A stretch of 59,799 bases of DNA from Chloroflexota bacterium (GTDB taxonomy: Bacteria; Chloroflexota; Anaerolineae; JAYEMR01). The translations under genes were made by a program, and so were the position numbers. The notes under the pieces were generated by a model. The model had not been told where the DNA came from. It worked only from the letters and a program-made list of their open reading frames with translations, and made no database searches. The DNA lies in assembly GCA_034718215.1 (NCBI GenBank), contig JAYEMR010000067.1, forward strand, positions 1 to 59,799, given 5' to 3'. Every line of letters begins with the position of its first letter. The stretch's first letter is position 1. This document shows, piece after piece, positions 1 through 59,799 of this stretch.

Positions 1-190
1 AACGCACCCTTTTCACATGCCCGCCCGGACATGAAGTGTCCGGGCTACGCAGCAGCGCCCCGTGAACGGGTCTTACCTGTGCCAGGTACTGGTGCCTGTA
101 CCACCTACTTTCCGCAGTTGAATTAGTCATGTGAACGAATTATTGGTATCCTGATGAGAGTGATGAGACGAGTCTCAGAAAGGATACCAT

Positions 191-340
191 GTGACAGAAT
201 ATGCAACCGAGCGATTGGATCATCTGGGTATTGTAGCTGGTGTGTGTCATGAAATTGGGCTTATTGAACAAGTCGATGCGTGTATTGGGCCGACGAAGCG
301 CAAGGTTTCGGTGGGAGAGGCCGTGCAAGCAATGGTGATC
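191..340 (+). mobile_element. IS1634-like (IS4 superfamily) transposase, N-terminal ~50-codon fragment only
   Basis: GTG-started frame reads MTEYATERLDHLGIVAGVCHEIGLIEQVDACIGPTKRKVSVGEAVQAMVIN. This matches the DUF4277-type N-terminus of IS1634-family transposases. Similarity stops near 340, where another domain in another frame takes over. Confidence 0.5.
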
Positions 341-585
341 AACTCCTGGGCTTCAAGTTCCGGCGTCAGCACGCAATTGACCGCTTCATCGTTGACTTTT
401 ACTGCTCCAAGGCCCACTTGGTGGTCGAGGTCGAAGGGCCAATCCATCAGTACACCGAAGAGGAAGATGCCATTCGCCAGGAGTTTCTGGAGAGCCTGGG
501 CTTCCGCGTCCTGCGGTTCACCAACGACGAGGTCAACAACGCTCTCGATAGCGTGACAGAGAGAATCGCTGCCGCTCTGTCGGAA
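338..585 (+). pseudogene. DUF559 (Vsr-like endonuclease fold) domain fragment lacking its N-terminus
   Basis: Part of ORF 280..972: LLGFKFRRQHAIDRFIVDFYCSKAHLVVEVEGPIHQYTEEEDAIRQEFLESLGFRVLRFTNDEV. This is the typical DUF559 core; the usual upstream helix is absent. Confidence 0.55.
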
Positions 586-1131
586 GCAGACCATACTTTC
601 ACCCCTGAGGACATTTTCCACTACGTTTACGCCGTCCTCTACGCGGATCACTACCGCGAGAAGTACGCCGATTTCCTCAAGATAGACTTCCCACGCATCC
701 CTTTCACCGCCGACCTCGAGCTTTTTCAACTTCTTGCCGCGCTGGGCAAACATCTGGTGGACCTCCATCTCCTGCAGTCAGAAGAACTGGACCCGCCGGC
801 GGCCCGCTTCCAGGGCCAGGGAGACAACCGCGTCGCTCGCACCAAAAGAAAGGGCTTCCGCTACGAACCCAAAGAGGAGCGCGTTTACGTCAACAAAACC
901 CAGCACTTCGAGCCGGTTCCCCTGGAGCTGTGGGAGTACCAAATCGACGGCTATCAGGTGCTGAGAAAGTAGCTCAAGGATCGCCGGGAACGGCAACTTG
1001 ATCTAGAAGAGATCAAAACCTACTGCCGTATGGTGACAGCCATTCAGCGCAACATCGCCTTGCAGGAGGAGATTGACGCCCTGTATCCAGAGGCCGAGAT
1101 GCAGATTATCGAAATAGTTGGTGGGATATGA
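586..1131 (+). pseudogene. C-terminal remnant of a type ISP / type IIG restriction-modification enzyme, with an in-frame TAG
   Basis: FTPEDIFHYVYAVLYADHYREKYADFLKIDFPRIPF...WEYQIDGYQVLRK[TAG 970-972]LKDRRERQLDLEEIKTYCRMV. The same frame continues to a TGA at 1129-1131. Homologues have Trp (TGG) at the TAG position. No methylase or helicase part lies upstream. Confidence 0.55.
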
Positions 1132-1243
1132 CCTGTCATCGGAGGGAATGCGGCGGACTTTAGTTCGGCTCGGTAAAATCAGGCATGGTTCACAAAGGCC
1201 TCGTTTTCACGTCCATCACCTCACTGACAACCTCAACGCTTTA

Positions 1244-3058
1244 TCAACCCCTTTCCGCACCTATGCGGGCTAACTCCTCCTCTACGATTGATTCCTTCAG
1301 CTTCTTGAAGAGAGGTTGGGGACGCTGGAGGACCTGGCCAGGAGGCAGCTCACTGGGAGCCCATCTGCCCGTGGCGCCCATATGGTCGTAGCACAGCGCC
1401 CTGTGATGGCGGTCTTCATCCGTGAGCTCTCGGATGATGGGCTCGCCCAGGATCCGCCCCTCGTAGCCCAGGTACTCGTGGAGCCGCTGGCTGGAGAAGG
1501 GCAGGAAGGGTGCGAAGAGCACTTTCAGCGAATCTATGGCCCGCAGAGCCACATACAGGGTGGTAGCCGCCGCTTTGCGATCCTCCTTAATCTGGAACCA
1601 GGGCGCTTTCTCCTCCAGGTAGCGGTTCACCTCCCGGGCCAGGGCCATCACCTCTCCCAGCCCATCTCGGAATTGACAGCGATCTATCCGCTCCCCGATG
1701 GACTCGCCTGTCTGCCCGTGCCTGATCGGGTACAGGTGTGCAGGCAGGAAAGCCCCCTCGATCTGGGAGAGCAGCTCCCGGTCTCTATCATCTAACCCAT
1801 CCGGCTTCGGCACCCGCTGATCGAAGCGGCGATAGGCAAAGGTCAGCACCCGGTGGACTAGATTGCCCCAAGTAGCTACCAACTCATTATTGTTGCGGTG
1901 CAGAAATCCCTCCCAGGTGAAATCGGTGTCCCGGGTTTCAGGGGCGGCTGCCGTCAGGTAGTAGCGGATAGGATCGGGATCGTAGCGGGCGAGGATGTCA
2001 TCCAGCCACACCGCCCAGTTGCGGCTGCCGGAGATCTTCCGACCCTCCAGGTTCATAAACTCGTTGGATGGCACATCGTAGGGCAGATTGAGGCTCTTTC
2101 CTGGATCGTCCTCGTACAACTGGCCGACCCCCATCAGGATGGCTGGCCAGATGATGGTGTGGAAGGGGATGTTGTCCTTGGCGATGAAATAAAAACTGCG
2201 GGTGGGCTCGTACCACCACTCCTTCCACTTTTCGGGCTGGCCGATATTCGAGGCCCATTCGATGGAGGCGGAGAGGTAGCCGATCACCGCCTCGAACCAC
2301 ACGTAGATGACCTTGTCCTCGAAACCTGATACAGGGACAGGTACGCCCCACTCCATGTCCCGAGTGACGGCCCGCGCCTCCAAGCCATCGCGCAGGTAGT
2401 TTCGGGTGAAGTTCACCACATTGGGCCGCCAATGTGCCTTCGTCTCCACCCACTCCAGCAGCCGATCCTCAAACTGAGGTAGATCGAGGAAAAGGTGCTC
2501 TGTCTTTCTGAGGACCGGGGTCTGACCACACAGCTTGCAGACGGGGTTGATCAGCTCGGTGGCGTCCAGGGGATGTCCGCAAACCTCACATTGATCCCCT
2601 CGGACATTGGGGTTTCCACAAAAGGGACAGGTGCCTGTCACGTAGCGATCGGGCAGGAACATCTGATCTCGCTTGCAGTAGAGCTGCTCCACCTCCTCAC
2701 GGAAGAGATAGCCCTCATCCAGCAGTTTGATGAGGATGTCCTGGGAGATCCGGCGGTGATTTTCGGTGTCAGTGTGAGTGAATAGATCGTAGCTCAGTCC
2801 CAGCTCTTGGAAGTATCTCAGGAAATGCTCATGATGCTCTTGGAACACTCGATGAGGGGACTCCCCCTCCTCAGCAGCCTTTATCGCCACCGGAGTGCCG
2901 TGGCTGTCGGAGCCGGAGACCATGAGCACCTCGTTGCCCTTCAGCCGGTGATAGCGAGCTAGGATATCGGGCGGCAGATCTGCCCCGGCGATATTCCCAA
3001 TGTGCAATTTAGATGAAGCGTAGGGCCAGGCTACGCAGACCAAGATCTTCTCCCCCAT
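1244..3058 (-). CDS. metG: methionyl-tRNA synthetase
   Basis: 604-aa ORF with class I signature (WPYASSKLHIGN), Zn knuckles (CPFCG..CEVCG, C..CG), a KMSKS-like loop (KISGSR) and an anticodon-binding domain (NRYLEEKAPW). Confidence 0.95.
   Translation of the reverse strand: MGEKILVCVAWPYASSKLHIGNIAGADLPPDILARYHRLKGNEVLMVSGSDSHGTPVAIKAAEEGESPHRVFQEHHEHFLRYFQELGLSYDLFTHTDTENHRRISQDILIKLLDEGYLFREEVEQLYCKRDQMFLPDRYVTGTCPFCGNPNVRGDQCEVCGHPLDATELINPVCKLCGQTPVLRKTEHLFLDLPQFEDRLLEWVETKAHWRPNVVNFTRNYLRDGLEARAVTRDMEWGVPVPVSGFEDKVIYVWFEAVIGYLSASIEWASNIGQPEKWKEWWYEPTRSFYFIAKDNIPFHTIIWPAILMGVGQLYEDDPGKSLNLPYDVPSNEFMNLEGRKISGSRNWAVWLDDILARYDPDPIRYYLTAAAPETRDTDFTWEGFLHRNNNELVATWGNLVHRVLTFAYRRFDQRVPKPDGLDDRDRELLSQIEGAFLPAHLYPIRHGQTGESIGERIDRCQFRDGLGEVMALAREVNRYLEEKAPWFQIKEDRKAAATTLYVALRAIDSLKVLFAPFLPFSSQRLHEYLGYEGRILGEPIIRELTDEDRHHRALCYDHMGATGRWAPSELPPGQVLQRPQPLFKKLKESIVEEELARIGAERG
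1707..1748. repeat. 42-nt composite palindromic repeat inside metG, in frame
   Basis: cctgtctgcccgtgcctgatcgggtacaggtgtgcaggcagg. The outer arms CCTGTCTGC/GCAGGCAGG enclose a GATC-centred core. It is translated as LPAHLYPIRHGQTG. Confidence 0.8.
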
Positions 3059-3084
3059 GCTTCTCCCCTCCCATTATTAGAACT

Positions 3085-3176
3085 GGGTGCGTTTCAAACA
3101 GGTTGGTAGAGGTGGGCCTTGCGCCCACCCTAGGCACCCGCAAGGGATGCCTCTACAACCCAAATGAAGTACACCC
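3085..3176. repeat. 92-nt structured repeat, copy 1 (about 90% identical to 31651-31742)
   Basis: By-eye alignment gives 9 differences in 92 nt. Closing stem GGTAGAGG/CCTCTAC, hairpin GGTGGGC-cttgc-GCCCACC, hairpin GGCACCC-GCAA-GGG(A)TGCC, termini GGGTG...CACCC. It lies 26 nt upstream of the metG ATG, antisense to it. Confidence 0.85.
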
Positions 3177-3209
3177 ATTAGAATTTAATGTGACGTGATC
3201 AGGATGGTT

Positions 3210-3234
3210 CACCTGTACCCATAGGTGCGGGCAC
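3210..3234. repeat. degenerate copy of the 27-nt palindromic core
   Basis: cacctgtacccataggtgcgggcac, compared with the core cacctgtacccgatcaggtgcgggcac. Confidence 0.7.
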
Positions 3235-3340
3235 AAATAGTTTGACACTTCATCCCCCCTGTCCCCCTTCTCTCTCCTAGCATTGGGTTAGAGAAGAGGC
3301 TGGGGGATAGGTGAGGGCCAAGTTAGCAATATCCTACGTG

Positions 3341-3368
3341 ATTTTACCACAATTAGATGATAGAGCAA
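3341..3368 (-). promoter_or_regulatory. candidate sigma-70-type promoter for metG
   Basis: Minus strand reads TTGCTC-16 nt-(TGg)TAAAAT. This would give a 5' UTR of about 280 nt carrying both repeat types. Confidence 0.35.
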
Positions 3369-3407
3369 GGAGCTTGGATTCTACCCAGACGTTCTGAAAG
3401 CCTCGTT

Positions 3408-3497
3408 GCCCGCACCTGATCGCTCGTGCCTGCCCACACCTGATTGGGCACAGGTGATCGGCTGCAGGCGGGCAGGGGACAGGACCCGATCACCTGC
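3408..3497. repeat. cluster of GATC-centred palindromic repeat units
   Basis: gcccgcacctgatcg...cacacctgattgggcacaggtgatcgg...gacccgatcacctgc. It is intergenic, between the metG upstream region and the end of the solute-binding protein gene. Confidence 0.75.
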
Positions 3498-3499
3498 TA

Positions 3500-4312
3500 T
3501 TAGTCAGGGGCTTCCTGGAGCCACTTCTCCCTCAGCCGAGTGAGAGTGGAATCGGCACGAAATTCTGCCAGGGACCCGTTGATGGCCTCCAGAAACTTAG
3601 GACTGTTCGGAGGAACCAGGATGACGTAGGGTTCGTCGGTGATCTTCTCCTGGGCGATGCGGAGCGAGGGATCGTGCTGGGTGGCCTGGTAGGCGGAGAC
3701 CGAATCCACCAATGCTCCGTCGGCCTCGCCCCGCCGCACGGCGTCCAGTGCCTCGCCGGGCGTGGCGTAGGGGGCCAGGGATAGATCGCCCAGCCGCTTC
3801 TGCAGCTCCCGCCCCTTCACGTCGCCCGCGCCGCCCCACTCCACGGCCAGGGTGCGATCCTGCAGATCCTCAATGGTGGCGATGTCTGCTTCACCGGCCC
3901 TCACTACTAGCATCAGCCCCGCCTGAAAGTAGGGTATGGAGAAGCTCACGTCACGGGTCAGGAGGGGATCGTAGGGGAAGGCGGAGATGACGCAGTCGAA
4001 GCGGCCCATCTTCAGCGCGGGGTACAGGCCGTCGAAGCCAGCGTTGATCAGCTCCACCTCCACGCCCAGCTTCTCCCCGATGAGCATGGCTAGGTCCACG
4101 TCGTAGCCCAAGATCTCCCCCGTCTCCTGATCAACGTACTCGAAGGGGGGATAGCTGGCGTCCAATCCTACTCGCAGCACGCCGGAGCGCTGCACCCGTT
4201 GCCAGACCTCGTCCACCGGGGGCCGCCGTCCCCGCCACAGGAGCCAACCGCCCAGCAGTCCGGCCAGGAGGATCGCCGCCAGCGCCCAGGGCCACCTGCG
4301 CCCTCTCACCAC
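3500..4312 (-). CDS. family-3 solute-binding protein (amino-acid ABC type) with N-terminal membrane anchor
   Basis: SBP_bac_3-like sequence (RVGLDASYPPFEYVD...GYDVDLA...FDGLYPALKMGRFDCVIS) with a hydrophobic N-terminus. Its start overlaps the stop of the upstream radical SAM gene. Confidence 0.8.
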   Translation of the reverse strand: MVRGRRWPWALAAILLAGLLGGWLLWRGRRPPVDEVWQRVQRSGVLRVGLDASYPPFEYVDQETGEILGYDVDLAMLIGEKLGVEVELINAGFDGLYPALKMGRFDCVISAFPYDPLLTRDVSFSIPYFQAGLMLVVRAGEADIATIEDLQDRTLAVEWGGAGDVKGRELQKRLGDLSLAPYATPGEALDAVRRGEADGALVDSVSAYQATQHDPSLRIAQEKITDEPYVILVPPNSPKFLEAINGSLAEFRADSTLTRLREKWLQEAPD

Positions 4313-5724
4313 CCCTCCTCTCTCAGCCGGCGCAGGATGTCCCAGAAGGCCCCGCGATACCCCTGCTGGATGGCCTCCACGAGGAGTTCGTTCTCGTTGT
4401 AGTCGTAATCGGCCCCCTCTTCCTCGGCACCGCCGAAGAAGAAGCGCTCGTCATCGCCAACCAGGTCTCCGATGAAGGACAGCGGATCGGGGCCCATATC
4501 CGCCGACAGGTAGAAGATGGGTTCGAGGAGGTCGTCGTTGCCGAGCACCCGGCCGTGGAGGTGCGGATTGCTCGGGTCCACGCCCTGGCGCCGAACCATC
4601 CGAGCCAGCGGCGTGCCGGGATAGATCCGCACCCCCACCGCCACCCCTACCCGCGAGGGATTCACCTCACGCATCAACTCGATGGTCCTCCTCACTGTGT
4701 CCCGCGTCTCGCCGGGGCCGCCCAGCAGCAGATCGTACATGAAGGTGATCCCCTCTCCGCGGCAGATGCGGGCCACCTCCCGCAGGTCCTCGGCGGTGTG
4801 ATAGCGCCCCAGGCGGTGCAGCATCCCATCGTCGCCGCTGTCCACGCCGAAGTCAATCCCCACGCAGCCGGCCCGCCGCATCAGCCGCGCCAGTTGTCGC
4901 GAGAAGGGACGGGGGGCGCAGTAGGCATGCCAGTGCACCCTGTCACCCAGCCCTCGGCGGATCATCTCCTCGCACACCGCCTGAGCGTGATGAGCTGGGA
5001 TGTTGAACTCGCTGTCGCAGGTGTGCAGCCAATCCACCCCCAGCTCCAGCAGTTGCTCGATCTCGTCGGCTACATTGTCCGGCGAGCGGGCGCGGCTCAC
5101 GCGGCCCTTGGCCACCGGGTCGGCGCAGTAGATGCAGTGCCGAGGGCAGCCGCGTTTGGTCTCAATGCCTCCCATGCCCCCTTCGCGCAGATAGCGCCCG
5201 TTGTCAATAGCGCCCCGGCGTGGGAAGGGAAGCTCATCCAGGTCTCGGAAAGCGGGAGGATTTACCACGATCCCCTGATCGGTTCGATAGGCCAGCCCCG
5301 GCACGTCGTCGTACCCCTCGCCGCGCGCCAGTCGGCTGAGCAGCGCCGGTAACGCCCACTCGCCATCGCCCACAATCCCTAGATCCGCGCCGCAGTAGCG
5401 CAGGACGGCCTGAGGCATGATGGAGAACCCCACGCCACCCAGGATCACCGGCCCGGATGTCCACTCCCGGTAGCGGGGCAGGAAGAAGTCCTGGCCGGTG
5501 TAGTAGCAGTCATCGGTGTTGCGGATGAAGAGGCCGACCGCGTCCACGTTGTGATCGTGGAAGTAGGCGTCCAGGGCCGTGTGGACATCATCGGCGAAGC
5601 AGAGGTCCAGCACCTTCACCCCGAACCCCTCGGCCTGCAGCGATGCGGCTAGGTAGTCCAGCCCGATGGGGGCCACGGCGGGTTTCATCTGGTTGGGATT
5701 GATCAGCAGAACTTCAAAGCTCAT
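4306..5724 (-). CDS. B12-binding-domain radical SAM protein
   Basis: N-terminal cobalamin-binding-like domain (VLLINPN...PIGLDYLAASL) and CxxxCxxC motif (GCPRHCIYC). Confidence 0.85.
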   Translation of the reverse strand: MSFEVLLINPNQMKPAVAPIGLDYLAASLQAEGFGVKVLDLCFADDVHTALDAYFHDHNVDAVGLFIRNTDDCYYTGQDFFLPRYREWTSGPVILGGVGFSIMPQAVLRYCGADLGIVGDGEWALPALLSRLARGEGYDDVPGLAYRTDQGIVVNPPAFRDLDELPFPRRGAIDNGRYLREGGMGGIETKRGCPRHCIYCADPVAKGRVSRARSPDNVADEIEQLLELGVDWLHTCDSEFNIPAHHAQAVCEEMIRRGLGDRVHWHAYCAPRPFSRQLARLMRRAGCVGIDFGVDSGDDGMLHRLGRYHTAEDLREVARICRGEGITFMYDLLLGGPGETRDTVRRTIELMREVNPSRVGVAVGVRIYPGTPLARMVRRQGVDPSNPHLHGRVLGNDDLLEPIFYLSADMGPDPLSFIGDLVGDDERFFFGGAEEEGADYDYNENELLVEAIQQGYRGAFWDILRRLREEGW

Positions 5725-5776
5725 CCCAGCGCTCCTCTATGTGAATCTGCAAATATGCGAATTGCGAATCGGTGAA

Positions 5777-6940
5777 CTATTCGCCGATTCGCCCCTGTGA
5801 ATAGTCCTGCACCACCTCGTAGATGAGCTTGGGCTGGAAGTCGGTGGTGACGAAGGTGAAGTAGTCCTGATAGGTGTGCGCCGGACGGGGGTAGCGAAAG
5901 GCCCAGGGGCACAGGGCCCGGCACCAGGGCCACCGCTCCCGGGCCCACTCGTAGGCCCGCACGGTGTAGCGTGCCCGCTGGAGGGGGTGCACGGCCTTCG
6001 TCCAGCGGGGATGATCGTTCCAGCCTCCCTCGGTGATGTAGATATTTTTCGCTTCATCTCCATACTCGACCATGATCTCCCGCAGCAGTTCCACCCGTCG
6101 GAAGTTGATCTTATCAGGAGCCGGCGGGTCCTCCGGGGGGAAGCTCCAGCCGTAGGCGTGGACGGCCAACCCATCGAAGTGGTCGCCGGCCCCGGCCTCG
6201 TACATCCCCCGCAGGTACTCCAGATCGCCCATGGCCTCCGGATCACCTGGGAGGGCTAGCGTGGGCGCCAGCGCCCCGGCCAGGACCTGCACCTGCGGGT
6301 TGGCCTCCTTGGCCCGGGGATAAACCGCAGCTAGCAGCCGTGCGTAGCCGGCCGGATTGGGGGGACGGAAGCCCCACTCCAGGCTGACGTTAGGCTCGTT
6401 CCAGATGATGACATGGTTAACGCGCCCCTCGAAATGGGCCACGAAGGCGGCTACGAAGTCAGCGAAAGCTCCATATTTCGACTCATCCAAGTAGCTCAAA
6501 TTGGTGTCCGATGGACGAGCCCACTGGGGCACGAATCCCAGCCGGGCGATCACCGTCAGCCCCTGAGATCGGGCGTGATCCACAACCAGGTCGGCGTGTC
6601 TCCAATCGAAGCGGCCGGGCGAGGGCTCGCAGTAGGCCCAGGGGAAGTACTCCACGATCCAGGGCGCGCCCATCTCCCGCACCATCTGCAGCGTGCGCCT
6701 GATCTTCCACGGCTCCACCTCGTCGGTCAGCCGGGTGTGGACTCCCATCTTGGAGTTCACGGTCACCACCTCCTTCGGAGGCCCGATGCTCACCAGCACC
6801 TGTGACGATCCGGCGACCAGGGAGATGATTGCCAGCGTAATGGGCAGTAAAATACGGGTTCGAAGACCAGGGTTGCCCGTCTGTCCGCCTGCGCCTGTGG
6901 CGCATGCACAGGCGACGGACAGGCAAGTTACAAGTTGCAA
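5777..6940 (-). CDS. clan GH-A glycoside hydrolase (GH5/GH39-like); start codon uncertain
   Basis: VIIWNEPNVSLEWG, FPWAY, ITEGGW motifs. The first ~22 codons of the ORF are just the translated 48-nt palindrome. An AAGGAGG lies 8 nt before the in-frame GTG at 6760, and an alternative start would retain the ILLPITLAIISLVAG anchor. Confidence 0.6.
   Translation of the reverse strand: MQLVTCLSVACACATGAGGQTGNPGLRTRILLPITLAIISLVAGSSQVLVSIGPPKEVVTVNSKMGVHTRLTDEVEPWKIRRTLQMVREMGAPWIVEYFPWAYCEPSPGRFDWRHADLVVDHARSQGLTVIARLGFVPQWARPSDTNLSYLDESKYGAFADFVAAFVAHFEGRVNHVIIWNEPNVSLEWGFRPPNPAGYARLLAAVYPRAKEANPQVQVLAGALAPTLALPGDPEAMGDLEYLRGMYEAGAGDHFDGLAVHAYGWSFPPEDPPAPDKINFRRVELLREIMVEYGDEAKNIYITEGGWNDHPRWTKAVHPLQRARYTVRAYEWARERWPWCRALCPWAFRYPRPAHTYQDYFTFVTTDFQPKLIYEVVQDYSQGRIGE
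6876..6923. repeat. 48-nt palindromic repeat, family 2, copy 1
   Basis: cccgtctgtccgcctgcgcctgtggcgcatgcacaggcgacggacagg. Its reverse complement is about 90% identical to 11986-12033. Confidence 0.8.
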
Positions 6941-6951
6941 GTTACAAGTTG
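6924..6951. repeat. heptanucleotide tandem repeat (CAAGTTA/CAAGTTG) x4
   Basis: caagttacaagttgcaagttacaagttg. It spans the TAA stop of the upstream gene (6942-6944) and the nominal TTG start of the glycosidase ORF. Confidence 0.8.
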
Positions 6952-9542
6952 TCCATTCGATTTCCCCCTCTCCTAAGGTTGGGAGAGGGGGGCAGGGGGG
7001 TGAGGGCTGCAGCCGCCAGTGTGTACAGCGCAGCAGCCAGGTAGAGGACGCGGGAGAAGCCGAAGCTCACGGCCAGCATGGTGGCCAGAATGGAGCTGAC
7101 CACCGAGGCGCAGCCGTTGACCGCCCAGGCCCAGGGGATGAGCCCCGGTGCGATGCGACTCAGGCGGCGGATGCCTGCCGGAAAGGGAAACCCCATCAGC
7201 ACCCCGATGGGGGCCAGCAGGGGGAAGGAGGCCGCCACCCGCCATCCCAGGGGCCAGCCCAGGAGCAGGGGCGGCAGTCGGCGGAGGAGGAGCGCGTAGA
7301 GCAGGACTGCCGGCCCCAGGGACCACACCGCGCCGGACCCTCTGATCCGCTCCCCCAGCAGGCTCCCCGCGCCCGAGGCGACCAGCAGCGCGCAGAACAC
7401 TAGGGCGAAGGCGTAGGTGGGCTGATCCAGCAGCAGGATGAAATATTGAAGTAATGGGATCTCCACAAATAGAAAGGCCAGCCCCAGGGCGGTGAAATAG
7501 ACCAGCGTCCGAGCCCACAGCCTCCTGCTGGCCCTGGGGGCAACACCCCCTGAGCGCAGGGCGAGGGGCAGCAGGATGAGCAGGGCCGAGGCGGCCAGCA
7601 CCAAGGCCAACAGCACCGCCAACACCAGGTACCCTCCGCCGCCAAAGGGCTGCCAGGTCTTGCCGAAGCTGCCCAGGATGGCCGGGACCTGGGCCAGCTT
7701 GAAGTAGTGGAAGAAGAAGGGGCGGTCGTCGGTCGTGGGCCGCACGTCGAAGAGGTGCCCCCGGTAGAAGCGCGCCCTCTCCTTCGGGGAGAGGATGGCT
7801 TGGAAGGCTCGGTAGTACTCCGGCTGGGGCAGCACGTTGTAGCGGTTCGCATCCTGGGGAGTGATCCCCGGCAGATACACCAGGTCGCAGGACATCTCCT
7901 GGGCGAAGCAGCGCACCGTCTCCACTTCTGCCTCTGTGAGTGGATTTCGCTTGGCCAGGATCAAGATGGTCTGGAAGGAGCGCAGCGCCAGCAGGCGGTC
8001 CTCGGGGTGGGACACTCCGGCCCGCTCCAGCGCGGCCACGGTCAGCGACCAGGCCCTCGTCTCCTCGCTGGGCGGGAGCTGCAGCCAGCGGGAGAGGAGC
8101 AGAAAGCCGTCGGGCGTCAGACGCGCGTAGGCGTCGGCCAGGGCCTCCACGGTGTACCGATAGTCCTCCGACAGGCTGTAGGCGCCCCAGGAGACGGCCC
8201 GATACCCCTCCGATAGGGAGAACTGGATGAGGTCGAACCGCCTGTGGCCGACAGGCCGCTCCGTCGTGGCCCGGAGGAAGCTCCGACCCTGCACGGCGTG
8301 CAGTTCCACTCGCTCATCGCGGTACAGCCCGGCCACGGCATCATCGTAGGGGCCGCGCAGGAGTCGCACGATCAGCGGGTTGGACTCCACGGCCACCACG
8401 CGCTCCGCGCCCTGGTGCAGCGCAGCCAGCACGTCCATCCCCCCGCCCGGCTCGATGATCAGCACACGGGGGCGGGGCACCAAACGGTAGGCCAGCGCCG
8501 TGGGCAGGTAGTCGGCGAACTCCGCTTTAGTGGGCGAGACTTGAGTCAGCGGCTGGAGGTTGTCCCCGTCCACTGTCAGCCCCTTCTGAGACGGAAGCGG
8601 CTGGGAGTAGTCCAGGTTCAGTCCCGGCGCGGAGCGGATGGTGGAACTGGCCACCACGTCCACCCGCGAGGATCCATTCCACCAGGTCCCCTCCAACTCC
8701 GCATCGGGCCGGCGCAGAATCTGGGGCAGGGGCTTGTAGGGGGACATGCGGATGCGCAGGGGGGGCCAGGGTCGGATCAGCCCCACCGCGCAGAGAAGCA
8801 GGGCCGCGATCAGCGCGGCCCGCCATCCTCGGGTCCGTCCTTCGGCGGCCTGCTCGAAGGCCAGCGCGGCGCCCAGGCCCAACAGCGCCGCGGCCACGAC
8901 GCTGCGCTCGCTGCTGAGAAGGGAGAGCGCGCCGATGGCCGCCAGCGCCCCCGCGCCGGAGCCGCTCAGGTTGGCGAAGTAGAGGCGGCCCGTCTGCTCC
9001 GGCGCTCGGGCCAGCAGGAGGGCGAAGGCCAGACCGGACCAGAGGAAGGGGAGGGTGAGGGCCAGGTAGTAGCCGGCCAGATAGAGGAGTTGGGCGCGCT
9101 CCCAGGCCAGCCGGAAGGAGTCGAAGGGCAGGAGGTTGCAGGCCATGTAACCGCCCAGGGCGGTGAGGCTGAAGAGCAGCGCGCAGAGGATCAGCACCCT
9201 ATCCGCGGGCGATTGTTTATCTCGCTGGAGGATCAATCTTTCCCGCAGCAGGATGAGGAAGGAGCCACTGGCGCCCGAGCCCAGCAGGGCCAGCCCCACA
9301 GCCATGAAGGCGAAGTGATACCACTGAGCGATGGAGAAGACGCGGGTGAGGGTGATCTCAAAGAGCAGCATCCCCGCGGCCAGCAGGAAGACGCCGGCGT
9401 ACAGGGCCATAATCGGGTGATCGTAATTGATGTGCACCGCCGTAAACAGGCGGTGCAGGGCTGATTTCCTGAAAAGATATCCAACCCCGCACCGGCTCTT
9501 CAGGCCGGTGCGGATGGCGGCTTGTGCTTTACCGACGCTCAT
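6942..9542 (-). CDS. polytopic membrane protein with central spermidine-synthase-like (PABS / class I methyltransferase fold) domain
   Basis: 866 aa with many hydrophobic segments at both ends. The central part reads VLIIEPGGGMDVLAALHQGAERVVAVESNPLIV. Confidence 0.65.
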   Translation of the reverse strand: MSVGKAQAAIRTGLKSRCGVGYLFRKSALHRLFTAVHINYDHPIMALYAGVFLLAAGMLLFEITLTRVFSIAQWYHFAFMAVGLALLGSGASGSFLILLRERLILQRDKQSPADRVLILCALLFSLTALGGYMACNLLPFDSFRLAWERAQLLYLAGYYLALTLPFLWSGLAFALLLARAPEQTGRLYFANLSGSGAGALAAIGALSLLSSERSVVAAALLGLGAALAFEQAAEGRTRGWRAALIAALLLCAVGLIRPWPPLRIRMSPYKPLPQILRRPDAELEGTWWNGSSRVDVVASSTIRSAPGLNLDYSQPLPSQKGLTVDGDNLQPLTQVSPTKAEFADYLPTALAYRLVPRPRVLIIEPGGGMDVLAALHQGAERVVAVESNPLIVRLLRGPYDDAVAGLYRDERVELHAVQGRSFLRATTERPVGHRRFDLIQFSLSEGYRAVSWGAYSLSEDYRYTVEALADAYARLTPDGFLLLSRWLQLPPSEETRAWSLTVAALERAGVSHPEDRLLALRSFQTILILAKRNPLTEAEVETVRCFAQEMSCDLVYLPGITPQDANRYNVLPQPEYYRAFQAILSPKERARFYRGHLFDVRPTTDDRPFFFHYFKLAQVPAILGSFGKTWQPFGGGGYLVLAVLLALVLAASALLILLPLALRSGGVAPRASRRLWARTLVYFTALGLAFLFVEIPLLQYFILLLDQPTYAFALVFCALLVASGAGSLLGERIRGSGAVWSLGPAVLLYALLLRRLPPLLLGWPLGWRVAASFPLLAPIGVLMGFPFPAGIRRLSRIAPGLIPWAWAVNGCASVVSSILATMLAVSFGFSRVLYLAAALYTLAAAALTPLPPSPNLRRGGNRMDNL

Positions 9543-9545
9543 CGC

Positions 9546-10724
9546 TCACTTCCCAGCTCCCGCCTCAGCCCTCACCGGAGCCCCACGCGGCATGAAGGCG
9601 AAGCTCAGGGCCACACCCATCATCCAAACCCCGTTGAGGCTCATCGCCAACCGAAGGCTCCTCCCTTGGGCCACGGCTCCCAGGAGCGGAGGGAAGATCA
9701 ATGATCCGCCCGCGGCACAGGCGGCCAGGAGCCCGCTGACCCGCCCCGTAAATTGAGGATAGCGAGAGTTGACGCTGGCCATGGTCAAGGGGTAGATCCC
9801 CGCGAAAAGCAAGCCGGCCAGGACGAGCCAGACGAAAGCCAGCAGGGGTTGTCCTGTGGTGAGCAGACCCCAGGAGCAGATGGCCCCTCCGAGGCCGCTG
9901 ACGACCACCAGGTCGTGCTCCGCGAAGTGCAGAGCCAGCCGGCTGTTGCCGTACCGACCGACCATCATGGCGACCCAGAAGGTCGAGAGCCCCGCGCTGG
10001 CCCATCCGATGGGCAGGTTCAGCTCCCGTTGGAGGTAGAGGACAATCCAGGAGGCGACTCCCATCTCCGCGCCCACGTAGAAGAGCAGCACCAGCGCACC
10101 GAGGATCACCGGCCGCTGACGCAGCAAGCTCCACGTTGAGACCTCCTGTTCCTGGCGCGGGGGCGTAGAGGGAAAGCGCACTATCAGCATCGTCAGGCCC
10201 AATCCCAGGGCGGGGACGATAGTGGCGCCGTAGATACTCCGCCAGGCCCAACCGCTCTGCAGCAGCGCGCCAATGGTCAGTGGTGCGGCGAAGGCCCCCA
10301 GGCTGAAGAAGAGGTGGATCAGGTTCATGAGAGAACCGGCCCGTTGGCTGGCCATCCTGGCCGGTAGGGTGTTGAGCGCAGTCTCAATGATACCCGCCGC
10401 GAAGCCGAGCAGCAAGCCGGCGGCCAAAGCTGCGGGGAAAGCAGGAGCCAGGGCGTACAGCCCCAGGGCCAGAGCCTCCACTCCCTGTCCAAGCAAGAGG
10501 GCGCGCTTGAGCCCCTCTCGATCAATCAAAAAGCCGCTCCCCAGCGTCCCGATCAGAAACCCGGCCGAGGTGCTGGCCAAAAGCAGCCCCGCTCGAGCCT
10601 CCTGTAAGGCGAAGGTCTCCATCAGAGAAGGGAGCGTAGGCCCACCGAGGCTGAGGACGACACCGTGCATGATCATCTCCACGGCGGCGATGAGGAGCAG
10701 GGTCCGACGGCTGGATGTGGGCAT
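9546..10724 (-). CDS. MFS transporter
   Basis: About 12 predicted TM segments and MFS-like loops. ATG at 10724; the ORF track begins one codon earlier at a TTG. Confidence 0.8.
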   Translation of the reverse strand: MPTSSRRTLLLIAAVEMIMHGVVLSLGGPTLPSLMETFALQEARAGLLLASTSAGFLIGTLGSGFLIDREGLKRALLLGQGVEALALGLYALAPAFPAALAAGLLLGFAAGIIETALNTLPARMASQRAGSLMNLIHLFFSLGAFAAPLTIGALLQSGWAWRSIYGATIVPALGLGLTMLIVRFPSTPPRQEQEVSTWSLLRQRPVILGALVLLFYVGAEMGVASWIVLYLQRELNLPIGWASAGLSTFWVAMMVGRYGNSRLALHFAEHDLVVVSGLGGAICSWGLLTTGQPLLAFVWLVLAGLLFAGIYPLTMASVNSRYPQFTGRVSGLLAACAAGGSLIFPPLLGAVAQGRSLRLAMSLNGVWMMGVALSFAFMPRGAPVRAEAGAGK

Positions 10725-10886
10725 CAAAGATTGTCCTTTCCGTTGCGAATACGTGGTTAACGATAGGGTAACATCTCACTCTATTCTTGGTGATTCCCTC
10801 AGGGCACAGGTGCCTTGAGCCCCAACCTGCTTAGAAGATCACTCCCAGGGCTTTTTCCCCGTCTGCCTCTCTCTCGAAAGGCAGGG

Positions 10887-11039
10887 TCATGGTACCCTCA
10901 AAAGCCCCATCAGCTTACCGATTGAGTAGTACTCTGCCTTGACTAGAGGCTTGAGCCACGGGGCTCTCCCTCGAGCCGCTACACAGATTGGGCAAATAGA
11001 ATCACAGAACTTGCCAATCCCTTTCACTTCGTCAGCCAT
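10887..11039 (-). CDS. hypothetical 50-aa Cys-rich protein (below the ORF-track size cutoff)
   Basis: AAGGAGG lies 7 nt before the ATG. The product is MADEVKGIGKFCDSICPICVAARGRAPWLKPLVKAEYYSIGKLMGLLRVP. A CTGCCT/AGGCAG hairpin follows at about 10863-10884. Confidence 0.3.
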   Translation of the reverse strand: MADEVKGIGKFCDSICPICVAARGRAPWLKPLVKAEYYSIGKLMGLLRVP

Positions 11040-11167
11040 TGTTCATCCTCCTTTGTAGGCTTGCGTTATACGATTTTGACGAGGCCCTTCGATTGGGGCG
11101 GCGACCAGCTTTGATCTACCTCCTAGTCTACCTCTTGGGTGGATGGGCTATACGAGCTATCCCCGGC

Positions 11168-11415
11168 TTACTCCTCCGATGCAAACGCGCCAAGCTGCTC
11201 CATCCACTCCCATGAGTTGTCGTAGCCCCATTCTTCCACAATCTTGCCGCCTTCGATGCGGATAATGCTGATCCCCCGAAACGTCACCTGCTTACCGGTC
11301 CCCAGTACTCGCCTTTGTGTGTGCCACGACCTGACCAGTGGAGCGCGACCTTGTCCTCTTCAGCAACGATGTCCTCCCAATGGCGGGCGATGGCCTTGTT
11401 CTCCTCTACCGTCAT
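11168..11415 (-). pseudogene. SnoaL-like / ester-cyclase-family remnant with internal deletion and frameshift
   Basis: MTVEENKAIARHWEDI is joined directly to IVAEEDKVALHWSGRGTHKGEYWG. The frame then breaks before GKQVTFRGISIIRIEGGKIVEEWGYD...QLG. Confidence 0.5.
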
Positions 11416-11985
11416 CGCAAATCTCCCTTCGATCTAAATTTGTGGAAACGATACGCGTAGTTTCATCAGAACCAGTTACTTCGTCGTTCATCACCTCCTT
11501 TCCCATCGCTGGTTGCCGCCGTTTCGCCTCTCCCACGATTTAAGATGATTTAGCATTCAGAAACAAACATGCCGACCGTCTCCCTGGCCCTATCCGGGAA
11601 AGGTCGGCACGTAATGAATCATTACGGTGATCCTCCGCTTAGGTATATTTCGTTCTGAGGATATCCCACCGCTTACCGCACGTTTATTATAACCCTTCTT
11701 CTGCTCCCCGTCAAGTTTCATGCCTCCAGCCCAATCCTTCTGAAAACCGTCGCTGATGGACTCGGTGCGTGCGATGTGTCGCTGCGCCCCAGGAGATGAA
11801 GTCGCCAGGCTCAGCTTCCTCTTTTGCTACCTGCAGCAACTTTGCTGAAGATCGTACAATTTGGTGATGGCCTCCAAAGCTCCTCCAGTGTCTCCTCTGC
11901 CGTATCTAGCCGCACCAGCCCCCGATGTTTGACCAGCGAGCGAGCAGATGGTAGAATATTCAGATGCTAGGGATGGCAGTGGTTT

Positions 11986-12033
11986 CCTGTCCGTCGTCTG
12001 TGCCTGCGCCACAGGCGACGGCGGACAGACGGG
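11986..12033. repeat. 48-nt palindromic repeat, family 2, copy 2 (inverted relative to 6876-6923)
   Basis: cctgtccgtcgtctgtgcctgcgccacaggcgacggcggacagacggg. Confidence 0.8.
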
Positions 12034-12054
12034 GATGAAGAGCACCGGGATCAA

Positions 12055-12261
12055 TTGGAGAAGTGTGGTATTCCGGATGACACGTCCTTCCCCGTGGCCG
12101 GGACCGATAAGAAGAAACTGCAATGGGAGTGGAAGCGCTACCGCATCAAGGGTCCGATAGTGGCTGAGTTTGCCTTCCGCCGTGTGGTAGCAGTGCGTGA
12201 TGGTCTGCCAGATCACGAGGTCTGGCTGATTTGGATAGATTCTGAAAACCTGATATTGTAG
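12055..12261 (+). mobile_element. possible IS701-like DDE transposase fragment
   Basis: KGPIVAEFAFRRVVAVRDGLPDHEVWLIWI resembles an internal segment of IS701-family transposases. No full-length ORF or terminal repeats are seen. Confidence 0.35.
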
Positions 12262-12282
12262 CACTAGAAAGGAACAAGCACA

Positions 12283-13323
12283 ATGGCAAAGATCGGCGTG
12301 GGGTTCGCGGCCATAGATCACTGGTACTCGGCCTTCCCCGCAATGCAGAACGCACTGGACAACGAGCGAACTCAAGTTGTGGCCATCGCCCACCCCGACG
12401 AGGGGAGGCTGGCCGACGCGGCCAGCGCGGCCGGCGATGTGACGGCGACTCAGGACTGGCGCGAAGTGGTGGAGCGCGACGACGTGCAAATCGTGGTCAA
12501 CCTGGCCAGCAGCGAGAAGATCGCCGAGATCTCTATCGCCGCCGCGGAGGCGGGCAAGCACATCCTCAGCGGCAAGCCCCTGGCCATGACCCTGGACCAG
12601 GCCGATGGCATCGTAGAGGCTGTGCGCGCTAATGACGTGCTCTTCATGGCCTTCGACGGCTACGGCCGGCTGGGCGAACCCAATCGCTCCTTCAAGCAGT
12701 GGATGGACGAGGGAGCCATCGGCTCACCGCTCGCGGCCACTATGTCCCTGCTGGGCAGACTGCCCATGCCCTGGCGAAACCAGGAGGAGGGCTACTCCTG
12801 GTGGATTGATCCTCAGCGAGCGCCTGGGGGAGCCTGGATTGACCACGCTATCTATCAGGTGGACACGCTGCGCTACCTCTTCGGCAGTGAGGTGGTGCGC
12901 ATCTCTGGGGAAATAGGGAATTTGGTGCACAAGAACTTGGGGCTGGAGGACTGGGGCCGGGCGCTTCTGCGCTTCGAGGGCGGACAGATCGCCACAGTGG
13001 AGGATACCTGGGGCTCGCCGCCGGGTGGCGGTGGCGCGCTGACCGAGATCGTGGGCACCAAGGGGATGATCCGCACGCACACCCGCACTGGCAAGCTGGA
13101 GCTTTTAGGTAGCTTTGGAGCTGAGGGCTGGATCGAGCGTGAACTACCCTCGCGCGGCCCCTTCACCGTCATTGATCACCTCCTGGAATGCATGGACGAG
13201 GGCAAGGACCCCGTCTCCCCCGTGGAGAACAACCGCGCAAACCTAGCTGTCTGCCTGGCTTTCTACGAGGCGGCCAAGGAGCACAAAGTTGTGAATTTGG
13301 GGAGGCAATGGATCAGCAATTGA
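12283..13323 (+). CDS. Gfo/Idh/MocA family oxidoreductase
   Basis: 346 aa with an N-terminal Rossmann-like part and a C-terminal alpha/beta domain typical of the family. Confidence 0.85.
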   Translation: MAKIGVGFAAIDHWYSAFPAMQNALDNERTQVVAIAHPDEGRLADAASAAGDVTATQDWREVVERDDVQIVVNLASSEKIAEISIAAAEAGKHILSGKPLAMTLDQADGIVEAVRANDVLFMAFDGYGRLGEPNRSFKQWMDEGAIGSPLAATMSLLGRLPMPWRNQEEGYSWWIDPQRAPGGAWIDHAIYQVDTLRYLFGSEVVRISGEIGNLVHKNLGLEDWGRALLRFEGGQIATVEDTWGSPPGGGGALTEIVGTKGMIRTHTRTGKLELLGSFGAEGWIERELPSRGPFTVIDHLLECMDEGKDPVSPVENNRANLAVCLAFYEAAKEHKVVNLGRQWISN

Positions 13324-13378
13324 GCACTGACTACGCGGAACTTACCCTTCGCACGGCATCACCGGCACGGCGGAGCTG

Positions 13379-14428
13379 GTGGTGCGAGCTGAGGAGGCCG
13401 GCGCCGGGGCGGTGGTGATGAAATCGCTCTTCGAGAATCCCATACCCCGCCGAGGCGATCCTAGCCCCCACATGCGGCTTATCCAGCGGCGCATCGGCCG
13501 CGTGCGGGCTACCACCTTCTACTCCTATGAGCAGTGCTCCCCTTTCGACGAGGAGCGATATGCCGAGGAGGTACGACGGGCCAAGAAGCGGGTGGATATC
13601 CCAGTGATCGCCTCCCTCGACTGTGTCACCGAGGAGGGGTGGGTACGCTACTCCCGGCTGATGGAGGAGGCCGGGGCCGATGCGATAGAGATCAAGTCCT
13701 GCCCCCACGGGCCGCGACAGATGGGGGGAGAGGAGCTGACCAAGGCCACACAGATCGTGCGGGAAGCGACGGAACTGCCGGTCATCTCCAAGCTCCTGCC
13801 CCAGGACACCAACCCCCTGCGCACTGCGCTCGACCTGGAGCGGACGGGGGCCAGCGCGGTGGTGATGTTCAACCGCTTCTCCGGGCTGGACATTGATCTT
13901 GACGACGAGCAGCCCATCATGCACGGCGGCTACGCTGGCCACGGCGGTCCCTGGTCCATCTACTACTCCCTGCGCTGGATCGCAGAGGCCTATCCCCATC
14001 TATCCATTCCCATCTCCGGATCCGGCGGAGTATGGAGGGGGAACGACCTGGCGAAGTACATCCTGGCCGGAGCGACCACGGTCCAGGTTTGCTCCGCCGT
14101 GGTGTTGCAGGGATATGAGATCGTGCCCCGATTGCTAGGCGGGCTCAGAGAGTGGATGGAGGGGAAGGGATACAGCACGCCAGATGAGTTCCGGGGCCGG
14201 GCCGCGGAGCGGGTGCTGGGCCTCGAGGAAGTTGACCGGCGACGGCTCCTGCGGGCGGAGATTGATGCCGGGACGTGCACCGATTGTGACCTCTGCCGCC
14301 GGCTGTGCACTTACTCCGCCATCGAGTCCGAGCCGGAGTATCACGTGACCGAGGAGAAATGCGTAGGCTGCGGGCTGTGCGGGGAGATATGCCCGGTGGG
14401 AGCGGTCGAGATGGTGAAGCGCGATTGA
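13379..14428 (+). CDS. dihydroorotate/dihydropyrimidine dehydrogenase-like (PreA-like) flavoenzyme with C-terminal 2x[4Fe-4S] ferredoxin domain; N-terminus in another frame
   Basis: AGAGAVVMKSLFE...IPVIASL...GADAIEI, plus CTDCDLCRRLC and CVGCGLCGEICP. The expected N-terminus MDQQLSTDYAELTLR starts at ATG 13308 (RBS GGGGAGG) in a different frame. Confidence 0.7.
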   Translation: MVRAEEAGAGAVVMKSLFENPIPRRGDPSPHMRLIQRRIGRVRATTFYSYEQCSPFDEERYAEEVRRAKKRVDIPVIASLDCVTEEGWVRYSRLMEEAGADAIEIKSCPHGPRQMGGEELTKATQIVREATELPVISKLLPQDTNPLRTALDLERTGASAVVMFNRFSGLDIDLDDEQPIMHGGYAGHGGPWSIYYSLRWIAEAYPHLSIPISGSGGVWRGNDLAKYILAGATTVQVCSAVVLQGYEIVPRLLGGLREWMEGKGYSTPDEFRGRAAERVLGLEEVDRRRLLRAEIDAGTCTDCDLCRRLCTYSAIESEPEYHVTEEKCVGCGLCGEICPVGAVEMVKRD

Positions 14429-14442
14429 GAGGTTGATCGTTC

Positions 14443-14604
14443 GCCCGCATCTGCGCGTATCCTGTCTGCCTGTACCTGATCACCTGTGCCTGCCCGCACC
14501 TGCGCGGGTCCTGCCTGCGCAGACAGGACAGGTGATCAGGTGCAGGCAGGTGCGGGTAGGCATGGGTGCGCAGGCACCTGTCCGCACAAGCGGGAGACAG
14601 GTGG
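14443..14604. repeat. large composite cluster of palindromic repeat units
   Basis: Contains cctgtacctgatcacctg / caggtgatcaggtgcagg, tgcctgcccgcacctg / caggtgcgggtaggca and the central CCTGCCTGCGCAGACAGG (14510-14527). The arms are interleaved rather than simply nested. Confidence 0.8.
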
Positions 14605-14613
14605 AGGGGACAA

Positions 14614-15027
14614 ATGGCTGAGCGACGAAGGCTGATCTGCACCATCTGCCCCATGGGTTGTCAGTTGGATGTGCTTTTCGACCCGGAGACGGAGCAGGTG
14701 CTGGAGATTGAGGGGAACGGGTGAAGGCGGGCTTGGGCCTACGCGGAGAAAGAGCTGACCAATCCCACCCGCATGGTGACCACCACGGTGCGGGTGCGAG
14801 GTGGCGTGTGGCCCCTGGTACCGGTGCACACCGCCGAGCCGATCCCTAAATCGGGGATCTTCCCCCTGCTGGAGGAGCTTCACCGGGTGGAAGTGCAGGC
14901 TCCCGTGCGCTGCGGTCAGGTGATCCTGGCCGATGGGGCCAACACGGGGGTGGATGTGCTGGCCAGCCGGGACCTGCCCTCCTCCCACCTGTGCCTGATC
15001 AGGTGCAGGCAATCGCCTCGGACTTAG
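14614..15027 (+). pseudogene. DUF1667-family protein with in-frame TGA at a conserved Cys and a repeat-derived C-terminus
   Basis: MAERRRLICTICPMGCQLDV...EIEGNG[TGA 14722-14724]RRAWAYAEKELTNPTRMVTTTVRV...APVRCGQVILA...VLASRDL. The last ~12 codons (SHLCLIRCRQSPRT) come from repeat 14986-15010. Confidence 0.65.
14986..15010. repeat. palindromic repeat unit (CACCTGTGCCTGATCAGGTGCAGGC)
   Basis: Near-perfect palindrome centred on TGATCA. It forms the 3' end of the DUF1667 ORF, at the convergent junction with the PRTase gene. Confidence 0.8.
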
Positions 15028-15653
15028 CCCTGCAAGAGCTGGATGACCTCCGCATCGGTGGTCTGCCTGAAGTCCACGTAGAAGGCACCCACGGCCCAGA
15101 ATAGGCTGGGGGTGTGGAGGCAGACCATCCGATCCACCATATTGGCCAGCTTCTGAATGATATCGGGAGGGCCTACGGGTAGGGCGACGATCAACTCCCT
15201 CAGCTCCGTGGCCTCTAGGGCCTGGATGGCGGCTCGCATCGTGGCTCCCGTAGCTACTCCGTCGTCGGTCAAGATGATCGTCTTGTCCTTGAGATCGAGG
15301 GCGGGACGGCCTCCCCGATAGGCCTTCATCCGCCGCTGAATCTCTGCCCGCTGTCGCTCGGTCTCTGCCTCCAGATAGGACTGGGGCACGCCCAGATCCT
15401 CGATGAGGCGCTCATCGAGGACCACCTCACCGGAGCTGGCCACTGCACCCACCGCTAGCTCGGGGTTGTGAGGCGCTCTCAGCTTGCGGGCGATGAATAC
15501 ATCCAGTGGCGCATCCAGTGCCCGCGCTACCTCATCGGCCACTACTACCCCTCCGCGGGGGATGCCCAACACCAGTAGCTCCTCGCGCTCTTCCAGAAAT
15601 TCCAATCGCTCGGCCAACAACCTCCCCGCCTCGCGGCGGTCTTGAAAGCGCAT
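15024..15653 (-). CDS. phosphoribosyltransferase family protein
   Basis: 209 aa with a PRPP-binding loop (IILTDDGVATGATM) and N-terminal FxDRxEAG. Confidence 0.85.
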   Translation of the reverse strand: MRFQDRREAGRLLAERLEFLEEREELLVLGIPRGGVVVADEVARALDAPLDVFIARKLRAPHNPELAVGAVASSGEVVLDERLIEDLGVPQSYLEAETERQRAEIQRRMKAYRGGRPALDLKDKTIILTDDGVATGATMRAAIQALEATELRELIVALPVGPPDIIQKLANMVDRMVCLHTPSLFWAVGAFYVDFRQTTDAEVIQLLQG

Positions 15654-15678
15654 TCTCAGTCTCCAGGCCTATGATTCT

Positions 15679-15758
15679 CACCTGTGCCCGATCAGGTGCG
15701 GGCAGGCTGGCAAGCCGTTTAATGCCTCGGATCGCCTGTGCCTGATCAGGTGCAGGCG
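15679..15758. repeat. two palindromic repeat units separated by ~26 nt
   Basis: cacctgtgcccgatcaggtgcgggcagg (15679-15706) and cgcctgtgcctgatcaggtgcaggcg (15733-15758). Confidence 0.8.
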
Positions 15759-16356
15759 AAAGTTGTAGTAGGTGAAATCTGAGCTGCTCAGCATGATACC
15801 CCTCCCTCATTCGACAACTCACGTCATAGTGATTCTAGGATCCGCTCCAGAAAGCGCTTTCCCCTCTTGATATCCTCAACCTGCTGTGGGCCTGCGATCT
15901 CCCGCTCGATGGTCAGAGCTCCATCAAAGCCCAGTGATGTCAGCTTGGGGACAAGCAACGGATAATTGACCCGCCCTTCGCCCAGCGGTTTCTCCACTCC
16001 CAACTCGCGGCCGTTGGTAGGGTATTCTCCGTCTTTGGCATGGACGCCGCGCACATAGGTTCCTATTATATCCAGCGCATCCACTGGGTTCGCCTTGCCA
16101 TACATCAGCAGGTTCGCGGGATCTAGATTGATGCCCAGGTTATCCCTCCCCACATCCTCTATCGCTCTCAGCAGAGTGACCGGTGTCTCCTGGCCGGTCT
16201 CAAACCAGAAGCTCTGGCCCTTCTCTCCGCAGTAGTCGGCGATCTCCTTGAGAGCCTCCACCACACCAATGTAGCGGTGATCCGCCGGGTTCTCGGGGAT
16301 GAAACCCACGTGAGTAGTGATGCTGGATACACCAACGCGTCGGGCGAAATCAGAGC

Positions 16357-16390
16357 CCCGTCTGCCTGTACCCGATCAGGCACGGGTGAG
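16357..16390. repeat. palindromic repeat unit inside the TIM-barrel gene, stop-containing phase
   Basis: ccccgtctgcctgtacccgatcaggcacgggtgag. On the coding strand gcc TGA tcg falls in frame. Confidence 0.8.
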
Positions 16391-16496
16391 CACCTCCAAG
16401 CGCATCTCCCGTGTCTCCTCCGGCACCAGGCCAACGGTGCTGGGGCCCTCGATGAAATCCCACACATATCGCCCCGGCAAACCTGTCCAGATGGTT

Positions 16497-16523
16497 GTGC
16501 CCGCACCTGATCGGGTACAGGTG
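16497..16523. repeat. 27-nt palindromic core, exact reverse complement of 17152-17178, in frame in the TIM-barrel gene
   Basis: gtgcccgcacctgatcgggtacaggtg. Confidence 0.9.
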
Positions 16524-16695
16524 ATCTCCACGTCGTTGGCCTCAGCTGATCCGTGGAGCCGATCAGCTATCTCTTCGTTCAGGAGCTCTTGCTGCCAGCA
16601 CGTTACCTGGCACGTTGGGAAACCTAGATCATGTACCCTCTTCAGCTCCTCTTCCGGTCCCTTCTCCAGTGATGCTATCACCCCTAGTCTCATTC

Positions 16696-17787
16696 TTACT
16701 CCTTTCCGTTCACGGTCCGGCCATTTTCTATGGCTTCGATCTCTTTCCTGCCTGCGCAGACAGGATTCACCAGCCCCAGCGAGTCGCGGGCCGACTCCGG
16801 CGGGCACTTGATCGGACGCTCATCGTTCTTGACGCAGCGGAGGAAATAGGAGATCTCATTGGCATAGGCGTCGCCCTCCTCATACTCAGCCGGGCGCCCC
16901 TGCACCTCGACCAGGTCGTCGAAGACTTGGAGCGCCGGATTGCGCCTGCTATCGAAGCGGATCAATCCTGCTTCAAACCATGCGTCGTAGGCGGCGAAGA
17001 AAGGAGTTTGAGCCATACTCCACCCGGCGTGGATATGCACCTGAGGGCCTTCTTCGTAGTTGTAGAAGGCATGAATGATATCGTAGGAACCGGTCGCCTC
17101 TGACCTTCGGGCGGTAGCCTGGATGTGGTCCGGAAGGCCCAGTAGATAATTCACCTGTACCCGATCAGGTGCGGGCACATAATCCACATCGTGGATATGC
17201 AGGTCGAGGATAGTGCCGCCGCTGCGGGCAGGATCGAGGTACCATTTCTCCCAAGACCAGATCGGCCGTCCGCCCACACGGCTCATGTTCAGCGATAGAA
17301 GTTTTCCAAATGTGCCATCATGCATTCTCTGGCGCAGAAACTCATATTCGGGCCAGAAGCGGATGCACTGAGCGATCATCAGGAGGCGATCCGCCTCCCT
17401 GGCTGCCTCGATCATCTGGTCGGCCTCCTTGAGGGTCAGGGCCATTGGCTTCTCACAGAGCACGTGATGTCCGGCCTCCAGCGCCTCGATCGTGTACCGA
17501 GCGTGCAGGAAAGTCGGCAGGCAGATGTCCACCATGTCCACATCCGCCTCGGCGATGAGCTGGCTGCCATCCGGGTAACGATCCACGCCGGAGAGATCAG
17601 CCGGTCCGCTCTCGTCAGGGATGTTGCCGGCCACAAACTCCTCGGCCTCCAATCGCTCCGGCCTGATATCAGCGATGGCAACCAGCTCCGCGCTGGGGGT
17701 CTGGAGGTATCGGCCCGCGTGAAAGCCTCCCATCATCCCCAGGCCGATGACTCCTACTTTCACCTTTGAGACATCCCTTTTGACCAT
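16696..17787 (-). CDS. Gfo/Idh/MocA family oxidoreductase
   Basis: MVKRDVSKVKVGVIGLGMMGGFHAG... Rossmann N-terminus, with EKPMA and HIHD motifs. Start taken at ATG 17787, since the longer ORF prefix overlaps the upstream gene. It carries two repeat insertions. Confidence 0.85.
   Translation of the reverse strand: MVKRDVSKVKVGVIGLGMMGGFHAGRYLQTPSAELVAIADIRPERLEAEEFVAGNIPDESGPADLSGVDRYPDGSQLIAEADVDMVDICLPTFLHARYTIEALEAGHHVLCEKPMALTLKEADQMIEAAREADRLLMIAQCIRFWPEYEFLRQRMHDGTFGKLLSLNMSRVGGRPIWSWEKWYLDPARSGGTILDLHIHDVDYVPAPDRVQVNYLLGLPDHIQATARRSEATGSYDIIHAFYNYEEGPQVHIHAGWSMAQTPFFAAYDAWFEAGLIRFDSRRNPALQVFDDLVEVQGRPAEYEEGDAYANEISYFLRCVKNDERPIKCPPESARDSLGLVNPVCAGRKEIEAIENGRTVNGKE
16747..16764. repeat. 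18-nt 'empty' palindrome CCTGCCTGCGCAGACAGG inside the 3' end of the oxidoreductase gene
   Basis: Translated as PVCAGR. The same motif occurs at 14510-14527 and, truncated, at 41296-41310. Confidence 0.7.
17152..17178. repeat. 27-nt palindromic core, in frame in the oxidoreductase gene
   Basis: cacctgtacccgatcaggtgcgggcac, translated on the minus strand as VPAPDRVQV. It is flanked by ATAAT at 17146-17150 and 17179-17183. Confidence 0.9.
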
Positions 17788-17857
17788 ATTTGTTCCCCTT
17801 TTCTCGTCCAAGTGGTCTATCTGCGCTTTTGTGAGCCCGGCACCGCGCCGCCCGCCC

Positions 17858-18697
17858 TCATTCCCCGGAGAAGATGAGATCCATCGCCTGAGAGGTGGCC
17901 TGGAGGATGCTCTCCGGCCAGTGAGTGCGCGGCGAGAGCTCAGCGGTGCACCAACCATCGTATCCAACGTCGCGGAGCGCCTCCATCACCGCCGGGTAGT
18001 TCACATCCCCTGACAGGAGCTCGACGAACCCCTCCAGCGTGCCGACGTCGGTCTTGAAATCCTTGAAATGCACTTTCCTGATGCGTGAACCCAGCACTCG
18101 GATCCAATGCTCGGGATAGCCGGTGCGCATGATATTACCCACGTCAAAGTAGCATTGCACATAGGGATGGCCGACCCGGTCTATGAAATCCCGCATCTCG
18201 AGGGGGCTGTTAAGGAACTTGTTCCATACGTTCTCCACACCTATGTATACCTCATGCTGCTCGGCGATCGGCCCCAGCTCGCGGAAGTTCTCCAGGGCTC
18301 GATTGTACGCGGCCTCGTAGTCCTGAATCACGGCAGGGCCGGACTGAAAGGGCCCGGTGAAACCTGGCACCACCAGCATGGTGTCCACTCCAAGCACCCC
18401 AGCCAACTCCAGTCCCTTTCGTACGTGTCCCTTGGCCGTCTCGCGCTCCTCCCTGTCTTCGCTGATGAGATTAAATTGCCAGAGCACCCCCGTGGCCAGA
18501 GAGCAGATCTCAATACCCACCTCTCGGGCCATCTGGAGGATGGCTTTCATGTCCTCCGGGGTGGACTCAGGGCCAATAGGCCCTTTCAGGGCATAGGCCA
18601 ATTCGATACCCTCGAAGCCCGCCTTGTGTGCTAGGATCATGCAGCGACGCAGGTCACTCTGATCGCGAAAGGCCCAGATGTTAATGCCTTTTCTCAT
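17858..18697 (-). CDS. xylose-isomerase-like TIM-barrel sugar phosphate isomerase/epimerase
   Basis: 279 aa: MRKGINIWAF...GFEGIEL...ENVWN...YFDVGN. Confidence 0.85.
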   Translation of the reverse strand: MRKGINIWAFRDQSDLRRCMILAHKAGFEGIELAYALKGPIGPESTPEDMKAILQMAREVGIEICSLATGVLWQFNLISEDREERETAKGHVRKGLELAGVLGVDTMLVVPGFTGPFQSGPAVIQDYEAAYNRALENFRELGPIAEQHEVYIGVENVWNKFLNSPLEMRDFIDRVGHPYVQCYFDVGNIMRTGYPEHWIRVLGSRIRKVHFKDFKTDVGTLEGFVELLSGDVNYPAVMEALRDVGYDGWCTAELSPRTHWPESILQATSQAMDLIFSGE

Positions 18698-18752
18698 CTC
18701 TCTACCTTCCTATATCCGAAGTCAATGTCCGATGGTCTCCCCCAGACATTTT

Positions 18753-18800
18753 GCCTGTCTCCGCCTGCACCCGATCAGGCACGGGCGAGCAGGTGCGGGT
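18753..18800. repeat. palindromic repeat units downstream of the deacetylase-like gene
   Basis: gcctgtctccgcctgcacccgatcaggcacgggcgagcaggtgcgggt. Confidence 0.75.
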
Positions 18801-18812
18801 AAGGATGATTCA

Positions 18813-20129
18813 TCACCCGTTGCTCGACAGTGAGCTTTGTTCAGCTTCCTCAGAGGTGGCGGGTTCCAGTGTGCGACCAAATGGCACTTGAGTGGGAAGG
18901 GTATTGGTGTCGTAGACTGTACGTCCACGCACCACGATCCTCTGGGGAATGAGATCTGGAGTATCCCGATCCCAGCGCCATACCACGAAGGTCGCAGGTG
19001 TTCCGGGCTTGCCCAGAGGAGCTGCAAGGTCTGAAATCCCTGTCAGCATACCCGGCACTCTAGTCACGTGAGGGAGGTAGCTTACGGGCGTCTTCCCCTC
19101 ATCGGTGAAATCCACGAAATTCGCCAAACATCGGGACAGGCTTACTGCCGCGCCGATCAACGTCTCCGATTCATAGAAGCCAAATCTCCCCGAAGGTCTC
19201 ATCTCGACGATCTCATCTCGCAGATGGTAGAGCCCTGGTGGCGCTCCAGCCATGCTCACCGCATCGCTGACCAAGAACAGCTTACCCGGTGGCTTCGCAC
19301 GGTAAAAGACCTTGACCGTCGCTGGAGGTACATGGTGTCCATCTGAAATCACCCCAGCGAAGAGGCGATCCTCAGCCGCCTGTTCCCAAAGCACATTTGG
19401 ATGGCGCGGCATCATGTTGTGACATCCGTTACCCAGGTGGGTTACGCCTACTGCTCCTGCTCCTATGGCCTGGCGGATCGTCGATCTGGCCGCCTGATGA
19501 TGGCCCAGACATACACTCATACCTCGTTCAGTAACTTCTCGAATGAGGTCGATCCCTCCATTGATCTCTGGGGCGAGGGTCAACAACCGGATTCGGTTCC
19601 CTGAGCTTTCCTGCAGGAGGTCAAACACATCTATGTCTGGAGGAGCGACATGTTCACGCGGATGCGCGCCGCGTGGGCCATCCACTGGTGAGATCCAGGG
19701 GCCCTCCTGATGAATTCCAGCGACCATCGCCGCTACATCAGGATAGGCGCGGCAGGCGGCGTCGATATTGGCCATCGCCGCCCGCATCACCTCCGGCGCA
19801 TCGGTGGTGATTGTGGGCAGAAAACGGGTGGTGCCACTTAGCGTAATCGACCAGCAGAGATCACGGACGCCCTGGGGCCCTGCCTCAACATCTTTAAATC
19901 CACGGCCCCAATACCCATTGATCTGCGCGTCGAATAGGCCGGGCGTCGCGAAGACCATGGGATCCTCGGGGATAAGGGATCGCTCTTTCTGATCGGCTGG
20001 GTGGATCCCTGAGAAAAACTCACCTGCCCATTCCAGGACAACGGCATCAGCAGGGTCATCCCCCGGATGTAACCGGGCTCCCAGTTGCTCTCTTTCAGGT
20101 GGGCTGGGCCAAGGATAATGAAGGGGCAT
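18813..20129 (-). CDS. N-acetylglucosamine-6-phosphate deacetylase-like amidohydrolase
   Basis: FDAQINGYWGRGF, HQEGPWISP..GAH, LTLAPE, GHHQA and THLGNG motifs resemble NagA. It has an N-terminal extension of about 60 aa. Confidence 0.7.
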   Translation of the reverse strand: MPLHYPWPSPPEREQLGARLHPGDDPADAVVLEWAGEFFSGIHPADQKERSLIPEDPMVFATPGLFDAQINGYWGRGFKDVEAGPQGVRDLCWSITLSGTTRFLPTITTDAPEVMRAAMANIDAACRAYPDVAAMVAGIHQEGPWISPVDGPRGAHPREHVAPPDIDVFDLLQESSGNRIRLLTLAPEINGGIDLIREVTERGMSVCLGHHQAARSTIRQAIGAGAVGVTHLGNGCHNMMPRHPNVLWEQAAEDRLFAGVISDGHHVPPATVKVFYRAKPPGKLFLVSDAVSMAGAPPGLYHLRDEIVEMRPSGRFGFYESETLIGAAVSLSRCLANFVDFTDEGKTPVSYLPHVTRVPGMLTGISDLAAPLGKPGTPATFVVWRWDRDTPDLIPQRIVVRGRTVYDTNTLPTQVPFGRTLEPATSEEAEQSSLSSNG

Positions 20130-20226
20130 CTCTCCTCCTTTCGGATACCTGTATTATAGCGAGGACAATCAAAGGTCGCATCCTTTCAACAGATAATGGT
20201 TGGGAAAAGGATCGGGCGTCGGGAGA

Positions 20227-20823
20227 TCATGTAGGACTGGGATGAAGTTTGACCTCCCGCAAAGTGGTGTACACCGCGCCTGTGGGCCGCAGCTCGCTGC
20301 GGATTAAGCTGACCTTCCTCACGGTCACCGTGCCCAACGATGCTATCTCTCTCTCCTGAAGGAGCTCGCTGATAGCGCGACGCTGACCCCTGGAGGCGCG
20401 TCTGCGGACTCGACCCAGGGTGAGGTGAGGATGGAAGGCTCTCCTCTCACGCTCAAAACCCGACTCCACACAGGCATCCTCGACCGCCTTCTGCAGCTCG
20501 GAAAGCTCTCCTGCAGGATCCTCGATCCCTACCCAGATGACTCGGGGCCGGCGGAGATTGGGAAAGCAGCCCAACCCACTTGCTGTATAAGTAAGAGGGG
20601 AGAAGGGGGCACAGGCTGAGCTCAAAGCCTCCGCGATATCTTCAATCTGATCCACTGGGGTTTGGCCCAGGAACTTGAGGGTGAGGTGGATGCCCTCTGG
20701 CCGTGTCCAACGCACCACCCCTTGAGGAACCTGCCCCTTGAGTTCTCTCTGCAGTTCCATCAGGCTTTCTTTGAGTGAGTCTGGAAGCTCAAAGGCAATA
20801 AAGGCGCGGATCTCTTCAGACAT
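20227..20823 (-). CDS. thpR: RNA 2',3'-cyclic phosphodiesterase (2H phosphoesterase)
   Basis: Two HxTx motifs (HLTLKFLG, HLTLGRV). ATG 20823 overlaps the upstream stop (ATGTCTGA). Confidence 0.8.
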   Translation of the reverse strand: MSEEIRAFIAFELPDSLKESLMELQRELKGQVPQGVVRWTRPEGIHLTLKFLGQTPVDQIEDIAEALSSACAPFSPLTYTASGLGCFPNLRRPRVIWVGIEDPAGELSELQKAVEDACVESGFERERRAFHPHLTLGRVRRRASRGQRRAISELLQEREIASLGTVTVRKVSLIRSELRPTGAVYTTLREVKLHPSPT

Positions 20824-21709
20824 TGGTTCTCCTTTCACTAAGCGAAGTGCTCTCGCTGCTTTCTTCCAAGTTCATGAGGTTTAGAGCGCAGACCGCGTTG
20901 CCTCCCAGCACTGCCTCTAGAGGCTCGATGTCCAGTCCGACAGAGCGGAAACTGCGCAGATAGCGTGTTGGAGGAATGAGTGGAAAGTCGGAGCCGAAAC
21001 AGATCTTGTGGGGGATGAGCTGGGCCAGGAGAGGTAGAATCTGGTTATCGTAGAGGAAGGGGGAAGCTGCGGTGTCGTAGTACACGTTGGCCAGCGCATC
21101 GTGCACTTCGGGCATGAGCTCGTAGAAGGGGAGTCCACCTCCCCAGTGGGCGCAGATGAGCGTCACCTGGGGGAAAGCCTTGGCGAAGCGGTAGATGACA
21201 TCCGGACTGACCGTGCCCTTGCCGGCGTACTGGTGTCCCACTGGCTCGCTGGAGTGCACAAGGATAGGTAGATTATGCTCCGCTGCGAACTCAGCCAATG
21301 GAGCCAGCAGTGATAGGTCATCCAAGGAGAAGCCCTGTCCGTCGGGCATTAGCTCTCCCACCCCTCGCAGCCCGGCCGCTATGCAGCGATCCAGCTCGCG
21401 CAGGGCCTCGCGAAGCTGCCGGGGGTTGACGACGGCGAAGCCGATCAGTCGATCTCCATACCGTCGCACGGCTTCGATGGTGTAGTCGTTGGCCGCTCGA
21501 CACAGGCCCATGTCGGCCCAGCCGAAACCAAAAGTCACCGCTCGATCCACATCGGCCTCGTCCAGGGCCTCAATGAGCTCCTCTGTGGTGGCCAGCCGGG
21601 CTTTCGGGTTCTCATAGAGCTTTCCGAACCACTCGTCCTGCTGGCAGTAAGCCTCCCTATTGGAGATTATGTATGGCGCGGTTATATGGGTGTGGATATC
21701 AACTATCAT
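20816..21709 (-). CDS. amidohydrolase-family (metal-dependent hydrolase, amidohydrolase_2-like) protein
   Basis: MIVDIHTHI...VHSSEP...DFP. ATG at 21709; the ORF extends to 21742. Confidence 0.75.
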   Translation of the reverse strand: MIVDIHTHITAPYIISNREAYCQQDEWFGKLYENPKARLATTEELIEALDEADVDRAVTFGFGWADMGLCRAANDYTIEAVRRYGDRLIGFAVVNPRQLREALRELDRCIAAGLRGVGELMPDGQGFSLDDLSLLAPLAEFAAEHNLPILVHSSEPVGHQYAGKGTVSPDVIYRFAKAFPQVTLICAHWGGGLPFYELMPEVHDALANVYYDTAASPFLYDNQILPLLAQLIPHKICFGSDFPLIPPTRYLRSFRSVGLDIEPLEAVLGGNAVCALNLMNLEESSESTSLSERRTNV

Positions 21710-21880
21710 TTCTTTACTTCCCGCCGTTTTTCTAAACTTCATCCGACAGTCACTGATCGCTGGCGCAATTTCAGTTGTTCATCAATCGCGCATGACAACT
21801 TTGCAGTTTTGTGGCACAATATTGCGGAAAGTAAAGTACAGAGATACCCCAGGTGGGGCATCCCTGTAAAGGTGCTGATA

Positions 21881-24800
21881 TCACTTGGGCATATCGGCCA
21901 GCGCGGCATAGGCCGGGCGTGGGCTCCAATCGGGGCGGATGATGCTGTAGGCCGCCTTCTCATCAGCAGCGCCACATACTGGGCCGAAGTTCAGGTTCCA
22001 GAGGAACATCACCCCAACCCAGCCCCAGTTGCGCCCCATCTGGTAGGCTCGGACAAAGTACTGGGCCTGCAGAGCTTCGTTGAGATCGTTGGCAAATTCG
22101 TAGCCCGGCGCTGGGGCTACCCCAAAATTGTCCACCGTCGGCCAGCCGAACTCCGTGGGCCATAACTTATGCCCACCAGCGCCGTACTTGACCATGATGT
22201 TGCGATAGTCCTCCATGGTGTTGCGGAAGAAGAAGCTAGGATGGTCATCAAACCCCCGATTAGGTTTATCCCCCTCAGGCCAATGGGCATCCGGTGGGTT
22301 GGCAAAGCCGCTGGGATGGATGCCCACCGCGTCGCACCAGCGTGCCAGACCAGCCTGGTACATCTGCTCCAGGTAGATCCGATCATTGATGGCAGTGACT
22401 CCATCGTTCATTCCCGTCGGCGTCGGAGCGCCGCTGACGACGATGGCGTTGGGGTCGTGGGCCTTTATGGTCTTGTAAGCCCCTGAAAGAAGCCGCACGT
22501 AGTCGGAGGCGCTGAGCGGTGCGCCCCACTCCCGTTGCAGGTTCTGTTCGTTCCACACCTCGTAGGCCTTGACCCGGCCCTTGAAGTGCTCGGCCAGCGC
22601 CCCCATGAAGTTCCAGAAATCCTGATAATCGGCCGGATAGTGATTGCCGCCTGAGATAGCCCAAGGAGGCGCAGCAGCCACGCTGAACAGCACATTGATG
22701 CCATTGACGTTGCAGGCGTTCACCATTCGATCCAGCTCGCCGAAGCTGTACTGCCCCCGGCTCGGCTCGTGGAGCTCCCAGCGCACCTGCTGCTTGGCCC
22801 AATTGAAGCCCATTCCATTGATGGCGTTGACTATCTGCCCGTGATCCTGATTCAGGAAGTGGGCCTGGACCCCGTAGCCGAAGGAGGTCCGTGAGTGAGA
22901 GGCAGGCGCCGCGGCCACAGCGTGGGACTTACTACCTCCTCCACTGCTGCCCTTGCTGCTCTCGGAAGCCTCCGGCTTCTTCGGCAGTTCCTCATCCGGG
23001 ATCACTGGGATGTCCTCCGGCGCCAGGTTCAACTTCACATAGGCAGCGGACACCCACCGCTTCTTCCCCTGGTAGAGGATCTGTAACCAGTCTTTCTTCT
23101 CCGTACTACCAGTGACCTCAATCTCCTCTCCCTCTGTAAGCTGCCCCACCCGCTCGAAATCGGTGCTCGGCCCGGAGCGCACATTCAGTTTGGTCACCTC
23201 CTCCATCACCACCCCATCCGGAAGGGAGGGGGTGGTGATTGGAGTAGGGGTGGGCGGTCTCGGAGTGGGAGTCGGGGTAGGAGTTGGAGCGGGGGTTGGG
23301 GTGGGAGTGAGCGTCGCCACCCACACGGTCTGCTCATTTTCACTGGGGATGGCCTGTCCATCAGCTGCGATCTCGGCGGCGATGAGGTACTGGCCTGAGA
23401 CCGCTGGTGCCTTCCAGACGTAGCTGGGGTCGGTGATCGGCGCAGGTGCCCTGGCTATCTGATCGCCCGCGGGGCCGCGAACCGTCCACCAGACGGTGAA
23501 CTGATTACCGCCCTGTGGAGTGGCCTGCTGAGCAAAGGTCTGCAATGTCCGCCACATCTGGGGGTCATTCTCCCTGCTGGCCAGGTCCTCCACCGTGACC
23601 CCACCGAGATTGTATTTCTGGACCAGGCGCAGCTTGTAGGCCAGGCTGGAGGAATTCTCCAGCCACACGGTGTGCCTCTCCTGTAAGGGTTTCTGCTCCT
23701 GCTCGTCCACGTAGGTGAACCAATAGGCATTGATCTCTTTATCCTGTTGCAGCCCTTGCGCCTCTTGCCAGGCTTCCAGTTGTACTTCCAGGGAAGCACC
23801 AGGCTTCAGGATGGGAGGGTCCACCGCTGCCACCTCGGCCAGTCGGCCAAGCGCCTGAGCGTAGGTCAGGAATTCCCGCCTGCTTCCCTGTTGATCCAGG
23901 CTGTCCGCGCTGAAGACCAACTGTATTTTAGCACGCTCCACCCGTCGGGTGGTCCAATCCAGCAGTTTTTCCATCTCCCCCCCGGGCCGATAGGCCTGCG
24001 GATTCAGCAGAGCGGGGATCTTGATGCTGTCCACCGGCGGCCCCAGGACCAACCAATCGTAAGCGCCAGTGTTCCAGGTGCCATCGGGCGTGAGCACCGG
24101 CCGGCTGACGCGGAGGGTCAGCCGCTTGCCCTGGGTATGGAGACCCTCCGCCACCTGTCGTACAAACGAGGTGACCTCATTCTGAAGGGAGGGATCCACA
24201 TTTCGATAATCCAGGGTTATCCCGTCGTATGGCTTGTCCTGAGCCCAACGAAGGATGGCCTGCACGTGCTCCTCCCGCGCTGTGGGATTGGCCAGCAGTC
24301 GGTTGACATCCGCGACTTGCCCTTCGCCTGGCCGCCAATTGGACTCAGATGGTAGAACCAGCGCCCCCTCCGCTGACACGCCGACGGGCGTGCCTTTCAA
24401 TCCACCCTGCTCGCTGACCAGCAAGCCCCTAGGGTTGATCACCCTCAGCACCTCGCCTCCCTCGGGGGACAATTGCTGATCCTGCCTCAACGTGGTCGCC
24501 ACCAGCGGTGGGATGGGCTGACTCTCTACTATTAAGAGGGCCTGAGGTAGTTCGGCCAGCCTGGCGGTAAGTCGGCTGGCCGGGGGCTGGATCTCGCTGG
24601 GTAACCATCTCCAGCTCCCCTCCTCCTCCGGCTGAAGGGCAGGGAACCAGCCGTAGAGATCCAAATTATGGACATTCTGGCAGTCAGGGGGAAGCGGAGC
24701 TGTCAGTGACACGGCAGCGGGCGGGGCCCCCGCAAGCCGAATGCGATAAAGGGGACTCCGAGGGACTAGATGAGAGGGAAGTGCTTCGGCCAAGGGGATG

Positions 24801-25129
24801 AGCTCTCGGCCTGCTGTCTGGGCTTGAAAAGCATTGCGCTCGATGGCTAGGAATTTGAGCCTAAAAGGCTCCCCCAGGTCATCGGGACGCACCTCCAGCC
24901 GCGCGGTGTCGGTTGCCTCTATCGCCCACTGATCCTCCCCCATGTGAGCGTAGTCGGCGTAGATAATCCAGTTCCCCACCGCGACGGGAGGGAGGAGAAG
25001 TCCTACCAGGACGAGGGCGGGTATGATCACGTAGTAGATGACCTGGCTGACTATAGGGCTGGCCAGGGTCGGACGTGTTGCCCCTGGTTCCCTCGCTGCC
25101 ATCGTTTTTCTATCAGGCTGAGCTTCCAT
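21881..25129 (-). CDS. large membrane-anchored multidomain glycosidase-like protein (degenerate GH18-like domain, PT linker, SH3b, C-terminal GH-A domain); start uncertain
   Basis: TM anchor VIYYVIIPALVLVGLLL; DGITLDYRNV (GH18-like motif with R in place of the catalytic E); PTPTPTPAPTPTPTPTPRPPTPTP; SH3b-like KLNVRSGPST...WVSAAYV; AYEVWNEQNLQREWG. Candidate ATGs at 25129 and 25102. Confidence 0.7.
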   Translation of the reverse strand: MEAQPDRKTMAAREPGATRPTLASPIVSQVIYYVIIPALVLVGLLLPPVAVGNWIIYADYAHMGEDQWAIEATDTARLEVRPDDLGEPFRLKFLAIERNAFQAQTAGRELIPLAEALPSHLVPRSPLYRIRLAGAPPAAVSLTAPLPPDCQNVHNLDLYGWFPALQPEEEGSWRWLPSEIQPPASRLTARLAELPQALLIVESQPIPPLVATTLRQDQQLSPEGGEVLRVINPRGLLVSEQGGLKGTPVGVSAEGALVLPSESNWRPGEGQVADVNRLLANPTAREEHVQAILRWAQDKPYDGITLDYRNVDPSLQNEVTSFVRQVAEGLHTQGKRLTLRVSRPVLTPDGTWNTGAYDWLVLGPPVDSIKIPALLNPQAYRPGGEMEKLLDWTTRRVERAKIQLVFSADSLDQQGSRREFLTYAQALGRLAEVAAVDPPILKPGASLEVQLEAWQEAQGLQQDKEINAYWFTYVDEQEQKPLQERHTVWLENSSSLAYKLRLVQKYNLGGVTVEDLASRENDPQMWRTLQTFAQQATPQGGNQFTVWWTVRGPAGDQIARAPAPITDPSYVWKAPAVSGQYLIAAEIAADGQAIPSENEQTVWVATLTPTPTPAPTPTPTPTPRPPTPTPITTPSLPDGVVMEEVTKLNVRSGPSTDFERVGQLTEGEEIEVTGSTEKKDWLQILYQGKKRWVSAAYVKLNLAPEDIPVIPDEELPKKPEASESSKGSSGGGSKSHAVAAAPASHSRTSFGYGVQAHFLNQDHGQIVNAINGMGFNWAKQQVRWELHEPSRGQYSFGELDRMVNACNVNGINVLFSVAAAPPWAISGGNHYPADYQDFWNFMGALAEHFKGRVKAYEVWNEQNLQREWGAPLSASDYVRLLSGAYKTIKAHDPNAIVVSGAPTPTGMNDGVTAINDRIYLEQMYQAGLARWCDAVGIHPSGFANPPDAHWPEGDKPNRGFDDHPSFFFRNTMEDYRNIMVKYGAGGHKLWPTEFGWPTVDNFGVAPAPGYEFANDLNEALQAQYFVRAYQMGRNWGWVGVMFLWNLNFGPVCGAADEKAAYSIIRPDWSPRPAYAALADMPK

Positions 25130-25392
25130 CTTGAGGATATCGGCTCCTTTCGGGCGCAATAATGCTCTATCCCTGCTCCAAAGGCCATAGGGCCGCCTCC
25201 TGGATAGAACAGACCCCATGGAAGCGGGGCACATTGTATCACACCCTCCGGCCTCTGGCAAATCTTCGTAGCAGAGATTTCACCAGTACCTGGTACAGAT
25301 AGAAGCCCATCCGACGGCTTTTATCCGCTGGATATAATCAGGGCAACCGAGGTTGCATCCCCTCGGATGCTTTTGCTCCCTGAAAGTGACAA

Positions 25393-25417
25393 GGGTAGCA
25401 GATAGACTCTGCTACCC
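25393..25417 (-). terminator. stem-loop downstream of the LysM gene
   Basis: GGGTAGCAG-atagact-CTGCTACCC (9-bp stem), followed by a T-rich stretch on the minus strand. Confidence 0.4.
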
Positions 25418-25468
25418 TCGTTCTGCGTATCTCAGGATATGCAGTGGCGAGCCTGACAAGTGGAGTGG

Positions 25469-25903
25469 TTAGGGATCACAACAGGGGCCTGGATAAGGCG
25501 GCCCCCAGGGTATCCTCAAACACTGGCAGGCGTAGATGCAATCGGGGTTCCAGAGATTGTTGGCCCTGGCGATGGCATAGGGGTTGACATTATACTTACG
25601 CCCGATGGAGAAAAGGGTCTCACCAGACTTTACATGGTGACAACGCCCTACAGGCCCAGGTTTCGGGATCCTCAACCACTGGCAGGCGTAGATGCGATTG
25701 GGATTCCAGAGATTGTTGGCCCTGGCTATGTCATAGGGATTTACACCGTACTGACGCCCGATGGAGAAGAGGGTCTCTCCCCAACGCACATGGTGATAAC
25801 TTGGGTTGCCTGAGGGTGGGGCTGCATGTCCGATGGGGACGACGAACAGTTGAAGAGCTAGCACAACGCTTAATACGACTAATATCTTGCGGGTCCTAAG
25901 CAT
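25469..25903 (-). CDS. secreted protein with two LysM domains
   Basis: Signal-like N-terminus, then two ~45-aa repeats (VRWGETLFSIGRQYGVNPYDIARANNLWNPNRIYACQWLRIP and a paralogous copy). Confidence 0.85.
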   Translation of the reverse strand: MLRTRKILVVLSVVLALQLFVVPIGHAAPPSGNPSYHHVRWGETLFSIGRQYGVNPYDIARANNLWNPNRIYACQWLRIPKPGPVGRCHHVKSGETLFSIGRKYNVNPYAIARANNLWNPDCIYACQCLRIPWGPPYPGPCCDP

Positions 25904-26042
25904 GATCTACTCCTTTCAGCAATGAGACAGGTATGCCCATGCATCTCCTGAGACGAGTATAGTATACAACTGATTTGTCAGGCGCGCAAATCGCTTTGCG
26001 AAGCTGGGCCTCCCTGCGCAGACATGAGCACAGGCATTAAGC

Positions 26043-26978
26043 TCAATCCAACGTATCAGGGCAGCAGGTTCTGATCAACTCCAGTGAGGCATGAGCCTCC
26101 TCTATGGTCAGCTCAAAGATCACCGGGCCGGTGAAGTCAGCCTCCTGGAGCTGCCCCAGGAACCACTCTATCGCCAGATCGCCGTAGCCAAGGGGCAGAT
26201 GATCGGCCACGCGCACTGAACCGTCGGGGGCCTGCCGGTGGTAGGCATCGTGCAGATGCACCTCCGCCAGGCGAGGGAAGATGCGCGCCAGGGCTTCCTC
26301 CAGCGTCACATCGCCTGAATATCCAGCTAGCAGGTGGCCGATGTCCAGACACACCGATAGGTCGAACTCCTCAGCCAGCTCCAGTGTCAACTCGAGCGGA
26401 AACTCAATATTCTCGACCGCCAGCCTCCGCGGCGGAAGCCCGGTGCAATCCAGCAGTCTTTTTATGCTGCGCCGAGCCTGCTCCTGGAACATGCGCAGGA
26501 CCAAGGGACGCACCGGCTCCAGGGCGGCCATGCTGCTGAACTCCGATGCCAGCGCACCTGTGGCGTGCAGCACGTAGACCTCAGGTTCCAGGGAGGCCAT
26601 CCGCAGTATTCCATCCACCAGCGCCTCCACCGATCCCCGGCGCACAGGCTGGACGGGTGTGGAAGGTTCCACCGACCACAAGGGCAGGTGCAGAGTATAG
26701 CTCAGGCCGCGCGACTCCTTCAGCATCCGTAGGCGGTTCACCGAGGGCAGATTGAGGCATCGGGGGAAGAAGATCATCAGATCGGGGTTGAGTTCAATCA
26801 GATCGAAGCCCATATCGGCCACACGCTCCACTGTGGAAGCCACATCCAGCGAGAGTCCCGCCGGCTCGACATCCGACGCGGGCTCACTTGCTCCCAGCGC
26901 CTGCTCCATCAGCAGATCCGGCTGCATCAATTCAATACCAAAGCGCAGCACGGGTTCCACTCCTTTTCCAACCATCAA
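26043..26978 (-). CDS. xylose-isomerase-like TIM-barrel (AP endonuclease 2 superfamily) protein
   Basis: 311 aa: GFDLIEL...HLPLW...LAVENIEF...LDIGH...VHLHD. Confidence 0.7.
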   Translation of the reverse strand: MMVGKGVEPVLRFGIELMQPDLLMEQALGASEPASDVEPAGLSLDVASTVERVADMGFDLIELNPDLMIFFPRCLNLPSVNRLRMLKESRGLSYTLHLPLWSVEPSTPVQPVRRGSVEALVDGILRMASLEPEVYVLHATGALASEFSSMAALEPVRPLVLRMFQEQARRSIKRLLDCTGLPPRRLAVENIEFPLELTLELAEEFDLSVCLDIGHLLAGYSGDVTLEEALARIFPRLAEVHLHDAYHRQAPDGSVRVADHLPLGYGDLAIEWFLGQLQEADFTGPVIFELTIEEAHASLELIRTCCPDTLD

Positions 26979-26985
26979 CCATCGC

Positions 26986-27924
26986 TCATATCTCCCTCTC
27001 CACCTCCTGCAGGAAAGCCTCTACCTTCTCCCGGCTGGGCAGCGATGGCTGAGCGCCCAGCTTGGTGGTCGTCAGTGCACCGGCAGCGTTGGCGAATCGG
27101 AGTGCCTCCGTCAAGGGCTGACCTTCGCAGACTGCCACGCCGAAGGCGGCCACGAAGGCATCCCCCGCTGCGGTGGTGTCCACCACCTCCACCGAGAAAG
27201 CGGGGATCGAGGTCATGCCCTGGGAGGAGATGGCCAGTGCCCCCTGTGCCCCCAGGGTGAGGATCACTACCTCGATGCCTTGAGCCCGCAGATGAGTGGC
27301 CGCCCGCTCCGCGCTGCGTTGATCCGTAACCTTAAAACCGGACAGCGCCGCGGCCTCGAACTCGTTGGGAATGAGGTAGTCCACGCTCTGCAGAATCGAG
27401 GCTGGCGGTGGTTTGCTCGGCGCTGGAGCGGGGTTGAGGATCACCGGCACATCGAGCTCGCGGGCCACCTCCACAGCGCGCTGCACGGTGGGGATGGGGA
27501 TCTCCAGTTGAAGGAGCACCCCATCGGAGGCCTCAATGGCCGGACGTGCGGCCTCTACATCGTCTGGAGTGAGCTGGCCATTGGCGCCGGCTATGACCAC
27601 GATGGAGTTTTGGCCCTGGGTGTCCACGATGATAAGCGCAGTCCCCGTCGGCGCCTCCTCATCGGTGATCAGGAAATCGGTCCTGATGCCCAGCGCCTCC
27701 ATGGACCGGCGCTGCATCCGTCCGAAGCTGTCATCCCCCACCCGTCCCACCATCGTCACCTGGGCTCCCAGCTTGGCCGCTGCCACAGCCTGGTTGGCCC
27801 CCTTGCCTCCGGGGACAGTGTGGAATCCGTGGCCGGCGATCGTCTCCCCTGGGGCGGGCATCCGAGGGGCCTGTACCACCAGGTCAATGTTCAGGCTACC
27901 GATGACGGTGATCTTGGGTGGCAT
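26986..27924 (-). CDS. rbsK: ribokinase
   Basis: GGKGANQAVAAAKLG, NEFE and DTTAAGDAF motifs. Confidence 0.85.
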   Translation of the reverse strand: MPPKITVIGSLNIDLVVQAPRMPAPGETIAGHGFHTVPGGKGANQAVAAAKLGAQVTMVGRVGDDSFGRMQRRSMEALGIRTDFLITDEEAPTGTALIIVDTQGQNSIVVIAGANGQLTPDDVEAARPAIEASDGVLLQLEIPIPTVQRAVEVARELDVPVILNPAPAPSKPPPASILQSVDYLIPNEFEAAALSGFKVTDQRSAERAATHLRAQGIEVVILTLGAQGALAISSQGMTSIPAFSVEVVDTTAAGDAFVAAFGVAVCEGQPLTEALRFANAAGALTTTKLGAQPSLPSREKVEAFLQEVEREI

Positions 27925-28019
27925 TTGCTATTCCTCGTCAAGAAAGCACTCAGCCATCAGCGGTCAGCTATCACTCCACATGTCTCTTGGCTGATAGCTG
28001 ATCGCTGACCACTGGATGC

Positions 28020-29039
28020 TTACTCCAACTCGATGGGGCTGGAGAGCAACGCGGTTAGAAGCTTGACCGCGTTCAGGACGTCGCTGTAATCCACTATCTC
28101 CGAGGGAGAATGCACGTAGCGGCAGGGAATGGAGAGGCATCCCGTGGGAACACCTGCTCTCGTAGTCTGGATGACGCGGGCGTCAGTGGTGCCTCGCTCC
28201 AGGACCTCCAACTGATAGGGTATGTCGTGCTCCTCAGCGGTCCTCACCAAGAGTTCCTTGACAGCAGGATGGGTGATCATCCCCCTGTCCTTGACTTTGA
28301 TGGCTGGCCCCTTCCCAAGCTCCACAGCCATGGTCGCCGACTCAGGGGTATCGCCGGTGGAGGTCACATCTACGGCGACGCCCAGATCAGGGTCCAGGCC
28401 GTAGGCCGAGGTCTGGGCTCCCCTCAGCCCCACCTCCTCTTGCACACTGAAGACAAAGGAGACCTCATGAGGTATCTCCTTGCCCTTCAGCTCTCGCATA
28501 ACGCCTATCTGCACCGCGCAGCCGATGCGGTCGTCGAAGGCTTTGGCAATGAGCCGTTCTCCTCCATCCTCAAAGGGGCGCAGGAAGCAGGCCACATCCC
28601 CCACCTCCACAGGGCAATCATCCCTAGAGGTAGCTCCTACGTCAATGTAGAACTTTTCCAGCGGCGGCACTTTGCTGGAATCCTCCAGCTTCTCCAGGCT
28701 GATGGCCCCCACCGTGCCATTCTCGAACAGCACCCGCCCGCCGGACAAGTTCAGCCTTCTCACGCCTCCCATCGGCTGGAAGCGACAGAACCCCTTCTCG
28801 TCCACGTGGCTGACGATGACGCCGATCTCATCCATATGGGCGGAGAGCATCAGTTTCTGGGCTTCCTCGGACCCATGCCGGATGGCGATCAGGTTGCCCA
28901 AGGCGTCGCTACGCACCTCATCGGCCAGCCCCTCGATCTCGCTCTGAATTAGCTCTCGGACACGGCCCTCGTACCCGGCGGGGCCGTAGGTCTCGACCAA
29001 CTTTCTGATCAATTCTCTCAAGTGAATTTCTCCTTTCAA
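28020..29039 (-). CDS. M42 family metallopeptidase (FrvX-like aminopeptidase/endoglucanase)
   Basis: LVETYGPAGYE, SAHMDEIG, DDRIGC, QEEVGLRGA. The likely true start is the TTG at 29021, preceded by AAAGGAG. Confidence 0.85.
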   Translation of the reverse strand: MKGEIHLRELIRKLVETYGPAGYEGRVRELIQSEIEGLADEVRSDALGNLIAIRHGSEEAQKLMLSAHMDEIGVIVSHVDEKGFCRFQPMGGVRRLNLSGGRVLFENGTVGAISLEKLEDSSKVPPLEKFYIDVGATSRDDCPVEVGDVACFLRPFEDGGERLIAKAFDDRIGCAVQIGVMRELKGKEIPHEVSFVFSVQEEVGLRGAQTSAYGLDPDLGVAVDVTSTGDTPESATMAVELGKGPAIKVKDRGMITHPAVKELLVRTAEEHDIPYQLEVLERGTTDARVIQTTRAGVPTGCLSIPCRYVHSPSEIVDYSDVLNAVKLLTALLSSPIELE

Positions 29040-29172
29040 AGTGTCTGAACAGATGAAAGCTTAGAGTCAACCCGCAGCTTGCCGCGGAGCATTCTCGCAT
29101 CTTTTCCGAAAGAATGTCCACCCACATTTTACAACAGAGGCGTGGCTTGGCAAGAGATCCTCATAACCCGCT

Positions 29173-29201
29173 TTGCCAGGCGCCTCGATATGAAGTATAA
29201 T
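29173..29201 (+). promoter_or_regulatory. sigma-70-type promoter for the response-regulator gene
   Basis: TTGCCA (29173-29178), 17 nt, TATAAT (29196-29201). Confidence 0.5.
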
Positions 29202-29287
29202 AGGCCCAGGCTGAATTAGCTCACCAATCTCTCTCCCCCTAATATAAGTGTTCATTCTTCAGCATTATTCAATCGAATTGGAAAACA

Positions 29288-29965
29288 ATGCCTGCCCATA
29301 TTCTTATCATTCAAGAACCTGGGTCCTCCCGACATGGTCTCCCACGGCTTATAGAAGCGGAGAGAAGATATCGAGCCTGGACAATCGAGCTAGAGCAGGC
29401 TGAAAACTCCCTGTTTATGGACCTGCCTGATCTAGTCGTCGTCAACATTAAACGACTGAATACGGACACCCGTTCCTCTTGCCAGAAGATATGCCAGCAG
29501 GTCGAGAGCCTCATGGTACCATTGATACTCTTAACCGACGGTTGCGATGAAATGGGCCTGCCTCAGGAACCGAACGCCTGCCTAGTGCCCCCTCTGCCCT
29601 TCGGCCAACTTGCGACGGTGATCAAAATGCTCCTCGAGGATAATGAGACCCATATCCTAGCAGTCGGCGGTATGCGTCTTCATTTGGATACCCATCAGCT
29701 TTACTGCTCCAGCGGCAGCTATTATCTTCCCCCCAAGGAGTTCCATCTCCTAGAGACATTTCTAAGACACCCTGCCCGCGTGCTCTCTCGTCGCTTCCTG
29801 ATGCGTGAGGTGTGGGAGACGGATTTTGTAGGCGATACTAGTACTCTGTATGTACACATCCACTGGCTTAGGAAGAAGATAGAGCCCGACCTCAGTGAGC
29901 CTCGCTATCTGAGAACGGTGCGTGGGGTGGGGTATCGGTTTTCGCCAGTATTGCCGGAGCCCTGA
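29288..29965 (+). CDS. OmpR/PhoB-family winged-helix regulator with a degenerate (pseudo-)receiver domain
   Basis: The C-terminal Trans_reg_C domain is intact (LPPKEFHLLETFLRHPARVLSR...LRTVRGVGYRF). The receiver lacks the acidic pocket (ILIIQEPG instead of DD) and has DLVVVNIKR where the phospho-acceptor D is expected. Confidence 0.75.
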   Translation: MPAHILIIQEPGSSRHGLPRLIEAERRYRAWTIELEQAENSLFMDLPDLVVVNIKRLNTDTRSSCQKICQQVESLMVPLILLTDGCDEMGLPQEPNACLVPPLPFGQLATVIKMLLEDNETHILAVGGMRLHLDTHQLYCSSGSYYLPPKEFHLLETFLRHPARVLSRRFLMREVWETDFVGDTSTLYVHIHWLRKKIEPDLSEPRYLRTVRGVGYRFSPVLPEP

Positions 29966-30006
29966 TGTCCATTTGGGTGTGGCTCAAACGGATTGGAGAT
30001 AGTCAT

Positions 30007-30034
30007 CTGCCTGCACCTGATCAGGCACAGGTGG
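30007..30034. repeat. palindromic repeat unit downstream of the regulator gene
   Basis: ctgcctgcacctgatcaggcacaggtgg. Confidence 0.8.
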
Positions 30035-30105
30035 CAATGGCCCTATCCCAACTCTCCTGTCTGCCGATACAGCCAGGAAGGGTACGCTGTCAAATCTAGG
30101 TGAGA

Positions 30106-30867
30106 TCAATCCACGAACCGATACTTTAACAGGGTCCATAATACGATGAAAGCGTCTCGCCAGGTGATCTTTTTCCCTTCCTGATACTCTCGGCCGGCGT
30201 AGGAGATGGGTACCTCGTAGATGCGGTATCCGCGTTTCAATATCTTAGCCGTGATCTCGGGGTCAAACCCCCAGCGGGCGGATTTCAGTTGAATCTGGTC
30301 CGCGACCTCGCGGGTAAAGACCTTGTAGCAGGTCTCCACATCGCTTAGGATGGTATCGTACAGGATGTTGGCTGTCAAAGTGAAAAGTTTATTGCCTACC
30401 ATGTGCCAAAAGAACATAGTCCGCCGGGGGGCCCCCAAGAAGCGGGAGCCATACACCACCTGTGCTCGCCCCTCCAGGATGGGCTGGAGCAGGGTTGGAT
30501 AGTCGCGGGGATCGTATTCCAGGTCCGCGTCCTGGATGAGCATCACATCGCCGGTGGCCTGCTCCAAGGCCGTCTGCACCGCAGCTCCCTTGCCTCGATT
30601 TCGTTGGTGACGGAAGACGCGTAGATCACCATTGACTGCTTGTTCCTCAGCCAGCAGTTCCTGCGTGCCGTCGGTGGAGCAGTCGTCCACCACGATGATC
30701 TCTTTTTCATCAAACCCCTCTAGCCGCACCATTCCCACGCGTGATAAGATGTCCCGGATAGTAGCTTGCTCATTGTAGGCCGGGATAAGAATTGAAAGCT
30801 TCAACAGGACCTCCCTTGAACATACTAGACGGCCCGGCATTATAATCCCTCGCCCCATTTCTGGCAA
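30106..30867 (-). CDS. family 2 glycosyltransferase (polyprenol-phosphate sugar transferase-like)
   Basis: LSILIPAYNE...VVDDCSTDGT...IQDADLEYDP. Start uncertain. Confidence 0.85.
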   Translation of the reverse strand: MPEMGRGIIMPGRLVCSREVLLKLSILIPAYNEQATIRDILSRVGMVRLEGFDEKEIIVVDDCSTDGTQELLAEEQAVNGDLRVFRHQRNRGKGAAVQTALEQATGDVMLIQDADLEYDPRDYPTLLQPILEGRAQVVYGSRFLGAPRRTMFFWHMVGNKLFTLTANILYDTILSDVETCYKVFTREVADQIQLKSARWGFDPEITAKILKRGYRIYEVPISYAGREYQEGKKITWRDAFIVLWTLLKYRFVD

Positions 30868-30875
30868 ATGAGGTG

Positions 30876-30904
30876 TTGACTTTTAGGCCCACCTGATATA
30901 TACT
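30876..30904 (+). promoter_or_regulatory. sigma-70-type promoter for trxA
   Basis: TTGACT (30876-30881), 17 nt, TATACT (30899-30904). Confidence 0.45.
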
Positions 30905-30945
30905 CTCCTCCTACAGGTGCCTGGTACAGACGGAAGGGGAAGTTT

Positions 30946-31278
30946 ATGAGCAAATCTTTTATCGTGAACGATGGCGCCTTCGAGGCCGAGGTACTTCAGG
31001 CCGATGAACTGGTGCTGACTGATTTCTGGGCCGAGTGGTGTGTGCCTTGTCGCATGGTAGAGCCTCTGCTGGATAAGATAGAAGCCAAGTACGCCGACCA
31101 GCTGAAGGTGGTCAGGATAGATGCGGATTCAGCGCAAGAACTGACCGGTCAGCTTGGAATAATGAGCATCCCTACACTCATCCTATTCAAGAATGGACAG
31201 CCGCTGGAACGCTTAACGGGGTCTAACTGTACCAGAGAGAGGAAGCTGCTGGAGAGGATCGTCCCCCATTTGACTTGA
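30946..31278 (+). CDS. trxA: thioredoxin (active site WCVPC)
   Basis: 110 aa: VLTDFWAEWCVPCRMVEP...MSIPTLILFKNG. Confidence 0.9.
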   Translation: MSKSFIVNDGAFEAEVLQADELVLTDFWAEWCVPCRMVEPLLDKIEAKYADQLKVVRIDADSAQELTGQLGIMSIPTLILFKNGQPLERLTGSNCTRERKLLERIVPHLT

Positions 31279-31303
31279 CATCTGCAGCATTTTGTGCTAT
31301 AAT
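31275..31303 (+). promoter_or_regulatory. consensus sigma-70 promoter driving the T-box leader
   Basis: TTGACA (31275-31280), 17 nt, TATAAT (31298-31303). It overlaps the trxA stop codon. Confidence 0.6.
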
Positions 31304-31309
31304 TGTAAG

Positions 31310-31645
31310 CAACATATTTAGGAAAGACTGTGAACAGGAAAAGTAGCCATCAAGGCGAGGTCCAGAGAGTCGGGGGTAGGTGGAAGCCCGATACCGGTGC
31401 GGATGGTGAATGGGCCTGGGAGTTGCGGCGCCGAGGGGGAGTTTAGTAGGCGCCGCCGGAGTCGCCACCGTTATCAGGGCTGAGGGTATCGGATAGCGTT
31501 GTCGGCTATCCCGTACCTGCGAAGAGTGAGGCTGGCTCACACTATCCGCCGTTCACCGGCGGATTTTTGTATTGGGCGGCCTAAAGTGGGTGGCACCACG
31601 GGAGAAACCCTCTCGTCCCTTCAGTTGGGGCGGGAGGGTTTTTTT
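31310..31645 (+). promoter_or_regulatory. T-box riboswitch leader (tRNA-sensing), presumably Trp-specific
   Basis: Stem I distal motifs AGAGAGTCGGGGGTAGGTGGAAGCCCG. T-box sequence AAAGTGGGTGGCACCACGGG (31583-31602). Terminator CCCTCTCGTCCC-ttcagtt-GGGGCGGGAGGG plus T7. Candidate specifier GAA-UGG-G at 31411-31413. The UGGC bulge fits a G73 discriminator. Confidence 0.8.
31608..31645 (+). terminator. intrinsic terminator of the T-box leader
   Basis: 12-bp GC-rich stem (two mismatches), 7-nt loop and a TTTTTTT tract (31639-31645). Confidence 0.8.
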
Positions 31646-31650
31646 GGTTC

Positions 31651-31742
31651 GGGTGCGTTTCGAACAGGTTGGTAGGGGCGGGCCTTGCGCCCACCCTGGG
31701 CACCCGCAAGAGGTGCCCTTACAACCCAAATGAAATACACCC
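31651..31742. repeat. 92-nt structured repeat, copy 2
   Basis: Same architecture as 3085-3176. It sits between the T-box terminator and the trpE RBS, 22 nt before the ATG, sense to trpE. Confidence 0.85.
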
Positions 31743-31764
31743 TTTTGGTTCAGGGAAAGAGAAG

Positions 31765-33085
31765 ATGTATCGTCCAACTTTGGAAGAGGTCAAGGGGCTG
31801 AGCGGCCAGGGCAACACCGTCCCTGTCTATCGAGAGCTCCCCGCCGACCTGGAGACGCCGGTCTCGGTGTACCTCAAGCTTCGAGGGGAGGGACCCTCCT
31901 TCCTGCTGGAGAGCGTGGAGCGAGCAGAGCAGATGGGCCGCTACTCCTTCGTGGGCCTGGATCCCACGGCCAGCCTCATCGCCCGAGGGGATCGGGTCCT
32001 GATTATGGGGCGAGAGGGCACACGGACGGAAAGGCTCGAGGGCCGGGACCCGTTGCACGTGACGGCCGAGTTTGTGCATCCCCATCGGTCGGTGGCACTG
32101 CCAGGGGTGCCCAGCTTCCACGGCGGAGCTGTGGGGTATCTGGCCTACGACATGGTGCGCTTCTTCGAGCCCAAGTTGCAGGCCATGGCCCCACCCTCCA
32201 CCGGATTCGAATGGCCGGAGGCGGTCTTTCTGCTGACAGATACACTGGTGGTCTTCGACCATGTGCGGCATCGGCTGTTGGTGGTATCTAACGTCCATCT
32301 GGACGGCGAGGTGGAATCAGCCTACGAAAAGGTAGTGGCCGACATCGAGGCCTTGGTAGAGCGGCTCGGTCAACCTCTGCCTGCACCTCGGCCATCAGGA
32401 GGCCAAGACAGCGGCCAGCTCCAGTCCAACTTCAGCCAGGCGGACTTTGAGGCCGCGGTTCAGAAAGCCAAGGAATACATCGCCGCTGGCGACATCTTCC
32501 AGGTGGTGCTCTCCCAACGGCTGCAGCGCTGGACGGGGGCCGATCCCTTCTCCATCTACCGCGCCCTGCGCATGCTCAACCCCTCGCCCTACATGTTCTA
32601 CTTGGAGCTTCCCGAGGGGCTGCGCCTCATCGGCTCCTCGCCGGAGATGCTGGTGCGGCTGGAGGATGGCCAAGCCCAGGTGCGGCCCCTGGCCGGAACC
32701 CGACCGCGAGGCAGCACCCCTCAGGAGGATGAGGCTCTGGCAGAGGAACTTCTGGCTGACCCCAAGGAGCGGGCCGAGCACGTGATGCTGGTGGACCGGC
32801 ACCGTCTCCGGCGCGCCCAAGGTGCGGGCCATGAAGATCATTGACGAGCTGGAGGGGGAACGGCGGGGACCTTACGCCGGGGCGGTGGACTATTTCTCCT
32901 ACTCGGGCAGCATGGACACCTGCATCACCATCCGCACCATCTTCTTCAAGAATCAGACCGCGTTCCTGCAGGCTGGAGCAGGGATTGTGGCCGATTCCGA
33001 TCCAGCTCGCGAGTATGAGGAGACGCTGCACAAGGCCTAGGCCCTGGCCGAGGCGATTGAGCGGGCGGAGCAAGACACGCTGTGA
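31765..33085 (+). pseudogene. trpE: anthranilate synthase component I, disrupted (internal deletion with frameshift, plus premature TAG)
   Basis: Conserved up to ...[11 protein letters not shown] (about 32796). The sequence then jumps, in the +1 frame, to [30 protein letters not shown]. The ~60-aa LGRNDL...SHV...FPA block is missing. A TAG at 33038-33040 is followed in frame by ALAEAIERAEQDTL and a TGA at 33083-33085. Confidence 0.85.
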
Positions 33086-33157
33086 GGGAGGACTGCAATG
33101 TTCAAGATCGACTTTCTTCGATGGGAGATCGCCCGGATAAGGTGGGTGGAGGCACTG

Positions 33158-33691
33158 ATGAGGTCTCTTCTCGCCGGGGCTCTCACCGCCCTGGGAGCGC
33201 GGATCGCCGTGCCGCTGCCGGGTACGCCTGTGCCCATGACGCTGCAGGTGTTAGGCGTGCTGCTAGCCGGGATGATCCTGGACGGTAAAAGAGGCGCGCT
33301 GGGACAGCTCCTCTATCTAGCGGCGGGGGTAGCTGGTCTACCCGTGTTCGCCTCCACCGCCGGACCTCAGGCGCTTCTCGGGCCGACGGGCGGATACCTA
33401 ATCGCCTTCCCGGCAGCAGCTTTCATCGTCGGCGCGCTCTCCCATCGCTTCAACCATCTCGCCGGCCGCCTGCTGGCGGCCCTGGCCGGCGTAGGGGCGA
33501 TCTACGCCGGAGGGACCTTATGGCTGGCCCTCTGGCTGGGGGCAGCCGAGGACCCATGGGGTATAGCCCTGGCGCGCGCCTGGCGGCTGGGGGCGGTTCC
33601 CTTCATCCTGGTAGACCTGGCCAAGAGCCTGTTAGCCGCCCTCATCGCCGGGAGATTTACGACAATGAGCGACACAAAGGAGGAACGATGA
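33158..33691 (+). CDS. BioY-family membrane transporter (ECF S-component-like) embedded in the trp operon
   Basis: PLPGTPVPMTLQVLGVLLAGMILDGKRGA...YLAAGVAGLPVFA...LLGPTGGYLIAFP, the BioY hallmark. GGAGG lies 5 nt before ATG 33158 (an in-frame ATG also exists at 33098). The stop overlaps the trpG ATG (ATGA). Confidence 0.8.
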   Translation: MRSLLAGALTALGARIAVPLPGTPVPMTLQVLGVLLAGMILDGKRGALGQLLYLAAGVAGLPVFASTAGPQALLGPTGGYLIAFPAAAFIVGALSHRFNHLAGRLLAALAGVGAIYAGGTLWLALWLGAAEDPWGIALARAWRLGAVPFILVDLAKSLLAALIAGRFTTMSDTKEER

Positions 33692-34287
33692 TCGTCGTGA
33701 TAGATAACTATGATTCCTTCACCTACAACCTGGTGCAGTATCTGGGCAAGTTGGGAGCGCAGATGCGGGTCTTCCGCAACGATCAGGTGACGCTGAAGGA
33801 GATTGAGGCACTGAAGCCCACCCACATCGTCATCTCCCCCGGGCCGGGTACTCCCGACGATGGCGGCATCTCCAATGATGTAATCCGACACTTTCATCAA
33901 AGGATACCGATCCTGGGGGTGTGCTTGGGGCATCAGTGCATTGGCCATGCCTTCGGTGCTAAGGTAGGGCGGGCGGGGCGCATCATGCACGGCAAGACCT
34001 CCCTGATCCACCCCGGGGATCATCCTATCTTCGAGGGAGTGTCAAATCCCTTCGAGGCGACCCGCTATCACTCCCTCGCGGTGGAGGAGCCGCTGCCGGA
34101 GGACCTGATGCCCATCGCCCGCACCGCGGAGGGGGAGCTGATGGGGCTGTGCCATCGGCGCTATCCGGCCATTGGACTGCAGTTTCACCCTGAGTCCATC
34201 CTGACTCGGGAGGGGAAGCGCATTCTGCGCAACTTCCTGGGAATGGGAGGGGAGATGAGGCAGCCCCCCTCACTGCCCTGCGGCTGA
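33688..34287 (+). CDS. trpG: anthranilate synthase component II (glutamine amidotransferase)
   Basis: MIVVIDNYDSFTYNLVQYL...GVCLGHQ...FHPES. The last ~15 codons (GMGGEMRQPPSLPCG) are not TrpG-like. Confidence 0.9.
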   Translation: MIVVIDNYDSFTYNLVQYLGKLGAQMRVFRNDQVTLKEIEALKPTHIVISPGPGTPDDGGISNDVIRHFHQRIPILGVCLGHQCIGHAFGAKVGRAGRIMHGKTSLIHPGDHPIFEGVSNPFEATRYHSLAVEEPLPEDLMPIARTAEGELMGLCHRRYPAIGLQFHPESILTREGKRILRNFLGMGGEMRQPPSLPCG

Positions 34288-34298
34288 AGGGGGAGACG

Positions 34299-35171
34299 GT
34301 GGCGGAGATCACCGGCTGCGCCCGGGCGATGCGCGCCCACGCCACACCCGTGCGGCCTAAGCGTCAGGAGCTGGTGGACACCTGCGGCACGGGAGGCGAT
34401 CGGACGGGCACCTTCAACATCTCTACCACGGCGGCCTTCGTCGTCGCCGGAGCTGGCCTAGCCGTGGCCAAGCACGGCAACCGCTCCGTGTCCAGCCGGT
34501 CGGGCAGCGCCGACGTGCTGGAGGCATTGGGCGTCAATCTGGAGTTGACCCCGGAGCAGGTCGCGCGTTGCATTGACGAGGTGGGCATCGGCTTTCTGTT
34601 CGTCCCCCGCCTCCACCCAGCCATGAGGCACGCCATCGGCCCCCGCCGGGAGATGGGCGTGCGCACCATCTTCAACATCCTGGGCCCCCTCACCAATCCT
34701 GCCTCCGCCCAGCGGCAGCTCATGGGCGTCTACAACCCAAGCCTCACCAGCGTCCTGGCGCAGGTTCTAGGTGGACTGGGGGCGCAAGCCGCCTTTGTGG
34801 TACACGGCGCCGATGGCCTGGACGAGCTCTCCACCACAGGGGTCAACCGCGTGAGTCACCTCCGAGAGGGATGGGTGAAGGACATATCCCTGGACCCGGC
34901 CGAACTGGGGCTTCCCAAGGCGCGGGTGGAGGATCTGCGGGGTGGAACAGCCGAGGAGAACGCCGAGATCACCCGAGCGGTCCTCTCGGGCGAGCAAGGC
35001 CCTCAGCGGGACATCGTCCTGCTCAACGCGGCCGCAGCGCTGATGATAGGCGACGGGGCGGAGGACCTGAGGGAGGGGCTGGAGCGGGCGGGCGAGGCGA
35101 TAGATTCCGGCTCGGCCCTGGAAAAGCTGGAGGCATTGGTGGCCTTGAGCCAGGAACTGGGGGCGGAATGA
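34299..35171 (+). CDS. trpD: anthranilate phosphoribosyltransferase, apparently N-terminally truncated
   Basis: CGTGGD, KHGNRSVSS, GIGFLF and NPA motifs. Homology (LTALRLKGETVAEITG) begins at about 34269 in this frame, with no start codon before the GTG at 34299. About 35-50 N-terminal residues of typical TrpD are absent. Confidence 0.8.
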   Translation: MAEITGCARAMRAHATPVRPKRQELVDTCGTGGDRTGTFNISTTAAFVVAGAGLAVAKHGNRSVSSRSGSADVLEALGVNLELTPEQVARCIDEVGIGFLFVPRLHPAMRHAIGPRREMGVRTIFNILGPLTNPASAQRQLMGVYNPSLTSVLAQVLGGLGAQAAFVVHGADGLDELSTTGVNRVSHLREGWVKDISLDPAELGLPKARVEDLRGGTAEENAEITRAVLSGEQGPQRDIVLLNAAAALMIGDGAEDLREGLERAGEAIDSGSALEKLEALVALSQELGAE

Positions 35172-36034
35172 TCCTCGATCGCATCCTGGCCCACAAGCGC
35201 CGGGAGATCGCTCTCCTAAAAGAGATGATCTCTCAGGAGAGATTGGCGCGGGCGGCGGAGGCACAACCTTCGGCCCTCGATTTGAGGGCTGCGCTGCACC
35301 AGCCGGGGGTGACCCTCATCGCCGAGGTGAAGCGCGCCTCGCCCTCAAAGGGACCGCTGCGCCTGGACCTGGATCCGGCCGAGCTGGCCCTGGCCTACGC
35401 CCGAGGTGGAGCGGAGGCCATATCAGTGCTCACCGATGGGGTCTTCTTCCGAGGGTCCCTGGGAGATCTGGCGGCGGTGAAACGAGGGCTGACCGAAGAG
35501 GGCTACAGGTTGCCCATCCTGCGCAAGGATTTCATCCTCGATCCCTATCAGGTGTACGAAGCCCGCGCCTACGGCGCAGACGCGATCCTCCTCATCGCCG
35601 CGGCCCTGTCAGCGTTGGAACTGGCCCAGCTCCTGGCCCTGTCCCGGGAGCTGGGAATGGAGCCCTTGGTCGAGGTGCACGATGAGGCGGACCTGGAGAA
35701 GGCCCTCCCCTGCGGACTGCGCATCATCGGCGTCAACAATCGCGACCTGCGGACTTTTAAGGTGAACCTGGATACGATCCCGCGGCTGCGGCCCCGCATC
35801 CCTCAGGGCACGCTCCTCGTCAGTGAGAGCGGGGTCCAGAGCCCGGCCGATGTGCGGTGGCTAGCTCAAGTAGGGGTGGATGCGGTGTTGGTGGGGGAGG
35901 CGCTGGTGACCGCGGCGGATCCGGCGGATGAGGCGCGGGGCCTGGTGGCCGCCGGCATGGTGGGGGAAGGGGACCTGTCTGCCAAAGGCATGAAGGGCAT
36001 GCTGAGGAGGGAGGCGGCGCGATGGTCCGAGTGA
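35168..36034 (+). CDS. trpC: indole-3-glycerol phosphate synthase
   Basis: [14 protein letters not shown]...[12 protein letters not shown]...ILRKDFI...LVEVH...GVNNRDL...ESG. ATGA overlap with the trpD stop. Confidence 0.9.
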
Positions 36035-37899
36035 AGATCTGCGGCATCACCAACCTGGAGGACGCACTGGCGGCGGAGAAGGCCGGGGCCGACCTCCTGG
36101 GCTTCGTCTTCTATCCTCCCAGCCCCCGCTACGTCCCCCCGGAGCGCGTGCGGGAGATCGTCGGTGCCCTACGCCGCTCGGAGTCCGCGGTTCGCACGGT
36201 GGGAGTCTTCGTGGATGAGGAGCTGAGCCGGGTGCGGGAAGCGATCCGAAAGTGCGATCTGGATTACGCCCAACTGCACGGCGACGAGCCGCCTCCCTAC
36301 GTCGCGGCGCTAGGGGAGCGGGCCATCAAGGCCCTACGTGTGCGCTCGGCGGCGGATGTGGAGCGGCTGGCCGACTATCAGGCGGCGGCCTACCTGCTGG
36401 ACGCTTACCATCCTGAGAAACCGGGCGGCACCGGGAGGGCCTGGGACTGGGGGTTGGCCGCGGCGGCCAAGCGGTTCGGCCCTATCATCCTGGCCGGAGG
36501 GCTGACCCCCGACAACGTGGCCCAGGCGGTGCACCAGGTTCGACCATGGGGAGTGGATGTCTCCAGCGGGGTGGAGTCCGAGCCGGGCCGAAAGGATCAG
36601 GACAAGATGCGGCGATTTGTGGCAGCGGCAAAGGATTTGACAGTGGGAGCTAGCGACACTCGAAGTCCAGCCTGTATTGGGCGGATGGACGGAACCTCCC
36701 AGCGCCGCCTGTTCACGGCGGCGCCGGACGAGAGGGGGCACTTCGGCCCCTACGGGGGGCGCTTCGTGCCCGAGACAGTGATGCCCGCACTGGAGGAGCT
36801 GGAGGCGGCTTTTCACCGGGCCTGGTCGGATGAGGACTTCCGCGCCGAGCTGGAGGGGCTGCTAGCCGATTACGCAGGGCGCCCCACTCCCCTCTACTTC
36901 GCGGAGCGGCTGACGGCCCACTGCGGCGGGGCGAGGATCTATCTCAAGCGGGAGGACTTGGCTCACACCGGGGCGCACAAGATCAACAACACCCTGGGGC
37001 AGGGGCTGCTGGCGCGCAGGATGGGCAAGCGCCGGCTGGTGGCCGAGACGGGCGCCGGCCAGCACGGGGTGGCCACGGCTACGGTGGCGGCCCTGCTGGA
37101 CATGGAGTGTGTGATCTACATGGGCACCGAGGACATGCGCCGCCAGGCGCCTAACGTGGACCGCATGGATCTGCTGGGAGCCGAGGTGCGCCCTGTGGAT
37201 GCCGGAAGCCGCACCCTGAAGGACGCCATCAACGAGGCCATCCGCGATTGGGTGACCAACGTCCGCCACACTCATTACCTGCTGGGCTCGGCCCTGGGAC
37301 CCCATCCCTACCCCCTGATCGTCCGCCAGTTCCAGTCGGTCATCGGGAAGGAGGCGCGCCCGCAGATCTTAGAGGCCGAGGGCCGGCTGCCGGATGTGCT
37401 CATCGCCTGCGTGGGCGGGGGCTCCAACGCCATCGGCCTCTTCCACGCCTTCCGCGATGACTCGGTGCGGTTTATCGGGGTGGAGGCGGGCGGGCTGGGG
37501 ATCGGGACGGGGCAGCACGCCGCCCGCTTCGGAGACCCTGAGCGGGGGCGCGTCGGGGTGCTGCACGGCACCCGCTCCTACGTCCTGCAGGATGAGGATG
37601 GGCAGATCCTCTCCACCCATTCCATATCCGCTGGGCTGGACTACCCGGCCGTGGGGCCGGAGCACAGTTGGCTGCGTGATCTGGGCCGCGCGGAATATAC
37701 CTACGCCACAGATGAGGAGACGCTGGAGGCCTTTCACCTGCTGTGCCAGCTGGAGGGGATCATCCCCGCCCTGGAGTCCGCCCACGCCATAGCTGAGGCG
37801 CTCAAGCGCGCGCCTGAGATGGACGCGGATCAGGTGATCATTGTCAACCTTTCCGGGAGGGGGAACAAGGACCTCGGGCAAATAGCGAATGGCGAATAG
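36022..37899 (+). CDS. trpB: continuous ORF encoding phosphoribosylanthranilate isomerase (TrpF, ~205 aa) followed by tryptophan synthase beta (TrpB)
   Basis: N-terminus VKICGIT...[14 protein letters not shown]...QLHG...LLDA...LAGGL. From about 36700: [13 protein letters not shown]...[16 protein letters not shown]...[10 protein letters not shown]...GGGSNAIG. No stop lies between the two parts, and an in-frame ATG at 36685 could start a separate TrpB. Confidence 0.85.
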
Positions 37900-38702
37900 C
37901 AACCGGAAAAGAGCATATTGCCCAGGCCTTTAGCGGGGCCAGGAGTGAGGGACGGGCAGCGCTCATCCCCTATCTGCCGCTGGGGTTCCCCACCCCCGGG
38001 GAGAGCCTGGAGCTGGTGGGAGCGCTGGCCGAGGGAGGCGCCGACATCATCGAGCTTGGCATCCCCTTCTCCGACCCCCTGGCCGATGGGTCCACCATCC
38101 AGCGGGCCACCCACGCGGCGCTGCAGCAGGGGATGACCTTGAGCCGCTGTTTGGAGATGGCGGCCCAAGTGCGGGACCGAGGTGTGAAAGTGCCGCTGCT
38201 CTTCATGGGGTATCTCAACCCCATCCTGGCCTACGGCCCGGAGCGGTTCATCCGGGCCTGTCGGGAGGTGGGCGTGGACGGGCTGATCGTGGCCGATCTG
38301 CCGCCGGAGGAGGCGGATGAGCTGGAGGGGGCCTGCCACGCTGAGGAACGCGCGCTGGTGTATCTATTAGCGCCCACCAGCACCCCAGCGCGGGTGACCC
38401 TGATCGCGGGCCGAAGCACCGGCTTCGTGTACCTGGTCTCCGTCACCGGGGTGACGGGGGCGCGGGAGGGGCTGCCCGCTGGCCTGTCCGATCGAGTGCG
38501 CCTCGTGCGCGAGGTCACCGACAAACCCGTGGCCGTCGGCTTCGGCATCGCGGGTGGAGCTCAGGCCCGGGCGGTGGGTCAATTGGCCGATGGGATCGTC
38601 GTCGGGAGCGCGATTGTGGAGAGGGCAGGCTGGGATGAGGGCGCCCGCCAGGCGGTGAGGGATTTCGTCCGCAGCCTGCGAGATGCTTTGGAGGAGGAGT
38701 GA
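37896..38702 (+). CDS. trpA: tryptophan synthase alpha; no canonical start codon upstream of conserved N-terminus
   Basis: The frame reads (ATA)[31 protein letters not shown]...[22 protein letters not shown]...[10 protein letters not shown]. The first ATG/GTG/TTG in frame is GTG 38016, which would remove ~40 conserved residues. ATA 37896 overlaps the trpB TAG. Confidence 0.75.
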
Positions 38703-38703
38703 A

Positions 38704-39741
38704 ATGGCGGAGAAAAGAGAACGAATTCTGACTGGAGACCGGCCGACAGGCAAGCTCCACCTGGGGCACTACGTCGGCAGCCTGAAGAACCGGGTGCAGC
38801 TGCAGGAGGAGTACGAGTGCTTCTTCATCATCGCCGACCTGCACACCCTGACCACCCGGCCGGGGAAGGAGCTTCTGAAGGAATTGCCTAGCAACATACG
38901 GGAGATGGTGTTGGACTATCTGGCGGTGGGCATTGACCCGGAGCGGAGCACCATCTTCGTGCAGTCGGCCATCCCCGAGACCTACGAGCTGAACACCCTT
39001 TTCGAGATGCTGGTCACCGTGCCTCGCCTGCAGCGTGTGCCCACCATCAAGGACATGGCCCAGGCGGCTGGGTTGGAAGCGGTCCCCTTTGGCCTCCTCG
39101 GCTACCCAGTGTTGCAGGCGGCCGACATCCTGTTGCCCCGCGCGCATCTGGTGCCGGTGGGGAGGGACAACGAGGCCCACGTGGAGGTAGCGCGGGAGAT
39201 CGCGCGCCGCTTCAATCACCTCTACGGCCATGTGTTCCCCATCCCTGAGGCGCGCATCGGCGATGTGCCTGCCCTGATCGGGCTCGGCGGCCAGGCCAAG
39301 ATGAGCAAGTCTTTAGACAACGCCATCTTCCTCTCGGATGATGAGGAGACCCTCACCGAGAAAGTGTTTACCATGTACACGGACCCCAAGCGCATACGAG
39401 CTGACATCCCCGGCACTGTAGAGGGCAACCCGGTCTTCATCTACCACGACACCTTCAACCCGAACCTGGAGGAAGTGAACGACCTCAAGGAGCGGTACCG
39501 CAAGGGCCGGGTGGGGGACGTGGAGGTGAAGCGGAAGCTGGCGCGGGCGCTCAACAACTTCCTGAAGCCCATCCGCGAGCGGCGAGCTCGCTACGCCTCG
39601 CAGCCGGGACTGGTGGAGGAGATCCTGGATGCTGGTATCCGCCGCATGCGCAAGGAGGCCCAGGAGACGATGCATCTGGTGCGGGAGGCGATGGGGCTGA
39701 CCTACGCTCGCCGGCTGGGAAAAGGAGGGATGACTATGTAG
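38704..39741 (+). CDS. trpS: tryptophanyl-tRNA synthetase
   Basis: ILTGDRPTGKLHLGHYVG (HIGH-type) and KMSKSL motifs. Confidence 0.95.
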   Translation: MAEKRERILTGDRPTGKLHLGHYVGSLKNRVQLQEEYECFFIIADLHTLTTRPGKELLKELPSNIREMVLDYLAVGIDPERSTIFVQSAIPETYELNTLFEMLVTVPRLQRVPTIKDMAQAAGLEAVPFGLLGYPVLQAADILLPRAHLVPVGRDNEAHVEVAREIARRFNHLYGHVFPIPEARIGDVPALIGLGGQAKMSKSLDNAIFLSDDEETLTEKVFTMYTDPKRIRADIPGTVEGNPVFIYHDTFNPNLEEVNDLKERYRKGRVGDVEVKRKLARALNNFLKPIRERRARYASQPGLVEEILDAGIRRMRKEAQETMHLVREAMGLTYARRLGKGGMTM

Positions 39742-39834
39742 CGTAGAGCAGGACATCTTCTAATTGCTGTGAGAAGCGGCATGACATTTATCACTTCGAC
39801 ATCTCGAAACACAACTGAGAAAAGGAGATCTAAC

Positions 39835-41196
39835 ATGGAACAGACGAAATTCCTTCTTCCAGAGAAGGAAATGCCCACTCAGTGGTACAACGTCCTACCC
39901 GACCTGCCATTCGATATGCCCCCGATAATCAATCCCGCCACTGGCGAGCCCATCACGCCTGACGAGCTGGCGCCTATCTTCCCCATGGCGCTGATCGAGC
40001 AGGAGATGAGCCCAGAGCGGTACATCGATATCCCAGAGGAGGTGCGGGAGGTCTACAGGCTTTGGCGGCCCACGCCCATGTACCGGGCCCATCGCCTGGA
40101 GGAGGCGCTGGATACCCCAGCCAAGATCTACTACAAGTGGGAGGGAGTAAGCCCTCCGGGTAGCCACAAGCCTAACACCGCTGTGGCCCAGGCCTTCTAC
40201 AACAAGCAGGAGGGCGTCAAGCGCATAACGACCGAGACGGGGGCTGGCCAGTGGGGAAGCGCCCTCGCCTTCGGCTGCAACCTCTTCGGACTGGAGTGCA
40301 AGATCTACATGGTCAGAATCAGTTACGACCAAAAACCTTATCGCCGCATCCTGATGGAGACCTGGGGGGGTGAGTGCGTCCCCAGCCCCAGCGAGGACAC
40401 TAAGACTGGCCGGGACATCCTGGCCAAAGACCCTGATTCGCCCGGCTCGCTGGGGATAGCCATCAGCGAGGCGGTGGAGGACGCGGCTACACACGAGGGC
40501 ACCAAGTACGCCCTGGGAAGCGTCCTAAACCATGTCCTCTTGCACCAGACGGTCGTGGGACAGGAGGCCAAGAGGCAGATGGAGATGACGGGAGACTACC
40601 CGGACATCCTCATCGGCTGCATCGGTGGGGGTAGCAACTTCGCCGGCTTCTTCCTGCCCTTCATCAAGGACAAGATCGAGGGAAGGGCTCCAGACCTGCG
40701 GGTGATCTGCGTGGAGCCTACCGCCTGTCCATCGGTGACCAAAGGGCTCTACACCTACGACTTCGGCGACACAGCCTGCACTACGCCTCTCCTCAGGATG
40801 TACACCCTGGGCCATGACTTCGTTCCCCCTCCCATCCACGCTGGTGGCCTTCGCTACCACGGGATGGCGCCCATCATCTGCGCCCTCCACAAACATGGGC
40901 TCATCGAGGCGAGGGCCTATCCCCAGAACCCTGCCTTCGAGGCGGCGGTGCAATTCGCCCGCACCGAGGGTTTCATCCCCGCACCAGAGCCGGCCCACGC
41001 CATCAAGGCAGTCGTAGAGGAGGCTCTGAAATGCAGGGAATCGGGCGAGGCCAAAGTTATCGCCTTAGCCTTCAGCGGGCATGGCCACTTCGACCTGACC
41101 GCCTACGAGAGCTACCTGGCCGGCGAGTTGGAGAACTACGAGCTGCCCGAGGAGGAGGTCCGGAGAGCCCTAGCATCGCTGCCGCAAGTCGGTTGA
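39835..41196 (+). CDS. trpB2: TrpB2-type tryptophan synthase beta-like protein
   Basis: [13 protein letters not shown]...[17 protein letters not shown]...[12 protein letters not shown]...GGGSNFAG. The long N-terminus is typical of TrpB2. RBS AAAGGAG. Confidence 0.85.
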
Positions 41197-41209
41197 CGTT
41201 TGGAGCTGG

Positions 41210-41236
41210 CAGGGGCGGGTCTGGGACCCGCCCCTG
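41210..41236 (+). terminator. perfect 11-bp GC-rich stem-loop after trpB2 (no T tract)
   Basis: CAGGGGCGGGT-ctggg-ACCCGCCCCTG, 14 nt after the trpB2 stop. Confidence 0.45.
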
Positions 41237-41280
41237 CACCTGAAATCTCCCGCCGGAGTCGAGCCTTCAGGCGAGAATGT

Positions 41281-41319
41281 CGCCTGTCTGCCCGTCCTGC
41301 CTGCGCAGAGACGATCACC
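41281..41319. repeat. palindromic repeat unit (CCTG/CAGG word family), truncated
   Basis: cgcctgtctgcccgtcctgcctgcgcagagacgatcacc. Confidence 0.6.
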
Positions 41320-41589
41320 AGGATAAAGGCCTGACCATACAGTTTCGCGATAGCGAAAAGATCAAGGTCCAACCACAGCCAACCACGCCAGTCGTGATGA
41401 AAGGCTTGGCTGTGCAAGCGCCAGATATTTGTTTACTGCTTAGGGCCAAATGAAGTTGGCCCATTCTAGCCCGACAGCTTGTTAAAGTCCAGTCGAGGGG
41501 GAATAGAAACCCGGTATCTTTGCACGAACCCACGAACCAATGTAAACACGGGATTCTTGCGCAAAAGTAAGGTATTGAGTATTCTCTGC

Positions 41590-41785
41590 TGGTGATTACC
41601 TATATCTTCAACGAGAGGACCGAGGCGTCCCCGCCGAGGGATATGCTGACTATCCCGTCTCCTGCCTGCGCCCTGTCCGCACAGGCGGGAGACAGGGTCC
41701 GACGGACAGGGAAAAGCTTCGGCGAGGACGCCTCAGCCCTCAAATCTGCCAGTACCTGGTACAGGTGAGATGTGGGTAATCACCA
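41590..41785. repeat. ~196-nt nested-palindrome, MITE-like element
   Basis: 11-bp terminal inverted repeats TGGTGATTACC (41590-41600) / GGTAATCACCA (41775-41785). An inner inverted repeat GAGGCGTCCCCGCCGA / TTCGGCGAGGACGCCTC encloses cccgtctcctgcctgcgccctgtccgcacaggcgggagacaggg. Confidence 0.6.
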
Positions 41786-41918
41786 ACCCCGACTGCCTTG
41801 ACCAGATTCGCCCGATACAGACATTCTCCCCGCGCTTCCAGTAGGCCAACAGATTGACGGGGCAAGCGTGCTGTTCCATGAGCCAGGCTGACTCGACCCA
41901 CACTCGTTGCCAAGCGGT

Positions 41919-44900
41919 TTACTTCTCCTCCAGCGAGATCAGCAGGGCCCTATCGCCAGGCAGCCGGTTACCCTGAGCATCGTACATTGGCAGCCGCTTC
42001 CCCGTGGCCTGGTCGTACATCCCTACCTCAACCTGGAAGGGGCCGGGGGGAAGCTCCGAGGGGATGGGGATTTGGTACTCATCGGCGATGACTTCACCGG
42101 AGAGCCAGCCGGTGGTGGGCGCCTCGCCTCCCTGAGGAGGGCTGTCCTTCTGAGCCACCACGCGCCCCTCGGGCTCCAGGAGATGGGTGAATACGGTGTA
42201 GGATATCTCGGTCGGTCCCTGGGCCTGCCAGTAAAGGATGAGGCGCAGTGTCCCTCCGGGTTTCACCCTCGGCTTCGGCAGATCGTAGCCCAGCAGCTTG
42301 ATCCGATCTCCCAGCCACAGGTCGAGAGGATAAGGGATAGCGGGGACTTTGAAGCTGTGCCTCCGTCCTTCCACCCGAACTCGCCCCAGGGTGATTGCCT
42401 CAGCCAATAAATGACTGCTATCAGATCGGACCAAATTGATGCGAGCTGAGTATTCCCCACTGGTTAGGTCAGGTGGCACGAGAACGTCGAACTGGCCCCG
42501 CAGGATTTCCCCCGCCCGCCATAGGCTGCTGGGATAAAAGGGGTTGGGAAGAGGGAATGTCTTCTCCTTTCCTCCCAGATCGACTAGCAGCCTGTAATCC
42601 TCATGAGGAGGAGCCTCTACCTGCCAGAAGAGATCCAGGTGAAGTGAAGACCCTGGCTGCACAACATAGGGCGATAGGCCACAGCCCAGAAGCAGGATGG
42701 AGGAGCCAATCTCGTGCCGCAGGGGATGGGAGATCGCCAGCTCCTCGACCGTCGGCTGGAGAGGGGAGGGGATGACTTGTACCTGGCCCAAAGTGACGAC
42801 ATCGCCCCTAAGCTGGCCTCGACCATCGTGCACAGGGAGGCGCTGGTGAGTATCAGGGTGATAGAGACCTCCTCGCAGCTCATATTCACCGGGAGGGACG
42901 CCCGCCCAGGGACTCAGCAGGTAACGGATGCTCCTTTCTTTTCCTACCGACCAGTCGGCGGTCCCTTTCTCATCGCGCAGAGGGATGTCCACCTGGCCCC
43001 ACAGGTGGCCGCTTCCATCCACTAAATGCAGGAAGAGGGTGTAATCGGCCTCGGGTGGGGCCACAGCCTGCCAGGTCAACTCTACGCCGAGCTTTTGTCC
43101 CCAGCCGATAGTGGGAGCAGCCAGCCCGTAGCGGACCAAGCGCAGCTGGCCGCCGAAGGTGAAGGGGCCATCGCCGGTTTGAAGCTCGGGGGAGGCGAAA
43201 CTTACCCTCTTCGGTAGTTGGTAAAGTGAGAGAAAGGCATCCTCTCGAAGCCGGTAAGCCCGCGAGGCCAGCTGCCAGCGGGCTATCTCCGCCGCTGGTG
43301 AGGGAGATACTAGAGAGCGCACATGCCATATCCGCTTTTTGCCCTCCGTCAGATGGCAGAGCGCGGAGACTATCTCCGCCTCTGATTCCCATCCCCGGAG
43401 CACATAGCGCTTCAGTGGGCCATCGTAATGTTTGGCTACAAGAGAAGGGCCGGCGATCAACAGGGCGTCCCCGACCTCGGCCTCCGATTCCAACACCTCT
43501 AGAGGGGCGCGGTAGCTCTCATTGGGGTAGATCCAGGCGTACTCTACTCCCTGGAGCTGCACTACATGCTCAGGAGGGGTTCCAGCGATGAGCTCATCCA
43601 CGGGGGAAGGCCCACCCTGTCTATCGCTGACGTAGATCACCACGTAGTCGGCCTCAATCAGGCTGGACGGAGTGAGGGGGAGCGTCCGCCCCTCGAACTT
43701 GGGAGCCATGCCCGGCACCCCAGCGCTGGCCACGGTTAGGTTCTCCGCGTCAGGCAGGGTGTTGAGATAGGCCGCCGCGCGCTCCAGCCCCTCCCCCCAA
43801 CCCACTGGCAGCGTGCGCACCGCTCGGCGGAGCCCCCCCAGGAGGGGATTGTACCAGGCTAAGTAGTGAGGATGACAGGGGAATACCAGCAGCGCCTGGA
43901 GCAGCACCAGCGCAGCTCCCCTGGCCAATGCCCATCTTGATCTGATAGACATCCGCTCCAGTTGTATCCAGCCTAGCGCGGCCAGAATGTCCACTGCGGG
44001 GAAAACAGGCAGCAGATAGCGGTCGAATTTCTTGGCTCCCATGGCCATAACGATGGTGTAGAACCCAGCGTAGGCCAGAAGCACACTCCACACCCTCCGT
44101 TTTCTCCTACTCCCTAGCCGCCAAACCAGGAATGAGGCCAGCAGCCCCAGGAGCGTGAGCGGGCTGATGCGAAATAGAAATACTAGGGGATAGAAAAGAG
44201 GACCTGGATCGGCGACGGTGGTCCCTCGAAAGAAGTGGGCTGTCGCTTCTGCTTGTGTCGCGTAGCCCAGGGCCTTACCTCCTACGCTGGAGAGGGTGTC
44301 CAGTGGCGCGACCCACATAGCCGGCCAGAGGGCGACGTAGGTGAAAATGATCAATCCTCCCCAGAGGAGGAGGTTGTGAAGACGCTTTTCTCCGAAGGCC
44401 AGCAGCAGGAGCGCGCCTAAGGGAAGTAGAAAGAGGGCCGGGGTTTTGGTCAGGGCGGCCAATCCGGTTGCGAAGGCGGAGAGAAGCAGCCAACGGCGCT
44501 CAGACGGGGAGTGTAGGTACGTCATCAGGCTCAGCAAGCCCAAGGCCATGAAACTGGCCAGCAGCCCGTCCAGGTGGAGCACCCGAGAGAGGCCCATCAG
44601 AAAGGGGTCGAGGGCCATGAGGACACCACCCAGCAGGGCTGCACGCGGACCCAGCAGCCGTCGGGCCAGGGTCCAGCATCCGACCACTGCTAAGGCAGCG
44701 ACCAGTGTGAGGGGGATCTTGGCCGCGATCAACAGAGGGACTAGCCGCTGAAGGGCCACTGCATCATGGGGGTCTAGGGCTGGGAGCTGGAGGAGCCAGG
44801 CCCATTCCGCGGATGAGGGCAGGCCCAGCAGAAGCCGCTGCGCTCCGATGCCCAGCGCGCCCAGCCAGGTGGTCACCACTCCCGGATGGCCGGTGCGAAA

Positions 44901-45113
44901 GGTGGCCGCCCAATCGCCGGAAAGCAGCGCCTGGCTGAAATGCACCGAACGATAAACCCACATCAGCTCATCCCAGGTGATGAAGGCGCCCAAGTTGAGC
45001 AGACGAGGCACCAAGGCCAGGATGAAAAGTCCGGCTGCCTGCAGCAGCCAGGCCCTCCGCTCCCTGTCTTGGCCCTCAGGCCGGGGAGAGGAACGCGGGG
45101 ACGGGACAGCCAC
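41919..45113 (-). CDS. GT39/ArnT-like polytopic glycosyltransferase with a long C-terminal region of three repeated beta-rich modules
   Basis: 1064 aa. The N-terminal ~520 aa are multi-TM and PMT/ArnT-like. The C-terminus has three modules sharing L.L.W(Q).....(E/D)Y..F.HL(V/L). GTG start. Confidence 0.7.
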   Translation of the reverse strand: MAVPSPRSSPRPEGQDRERRAWLLQAAGLFILALVPRLLNLGAFITWDELMWVYRSVHFSQALLSGDWAATFRTGHPGVVTTWLGALGIGAQRLLLGLPSSAEWAWLLQLPALDPHDAVALQRLVPLLIAAKIPLTLVAALAVVGCWTLARRLLGPRAALLGGVLMALDPFLMGLSRVLHLDGLLASFMALGLLSLMTYLHSPSERRWLLLSAFATGLAALTKTPALFLLPLGALLLLAFGEKRLHNLLLWGGLIIFTYVALWPAMWVAPLDTLSSVGGKALGYATQAEATAHFFRGTTVADPGPLFYPLVFLFRISPLTLLGLLASFLVWRLGSRRKRRVWSVLLAYAGFYTIVMAMGAKKFDRYLLPVFPAVDILAALGWIQLERMSIRSRWALARGAALVLLQALLVFPCHPHYLAWYNPLLGGLRRAVRTLPVGWGEGLERAAAYLNTLPDAENLTVASAGVPGMAPKFEGRTLPLTPSSLIEADYVVIYVSDRQGGPSPVDELIAGTPPEHVVQLQGVEYAWIYPNESYRAPLEVLESEAEVGDALLIAGPSLVAKHYDGPLKRYVLRGWESEAEIVSALCHLTEGKKRIWHVRSLVSPSPAAEIARWQLASRAYRLREDAFLSLYQLPKRVSFASPELQTGDGPFTFGGQLRLVRYGLAAPTIGWGQKLGVELTWQAVAPPEADYTLFLHLVDGSGHLWGQVDIPLRDEKGTADWSVGKERSIRYLLSPWAGVPPGEYELRGGLYHPDTHQRLPVHDGRGQLRGDVVTLGQVQVIPSPLQPTVEELAISHPLRHEIGSSILLLGCGLSPYVVQPGSSLHLDLFWQVEAPPHEDYRLLVDLGGKEKTFPLPNPFYPSSLWRAGEILRGQFDVLVPPDLTSGEYSARINLVRSDSSHLLAEAITLGRVRVEGRRHSFKVPAIPYPLDLWLGDRIKLLGYDLPKPRVKPGGTLRLILYWQAQGPTEISYTVFTHLLEPEGRVVAQKDSPPQGGEAPTTGWLSGEVIADEYQIPIPSELPPGPFQVEVGMYDQATGKRLPMYDAQGNRLPGDRALLISLEEK

Positions 45114-45122
45114 TGGGGAATC

Positions 45123-45725
45123 CTAGAAAAGGCTGAGCTGTTGGGCTTGCTGGGGAGGCTCCTCATCGCGGATCTGATCCATCTGAGCGATGAGCTCGGG
45201 GATGCGGCGCATGTCCTCTTCCACTATGTCGCGCAGGCTGGGCTGATGAAGCGCCGCTGCGGGATGGTACATGGGGTAGTAGATGACGCCATCGATCTTG
45301 CGCGGCTGGCCGTGGATGCGGGAGATGCGGGCGTTGGGAAACCAGCGGGCCATGGAGAAGCGCCCCAGCGTCACCACCATCTTAGGCTGGATCAATTCGA
45401 TCTGGCGATCCAGGTAGGGCCGGCAGGCTTCGATCTCATCCACACGTGGATCGCGGTTCCCCGGTGGACGGCACTTGAGCACGTTGCAGATGTACACATC
45501 CTCTCGGCCGAGGCCGATCATCTCCAGCAGCTCATCCAGAAAGCGCCCCGCCGCGCCGACGAAGGGTCGACCCTGACGGTCCTCGTGAAACCCTGGGGCC
45601 TCGCCGATGAACATAATATCCGCATCCTCTGGCCCCTCCCCCGGCACAGCTTTGGTCCGTGATTTATGAAGGGGACACTTGGTACAGTTTCTGATCTGCT
45701 CGTAAAGGTCAGTGAGTTCAGACAT
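45123..45725 (-). CDS. family 4 uracil-DNA glycosylase
   Basis: CTKCPLHKSRTKAVPGEGPEDADIMFIGEAPGFHEDRQGRPFVGAAG...HPAA. Confidence 0.85.
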   Translation of the reverse strand: MSELTDLYEQIRNCTKCPLHKSRTKAVPGEGPEDADIMFIGEAPGFHEDRQGRPFVGAAGRFLDELLEMIGLGREDVYICNVLKCRPPGNRDPRVDEIEACRPYLDRQIELIQPKMVVTLGRFSMARWFPNARISRIHGQPRKIDGVIYYPMYHPAAALHQPSLRDIVEEDMRRIPELIAQMDQIRDEEPPQQAQQLSLF

Positions 45726-45789
45726 TTCTACAATCCTCCCAAAACTTTCAACCCCTGGGCTCAAATCAGCTTCTATTTTAGCTCGACAT

Positions 45790-46437
45790 CTACAGTTTGC
45801 GGATCGCCCGCGCCGGAACACCGGCCGCCACGACCGCAGGGGGCACATCTCGGGTGACGACCGACCCGGCAGCGACGATGGCGTGATGGCCGATGGACAG
45901 GCCGGGCAGGATCACAGATCCGATGCCCAGGTGAGCGTGGTGTCCGATCTGTACCCCGCCGGCCACGTGCACGCCTGGTGAGAGATGGACGCATGGACCC
46001 AGATGGCAGTCGTGATCCACGGTGACCCCGGTGTTGATGATGGCATTCTCCCCGATGATCGAATCGGCGTTGATCACCGCCCCGGCCACCACCACGCTGC
46101 CATCCCCGATGTCCACTCCCCGCGATATCTGGGCTGCAGGATGGACAGCCGTGATCAATTGGAGCCCAATGGCCTCGACTTCGAGGGCGAGTTGACACCG
46201 CGTCTCGTTGTCACCGATGGCGACGATGGCTCCCCCCACCCCGGCTCTCCTCAGCCCTTCCAGCGACTCACCAGAGCCCAAGATCCGATGCCCAAAGAAC
46301 TCCTCGCCCTCGCGGCAGGGATCATCGTCTATCAGTCCCGCTATCCGGTAACGCCCCTCTCGCTCCAAGATATCCAGTACCACCTTGGCGTGACCGCCAG
46401 CTCCATAGACCACGATCTTGGCTCTCGTGTCTGCCAC
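45790..46437 (-). CDS. NeuD/PglB/VioB-type sugar N-/O-acetyltransferase (left-handed beta-helix)
   Basis: KIVVYGAGGHAKVVLDIL followed by hexapeptide repeats. GTG start at 46437, just after the upstream stop. Confidence 0.8.
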   Translation of the reverse strand: MADTRAKIVVYGAGGHAKVVLDILEREGRYRIAGLIDDDPCREGEEFFGHRILGSGESLEGLRRAGVGGAIVAIGDNETRCQLALEVEAIGLQLITAVHPAAQISRGVDIGDGSVVVAGAVINADSIIGENAIINTGVTVDHDCHLGPCVHLSPGVHVAGGVQIGHHAHLGIGSVILPGLSIGHHAIVAAGSVVTRDVPPAVVAAGVPARAIRKL

Positions 46438-46441
46438 GCTA

Positions 46442-47602
46442 TCATACCCCTTTTTGCCGTAACAACTGGCGGTACACTCCTTCCACCTGGGCGAAGATTT
46501 TCCGCTGGTCAAACAATCTCTCAGCACGTCGTCGTCCAGCCAGGCCCATCTGGCGCCTCCGCTCCGGGTCGGATAGCAAGGAGGTGATAGCTGCCGCCAG
46601 GGCCTCCGAGTCGCGGGGAGGTACCAGCAGGCCTGTCTCCCCCTCGCGGACGACATCTCGACATCCTCGGATATCCGTGGCGACTACAGGCCGCTCCATG
46701 GCCGCTGCCTCCATCAGCGTAGTGGGCATTCCCTCTCGGTAGGAGGGAAGCACGACGATGTCCATTGCCTCGTACAGGGCTGGCATATCGAGGCGCATCC
46801 CCAGAAAGCTAATGTCGCCGGAGATTCCGAGCTGGGAAGCCAGCGCCTCAAACTCGCTTCGATCAGTCGCATCGGAAGGCCCTAAGCTGAGAAAGCGAGT
46901 GCGGGTCCGCTGATCCAGCACCCGAGCGGCAGCCTGCAGAAACTCGCGATATCCCTTTTCATAGGCCAGCCGGGCCACGATACCCACCACCAGGGTGTCA
47001 TCTTCGATACCCAGGCTTCTCCGAGTTTCCGCTCTCAAACCCTGAGGGCGGAAACGCTCCAGATCAACGCCCGTGCCTCCCTCCAGGAAACGCACTTTCC
47101 GCGGGGGAATGATCCTCTCCTGGCGAGCCGTCTTCAGGTCCTCCTGATTGACCACGAAGGTCACGTCTGAGCAGCGGGCCCCCAATCTAGACCAGAGCCT
47201 GTGGGCTCGACGCGGCCAGCCGGACATCCCGTAGAAGTAGAAACCGTGCTCGGTTCCACAGACTACGGGCACGCCCGCCGTGCAGGCCGCCAATCGGCCC
47301 AGCAGATTGGCCTTCGGAGTGTGGGTGTGAACAATATCGAAATGGTTTTGGCGGAATAAAGCGCTAAGCTGCAGCAAGGCTCGCAGGTCTGCCAGGGGGC
47401 TGATACTGCGGTTCATGGATATTGAATAGGTGGATATTCCATCTTCCTGCACCTTCCCCAGCCAAGGCCCTGGGCTGCAAACCGCCGCCACCTTATATCC
47501 TTGGCTCTGAAGATAGTGGAGGCAATTCTGAAGCAGGAATCGGATGGTCAGATCAACCGTGGCAACGTAGGCCACCTTCACTGGGCCTTGGTGTTCACTC
47601 AC
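46442..47602 (-). CDS. GT4-family (GT-B) glycosyltransferase
   Basis: 386 aa with the C-terminal motif PSYREGMPTTLMEAAAMERPVVATD. Confidence 0.85.
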   Translation of the reverse strand: MSEHQGPVKVAYVATVDLTIRFLLQNCLHYLQSQGYKVAAVCSPGPWLGKVQEDGISTYSISMNRSISPLADLRALLQLSALFRQNHFDIVHTHTPKANLLGRLAACTAGVPVVCGTEHGFYFYGMSGWPRRAHRLWSRLGARCSDVTFVVNQEDLKTARQERIIPPRKVRFLEGGTGVDLERFRPQGLRAETRRSLGIEDDTLVVGIVARLAYEKGYREFLQAAARVLDQRTRTRFLSLGPSDATDRSEFEALASQLGISGDISFLGMRLDMPALYEAMDIVVLPSYREGMPTTLMEAAAMERPVVATDIRGCRDVVREGETGLLVPPRDSEALAAAITSLLSDPERRRQMGLAGRRRAERLFDQRKIFAQVEGVYRQLLRQKGV

Positions 47603-48681
47603 CCGAACCCCCGGAAGAACTCTATCAACCTGGCAGAGATGGTGGAGAGGGCGTAGTCACGTTCCACCTTCTCCCGAGCCGCACTGCCGAGTTTTCTCCG
47701 TAGATTGACATCCGTGATGAGCTGTTCTAACCCCTCTACCCATTCCTTCGTGGTTTGAGCCAGAAACCCATTTCTCCCCTGCTCGATGATCTCCTGGTTG
47801 ACACCCACCGGTGAGGCCACGGCCGGGATGCCCACGCTCATGTACTGCAGGAGTTTGGCTCCGCACTTGCCTCGCGAATAGTCATCATCCGTCAGGGGCA
47901 TGACGCCTATATCGCAGGATAGAAGCTCCTCTACCTCCGTCTCCAGCCGCCAGGGGATGGCAACCACTGGGACCCCCGCGATCTGAAAAGCGGGAGCGCC
48001 GATGACCTTTAGGGTGATGTCGTAGCGCACCGCCAGGCTCCGCAGGGCGTCGGCGATCTCGTCCAGATAGGATACGGTGAGAGGCGTGCCGATCCAGCCG
48101 ATGCAAGCTGAGCCAGGGGGAGAGAAGCCCTCCGCTCGCTTCACCCTGTACCGACCGGTGTCAATGGCCGTCGGCGCCAGCAGGACGTTGGGGTTGTGCT
48201 GCTGGGCGTAGGCGGCCAGATATTGGTTGCCGACGACCACCCCTGCGCTGCGGGCCATCAGGGTGGGCACTTTGGAGCTGAGAAGGGAGCGCAGAAGAGG
48301 CGAATCCAGAAGGCGCTGGTGGTAGATGTGCGTGGCGTCATCGTACTCCACGACCACGTCCTCCGCCACCCGGAAGAGCAGCGAGTCGAAGACGACGGGA
48401 AGGAGGGGAAACACCTCCTGCTCGACAACGATCAGGTCATAGCGCCCTGCCTGAAGACAGCACCGGAGGCGGCGCAGATAACGGCTCACCAGATAGGGAA
48501 GGCGTCGAGCTTTGGGACGCCAGTCCCTCATCCCGATGAACTGACGAACATAGCCATCGGTATGAAAGTTCGCGACGAAGCAGTCGAGTCCGGCCGCTTC
48601 GTAGTAGGGAAGGAACTGGTAGACCCGGTAGCGACTGCTCGATCCCAGAGGGGAGTATTTGGTGAGAAAGAGAACTCTCAT
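47599..48681 (-). CDS. GT4/GT1-family (GT-B) glycosyltransferase
   Basis: 360 aa. KCGAKLLQYMSVGIPAVASPVGVN; 4-nt overlap with the downstream gene. Confidence 0.8.
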   Translation of the reverse strand: MRVLFLTKYSPLGSSSRYRVYQFLPYYEAAGLDCFVANFHTDGYVRQFIGMRDWRPKARRLPYLVSRYLRRLRCCLQAGRYDLIVVEQEVFPLLPVVFDSLLFRVAEDVVVEYDDATHIYHQRLLDSPLLRSLLSSKVPTLMARSAGVVVGNQYLAAYAQQHNPNVLLAPTAIDTGRYRVKRAEGFSPPGSACIGWIGTPLTVSYLDEIADALRSLAVRYDITLKVIGAPAFQIAGVPVVAIPWRLETEVEELLSCDIGVMPLTDDDYSRGKCGAKLLQYMSVGIPAVASPVGVNQEIIEQGRNGFLAQTTKEWVEGLEQLITDVNLRRKLGSAAREKVERDYALSTISARLIEFFRGFG

Positions 48682-48735
48682 AAAACATACCCGCTTGGCG
48701 TCAATTGGAAGTCCAGCCCGTGGACAGCCTCACCG

Positions 48736-49773
48736 TCACCCATGCGGACTGGTCTTTCGGAAACCGCTCAAATGCTGTCCATGGACCAGCCGGGTGAGTA
48801 CAGTGCGCACACGGGATCCCAGCTGCCCCTTAGTCAAAATAGAATCAACGTAGGCATCGGATACGCGCCGTGTGCTCTGGATTCTCCTGCGTTTGGCCAA
48901 CATCTTTTTTAGCATTTTGAGATTGTCCCTGCGCGCTCGCGCTGTAGCCCCAGCGTAGCCCGACACGGCGAAAATCAGATCGCTGGCGAGAAAATAGAAC
49001 AGAATGGGGCCAAGGTGATGGAGCAAGAGCGATGTGGGCAGATCCTTCACCAGGACATAGAGTATATTGCGACGGGTGTAATAGATGGAGAGGTGAGATC
49101 CCCATCCCGCGCTCGCGGCCACCTGATGGTAGACCTGTGCCTCGGGGACGAAGAGGCATTTGTAGCCCCTGAGCTGAGCGCGAAAGCTGAGGTCTATATC
49201 CTCCATGTAGAGGAAGAAATCCTCGTCGAAGAGACCGACGTCCTGGAGCATAGCCCGGCGGTAGATAGCAGCTCCGGCGCAGGCTCCGAAGACATACTCC
49301 CTTCGGAAGAACCCATCACCATCCAGTTGGTCCATTCCACGTTTGCCGCCCACTCCATAATCGTAGAAGACATCGCCCGCTGTGTCAATGAGCTGCGGGT
49401 CATCGGCTCGGAGCATCTTGGAGGCACAAAAGCCCACCTCAGGGTGGGTCTCCAAAGCATGAACTAGAGCCTCCAGCCAATGAGATTCTGGCTGAGCGTC
49501 GTTATTCAACAGGGCAATGTATTTGCCGCTAGCAGCCCGTATTCCGACGTTGTTCCCCCCGGCAAACCCTCTGTTCTCAGGCAGGGCAATGACCTTCACT
49601 TGAGGGAAGTGCTCTCGCACGTAAGCGACCGAGCCGTCAGTGGAGCCATTGTCCACGAGGATGATTTCTGAGCGAGGATAGGATTGGGCCTGGAGGGCGG
49701 TTAGACAAAGTGCCAGCAGATCACGGCGATTCCAGTTTACGACGATCACCGACAGATCAACCGGCTGATCCAA
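48736..49773 (-). CDS. family 2 glycosyltransferase
   Basis: LSVIVVNWNRRDLL...VDNGSTDGS...NRGFAGGNN...NNDA...DIDL. Confidence 0.85.
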   Translation of the reverse strand: MDQPVDLSVIVVNWNRRDLLALCLTALQAQSYPRSEIILVDNGSTDGSVAYVREHFPQVKVIALPENRGFAGGNNVGIRAASGKYIALLNNDAQPESHWLEALVHALETHPEVGFCASKMLRADDPQLIDTAGDVFYDYGVGGKRGMDQLDGDGFFRREYVFGACAGAAIYRRAMLQDVGLFDEDFFLYMEDIDLSFRAQLRGYKCLFVPEAQVYHQVAASAGWGSHLSIYYTRRNILYVLVKDLPTSLLLHHLGPILFYFLASDLIFAVSGYAGATARARRDNLKMLKKMLAKRRRIQSTRRVSDAYVDSILTKGQLGSRVRTVLTRLVHGQHLSGFRKTSPHG

Positions 49774-49788
49774 CGCTACCTCCGGGCG

Positions 49789-49983
49789 CTATCTGCCTAG
49801 CCCTCGGCCCAGGGACGCGACCTGGCGTAGGACTCCCACGATCGAAATGCCTAGTCTGAACAGGTCCACCAACTTGGAACGATTCTCGTCTTGGGTATTC
49901 TGGAGGTACAGCCAGGCCCCGATCAGCCCCACCAGCGCTCCACTGAGCCCCCCAATGAGAAGCGTCCTAGCCCGCCTCTTCAT
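49789..49983 (-). CDS. hypothetical small membrane protein
   Basis: 64 aa with one TM segment (LLIGGLSGALVGLIGAWLYL). 4-nt overlap with the upstream ORF. Confidence 0.4.
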   Translation of the reverse strand: MKRRARTLLIGGLSGALVGLIGAWLYLQNTQDENRSKLVDLFRLGISIVGVLRQVASLGRGLGR

Positions 49984-50279
49984 AGGTGAATACCCTTCCT
50001 CGGAAGGCCAGCTATCGTCCGGAGGATGCGATGCAGACGCGCTCCAAGGGCATAGATGGCGATGATGGGGGCGACGATCAATTCACCCACCTGAGCTGTG
50101 ACCTGCTCCACCTGCTGTGCTCGCATCCGCACCTGGAGGGAGAAGGGCCGCAGCGAAGAGCGAAACTGCCGCAGCCCCCTGTTGACGAAATAGAGCACCA
50201 CCAGGGGGATGAGGGCCAGGAGGAAAGCTTCCACTACCAGGAGGACAAGGGATACGTTGTGCCAAAAGGGGATGGTCAT
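49980..50279 (-). CDS. hypothetical membrane protein
   Basis: Starts at ATG 50279 (MTIPFWHNVSLVLLVVEAFLLALIPLVVLYFV...). No family recognised. Confidence 0.35.
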   Translation of the reverse strand: MTIPFWHNVSLVLLVVEAFLLALIPLVVLYFVNRGLRQFRSSLRPFSLQVRMRAQQVEQVTAQVGELIVAPIIAIYALGARLHRILRTIAGLPRKGIHL

Positions 50280-50372
50280 GATGGATATCCTCACTTCAGT
50301 GAAGGGAGTCAACGGGTAAAGAGTCAATGGGAAACGAGAGGATGACTCATTGCCTCGTTGCCCCATTACTCG

Positions 50373-53300
50373 TTACTTCAAGCAGACTCGAAAGGTGCGG
50401 ATCTGATAGGGTTTCACGTGGAATAGCAGTTGATCGCCTTCAAACTCCACCGGCTGATCTTCCCGCTCCATCAGGTTGCACTCTGTGGCCTCGACGATGG
50501 GACGGCCAAAGGTCAGGGTCACAGGACCGCGCTGATTGTAGCACTCGTAGCAGCGCACGATCAGCTCCTCGCCCTCCTCGGCGCGCTTCACCGTCTCCAC
50601 CACCACATTGGGCACATCCGCGCTCACCAGGCTGAAGGAATCCGGCCGCGTGCCCTCGTGCGGCTCTGAAAAGCGGGCCAGAAGAGGTTCGTTGAGTTCG
50701 TAGGCCCGCTGCACGGTCTGCGCCCGCCAGCCGCCGGCGTGGGGAAGCAGGGAATAGGTGAACTCGTGATGCCCTTCGTCGGCGTGAGGGTCGGGCTCAG
50801 CGGGGGAGCGGAGCAGGGTCAGCCGGATCACGTTGCCCTTGATGTCGTGGCCATACTTGCAGTCGTTCAGCAGGCTCACCCCGTAGTCCCCCTCGGAGAG
50901 ATCCACCCACTTGTGGGCGCAGGTCTCGAAGCGCGCCCAGTCCCAACTGGTGTTCCAGTGGGTGGGACGCTCGACGTTTCCAAACTGGATGTCATAGGTG
51001 GCACGGGTGTTGTGCACCTCCACGGGGAAGGCGACTTTGAGCAGCACGTGCTTCTCCCACCATTCCACCTCAGTCTCGAAGTCCAGCCTTGGCAGATCGG
51101 CATAGGCGGTAATGCGCTGAGTGATCTCCGAGTGGAGAAAAGCCCGCTTCACCTCCAAACAAGCCCGCAGAGGGCCGCGCTCCAAGACACGGATCTGGGC
51201 CGGATCGTCTGCGTTCCACTGCTTGTCCTGGTAGTAGATGTTGATGTTCCAGGCGTCATTAGCCAGGGGCTTGTCCTCGAAAGCCTGGAACTGGTTGGCC
51301 ACCTTCCCCTCGGGCAGCACCTGACGCTCGGCGATCTTGTCCCACCAGGAGATGATCTGACCCGCCTGGTTGAGCTGAACGCTGAAGAAGCGATTCTCGA
51401 AGGTCAGGTCTTCCAGGGTGACCGGCTCCTCGACACTCGCCCTCGGCTCGCCAGGGGCGAGCCGGTAGGTGTGATAGCCGTTAGCCGGCACCCCCTTAGC
51501 GGGGAAGATGATGCCCCACTCACCGACCGGTTGGTAGGGCACCTCCTCGCCGCTGGGGCCGATCAGGCGGAAGATAGGACCCACCAACTGGATGAGTTCA
51601 TCCATCGACACCTTCACCTCCGCCGGGTCGCAGCGCACCCACCCGGTGGGGTTGAAGACTACTAAGGCCGGCGCGTCCCCCGCGAGTTCCATCTGATCCA
51701 CGATGTGCTCCAGGGCCTCATCGAGTACCTGCTCTCCCCAGCCCATCAGTTCTCGGTACTGATCCTGGCTCTCCTCGTAGACCGGGCCGATGGAGGAGCC
51801 GGGGATGATGTCGTGGAACTGGTTGAGCAGGATCAGTTCCCAGCCCTTGTTGAGCACATCCTGCGGGTAGTCATCCCCCCACAGGTGGGCCAGCGCCCCA
51901 AACAGCTCGGCGTCGTGGTACAGCAGCTCGCTCTTGCGGTTGGCCCGCTTGTTTCGCGCCTGGGTGGTGTAGGTGCCGCGGTGGAACTCCAGGTACAGCT
52001 CCCCATTCCACACCGGCAGCCCCGACGCGTCCTCCTCCAGCTTCCGGAAGAAGTCATCTGCCCGCCCCAGGGAGAGGCGCGGCGAGCCGGGGAAGTCCCG
52101 CAGCCTGCGGCCATACTCCAGCATCTCCGCCGTCGGGCCGCCGCCACCGTCGCCGAGGCCGAAGGACAAGAGCACCTCGTCATGGTGCTCCTTCTGCTTG
52201 TAAGTGTCCCAGGTGCCCTTAACCTGCCATGGCTCCAGAGTGCCGTTGTAGGTAGCGAACCAGTGGCGGCTAGGGGTGTTGATGAAATGGGTCAGCACCT
52301 CGGTGCCATCTATGCCCCGCCACCAGAAGGAGTCATAGGGGAGCTTATTATACTCGTTCCAGGATATCTTGGTGGTCATGAAGTACTCGAAGCCCGCGCG
52401 CTTGATGATCTGGGGCAGGGCCCAGGCGTAGCCGAAGACATCGGGAAGCCAAAGGACAGGAGAGCCAGGGGTGCTGAAGTATTCCTCAAACAGCCGGGTG
52501 CCCAGCAGGAACTGCCGCACCAGCGACTCCCCGCCCGTGACATTGCAGTCCATCTCCACCCAGGTGCCGCCGATGGGCTCCCAGCGACCCTCCTCCACCC
52601 GGCGGGCGATCTGAGGCAGCAGCTCCGGGTGATCCTCTTTGACAAACTGATAGAGCTGAGGCTGGCTCTGGGTGAAGTGATATTCGGGATAGCGCTCCAT
52701 CAACCTGAGCACGGTGGCGAAGGTCCGCGCTGCCTTCTCCCTCGTCTGGGCCAGGGTCCACAGCCAGGCGGTGTCAATGTGAGCGTGTCCCACCCCCACC
52801 ACACTGGGCTGGTTGCCGGTGCTGAGTTTCCCATACAGTTCTGACTCGATGTAGGCGTTGGCTCTGGCCAGCGAGGCGCGGAACTCCTGCCCCAGCGGCC
52901 CACGCCAATCCACAAACTGCAGACCTTCATCCAGTGTGCGCAGAATTCGTGTCCGGTTGTAATCCTCCTCTTCCAGTGTCTGAGCTACCTCCAGCGCAGT
53001 TTTGGCGTTGTAATAGAGGGCGATGGCCGTCTCATCCGGCACAGCAAGCATCGTCTCCTCCACCTGGTAGTCGCGTTCCAGCCGGGCGCTGGTGTAGCCC
53101 TCGATCTCGATCTCCCACCTCTGTCCCGGCTCGGCGGAGTCGGTCAAGCGCACCTCAGTGTGACCTCGGTCCAGCCCCTGGTAGGTTTCGCCATTTAGGT
53201 AGACCAACCCCTCAGGGCCGGAGAGGTCGCCGGTGGTGGCCAGCTGCAGCAGGGCCACCACCGGCTTACCATCCCACTCCTCCGGTGCTTCGCCCCTGGC

Positions 53301-53498
53301 TCGGAAGGAGGCACAGATATCCCTGCGCCCCCATCGGCTGCCGGGCGGGCAGGCCCGCCAGCCCTCTGGGTCAGCTCCTTCCAGCCGCCCCTCCTGCCAC
53401 TCCACGGCCAGCGGACTGCTGTCCCAAAAGAGGTGTTCTCCCAGCTCTTCGATGCGTCGGGTGAGCTTTCTCACGGTGAAACGTCTGTCCTGCCGCAT
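50373..53498 (-). CDS. GH38 alpha-mannosidase
   Basis: 1041 aa. GHAHIDTAWLW, GTWVEMD and FHRGTYTT motifs, plus C-terminal GH38 domains. Confidence 0.9.
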   Translation of the reverse strand: MRQDRRFTVRKLTRRIEELGEHLFWDSSPLAVEWQEGRLEGADPEGWRACPPGSRWGRRDICASFRARGEAPEEWDGKPVVALLQLATTGDLSGPEGLVYLNGETYQGLDRGHTEVRLTDSAEPGQRWEIEIEGYTSARLERDYQVEETMLAVPDETAIALYYNAKTALEVAQTLEEEDYNRTRILRTLDEGLQFVDWRGPLGQEFRASLARANAYIESELYGKLSTGNQPSVVGVGHAHIDTAWLWTLAQTREKAARTFATVLRLMERYPEYHFTQSQPQLYQFVKEDHPELLPQIARRVEEGRWEPIGGTWVEMDCNVTGGESLVRQFLLGTRLFEEYFSTPGSPVLWLPDVFGYAWALPQIIKRAGFEYFMTTKISWNEYNKLPYDSFWWRGIDGTEVLTHFINTPSRHWFATYNGTLEPWQVKGTWDTYKQKEHHDEVLLSFGLGDGGGGPTAEMLEYGRRLRDFPGSPRLSLGRADDFFRKLEEDASGLPVWNGELYLEFHRGTYTTQARNKRANRKSELLYHDAELFGALAHLWGDDYPQDVLNKGWELILLNQFHDIIPGSSIGPVYEESQDQYRELMGWGEQVLDEALEHIVDQMELAGDAPALVVFNPTGWVRCDPAEVKVSMDELIQLVGPIFRLIGPSGEEVPYQPVGEWGIIFPAKGVPANGYHTYRLAPGEPRASVEEPVTLEDLTFENRFFSVQLNQAGQIISWWDKIAERQVLPEGKVANQFQAFEDKPLANDAWNINIYYQDKQWNADDPAQIRVLERGPLRACLEVKRAFLHSEITQRITAYADLPRLDFETEVEWWEKHVLLKVAFPVEVHNTRATYDIQFGNVERPTHWNTSWDWARFETCAHKWVDLSEGDYGVSLLNDCKYGHDIKGNVIRLTLLRSPAEPDPHADEGHHEFTYSLLPHAGGWRAQTVQRAYELNEPLLARFSEPHEGTRPDSFSLVSADVPNVVVETVKRAEEGEELIVRCYECYNQRGPVTLTFGRPIVEATECNLMEREDQPVEFEGDQLLFHVKPYQIRTFRVCLK

Positions 53499-53535
53499 GT
53501 TTCTCTCCCTCCTTCCTACGGCGAACGGCGAGAGG

Positions 53536-54732
53536 TTAGGTTGCTATCTGAACGCTCAGCGCATCCAGGACCAACTGGATGGGGGTGATGACGGTGGTGA
53601 GATTGGAGCCGGCGAAGAGGAGTCCTACGACGTATCCTTCCTCATCTAAGACCACCGAGCCGGAGTCGCCCCCGCTGCACATGGGCCCGGCCATCAACTG
53701 GCCGGTAAAGACGGCATTTCTCTCCCCGTAGTTCACCTTCACGGTGACTTCAATCTGGCGGATATCGCCCTGGGTGTGGCCCGTGGTGCGCCCGCTTTTC
53801 TGCACTTTGGTGCCCAGCGTGGCCTCACGCACGCCTTTGGGTAACCCGACCTCCAAGATATGCCGTTCCACCAGGTCGTTCGACAGAGGATGAGCGAGGG
53901 CGGCATCAACCTGGTTCTCCGCCGCTGCGAGCCGATAGCTTTGCACACGATGGCTGGAGCCAACAGCTCGCGCGGCCTGGTTGAGTATCTTCTCGGCAGC
54001 GCTGGCTACAGTGCACTCCGCCTCCTCGGTGCCGAAGTGGATAGGGATGAATGTCTCCAGTACCCCGATCTCATCGGACAGAGTTCCGCCGTCGTAGCGT
54101 CCGGGCTGGATGATGGTATCGCCAGGGTTAGCTCTATTAGTGTTGGCCAGCACATGGTTGTTGGAGAGGATGAACAGTTTCCCCTTACCAGGGACAGGCC
54201 CCTTACCAGGGACAGGCCCCTTACCATGGGCAGGCCCCTCTCGTGTCACCAAGCAGCCGAGCGTCCCGGCTGTGACATCCACATGGCCGATGGAGACCCC
54301 GCCCGGCGCTGGTCTCCATTTATCACGGGGGTCCGCTTCCTCGGGAGGTGCAGGTCCCACCTGTGCCTGCCCGCACCTGATCGGGTACAGGTGATCAGGT
54401 ACAGGCAAAGCCCGGATCTTTCCCACCTCCGCTACATCTGTCTTGACCCCCTCTTCCGCCTGTGCGCCCGTGCCTGATCGGGTGCAGGCGGACGGGATCG
54501 TTCTGGGAACCAAATCCTGGGGGGCAAGTTGAGCGGCGGGGACCTTCCGCTCCACTGAGACAACGACAGCGGGCTCCTCAGTGAGTACTCCGCCGGTCTC
54601 TTTGTAACCCACTCCGCAGGCCACTACGTTAGGCTTGGCCAAAAGATAGCCGAGGTTCTGTCGCTTAGCCTGGATAGCCATTTCCCAGGATTGACCTGGA
54701 CAGGCCCAGGATTGACCTGGACGGGTTGTCAT
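53536..54732 (-). CDS. chymotrypsin-fold (S1-like) serine protease with an N-terminal alpha/beta pre-domain; carries two palindromic-repeat inserts and two tandem in-frame repeats
   Basis: Triad context SNNHVLA, VDAALA, GGDSGS. ATG 54732 is preceded by GAAGGAG. Inserts read ACTRSGTGAQA and PVPDHLYPIRCGQAQVGPA. Confidence 0.75.
   Translation of the reverse strand: MTTRPGQSWACPGQSWEMAIQAKRQNLGYLLAKPNVVACGVGYKETGGVLTEEPAVVVSVERKVPAAQLAPQDLVPRTIPSACTRSGTGAQAEEGVKTDVAEVGKIRALPVPDHLYPIRCGQAQVGPAPPEEADPRDKWRPAPGGVSIGHVDVTAGTLGCLVTREGPAHGKGPVPGKGPVPGKGKLFILSNNHVLANTNRANPGDTIIQPGRYDGGTLSDEIGVLETFIPIHFGTEEAECTVASAAEKILNQAARAVGSSHRVQSYRLAAAENQVDAALAHPLSNDLVERHILEVGLPKGVREATLGTKVQKSGRTTGHTQGDIRQIEVTVKVNYGERNAVFTGQLMAGPMCSGGDSGSVVLDEEGYVVGLLFAGSNLTTVITPIQLVLDALSVQIAT
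54181..54234. repeat. 18-nt tandem repeat x3 inside the protease gene (GKGPVP units)
   Basis: ccccttaccagggacagg occurs twice, then ccccttaccatgggcagg. In frame. Confidence 0.9.
54358..54406. repeat. palindromic repeat units inside the protease gene, in frame
   Basis: cacctgtgcctgcccgcacctgatcgggtacaggtgatcaggtacaggc. Confidence 0.85.
54457..54496. repeat. palindromic repeat unit inside the protease gene, in frame
   Basis: cgcctgtgcgcccgtgcctgatcgggtgcaggcggacggg. Confidence 0.85.
54684..54725. repeat. 21-nt tandem duplication at the protease N-terminus (PGQSW x2)
   Basis: cccaggattgacctggacagg / cccaggattgacctggacggg. Confidence 0.9.
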
Positions 54733-54749
54733 GAAATATATCTCCTTCC

Positions 54750-55031
54750 CTATTCGTTGTAGAGCGCCTTGACTTGCCCCACAGCTTGCACGTCTACACA
54801 TATCCCTTCGATCTCTGAGGGGATGCGGTCTGGGGATGCCAAATCCTTCAGCGGGACCTTCTCCTCGACCATCACCACCAGGCAGGGCTGGTCAGTCATC
54901 TGCCCCTTAACCCTACGTCTTCCCACGCCGACGCCCACCACATTCCGCTTGCGCAGCAGGTCGGCCTCGTAGCGGGCCTTTATCTCTCTGATCCTATCCA
55001 GCTCCTCATCTTTCATGTCCTTGACCTCCAT
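54750..55031 (-). CDS. stand-alone paralogue of the protease N-terminal pre-domain
   Basis: NVVGVGVGRRRVKGQMTDQPCLVVMVEEKVPLKDLASPDRIPSEIEGICVDVQAVGQVKAL aligns with NVVACGVGYKETGGVLTEEPAVVVSVERKVPAAQLAPQDLVPRTIP..EEGVKTDVAEVGKIRAL in the next gene. The second ATG (55016) has the better RBS. Confidence 0.55.
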   Translation of the reverse strand: MEVKDMKDEELDRIREIKARYEADLLRKRNVVGVGVGRRRVKGQMTDQPCLVVMVEEKVPLKDLASPDRIPSEIEGICVDVQAVGQVKALYNE

Positions 55032-55101
55032 TCCATGTCGAATCGCCGTAGAGACGCTTCGCTAAAGCTCACCTATCAGATGGCAATGGGCAGCATACCA
55101 A

Positions 55102-56874
55102 CTACTCCACCTCCTCCGCCAGGCGGATGTGCAATTCCTCTAGCTGTTCCTGGCTGATCGGCGCCGGCGCATTCATCATCAGGTCCATAGCGCTCTGCGA
55201 TTTGGGAAAGGCCATCACCTCGCGGATATTAGGCTCATCGGCCAAGAGCATCACCAGCCGATCAATGCCCGGCGCGATGCCGCCATGAGGCGGAGCGCCA
55301 TACTCGAAGGCCCGCAACAAATGCCCGAAGCGGGCCTCCACCTCCTCCGGCCCATAGCCCAAGTGCTCAAACACCTTCTCCTGGATGTCGCGGCGGTGGA
55401 TCCGGATTGAGCCTGAGCCCACCTCCACACCATTGCATACGATGTCGTAGCAGTTGGCCCGAACAGCGCCGGGGTCAGTGTCCAGCAGGGGGATGTCCTC
55501 CTCCTTGGGCATGGTGAAGGGATGATGTTCCGCATCCCAGCGCTCCAAATCCTCATCCCACTTGAAGAGCGGGAAGTCCACGATCCAGGTAAAGGCCAGG
55601 AGGTCAGGATCTGCCAGCTCTAGCCTTCGAGCGAACTCCCGTCGGAGCGTATCCAGCGCGCTGGCCACGACTGCTTGCTCACCGGCTACAATGCACAGGA
55701 GATCACCCGGCTGAACTTCCATGACTTCTACGATAGCGGCCTCTTCCTCCGTAGAGAGGTATCGGGCCGTGTACCCCTTCAGCGAGCCATCCTCCTGAAC
55801 CGAGAAAGTCACCAGCCCTTTGGCTCCCTGATCCTGAGCTATCTGGGTCAGTTCGTCGGTCTGACGCCGAGAGTAGCCGCCGCAGCCTGGGGCCCTCAAA
55901 CCTTTGACCTGCCCACCAGCCGCTAACGTCTCCGAGAAAACACGGAATGAGGATTGAGCGAGGATGGGGGACATGTCCACCAGCTTCAAGCCATATCGCA
56001 GGTCAGGCTTGTCAGTGCCGTAGCGAGCCATGGCCTCATCGTAGGTGAGAAGGGGGAAGGGGGAGATCACTCGCTTGTGGGGTGTCACCTCCTGCACCAG
56101 CTCAGTGAACAGCTCCTCAATGAGCTGCAGGATATCCTCCTGCTCCACGAAGCTCATCTCCAGGTCGAGTTGGGTGTGCTCTGGCTGGCGGTCTGCTCGT
56201 TGAGCCTCATCGCGCAGACAGCGAGCGATCTGGAAGTACTTCTCAAAACCGGCCACCATGAGCAATTGCTTCAGTTGCTGAGGCGACTGAGGCAGGGCAT
56301 AGAACTTGCCGGGATGCACCCGGCTGGGCACCACGTAGTCCCGCGCCCCCTCAGGAGTGCTTTTGATGAGAAGCGGGGTCTCAATCTCGATGAAATCCCT
56401 TTCGTCCAGGAACTCGCGGATAAATGTCACCGCTCGATGGCGCAGGATGATGTTGCGCTGCATGTGAGGGTGACGCAGGTCTAGGTAGCGGTAGCGCAGC
56501 CGCAGTGCTCCGTCCACCTTACTCTCTCTGTTGATGTAGAAAGGAGGAGTTTTGGATGGGTTCAGGATCTGAGCAGAGTCAGCGACGACCTCGATCTCCC
56601 CCGTGGCCAACTGCGGATTCTCCGCGCCCTTGGGCCGCTTGTGCACTCTGCCCTTGATCTGAAGGACATACTCCACCCGCGCCTGTTTCGCAACTTGATG
56701 GGCACTGGCTGAGACCCCGGGCTTGAACACCACTTGCGTCAGGCCCTCCCAGTCGCGGAGATCTATGAAGGTGAGCCCACCATGGTCCCGACGTCGGTTC
56801 ACCCATCCGGCCAGGGTCACCTCCTGGCCTGCATCCTCGATGCGCAGCTGACCGCAAGTGTGTGTTTTCAGCAC
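55102..56874 (-). CDS. aspS: aspartyl-tRNA synthetase
   Basis: 590 aa with an OB-fold N-terminus, class II motifs (FRDE-like [28 protein letters not shown]) and a GAD insertion domain. Confidence 0.95.
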
Positions 56875-57041
56875 GACTACCTCTCCTCGAAAGCCTTAGC
56901 CGTTTCTTCAAAGCAGCTCAATCAAGCCATCGGGTAGGTATTATATCCTATCTGGGCTGAGGCACAAATTTATATCGTGGTGATAAGCGTAGCACGGGCA
57001 TGAAGTGCCTGGGAGCAACTCCCGATCTGCTCGTCAAGTGC

Positions 57042-57069
57042 TTGACTTCTGATCTCACCTCGTTACAAT
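57042..57069 (+). promoter_or_regulatory. sigma-70-type promoter upstream of comM/yifB
   Basis: TTGACT (57042-57047), 16 nt, TACAAT (57064-57069). The ~150-nt leader contains hairpins. Confidence 0.45.
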
Positions 57070-57223
57070 ATATATAGATGGTCATAGTGGTCCTCCATGC
57101 AGGAGGTGATGGGGTAAGGACGGCTGGTCGGGATGCTGAGGCGGGATGGCTTGGTCGGCCTCATCCGCATCCACGCCGAGCTGGAGCTGTAGTAGGGTGT
57201 CTGCTTATTGAAGGGAAAGAGAA

Positions 57224-58747
57224 ATGCTGGCCAAAGTACTCACTTGCGCGTTGGTTGGGCTAGAGGGTGCCCCGGTGGAGGTCGAGGTAGACGTCGCCCG
57301 CGGGCTCCCTTCGCTGACCATTGTAGGTCTACCCAACACGACGATCAAGGAATCGAGCGAGAGGGTGCGCTCGGCCATCACCAACTCCGGGCTGAAGTAT
57401 CCTCTGGCCCGGCTCACCGTCAATCTGGCCCCTGCTGACCTGCACAAGGAGGGCTCCGGCTACGATCTACCCATTGCGGTGGGGATACTGGCCGCCTCCG
57501 GACAGCTTTTTCCTCCTGACGAGGAGGCACTCATCGTTGGGGAGCTCTCCCTGGATGGGTCGCTGCGGCATGTCAATGGTGTCCTGTCCATGGCCTCCTC
57601 AGCCCGCAGCGAGGGGATAACTACCCTCTACGTCCCCAGCCAGGATGCTTCCGAGGCAGCGCTGATAGAGGGCCTCAAGGTGTATCCTGTGGACAACCTT
57701 CGATCCCTGGTCGGACATCTTCAGGGGCTGGAGGAGATATCTCCCTGTGATTCGCATCCGGCCCTGGACACCGGGACGGAGCCCTCTTATGAGGTAGACC
57801 TGCAACATATCAAAGGGCAGGAGCATGCCAAGCGCGCTTTGGAAGTAGCCGCCGCTGGGGGACATCATATGCTGATGATGGGCCCTCCGGGGGCGGGAAA
57901 GACTCTGCTGGCACGGGCGATGCCCGGCATCCTTCCCCGCATGACTGTAGATGAAGCCCTTGATGTAACCCGTGTCTACTCTGTGGTTGACATGCTGCCT
58001 CCCGATACCCCCTTCCTTCGCCACCGTCCCTTCCGCGCTCCTCACCATACCATCAGCCACGCTGGCCTGGTGGGGGGAGGGCGTTGGCCGCGTCCGGGGG
58101 AGATCTCCCTAGCGCACAGGGGCGTACTGTTCCTTGACGAGCTGCCTGAGTTTGACTCCCGCAGTCTTGAGACCCTCCGCCAGCCCTTAGAGGGCCGGCG
58201 GCAGGTGACTATCAGCCGAGCCTTGGGCACGCTGACCTTCCCCGCTAATTTCATGCTCATCGCAGCTATGAACCCTTGCCCCTGTGGATACTACGGCGAT
58301 CCAGAGCGGGAGTGTACCTGCTCCCTCGCTGAGGTCAGACGCTATCGAAAACGCATCTCCGGTCCTTTGCTCGACCGCTTCGATATTCACATTGAGGTCC
58401 CACGGGTGGATTATGATAAGCTGACCGATGACCGGCTGGGGGAACCATCGGCGATGGTCCGCAAGCGCGTAGAAGCGGGGCGGGAAAGGCAGAGGAGGCG
58501 CTTTGCCGAGATCGACCTGATCTGCAATGCGGACATGGGGCCTGCGGAGGTGCGCCAATTCTGCACTATAGATAAGGAGGGCAAAGGGCTGCTGAGAGCG
58601 GCCATGGAGCAGCTTCAGATGAGCGCCCGCGCTTATCACCGCATCCTGAAGCTCTCGCGCACCATTGCTGACCTGGCCGGCTCTGAGAGCATTGAGACCC
58701 CCCATCTAGCGGAGGCGATTCAGTATAGGCCCCGCTGGCGATTGTAG
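57224..58747 (+). CDS. comM: YifB/ComM-family Mg-chelatase-like AAA+ ATPase
   Basis: [21 protein letters not shown]...GPPGAGKT...LFLDELPEF...[16 protein letters not shown]. Confidence 0.9.
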
Positions 58748-58755
58748 GGTGAGCA

Positions 58756-59349
58756 ATGAGCTGTCTAGGGAGAGAGTTTTTCGCTCGCGATACCCTCACC
58801 GTAGCTCGGGAGCTGCTAGGCCAGCGGTTGGTTCGTGTGCTCGCCTGTCCTGGTTGCCGAGCCAGGGATGGCCAGCGGCTGAGCGGCCAGATTGTGGAGG
58901 TGGAGGCCTACATCGGCGAGGAGGACTCGGCCTGTCACGCCGCAGCGGGGCGCACGCCGCGTACCGAGGTCATGTACGGTCCGCCGGGGCACGCCTACGT
59001 GTACTTCATCTACGGCATGCACCACTGTCTGAATGTCGTAACCGAAGAGGAGGGCTTCCCCGCCGCAGTGCTCATTCGAGCCATTGAGCCGGAGGAGGGG
59101 CTGGAGGTGATGCAGATCAACCGCCCAGGCAGACCCGACGCGGAGCTTACGGATGGCCCGGCTAAGCTCTGTCAGGCGCTCCGCATCGACCGGCGGCTGA
59201 ATGGGTTGGATCTGTGCAACAGCGATGAGCTCTTCTTAGAGGAAGGAGAGCCAGTGTCTGCTTCGAAAATTGTGTCCACGGCCCGAGTCGGAGTACGAGG
59301 GGACGAGGAGGCTTTGAATGCCCCCTGGCGGTTCTACGTGAAGAGCTGA
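58756..59349 (+). CDS. mpg: DNA-3-methyladenine glycosylase (Mpg/AAG family)
   Basis: FFARDTLTVARELLG..L...IVEVEAYIGEEDSACHA...GHAYVYFIYGMHHCLNVV...AVLIRA. Confidence 0.85.
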   Translation: MSCLGREFFARDTLTVARELLGQRLVRVLACPGCRARDGQRLSGQIVEVEAYIGEEDSACHAAAGRTPRTEVMYGPPGHAYVYFIYGMHHCLNVVTEEEGFPAAVLIRAIEPEEGLEVMQINRPGRPDAELTDGPAKLCQALRIDRRLNGLDLCNSDELFLEEGEPVSASKIVSTARVGVRGDEEALNAPWRFYVKS

Positions 59350-59799
59350 GTCTCTAGGCTTGTTCTGTAAAATTCGGGCCGGAGGAACTACGTTCCTGAG
59401 CGCGAGTCAGTCACTGAGCTACAGTGGGGTGGCCCTGATGGAGGACTTCGATGTCAAGGCCAGAGGCAAGAACGCGGGCACCTCGGCCATACAACGGTCA
59501 GGCATCAACCTCAAAGACCTGGGGTCCGCAAACTTCTTTGAGGCGGTGGGCTTGGCCTGAGTAGGGTTGTTACTGATCCGAACATATGAAAGACTCTCCT
59601 GCAAAAACCTAGACGCCGAGAGCCAAGGCTGGAGGAAAGAAAGTCACCGAACGTGGAAGGTTTCTCAATCGAGCCCAAATTTGACAATTAGCCGCGAAAG
59701 GCAATGATAGCTCAACTTCCAGTGGCCTTGTGCTGCCCTTTTGGTTAGCGAGAGTGGCCTGGATGGCCCTTTGGATGGTCAGCTGGAAGCCTATGGACA

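Follow-up and report, generated by a model that had tools for sequence, protein, structure and literature searches.

A single 59.8-kb contig of a Chloroflexota MAG (hereafter the window, the whole stretch of DNA analysed, to which the copy census is confined) carries about 19 copies of a 24-nt unit together with an 18-nt companion. These repeats form a real and discrete family and are probably ultra-small, non-autonomous, selfish insertion units. At 24 and 18 bases, they are among the smallest DNA elements with signs of mobility to be seen in bacteria.

The 24-nt core consists of four CNNG-YR hexamers, CCYG-YR-CCYG-AT-CRGG-YR-CRGG-YR, and the second unit type, the companion, is an 18-nt palindrome. 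The family is real because exact and near-exact copies occur where none are expected by chance. A 27-mer named in a preliminary description of this DNA was found exactly at 17152-17178 (plus strand) and as its reverse complement at 16497-16523 (minus strand), with 0 expected in shuffles, and variants with one to three mismatches lie at 1712, 15679 and 54367. All of the close variants and both multi-unit clusters listed in that description are present, as is the loss of GATC at 3210-3234, which is shared by the copy at 3433 (reading GATT). The companion likewise occurs as described, with two exact copies (14510 and 16747) and a truncated one (41296). Twelve full CCYG-YR-CCYG-AT-CRGG-YR-CRGG cores are found in the window, and the two-word seed of the core is observed 38 times versus about 5 expected. 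The family is discrete because its short words and GATC are not enriched outside it (GATC, 422 observed versus 505 expected; CTGATCAG, 3 versus 3.0; CCGATCGG, 0 versus 0.4). The units of the window are as follows.

1706-1747, minus strand: metG insertion, 42 nt in frame (LPAHLYPIRHGQTG), the 18-nt companion having a 24-nt core (1715-1738) at its centre
3210-3234, plus strand: degenerate intergenic unit, GATC lost (CACCTGTACCCATAGGTGCGGGCA)
3409-3480, unstranded: intergenic nest of three 24-nt units, each centred inside the next; innermost 3433-3456
14469-14558, unstranded: intergenic four-level nest, the companion (14510-14527) in a core, in a second core, in a third core
14986-15011, plus strand: unit in the DUF1667 gene (14614-15027), supplying its C-terminal tail (…PSSHLCLIRCRQSPRT*)
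15679-15704, plus strand: intergenic unit
15733-15758, plus strand: intergenic unit of the CG-flanked subfamily
16363-16388, minus strand: TIM-barrel insertion (gene 15824-16693, minus), 24 nt, TRA*SGTG, in-frame TGA; 8-codon gap in 10 homologues, DNA comparison with L093
16498-16523, minus strand: insertion in the same TIM-barrel gene, 24 nt, TCTRSGAG; 8-codon gap in 10 homologues, DNA comparison
16747-16764, minus strand: Gfo/Idh/MocA insertion (gene 16696-17787, minus), 18-nt companion, NPVCAG, in frame close to the C-terminus; 6-codon gap in 11 homologues, DNA comparison
17152-17177, minus strand: Gfo/Idh/MocA insertion, 24 nt, PAPDRVQV, between conserved HDVDY and VNYLLG; 8-codon gap in 11 homologues, DNA comparison
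18762-18787, unstranded: intergenic unit of the CG-flanked subfamily
30008-30033, unstranded: unit in the spacer between convergent genes, matching that at 14986 exactly as its reverse complement (inverted repeat)
41296-41313, plus strand: companion, truncated or diverged, intergenic
54360-54407, minus strand: two nested 24-nt units (48 nt, read as PVPDHLYPIRCGQAQV; inner 54370-54393) in a linker of the protease gene (53536-54801, minus)
54454-54495, minus strand: protease insertion, 42 nt in frame (PSACTRSGTGAQAE), a CG-subfamily core inside a diverged 18-nt companion, resolved by de-nesting

The conserved feature of the core is its interleaved complementarity and not a simple hairpin. Under the A-B-A'-B' arrangement that the preliminary description proposed, 98.1% of cells are paired, a value reached by 0 of 500 shuffles, and 5 of the 12 pairs show changes on both sides; a plain palindrome, in contrast, leaves 79.8% paired, below the shuffles and with no compensatory pair. 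Independent compensatory events are few (about 3-4), the copies being related by descent and two TT-type copies being identical. Single units fold into stems of 6-8 bp with 8-nt loops, exactly those of the interleaved pairing, and the two 6-bp hairpins of the core overlap and cannot form together.

Alignment with orthologues identifies seven lineage-specific and exactly in-frame insertions, distributed among metG, the Gfo/Idh/MocA oxidoreductase, the TIM-barrel gene and the protease, with lengths of 24, 18, 42 (18+24) or 48 (24+24) nt. As the preliminary description had anticipated, no orthologue examined has any of these segments at the corresponding position. At the DNA level, filled sites are longer than empty ones by exactly 42 nt in metG and by 24, 24, 24 and 18 nt in the TIM-barrel and Gfo/Idh/MocA genes. 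The metG insert adds 14 amino acids that are missing from 14 orthologues (one of them at 84% identity), and removal of the core followed by the companion restores the empty site of the relatives, bearing out the view that one is nested in the other; judging from conservation, the copy is probably placed at a turn. In the protease, the segment at 54360-54407 is extra relative to 9 homologues (about +16 aa), and that at 54454-54495 corresponds to a 14-residue gap in 9 homologues (+14 aa). The frame is kept at every in-gene copy, as had been claimed, but the TIM-barrel copy at 16363-16388 brings an in-frame TGA (...EVLTRA*SGTGRRG...), for which reason this otherwise intact gene, 83% identical to its homologue, is listed as two ORFs. 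In the homologue model, this copy falls in helix 87-107 and the one at 16498-16523 in core strand 59-64. The DUF1667 copy, listed in the preliminary description among those inside otherwise conserved ORFs, lies outside the conserved domain as a C-terminal tail, the Pfam DUF1667 domain stopping at residue 119, ahead of it.

Nesting of the units is Russian-doll-like and reaches four levels, each deletion of an inner unit recreating an intact outer one. The inner unit enters at the GATC centre of the outer one, and three types are seen: core in companion, companion in core, and core in core at the GATC centre. A perfect outer unit is recreated by inner-unit removal at 54360-54407, 14469-14558 and 3409-3480. 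De-nesting yields two units with 0 substitutions in the protease, two cores with 0 substitutions and one with 2 at 14469-14558, and units with 1, 2 and 3 substitutions at 3409-3480, where the innermost unit bears a compensatory CCCA/TGGG change. The fold of the nest at 14469-14558 is a long hairpin (-45.5 kcal/mol, z = -5.8).

Every unit has the same YR dinucleotide on either side, giving a net gain of 24 nt. In each of the 18 aligned copies the two flanking dinucleotides are identical, as compared with 25 of 81 chance matches to the pattern in other genomes, and empty sites already contain one copy of the dinucleotide. New copies are added precisely beside this pre-existing CR/YG dinucleotide, which thereafter flanks them on both sides. 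The 2-nt direct repeat may represent a target duplication, a microhomology or the end of the element, three readings that look alike in sequence; the arms of the unit pair poorly as terminal inverted repeats. The target was analysed over 22 reconstructed sites, each turned so that the flanking dinucleotide reads CA or CG and each selected for identity of that dinucleotide with the unit's last two bases; the C at -2 (22/22) and the A or G at -1 are therefore fixed by selection and orientation and do not count as a preference in their own right. Neither step affects the upstream consensus TGATCA, though it comes largely from nested sites: among the 15 non-nested ones, only 7 have T at -3. Preference for TGATCA-like sites, resting largely on nested ones, is strong, and since the GATC centre of the unit and the centre of the companion are themselves such sites, copies pile up as nested palindromes.

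A relative with 81% identical metG carries the family at other, non-syntenic loci. Its sequences come from three independent JGI metagenome assemblies, in which two loci were each recovered twice (L086 = L091 and L087 = L088). Four of the five loci are inside ORFs, and the copies occupy domain II of dnaA, the tail of purF, a core strand of tatD, with the copy immediately ahead of the IHxRE strand (conserved; IHDRE in this genome), and a membrane protein of the PMT_2 type.

Both lengths, 24 and 18 nt, are divisible by three and five of the six frames of the unit are free of stops, so that insertions into genes usually add eight or six codons without destroying the gene. The unit is read in all six frames, including the single frame with a stop, and its readings in different frames and orientations (PAPDRVQV, HLYPIR(H/C)G, TCTRSGAG, TRA*SGTG and HLCLIRCR) agree with the peptides given previously. 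A comparison of intragenic and intergenic frequency, suggested in the preliminary description and made here within the window, finds 87.3% of the window to be coding, yet just 7 of the 14 primary loci, or 8 of the 19 units, to lie in coding sequence. Copies thus appear to be rarer in coding DNA, where selection may remove harmful ones. In essential genes they would survive only at permissive sites, as suggested by metG, with its copy at a probable turn, and by dnaA and purF of the relative, with theirs in a linker or C-terminal tail. Several copies are placed in core secondary-structure elements, and the genes in which a core beta-strand or helix is broken are probably dispensable. The earlier proposal that copies are tolerated in proteins is only partly borne out: one copy brings a stop codon, others break a core strand or helix, and those of the essential genes occupy the probable turn, the linker and the tail.

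A mobilising activity for these units is purely our inference. No transposase, HUH/RAYT enzyme, recombinase or integrase is present among the ORFs of the 59.8-kb window, which also contains no IS element; a RAYT or Y1 transposase flanked by units, considered a possible source by the preliminary description, is likewise missing from these ORFs. A putative enzyme encoded elsewhere in the genome could copy or move the units in trans, recognising them as single-stranded DNA via two alternative 6-bp hairpins (A:A' or B:B', with 8-nt loops). One candidate would be an HUH/Y1-type single-strand transposase, to our knowledge the only kind of transposase that seems physically compatible with a 24-nt substrate. 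Known IS200/IS605 elements require two separate end hairpins, whereas the two hairpins of the core overlap, which counts against this explanation.

A rather unlikely alternative is that the units need no dedicated transposase and spread by templated repair or template switching. Here, a polymerase or break repair would copy a unit from another locus, or from abundant small ssDNA, by means of 2-6 nt of microhomology on each side. The apparent 2-3-nt duplications are equally readable as such microhomologies, targets look like the element's own sequence (TGATCA or CA^GAC(G/A)GG), and the window is without a transposase. A microhomology of 2 nt, however, would rarely yield uniform 24-nt products at 19 or more sites, and those without likeness beyond CA (such as ATTCA^CATA in the Gfo/Idh/MocA gene) are hard to account for. 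The TIM-barrel copy at 16363 and locus L087 agree in their right flank, where nine bases outside the unit, GACGGGG and neighbours, are identical in both, and an A-to-G change adjoins the TIM-barrel site as if co-converted. Together, these two features hint at microhomology-guided copying rather than clean transposition; a donor with longer common flanks was not seen.

The preliminary description likened the family to REP/REPIN or Rickettsia RPE mobile palindromes. The mobile character stands, as units are absent from orthologues, occupy exact-length filled sites with empty counterparts, are nested and lie in frame like RPEs, but membership in either class does not. It is very doubtful that the units are REP/REPINs moved by a RAYT (TnpA_REP) whose gene lies in another part of the genome. 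They resemble the REP/REPIN-RAYT system (PMC3116915, PMC3733652) as short, GC-rich, palindrome-like repeats with hairpin potential that are both dispersed and clustered, and single-stranded-DNA recognition seems most plausible for units so small. One end of a REP carries a conserved tetranucleotide, GTAG or CGTC, and GTAG-tagged REPs have been reported from some Chloroflexi (PMC3733652); the present units have no GTAG, and while CGTC (GACG on the listed strand) lies beside one end, on one strand, in 4 of 22, the other 18 have no tag. A REP is also a 20-40-bp imperfect palindrome with one stem-loop, a model that fails for the interleaved unit (79.8% paired, no covariation). Whereas REPs are extragenic, 7 of the 14 primary loci are in coding sequence, and units are nested instead of forming REPIN doublets. 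With no single stem-loop, no conserved tag, half of the loci intragenic and no RAYT in the window, REP/REPIN membership is not supported.

In-gene copies might never reach the protein, either because the mRNA loses them or because the ribosome bypasses them. Bypass has parallels in phage T4, at the gap of gene 60, and in the mitochondria of Magnusiomyces, with their mobile byp inserts; the mitochondrial GC clusters of yeasts are also mobile inserts, GC-rich and a few tens of bases long. Mobile bypassed inserts have been described elsewhere (PMC13461519; bioRxiv 10.1101/2022.08.31.505936), and the byp elements of yeast mitochondria are, like the present units, small, GC-rich and found inside protein-coding genes (PMC13461519). 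Removal or bypass would make sense of copies in the core beta-strand and helix of the TIM barrel, just before the IHxRE strand of the relative's tatD, and within the HDVDY|VNYLLG motif of Gfo/Idh/MocA, as well as of the in-frame TGA in a gene still 83% identical to its homologue. Identical in-frame GTG codons bracket the unit in Gfo/Idh/MocA, but such matching take-off and landing codons are found only there, and splicing or bypass signals are not conserved. Copies of essential genes at only a probable turn, a linker or a tail form the pattern expected if they are translated and selected. Byps, moreover, are organellar and break the frame, whereas the bacterial units keep it and give no evidence of bypass. 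On balance, this reading appears improbable.

A non-mobile, selected cis-element arising in place, such as a pair of protein-binding operators, an uptake sequence or an iterated palindrome like HIP1, is largely refuted. HIP1 (GCGATCGC) is a cyanobacterial 8-mer whose 15- to 300-fold enrichment stems from selection or mutation bias and not from insertion (PMC5861425, PMC4390886). Its GATC-centred palindrome, found in coding and non-coding DNA, resembles the centre of the unit, and a pair of overlapping 6-N8-6 inverted repeats could accommodate two dimers. The Chloroflexota copies, in contrast, are nested, discrete net insertions of exact length relative to orthologues and not substitutions; neither GATC nor CTGATCAG or CCGATCGG is itself over-represented, as a HIP1-like palindrome would be, and base pairing explains the compensatory changes better than protein recognition. 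Although the source is a MAG contig, an artefact of assembly or library, or chance, is scarcely credible with 0 copies expected and the family found at other loci in three independent assemblies, two of these loci twice.

The units can be compared with several further systems. RPEs are also palindromic repeats that lie in frame in unrelated, otherwise conserved genes and add lineage-specific peptide segments, but they measure about 100-150 bp with one conserved peptide per family (PMC10969869, PMC3733652), as against inserts of 24, 18, 42 or 48 nt read in six frames, one with a stop; membership was rejected on length and on the one-peptide rule, in spite of the in-frame insertion. MITEs and IS200/IS605-derived palindrome-associated elements are similarly non-autonomous and hairpin-forming, with precise insertion beside a short specific sequence and a dinucleotide repeat at the flanks. 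At 70-300 bp (PMC3733652), MITEs are several-fold larger, and a parental IS is not found in the window. The terminal inverted repeats of the Chloroflexota unit would be the whole element, and its overlapping hairpins do not mark two ends as in the IS200/IS605 derivatives.

The nearest analogue is the small dispersed repeats (SDRs) of cyanobacteria. SDR1-8 of the Nostocaceae, reportedly described by Elhai and colleagues in 2008, are said to be 21-27 nt long, the size class of the 24- and 18-nt units. Their consensus is presumably unrelated to the Chloroflexota unit, and we know of no enzyme associated with either. Both are dispersed and palindrome-like, occur alone or nested in a second conserved sequence, and owe their inferred mobility to filled and empty sites. 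Insertion into a GATC-centred palindrome is also common to both, as SDR5 may insert at the HIP1 palindrome, which contains GATC (PMC5861425). SDRs are not known outside the Nostocaceae (PMC5861425), whereas the present units belong to another phylum, the Chloroflexota. These units further differ in their interleaved A-B-A'-B' complementarity, in nests of up to four levels whose outer units are intact once the inner ones are removed, and in their frequent in-frame placement in housekeeping genes.

Exact copies of the 27-mer at 17152-17178 and, as the reverse complement, at 16497-16523, with none expected in shuffles, confirm the repeat family named in the preliminary description. Three further copies of the 27-mer lie in the window at three or fewer mismatches, and the 18-nt companion palindrome has two exact copies there. 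Besides clusters, a degenerate search of the window found 12 uninterrupted cores matching CCYG-YR-CCYG-AT-CRGG-YR-CRGG, and a profile search found 13 uninterrupted and 6 interrupted units, or about 19 in total. The two-word seed occurs 38 times in the window against roughly 5 expected. Since GATC itself (422 observed, 505 expected from trinucleotides) and the component words are not otherwise enriched, the copies represent a discrete repeat family and not a HIP1-like oligonucleotide bias. As a background control, the 22-mer pattern CCYGYRCCYGATCRGGYRCRGG was sought in genome contigs. Unrelated genomes of high GC gave at least 81 single matches by chance; the background matches listed cover all 16 word-type combinations, and the window holds only TCTC, CTCT and TTTT.

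The 24-nt unit may be written s0-w1-s1-w2-AT-w3-s2-w4-s3, where w denotes the CCYG/CRGG words and s the YR dinucleotides. Pairing was examined in 18 aligned copies, 12 from the window and 6 from a relative (81% identity to the window in metG). In every copy, w1 matches w3 and w2 matches w4. An interleaved model, in which s0w1 pairs with w3s2 (A:A') and s1w2 with w4s3 (B:B'), gives 98.1% standard pairs with 5 of 12 pairs changed on both sides (the copies share descent, and only about 3-4 double changes are independent), and was matched by none of 500 shuffles. An ordinary palindrome model leaves 79.8% paired with no compensatory pairs, below the shuffles. Coordinated changes include CCCG/CGGG to CCTG/CAGG, CA..TG to TG..CA and, at 3433, CCCG/CGGG to CCCA/TGGG. 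A single unit folds as either of the two stems, 6-8 bp long and closed by a loop of 8 nt, at -5 to -6.6 kcal/mol (z about -1 to -2), so the two mutually exclusive hairpins of the preliminary description are correct. Folds this weak speak against a simple hairpin or terminator role, and an H-type pseudoknot uniting A:A' with B:B' would be sterically implausible because its connecting loops would measure 0, 2 and 0 nt. The units show no strand bias (5 versus 4 on the + strand) and no orientation bias relative to host genes (4 versus 2).

Alignment of the host proteins with 9-14 homologues per gene bears out the suspicion that the segments are lineage-specific.

Extra segments in window genes relative to homologues
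metG, product MetRS: extra LPAHLYPIRHGQTG, 42 nt, versus 14 orthologues, the nearest 84% identical
16696-17787 (-), Gfo/Idh/MocA gene: extra PAPDRVQV, 24 nt, versus 11 homologues
16696-17787 (-), Gfo/Idh/MocA gene: extra NPVCAG, 18 nt, versus 11 homologues
15824-16693 (-), TIM-barrel gene, insert 1: extra TCTRSGAG, 24 nt, versus 10 homologues
15824-16693 (-), TIM-barrel gene, insert 2: extra TRA*SGTG, 24 nt, versus 10 homologues
53536-54801 (-), protease gene: extra PSACTRSGTGAQAE, 42 nt, versus 9 homologues
53536-54801 (-), protease gene: about 16 extra residues, 48 nt, versus 9 homologues, in a linker of variable length

Across its insert MetRS reads ...GAFLPAHLYPIRHGQTGESIG..., and in the DNA the filled metG site TTC[42 nt]GAG faces the empty sites TTT-GAG and TTC-GAG of two relatives. 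The corresponding pairs are TAT[GTGCCCGCACCTGATCGGGTACAG]GTGAAT and TACGTCAAC for Gfo/Idh/MocA, ATCAC[CTGTACCCGATCAGGTGCGGGCAC]AACC and ATCACGACA for TIM-barrel insert 1, and CTCA[CCCGTGCCTGATCGGGTACAGGCA]GACGG and CTCAAACGG for insert 2. The net gain at the compared sites is always 24 nt, 18 nt or the sum of both. A 2-3-nt direct repeat brackets the unit, with one repeat copy already present in the empty site; s0 equals s3 in 18 of 18 aligned copies (TG in 11, CA in 4, CG in 3), against 25 of the 81 chance matches listed.

When the window clusters are de-nested, the multi-unit arrays prove to be Russian-doll nests. At 54360-54407, once the inner 24 nt are taken out, the flanks form a second perfect 24-nt unit. 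The nest at 14469-14558 has four levels, in which removal of the 18-mer leaves a core with 2 substitutions and the next removals leave two perfect cores in turn; that at 3409-3480 is three levels deep. Removing the core and then the companion from metG restores GGACTCGAAAGCCCC, the empty site of relatives. Within another unit, the insertion point is CCTG^ATC, equivalent to GATCA^GG, i.e. the GATC centre. The target logo comprises 22 reconstructed sites, all put in the orientation that gives CR for the repeated dinucleotide; the C found at -2 in every one of the 22, like the A or G at -1, therefore follows from how the sites were selected and oriented. The upstream consensus TGATCA comes mostly from nested sites, T being found at -3 in only 7 of 15 non-nested sites, and CA^GAC(G/A)GG recurs among the 22. 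Targets in genes fit: GTGATCA^TCC in tatD, GAGATCA^C and GCTCA^ for TIM-barrel inserts 1 and 2, and ATTCA^C in Gfo/Idh/MocA. As read from the sequence, the nests, insertion point and target logo are strong evidence for sequential, site-preferring insertion.

The preferred reading, and a likely one, is that the units form a mobile family of ultra-small insertions. There are hints of its main rival, a transposase-free templated insertion guided by microhomology. The TIM-barrel copy at 16363-16388 and the copy in the relative's purF share the unit subtype and nine identical bases beyond the unit, namely the right flank GACGGGG and its neighbours (window 16389-16397). The same TIM-barrel copy has an adjacent A-to-G change, giving Arg in the window where all homologues have Lys. 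To judge by these bases, neither the shared nine nor the A-to-G change is explained by clean transposition. An origin by restriction-fragment ligation is rejected because GATC is missing from both sides of the junctions, and a DNA uptake sequence is rejected because the copies arose as insertions rather than substitutions.

The 24-nt unit is free of stops in five of six frames, the exception being ..CC TGA TC.., and this frame is realised at 16363-16388, where the TGA falls at 16375-16377. The earlier view that in-frame copies are tolerated therefore holds in that the inserts keep the frame, and fails for this copy, which puts a stop into the TIM-barrel gene. Units in genes use all six frames, so no preferred reading is apparent. 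In a good model of an insert-free TIM-barrel homologue (pLDDT 87.8), the inserts map to core strand 59-64 and helix 87-107; the gene with its two inserts is probably in the process of being lost, and 17858-18697 holds an intact paralogue. The AlphaFold2 model of Gfo/Idh/MocA with inserts (mean pLDDT 52, below 50 around the insert) is too poor to use. Other sites look permissive: the metG site, a probable inter-helix turn from its conservation pattern, the DnaA linker, the PurF and DUF1667 tails and the protease linker. The coding share of the window is 87.3%, yet only half of the primary loci lie in coding sequence. Ten of 19 units and two companions fall at 14400-18800, a 4.4-kb run of sugar-enzyme genes, and no unit lies between 30.1 and 54.3 kb. 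This clustering could reflect short-range hopping, or a decaying operon in which selection is relaxed. Taken together, site permissiveness, coding depletion and uneven spread fit near-random insertion followed by purifying selection, and the same pattern weakly argues that the inserts are translated rather than removed.

A strict 26-nt pattern, scanned across the JGI metagenome collection, returned only 7 stretches, all in Ga0209979, Ga0114930 and Ga0114921. They represent 5 loci, 2 of which were found twice in different samples, and none is syntenic with the window. Ga0209979 and Ga0114930 also contain the relative, whose metG and surrounding 21.8-kb locus hold no unit copy. In the relative, 4 of 5 unit loci lie within ORFs, in frame.

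Units in genes of the relative
DnaA: unit in the linker between domain I and the ATPase domain
PurF: unit in the C-terminal tail
PMT_2 membrane protein: unit in the ORF, in frame
TatD: 8-residue TCARSGAG between PVI and IHDREA, by alignment to PDB 2gzx

The strict pattern has 8 matches within the 60 kb of the window, so the family looks to have expanded in the window's lineage. Viral contigs gave no match to the strict 26-mer. An identical 25-mer, CACCTGTACCTGATCAGGCACGGGG (word type TT/TC), occurs on contigs of a Dehalococcoidia MAG (L042, 4091-4115) and an Anaerolineae MAG (L082, 3268-3292), and may represent diverged family relatives in other Chloroflexota or chance.

Among known systems, the closest likeness is to the cyanobacterial SDRs. 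SDRs are reportedly 21-27 nt long and nested. They possibly insert into GATC-containing HIP1 and are reported from Nostocaceae only (PMC5861425). The preliminary description had proposed a REP/REPIN-like or RPE-like mobile palindrome; mobility is the likely part of that proposal, and palindromic inserts in frame in genes do recall the Rickettsia RPEs (PMC10969869), but the 24-nt family fails defining tests of REP/REPIN and RPE as well as of MITE and HIP1. It is therefore classed with the very small mobile repeats, a known kind, here in a new phylum. In the literature searched, the unit motif was absent and such repeats were likewise undescribed in Chloroflexi or Anaerolineae. What sets the family apart is its new architecture (interleaved complementarity, four hexamers, 8 codons), its self-nesting and how often it resides in housekeeping genes. 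As far as established, this would be only the second documented bacterial family of mobile repeats as small as 20-30 nt and the first beyond cyanobacteria.

A 24-bp duplex is too small to circularise or to hold a conventional synaptic complex. HUH/Y1 enzymes handle IS200/IS605 ends and REPs as single-stranded DNA through hairpins, and insert 3' of a short sequence with no true duplication. Given the size limit, one-hairpin handling of the HUH/Y1 type would be the most plausible known chemistry; against it stand the overlapping hairpins and the gene content, as no transposase, integrase or HUH enzyme is found among the genes of the 59,799-bp window. The RAYT or IS200-IS605 Y1 transposase suggested earlier as a neighbour flanked by units is likewise missing from these 59.8 kb. 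In the sequence itself, the insertions are precise and quantised and flanked by a CR repeat, the units target their own GATC centre, and the interleaved complementarity is maintained. In the mechanism proposed, selfish units would be mobilised in trans, each processed as single-stranded DNA via two mutually exclusive 6-bp hairpins and targeting its own GATC centre; the enzyme could be a dedicated, hitherto unrecognised one or a known HUH enzyme in new use. The 8-codon length and near stop-free design would then allow housekeeping genes to be colonised and lineage-specific peptide segments to be written into them. That a dedicated single-strand enzyme mobilises the units is rather doubtful. It is just as speculative to place the 24-nt unit in a new mobile-DNA class, at the smallest size that transposition allows, uniting two-hairpin single-strand handling, a dedicated or newly used HUH enzyme, GATC self-targeting and gene colonisation.

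Ever since REPs and SDRs became known, it has been a question how units too small for transposase coding or synapsis are copied. In conserved genes, the exact insertions of 24 and 18 nt offer filled and empty sites at single-base resolution, and the perfectly de-nesting nests serve as a record of insertion order. An enzyme search could start from the CR dinucleotide at the flanks, the TGATCA target and the interleaved hairpins. Selfish DNA may in this way give rise to new protein segments of 6-16 residues, as in MetRS or, in the relative, DnaA. For MAG annotation the units are a hazard, splitting ORFs via in-frame TGA and inflating apparent 'lineage-specific inserts'.

The window as a whole (G+C about 60%) has its nearest protein relatives in Anaerolineae, Thermoflexia and Caldilineaceae MAGs, and its housekeeping genes include metG, aspS, trpS, a T-box-led trp operon, sugar enzymes, glycosyltransferases and DNA glycosylases. 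The sole Rfam match over the window, with nothing at the repeats, is an ordinary T-box leader at 31321-31623 (+), 118 bits, upstream of trpE and the trp operon, which includes trpS. Nearest the contig start, an ORF at 280-972 (+) with a GTG start at 280 matches the Type ISP specificity domain in its C-terminal part only (positions 164-306 of 342), also has a DUF559 (Vsr-like) domain, and has the look of a Type ISP restriction-modification enzyme fragment. The DUF1667 gene at 14614-15027 (+) has an in-frame TGA at 14722-14724 in its Cys-rich N-terminal part (…EIEGNG*RRAWAYAEKE…), and the Pfam match with this codon read through has E = 7e-29. The family presumably conserves Cys at this position; the TGA could encode selenocysteine or else mark a pseudogene, and the RNA fold downstream is unremarkable (z = 0.3).

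Other small repeats are also present. A 95-nt element at 3085-3179 and 31651-31745 (copies 89% identical) lies upstream of metG and just after the T-box, and folds into a Y shape (-46 and -48 kcal/mol, z = -4.8 and -3.2). It has no Rfam match and resembles a MITE or a structured RNA; the relative, which resembles the window only as far as 3074, lacks the metG-side copy. A 51-nt hairpin element with the vocabulary CCTG/GTCTG/CAGG occurs at 6876-6926 and 11983-12033, its two copies being 90% complementary (-30 to -34 kcal/mol). Further small palindromes of similar vocabulary lie at 41283-41320, 41650-41705 and 14577-14605, with CCCTGTCCGCACAGGCGGGAGACAGGG at 41672 similar to CACCTGTCCGCACAAGCGGGAGACAGGTG at 14577, and the genome seems to have several 'companion' types. 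Finally, the protease gene carries at 54181-54239 three copies of an 18-nt tandem repeat (GKGPVP x3) that its homologues lack, and the repeated unit, CCTGTCCCTGGTAAGGGG, has words in common with the 24-nt family.

Follow-up and report, generated by a model that had tools for sequence, protein, structure and literature searches.

Two insertions of a very small palindrome, one of them bringing an in-frame TGA, in a xylose-isomerase-like gene of a Chloroflexota bacterium

A gene for a xylose-isomerase-like TIM barrel lies on the minus strand of the window, the whole stretch of 59,799 nucleotides that was analysed, and contains two copies of a short palindromic repeat, in one of which there is a TGA codon in the frame of the gene. 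This locus raises the question of whether the gene was inactivated recently by an insertion, or whether the stop is somehow bypassed and a working enzyme is still made.

The isomerase-like gene and its two private segments

Translation of 15824-16693 on the minus strand gave a frame of 289 codons, a count that takes in two inserts of 8 codons each, with its ATG at 16693, one internal TGA (16376-16378), and a terminal TGA at the same end position as in its homologues. With the internal stop masked, the product matched PF01261 (AP_endonuc_2) over residues 18-284 (E 2e-25, 90.4 bits against a cut-off of 31.1) and covered positions 2-248 of the 249 in the profile, that is, the family from end to end. 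The orthologues were 273-281 aa long, with 64-83% identity, and the nearest solved structure was 3tva. The frame that encodes this barrel is interrupted after codon 105 in two assemblies. An earlier, sequence-only reading had described one continuous frame for such a barrel with a TGA at 16376-16378, one repeat copy read through as TCTRSGAGT, a second one giving TRA*SGTG, and resumption of the conserved sequence in the same frame at RRGSDFARRVGVSSITTHVGFIPEN; the translation and the Pfam match agreed with this description.

The signals for the start of translation were intact. The ribosome-binding site abuts the TAA (16696-16698) of the oxidoreductase gene upstream, the isomerase ATG lies two bases past this TAA, and the gene looks translationally coupled to the oxidoreductase, with which it forms a pair that was found in synteny in two further genomes of this class (L002 and L004). 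The features of this region are as follows.

16696-17787, minus strand: Gfo/Idh/MocA oxidoreductase gene, the upstream partner in the conserved pair (Pfam matches; syntenic orthologues in L002 and L004)
17152-17177, plus strand: element copy in the oxidoreductase gene, the exact reverse complement of copy 1, at an 8-residue gap in both orthologues
16699-16707, minus strand: ribosome-binding site GGAAAGGAG, read directly, 5 nt upstream of the ATG at 16691-16693
15824-16693, minus strand: xylose-isomerase-like TIM-barrel gene (sugar phosphate isomerase/epimerase family; PF01261 match and orthologues)
16498-16523, minus strand: element copy 1, of subfamily CACCTGTACCCGATCAGGTGCGGGCA; its 22-nt palindrome spans 16500-16521 and is flanked at either end by CA (coding strand)
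16363-16388, minus strand: element copy 2, of subfamily CACCCGTGCCTGATCGGGTACAGGCA; its 22-nt palindrome spans 16365-16386 and is flanked at either end by CA (coding strand)
16376-16378, minus strand: in-frame TGA from the core of copy 2, seen in the translation and also in a contig assembled from run SRR26901925

Two palindromic copies were present, as had been claimed, and the elements proper could be narrowed to 16500-16521 and 16365-16386. The flanking dinucleotide of both copies is CA on the coding strand and TG on the plus strand, and in both cases the strand with the CA flanks is the coding strand. The two copies carry C and T, respectively, at the variable ninth position, which distinguishes two subfamilies, and each matches an abundant 26-mer of its subfamily exactly (18 copies for copy 1 and 12 for copy 2).

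Copy 1 is decoded as (T)CTRSGAG(T) from ACC TGT ACC CGA TCA GGT GCG GGC, its core codon being CGA (Arg), and copy 2 as TRA*SGTG from ACC CGT GCC TGA TCG GGT ACA GGC. In both copies the target CA straddles a codon boundary (ATC|ACA and CTC|AGA) and the core is in the phase.CC YGA TCR GG. The sequence-only reading had implied that only one of the copies lies in the phase that is closed; the codons show instead that the phase is common to both. Its further statement that the core is closed in one of three phases was correct in that only one phase can give a stop, but that phase does so solely if Y is T. The "natural experiment" of phase was misframed in this respect, as the stop depends on phase, subfamily, and orientation together.

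The isomerase was aligned with four orthologues encoded by other genomes of its class (51-68% identity) and with the 40 closest proteins of a 5.8-billion-protein collection, the closest of which was only 83% identical outside the inserts, so that no intact allele from the same species was among them. Exactly two segments were private to the gene, TCTRSGAG and TRA*SGTG, of 8 codons each, and both were absent from all 44 orthologues. Each copy corresponded to an exact gap of 24 nt in every aligned orthologue, made up of the 22-nt palindrome and the duplicated CA. A comparison with the orthologous locus in sister strains had been proposed earlier. In a DNA alignment the closest orthologue (83% identity) carried empty sites at both positions, GGAGAT-CA-CGAC at that of copy 1 and GTGCT-CA-AACGG at that of copy 2, and in the window both sites read CA, then the 22-nt palindrome, then a second CA, a net gain of 24 nt per event. 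No secondary decay was seen in the rest of the gene at the 128 columns that are conserved (at least 95%) among the other 40 sequences. The isomerase deviated at three of these (I>V, K>R, and I>V), all conservative, which is within the range of intact homologues at the same columns (mean 2.1 deviations, maximum 6).

Matches to the core, CCTGATCRGG, were frequent in the window (15 strand-matches versus 0.8 expected), and no part of the assembly was as rich in the 22-mer as the segment 14987-19987, where 5 kb held 7 copies versus a mean of 0.38. In this segment there was a copy at each gene boundary, and two neighbouring genes contained copies as well. The copy in the oxidoreductase gene (17152-17177) has the opposite orientation to those in the isomerase gene, lies in the phase CCY GAT CRG, and coincides with an exact 8-aa insert, VPAPDRVQ.

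The palindrome family across the genome

The assembly searched was a 1.9-Mb metagenome-assembled genome (MAG) of 147 contigs (59.5% G+C, 87% complete). The consensus of the element, CCYGYRCCYGATCRGGYRCRGG, is an imperfect palindrome of 22 bp that consists of two 11-nt arms only. There were 91 exact copies in the assembly, and 143 with at most three mismatches, versus about 4 in simulated sequence. The same dinucleotide was present on both flanks in 83 of the 91 exact copies: CA in 38, TG in 35, and CG in 10. Orientation by the CA flank resolved subfamilies such as CACCTGTGCCTGATCAGGTGCAGGCA (22 copies), CACCTGTACCCGATCAGGTGCGGGCA (18), and CACCCGTGCCTGATCGGGTACAGGCA (12), each of which occurred genome-wide almost only in one orientation relative to this flank. 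The internal YR steps were TG or TA on the CA-flank strand, which gives G-T pairs on that strand and C-A mismatches on the opposite one. The strand-locked subfamilies, together with the G-T pairs on one strand, suggest strand-specific, possibly single-strand, recognition. Decay of a perfect ancestral palindrome by CpG deamination was considered as a source of the Y/R variation and rejected: CpG was only mildly depleted (odds 0.80), and the variants were a few discrete strand-locked subfamilies, not random combinations.

Tandem arrays of the element had a period of 24 nt. Head-to-tail arrays of two to three copies with exactly this period were located at C110:2715-2786, C47:6379-6424, and C132:6005-6050 and 22264-22309, a pattern that would be expected if the CA duplicated by one copy served as the target of further insertions. 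Many copies were nested inside the GAT-CA-GG core of another copy, with frequent composites of the form CCYGYRCCYGATCA|CCYG..., and the flank consensus of the element was the element's own core.

A genome of the same genus contained no copy of the element, and 39 other genomes of the same class contained at most one each. In a scan for the 22-mer across 185,579 species genomes, the matches listed were single, scattered ones in unrelated GC-rich bacteria, which is compatible with chance. The family is a recent, lineage-specific expansion, because 91 exact copies were found here, none in the same-genus genome, and at most one in each of the 39 others.

These observations are best explained by a very small mobile element that inserted twice into the TIM-barrel gene. 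Insertion at a CA dinucleotide leaves a CA at each end of the palindrome and lengthens the gene by 24 bp, or 8 codons, and because this footprint is a multiple of three, no insertion shifts the frame. Closure of the frame needs both a target CA that straddles a codon boundary (xxC|Axx) and Y = T on the coding strand. Both insertions in the isomerase gene fell in the stop-capable phase; copy 1, from a subfamily with C, yields CGA (Arg) and is read through, and copy 2, from a subfamily with T, yields TGA after codon 105. Translation would most likely end at this TGA, and the 105-residue product would be without strands beta4-beta8 and all four predicted metal ligands.

A genome-wide tally of the phases of intragenic copies, which had been suggested by the sequence-only reading, was carried out. 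Copies were masked, the best open frame around each was chosen by codon-usage log-odds trained on long ORFs, and a coding signal was required on both sides of the copy; under these strict criteria, 22 intragenic copies remained. Ten of these were in the phase CCY GAT CRG, seven in.CC YGA TCR, and five in ..C CYG ATC, and the stop-capable phase was not avoided as such. The seven copies in that phase comprised five with CGA and two with TGA, the share of T at the variable position being 0.66 over all copies and orientations. Two stops were seen among the 22 copies versus 4.8 expected (binomial p 0.11); within the stop-capable phase the binomial p was 0.05, and Fisher's test against the other two phases gave p 0.27. 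The tally did show fewer TGA copies, as selection would predict, but not significantly so (p ~0.1), and its direction fits purifying selection against stop-bearing copies as a trend, not proof, in one incomplete genome.

The two TGA cases in the tally were the isomerase gene and a degenerate IS4-like transposase relic on contig C39. The relic (18650-19650, with the motif YRNRWPVEQ) adjoins a 5S rRNA gene and contains three element copies, two of them in the configuration that gives TGA, and it is the only other case of a deep intragenic TGA in the assembly. Open intragenic copies were found in real genes, including the gene for class II (B12-dependent) ribonucleotide reductase (contig C147, ~21100-23750), which has several in-frame element copies or fragments, all of them open. 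Examples are PVPACTRSGTGDQVQAE in the middle of the protein and ACTRSGTG near the C-terminal zinc-finger region.

The assembly was also searched for an enzyme that could mobilise the element. A GTAG or CGTC tag within 12 nt of the 91 copies occurred in 7 of the 182 flanks, by chance and with no positional consensus. There were two RAYT-like ORFs (Y1_Tnp, HUH), C76:3747-4370 (207 aa) and C32:20320-20991 (223 aa), and no element copy with fewer than seven mismatches lay within ~1.5 kb of either. The gene on C76 is bordered on both sides by a repeat of its own (GGCTCGGAGTACAACTCCTCGCCATC...), unrelated to the 22-mer. A RAYT was rejected as the mobiliser on the grounds that both RAYT-like genes carry repeats of other kinds. 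Orphan half-sites of the element were all accounted for by nested copies, no insertion sequence was bounded by half-sites, and no parent insertion sequence with matching ends was found in the 87%-complete assembly.

The TGA codon and the fate of the gene

The locus probably reflects a nonsense mutation that was caused recently by the insertion of a very small, frame-neutral palindrome. The gene would then be a very young pseudogene in the population, because the 105-residue product lacks beta4-beta8 and the predicted metal ligands. A recent inactivating insertion was the first of three explanations offered by the sequence-only reading, and it is the one that gained support, from the empty sites, the identity of both copies to their subfamilies, the lack of other decay, and the absence of the element from the same-genus genome. 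As an event, this would be an ordinary insertional knock-out of a dispensable sugar-metabolism gene; it is the element, by its very small size, that is unusual and that is the useful part of the finding.

The lack of decay elsewhere in the gene indicates either that the break is very recent or that the gene is still selected. A very recent break appears to fit better, because the copies are identical to their subfamilies, the family has expanded recently, and the insertion load at the locus is exceptional. Continued production of a working enzyme, by near-cognate readthrough of UGA (with two 8-residue inserts in the protein) or by reinitiation into two assembling fragments, seems unlikely. The absence of secondary lesions and the intact conserved columns would be expected under continued function too, the ribosome-binding site and start are intact with coupling to the upstream gene, and the stop precedes all four predicted metal-ligand positions (E165, D191, H218, and E263). 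For other TIM barrels there are known cases of complementation between half-barrels. Reinitiation in this gene would depend on a single site.

16309-16311, minus strand: GTG, the sole in-frame restart candidate (ATG, GTG, or TTG) after the stop, 22 codons downstream of the TGA

No purine-rich sequence that could serve as a Shine-Dalgarno was found upstream of this GTG, and a restart there would drop 22 residues, including the conserved block RRGSDFARRVGVSSITTH with the SITTH strand, whose ITTH is invariant, and the invariant His128. The expression of two half-barrels from this codon, the second of the earlier explanations, is weak on both counts.

For readthrough, the third, nothing positive was found. 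The genome uses TGA as a normal stop more often than any other, closing with it 505 of the 1021 ORFs that have 300 codons or more (49%), and TGA ends the isomerase gene itself. The stop in copy 2 falls in the middle of the palindrome rather than ahead of a stimulatory structure. The AlphaFold model of the read-through protein had a mean pLDDT of 81 and a pTM of 0.83; insert 1 split strand beta3 (VEIT|...|TIW), with pLDDT <50 across residues 58-88, and insert 2 lay within the long helix 92-120. Because both inserts interrupt predicted secondary-structure elements, even the read-through product would itself be perturbed in this model, and even the "tolerated" copy 1 would not be in a loop.

Three forms of recoding were tried and rejected. 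No tRNA-Sec was found by ARAGORN and no domain match to SelA or SelB (including SelB-wing) was found in the assembly, which is 87% complete, so that missing Sec genes or a suppressor tRNA are possible; in addition, the UGA sits within a private insert that is absent from all homologues, outside any functionally conserved position. Reassignment of TGA was rejected in view of its use as the main stop and as the isomerase gene's own stop. For a bypass of the T4 gene 60 type, examined by eye, the pre-stop GCC recurs in frame 11 codons downstream, and landing there would delete the conserved GSDF block and give a product judged to be non-functional.

It is similarly improbable that the TGA is not real or not dominant, that is, an artefact of assembly or consensus or a minority allele amid a majority that is intact (with CGA or an empty site). 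An exact-match look-up of both ORF fragments led to an independently assembled Logan contig (run SRR26901925) that covers 14527-17380 of the window, from a source sample that may be the same as that of the MAG. It agreed with the window at all but one of 2854 positions (2853 identical) and contained the TGA as well as the two inserts. Repeats are hard for short-read assemblers, but the two assemblies agree base for base across both inserts and the TGA, and T is the standard base of the copy 2 subfamily, with 12 identical copies, rather than an odd single-base deviation. The one allele difference in this 2.9-kb stretch, window 14724 A versus C, turned the in-frame TGA of a different gene into TGC (Cys).

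14614-15027, plus strand: DUF1667 gene with an in-frame TGA at 14722-14724, at a conserved Cys position (GNG*RR)

Because the independent Logan contig has TGC (Cys) at this position, the TGA of the DUF1667 gene would be an allele or a consensus error, not selenocysteine, and because of the same A/C difference, nonsense polymorphisms do exist in the population or in its assemblies, a point in favour of a minority or artefactual stop in the isomerase gene as well.

A broader possibility, less probable than either of these, is that the gene stays under selection and the stop from the element is bypassed, by readthrough or by reversible, precise excision between the CA repeats. If that were true, the element, ultra-small, strand-locked, and targeted to CA, would be an on/off cassette that works on genes in frame and according to its orientation, and the dense cluster in the sugar operon would be a regulatory feature rather than decay. 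The specific version in which precise excision of 24 bp between the CA repeats restores the gene in a subpopulation, as phase variation of the sugar operon, is very improbable: the clean CA duplications would permit scarless excision and the locus is the densest cluster of the element, but no empty-site alleles were in evidence, no mobilising enzyme was found in the assembly, where the two RAYT-like genes have different repeats at their flanks, and local hopping or a relaxation of selection on the operon would account for the clustering just as well.

The element among known small repeats

By analogy with known systems, the element appears to be an unusual variant among the very small bacterial repeats, with SDR-like, REP-like, and MITE-like properties. 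The small dispersed repeats (SDR) of heterocyst-forming cyanobacteria are reportedly palindrome-like, ~21-27 nt in length, and present in many copies; they are said to be evidently mobile, nested in one another, occasionally located inside genes, and without an encoded enzyme. The element resembles them in its unit of 22 + 2 nt, its dispersal, and its nested self-insertion. It differs from them in its host, a member of the Chloroflexota (Anaerolineae), in a sequence that is presumably unrelated, in its strict CA duplication and 24-nt footprint, and in having subfamilies that are locked to one strand relative to the CA. For the SDR families, PMC3116915 and PMC3733652 refer to Elhai et al. 2008 (Genome Res 18:1484).

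The short imperfect palindrome and the many copies (91 exact, 143 near) of the element are also characteristic of the REP/REPIN families. These are mobilised by RAYTs and consist of imperfect palindromes, 20-40 nt in length, in which one strand has G-T pairs; most are located in intergenic regions or at gene ends, but some are within ORFs and some supply stops (PMC3116915; PMC3733652). Genes inactivated by REP-type insertions are expected to be purged (PMC3733652). In contrast to these repeats, the element lacks the GTAG/CGTC tag, its copies do not flank the RAYT-like genes, and it duplicates the flanking dinucleotide, which REPs do not.

Rickettsia palindromic elements (RPE; Ogata et al. 2000) are described as in-frame palindromic inserts in coding genes that are often tolerated (PMC3733652, PMC3184786). 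The element is likewise palindromic and in-frame in coding genes, where it adds a peptide segment; however, RPE are ~100-150 bp long and add ~30-50 residues, compared with the 8 residues added here, and the genes that bear them are generally intact, whereas here one copy brings a stop. Bacterial MITEs (Nezha, Correia/NEMIS, RUP) are non-autonomous, have terminal inverted repeats and a short target duplication, can be seen as filled and empty sites when relatives are compared, and can disrupt ORFs or fuse with them (PMC3184786, PMC10969869). The 11-nt inverted arms of the element, its duplicated CA, and the single-CA empty sites in the closest orthologue are all MITE-like. MITEs are 50-500 bp in length, compared with 22 bp for the element, and the 87%-complete assembly yielded no insertion sequence whose ends would make it a parent.

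Because its 24-bp footprint is frame-neutral by construction, such a 22-bp palindrome can colonise coding sequence, including that of an essential gene such as the one for ribonucleotide reductase. The only coding cost is the TGA that arises in one phase for some combinations of subfamily and orientation, which makes the family well suited to clean measurements of how selection acts on peptides inserted in frame. Nowhere else in this genome is the deleterious outcome as clear as at the isomerase locus, where it would have been caught before decay or purging set in. A caution for annotators follows as well, in that copies of the element give rise in MAGs to 8-residue inserts, to genes that are falsely split, and to sites that look recoded.

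A second, smaller palindrome was observed next to the isomerase gene.

16746-16765, minus strand: companion palindrome of ~18 nt (CCTGTCTGCGCAGGCAGG), in frame in the 3' part of the oxidoreductase gene, at a 6-residue gap in both orthologues

The 6-aa insert at this place, NPVCAG, is absent from the two syntenic oxidoreductase orthologues. The companion (family D6; CCTGYCTGCGCAGRCAGG), a second copy of which is located at 14509-14528, is the 6-codon counterpart of the 8-codon element.
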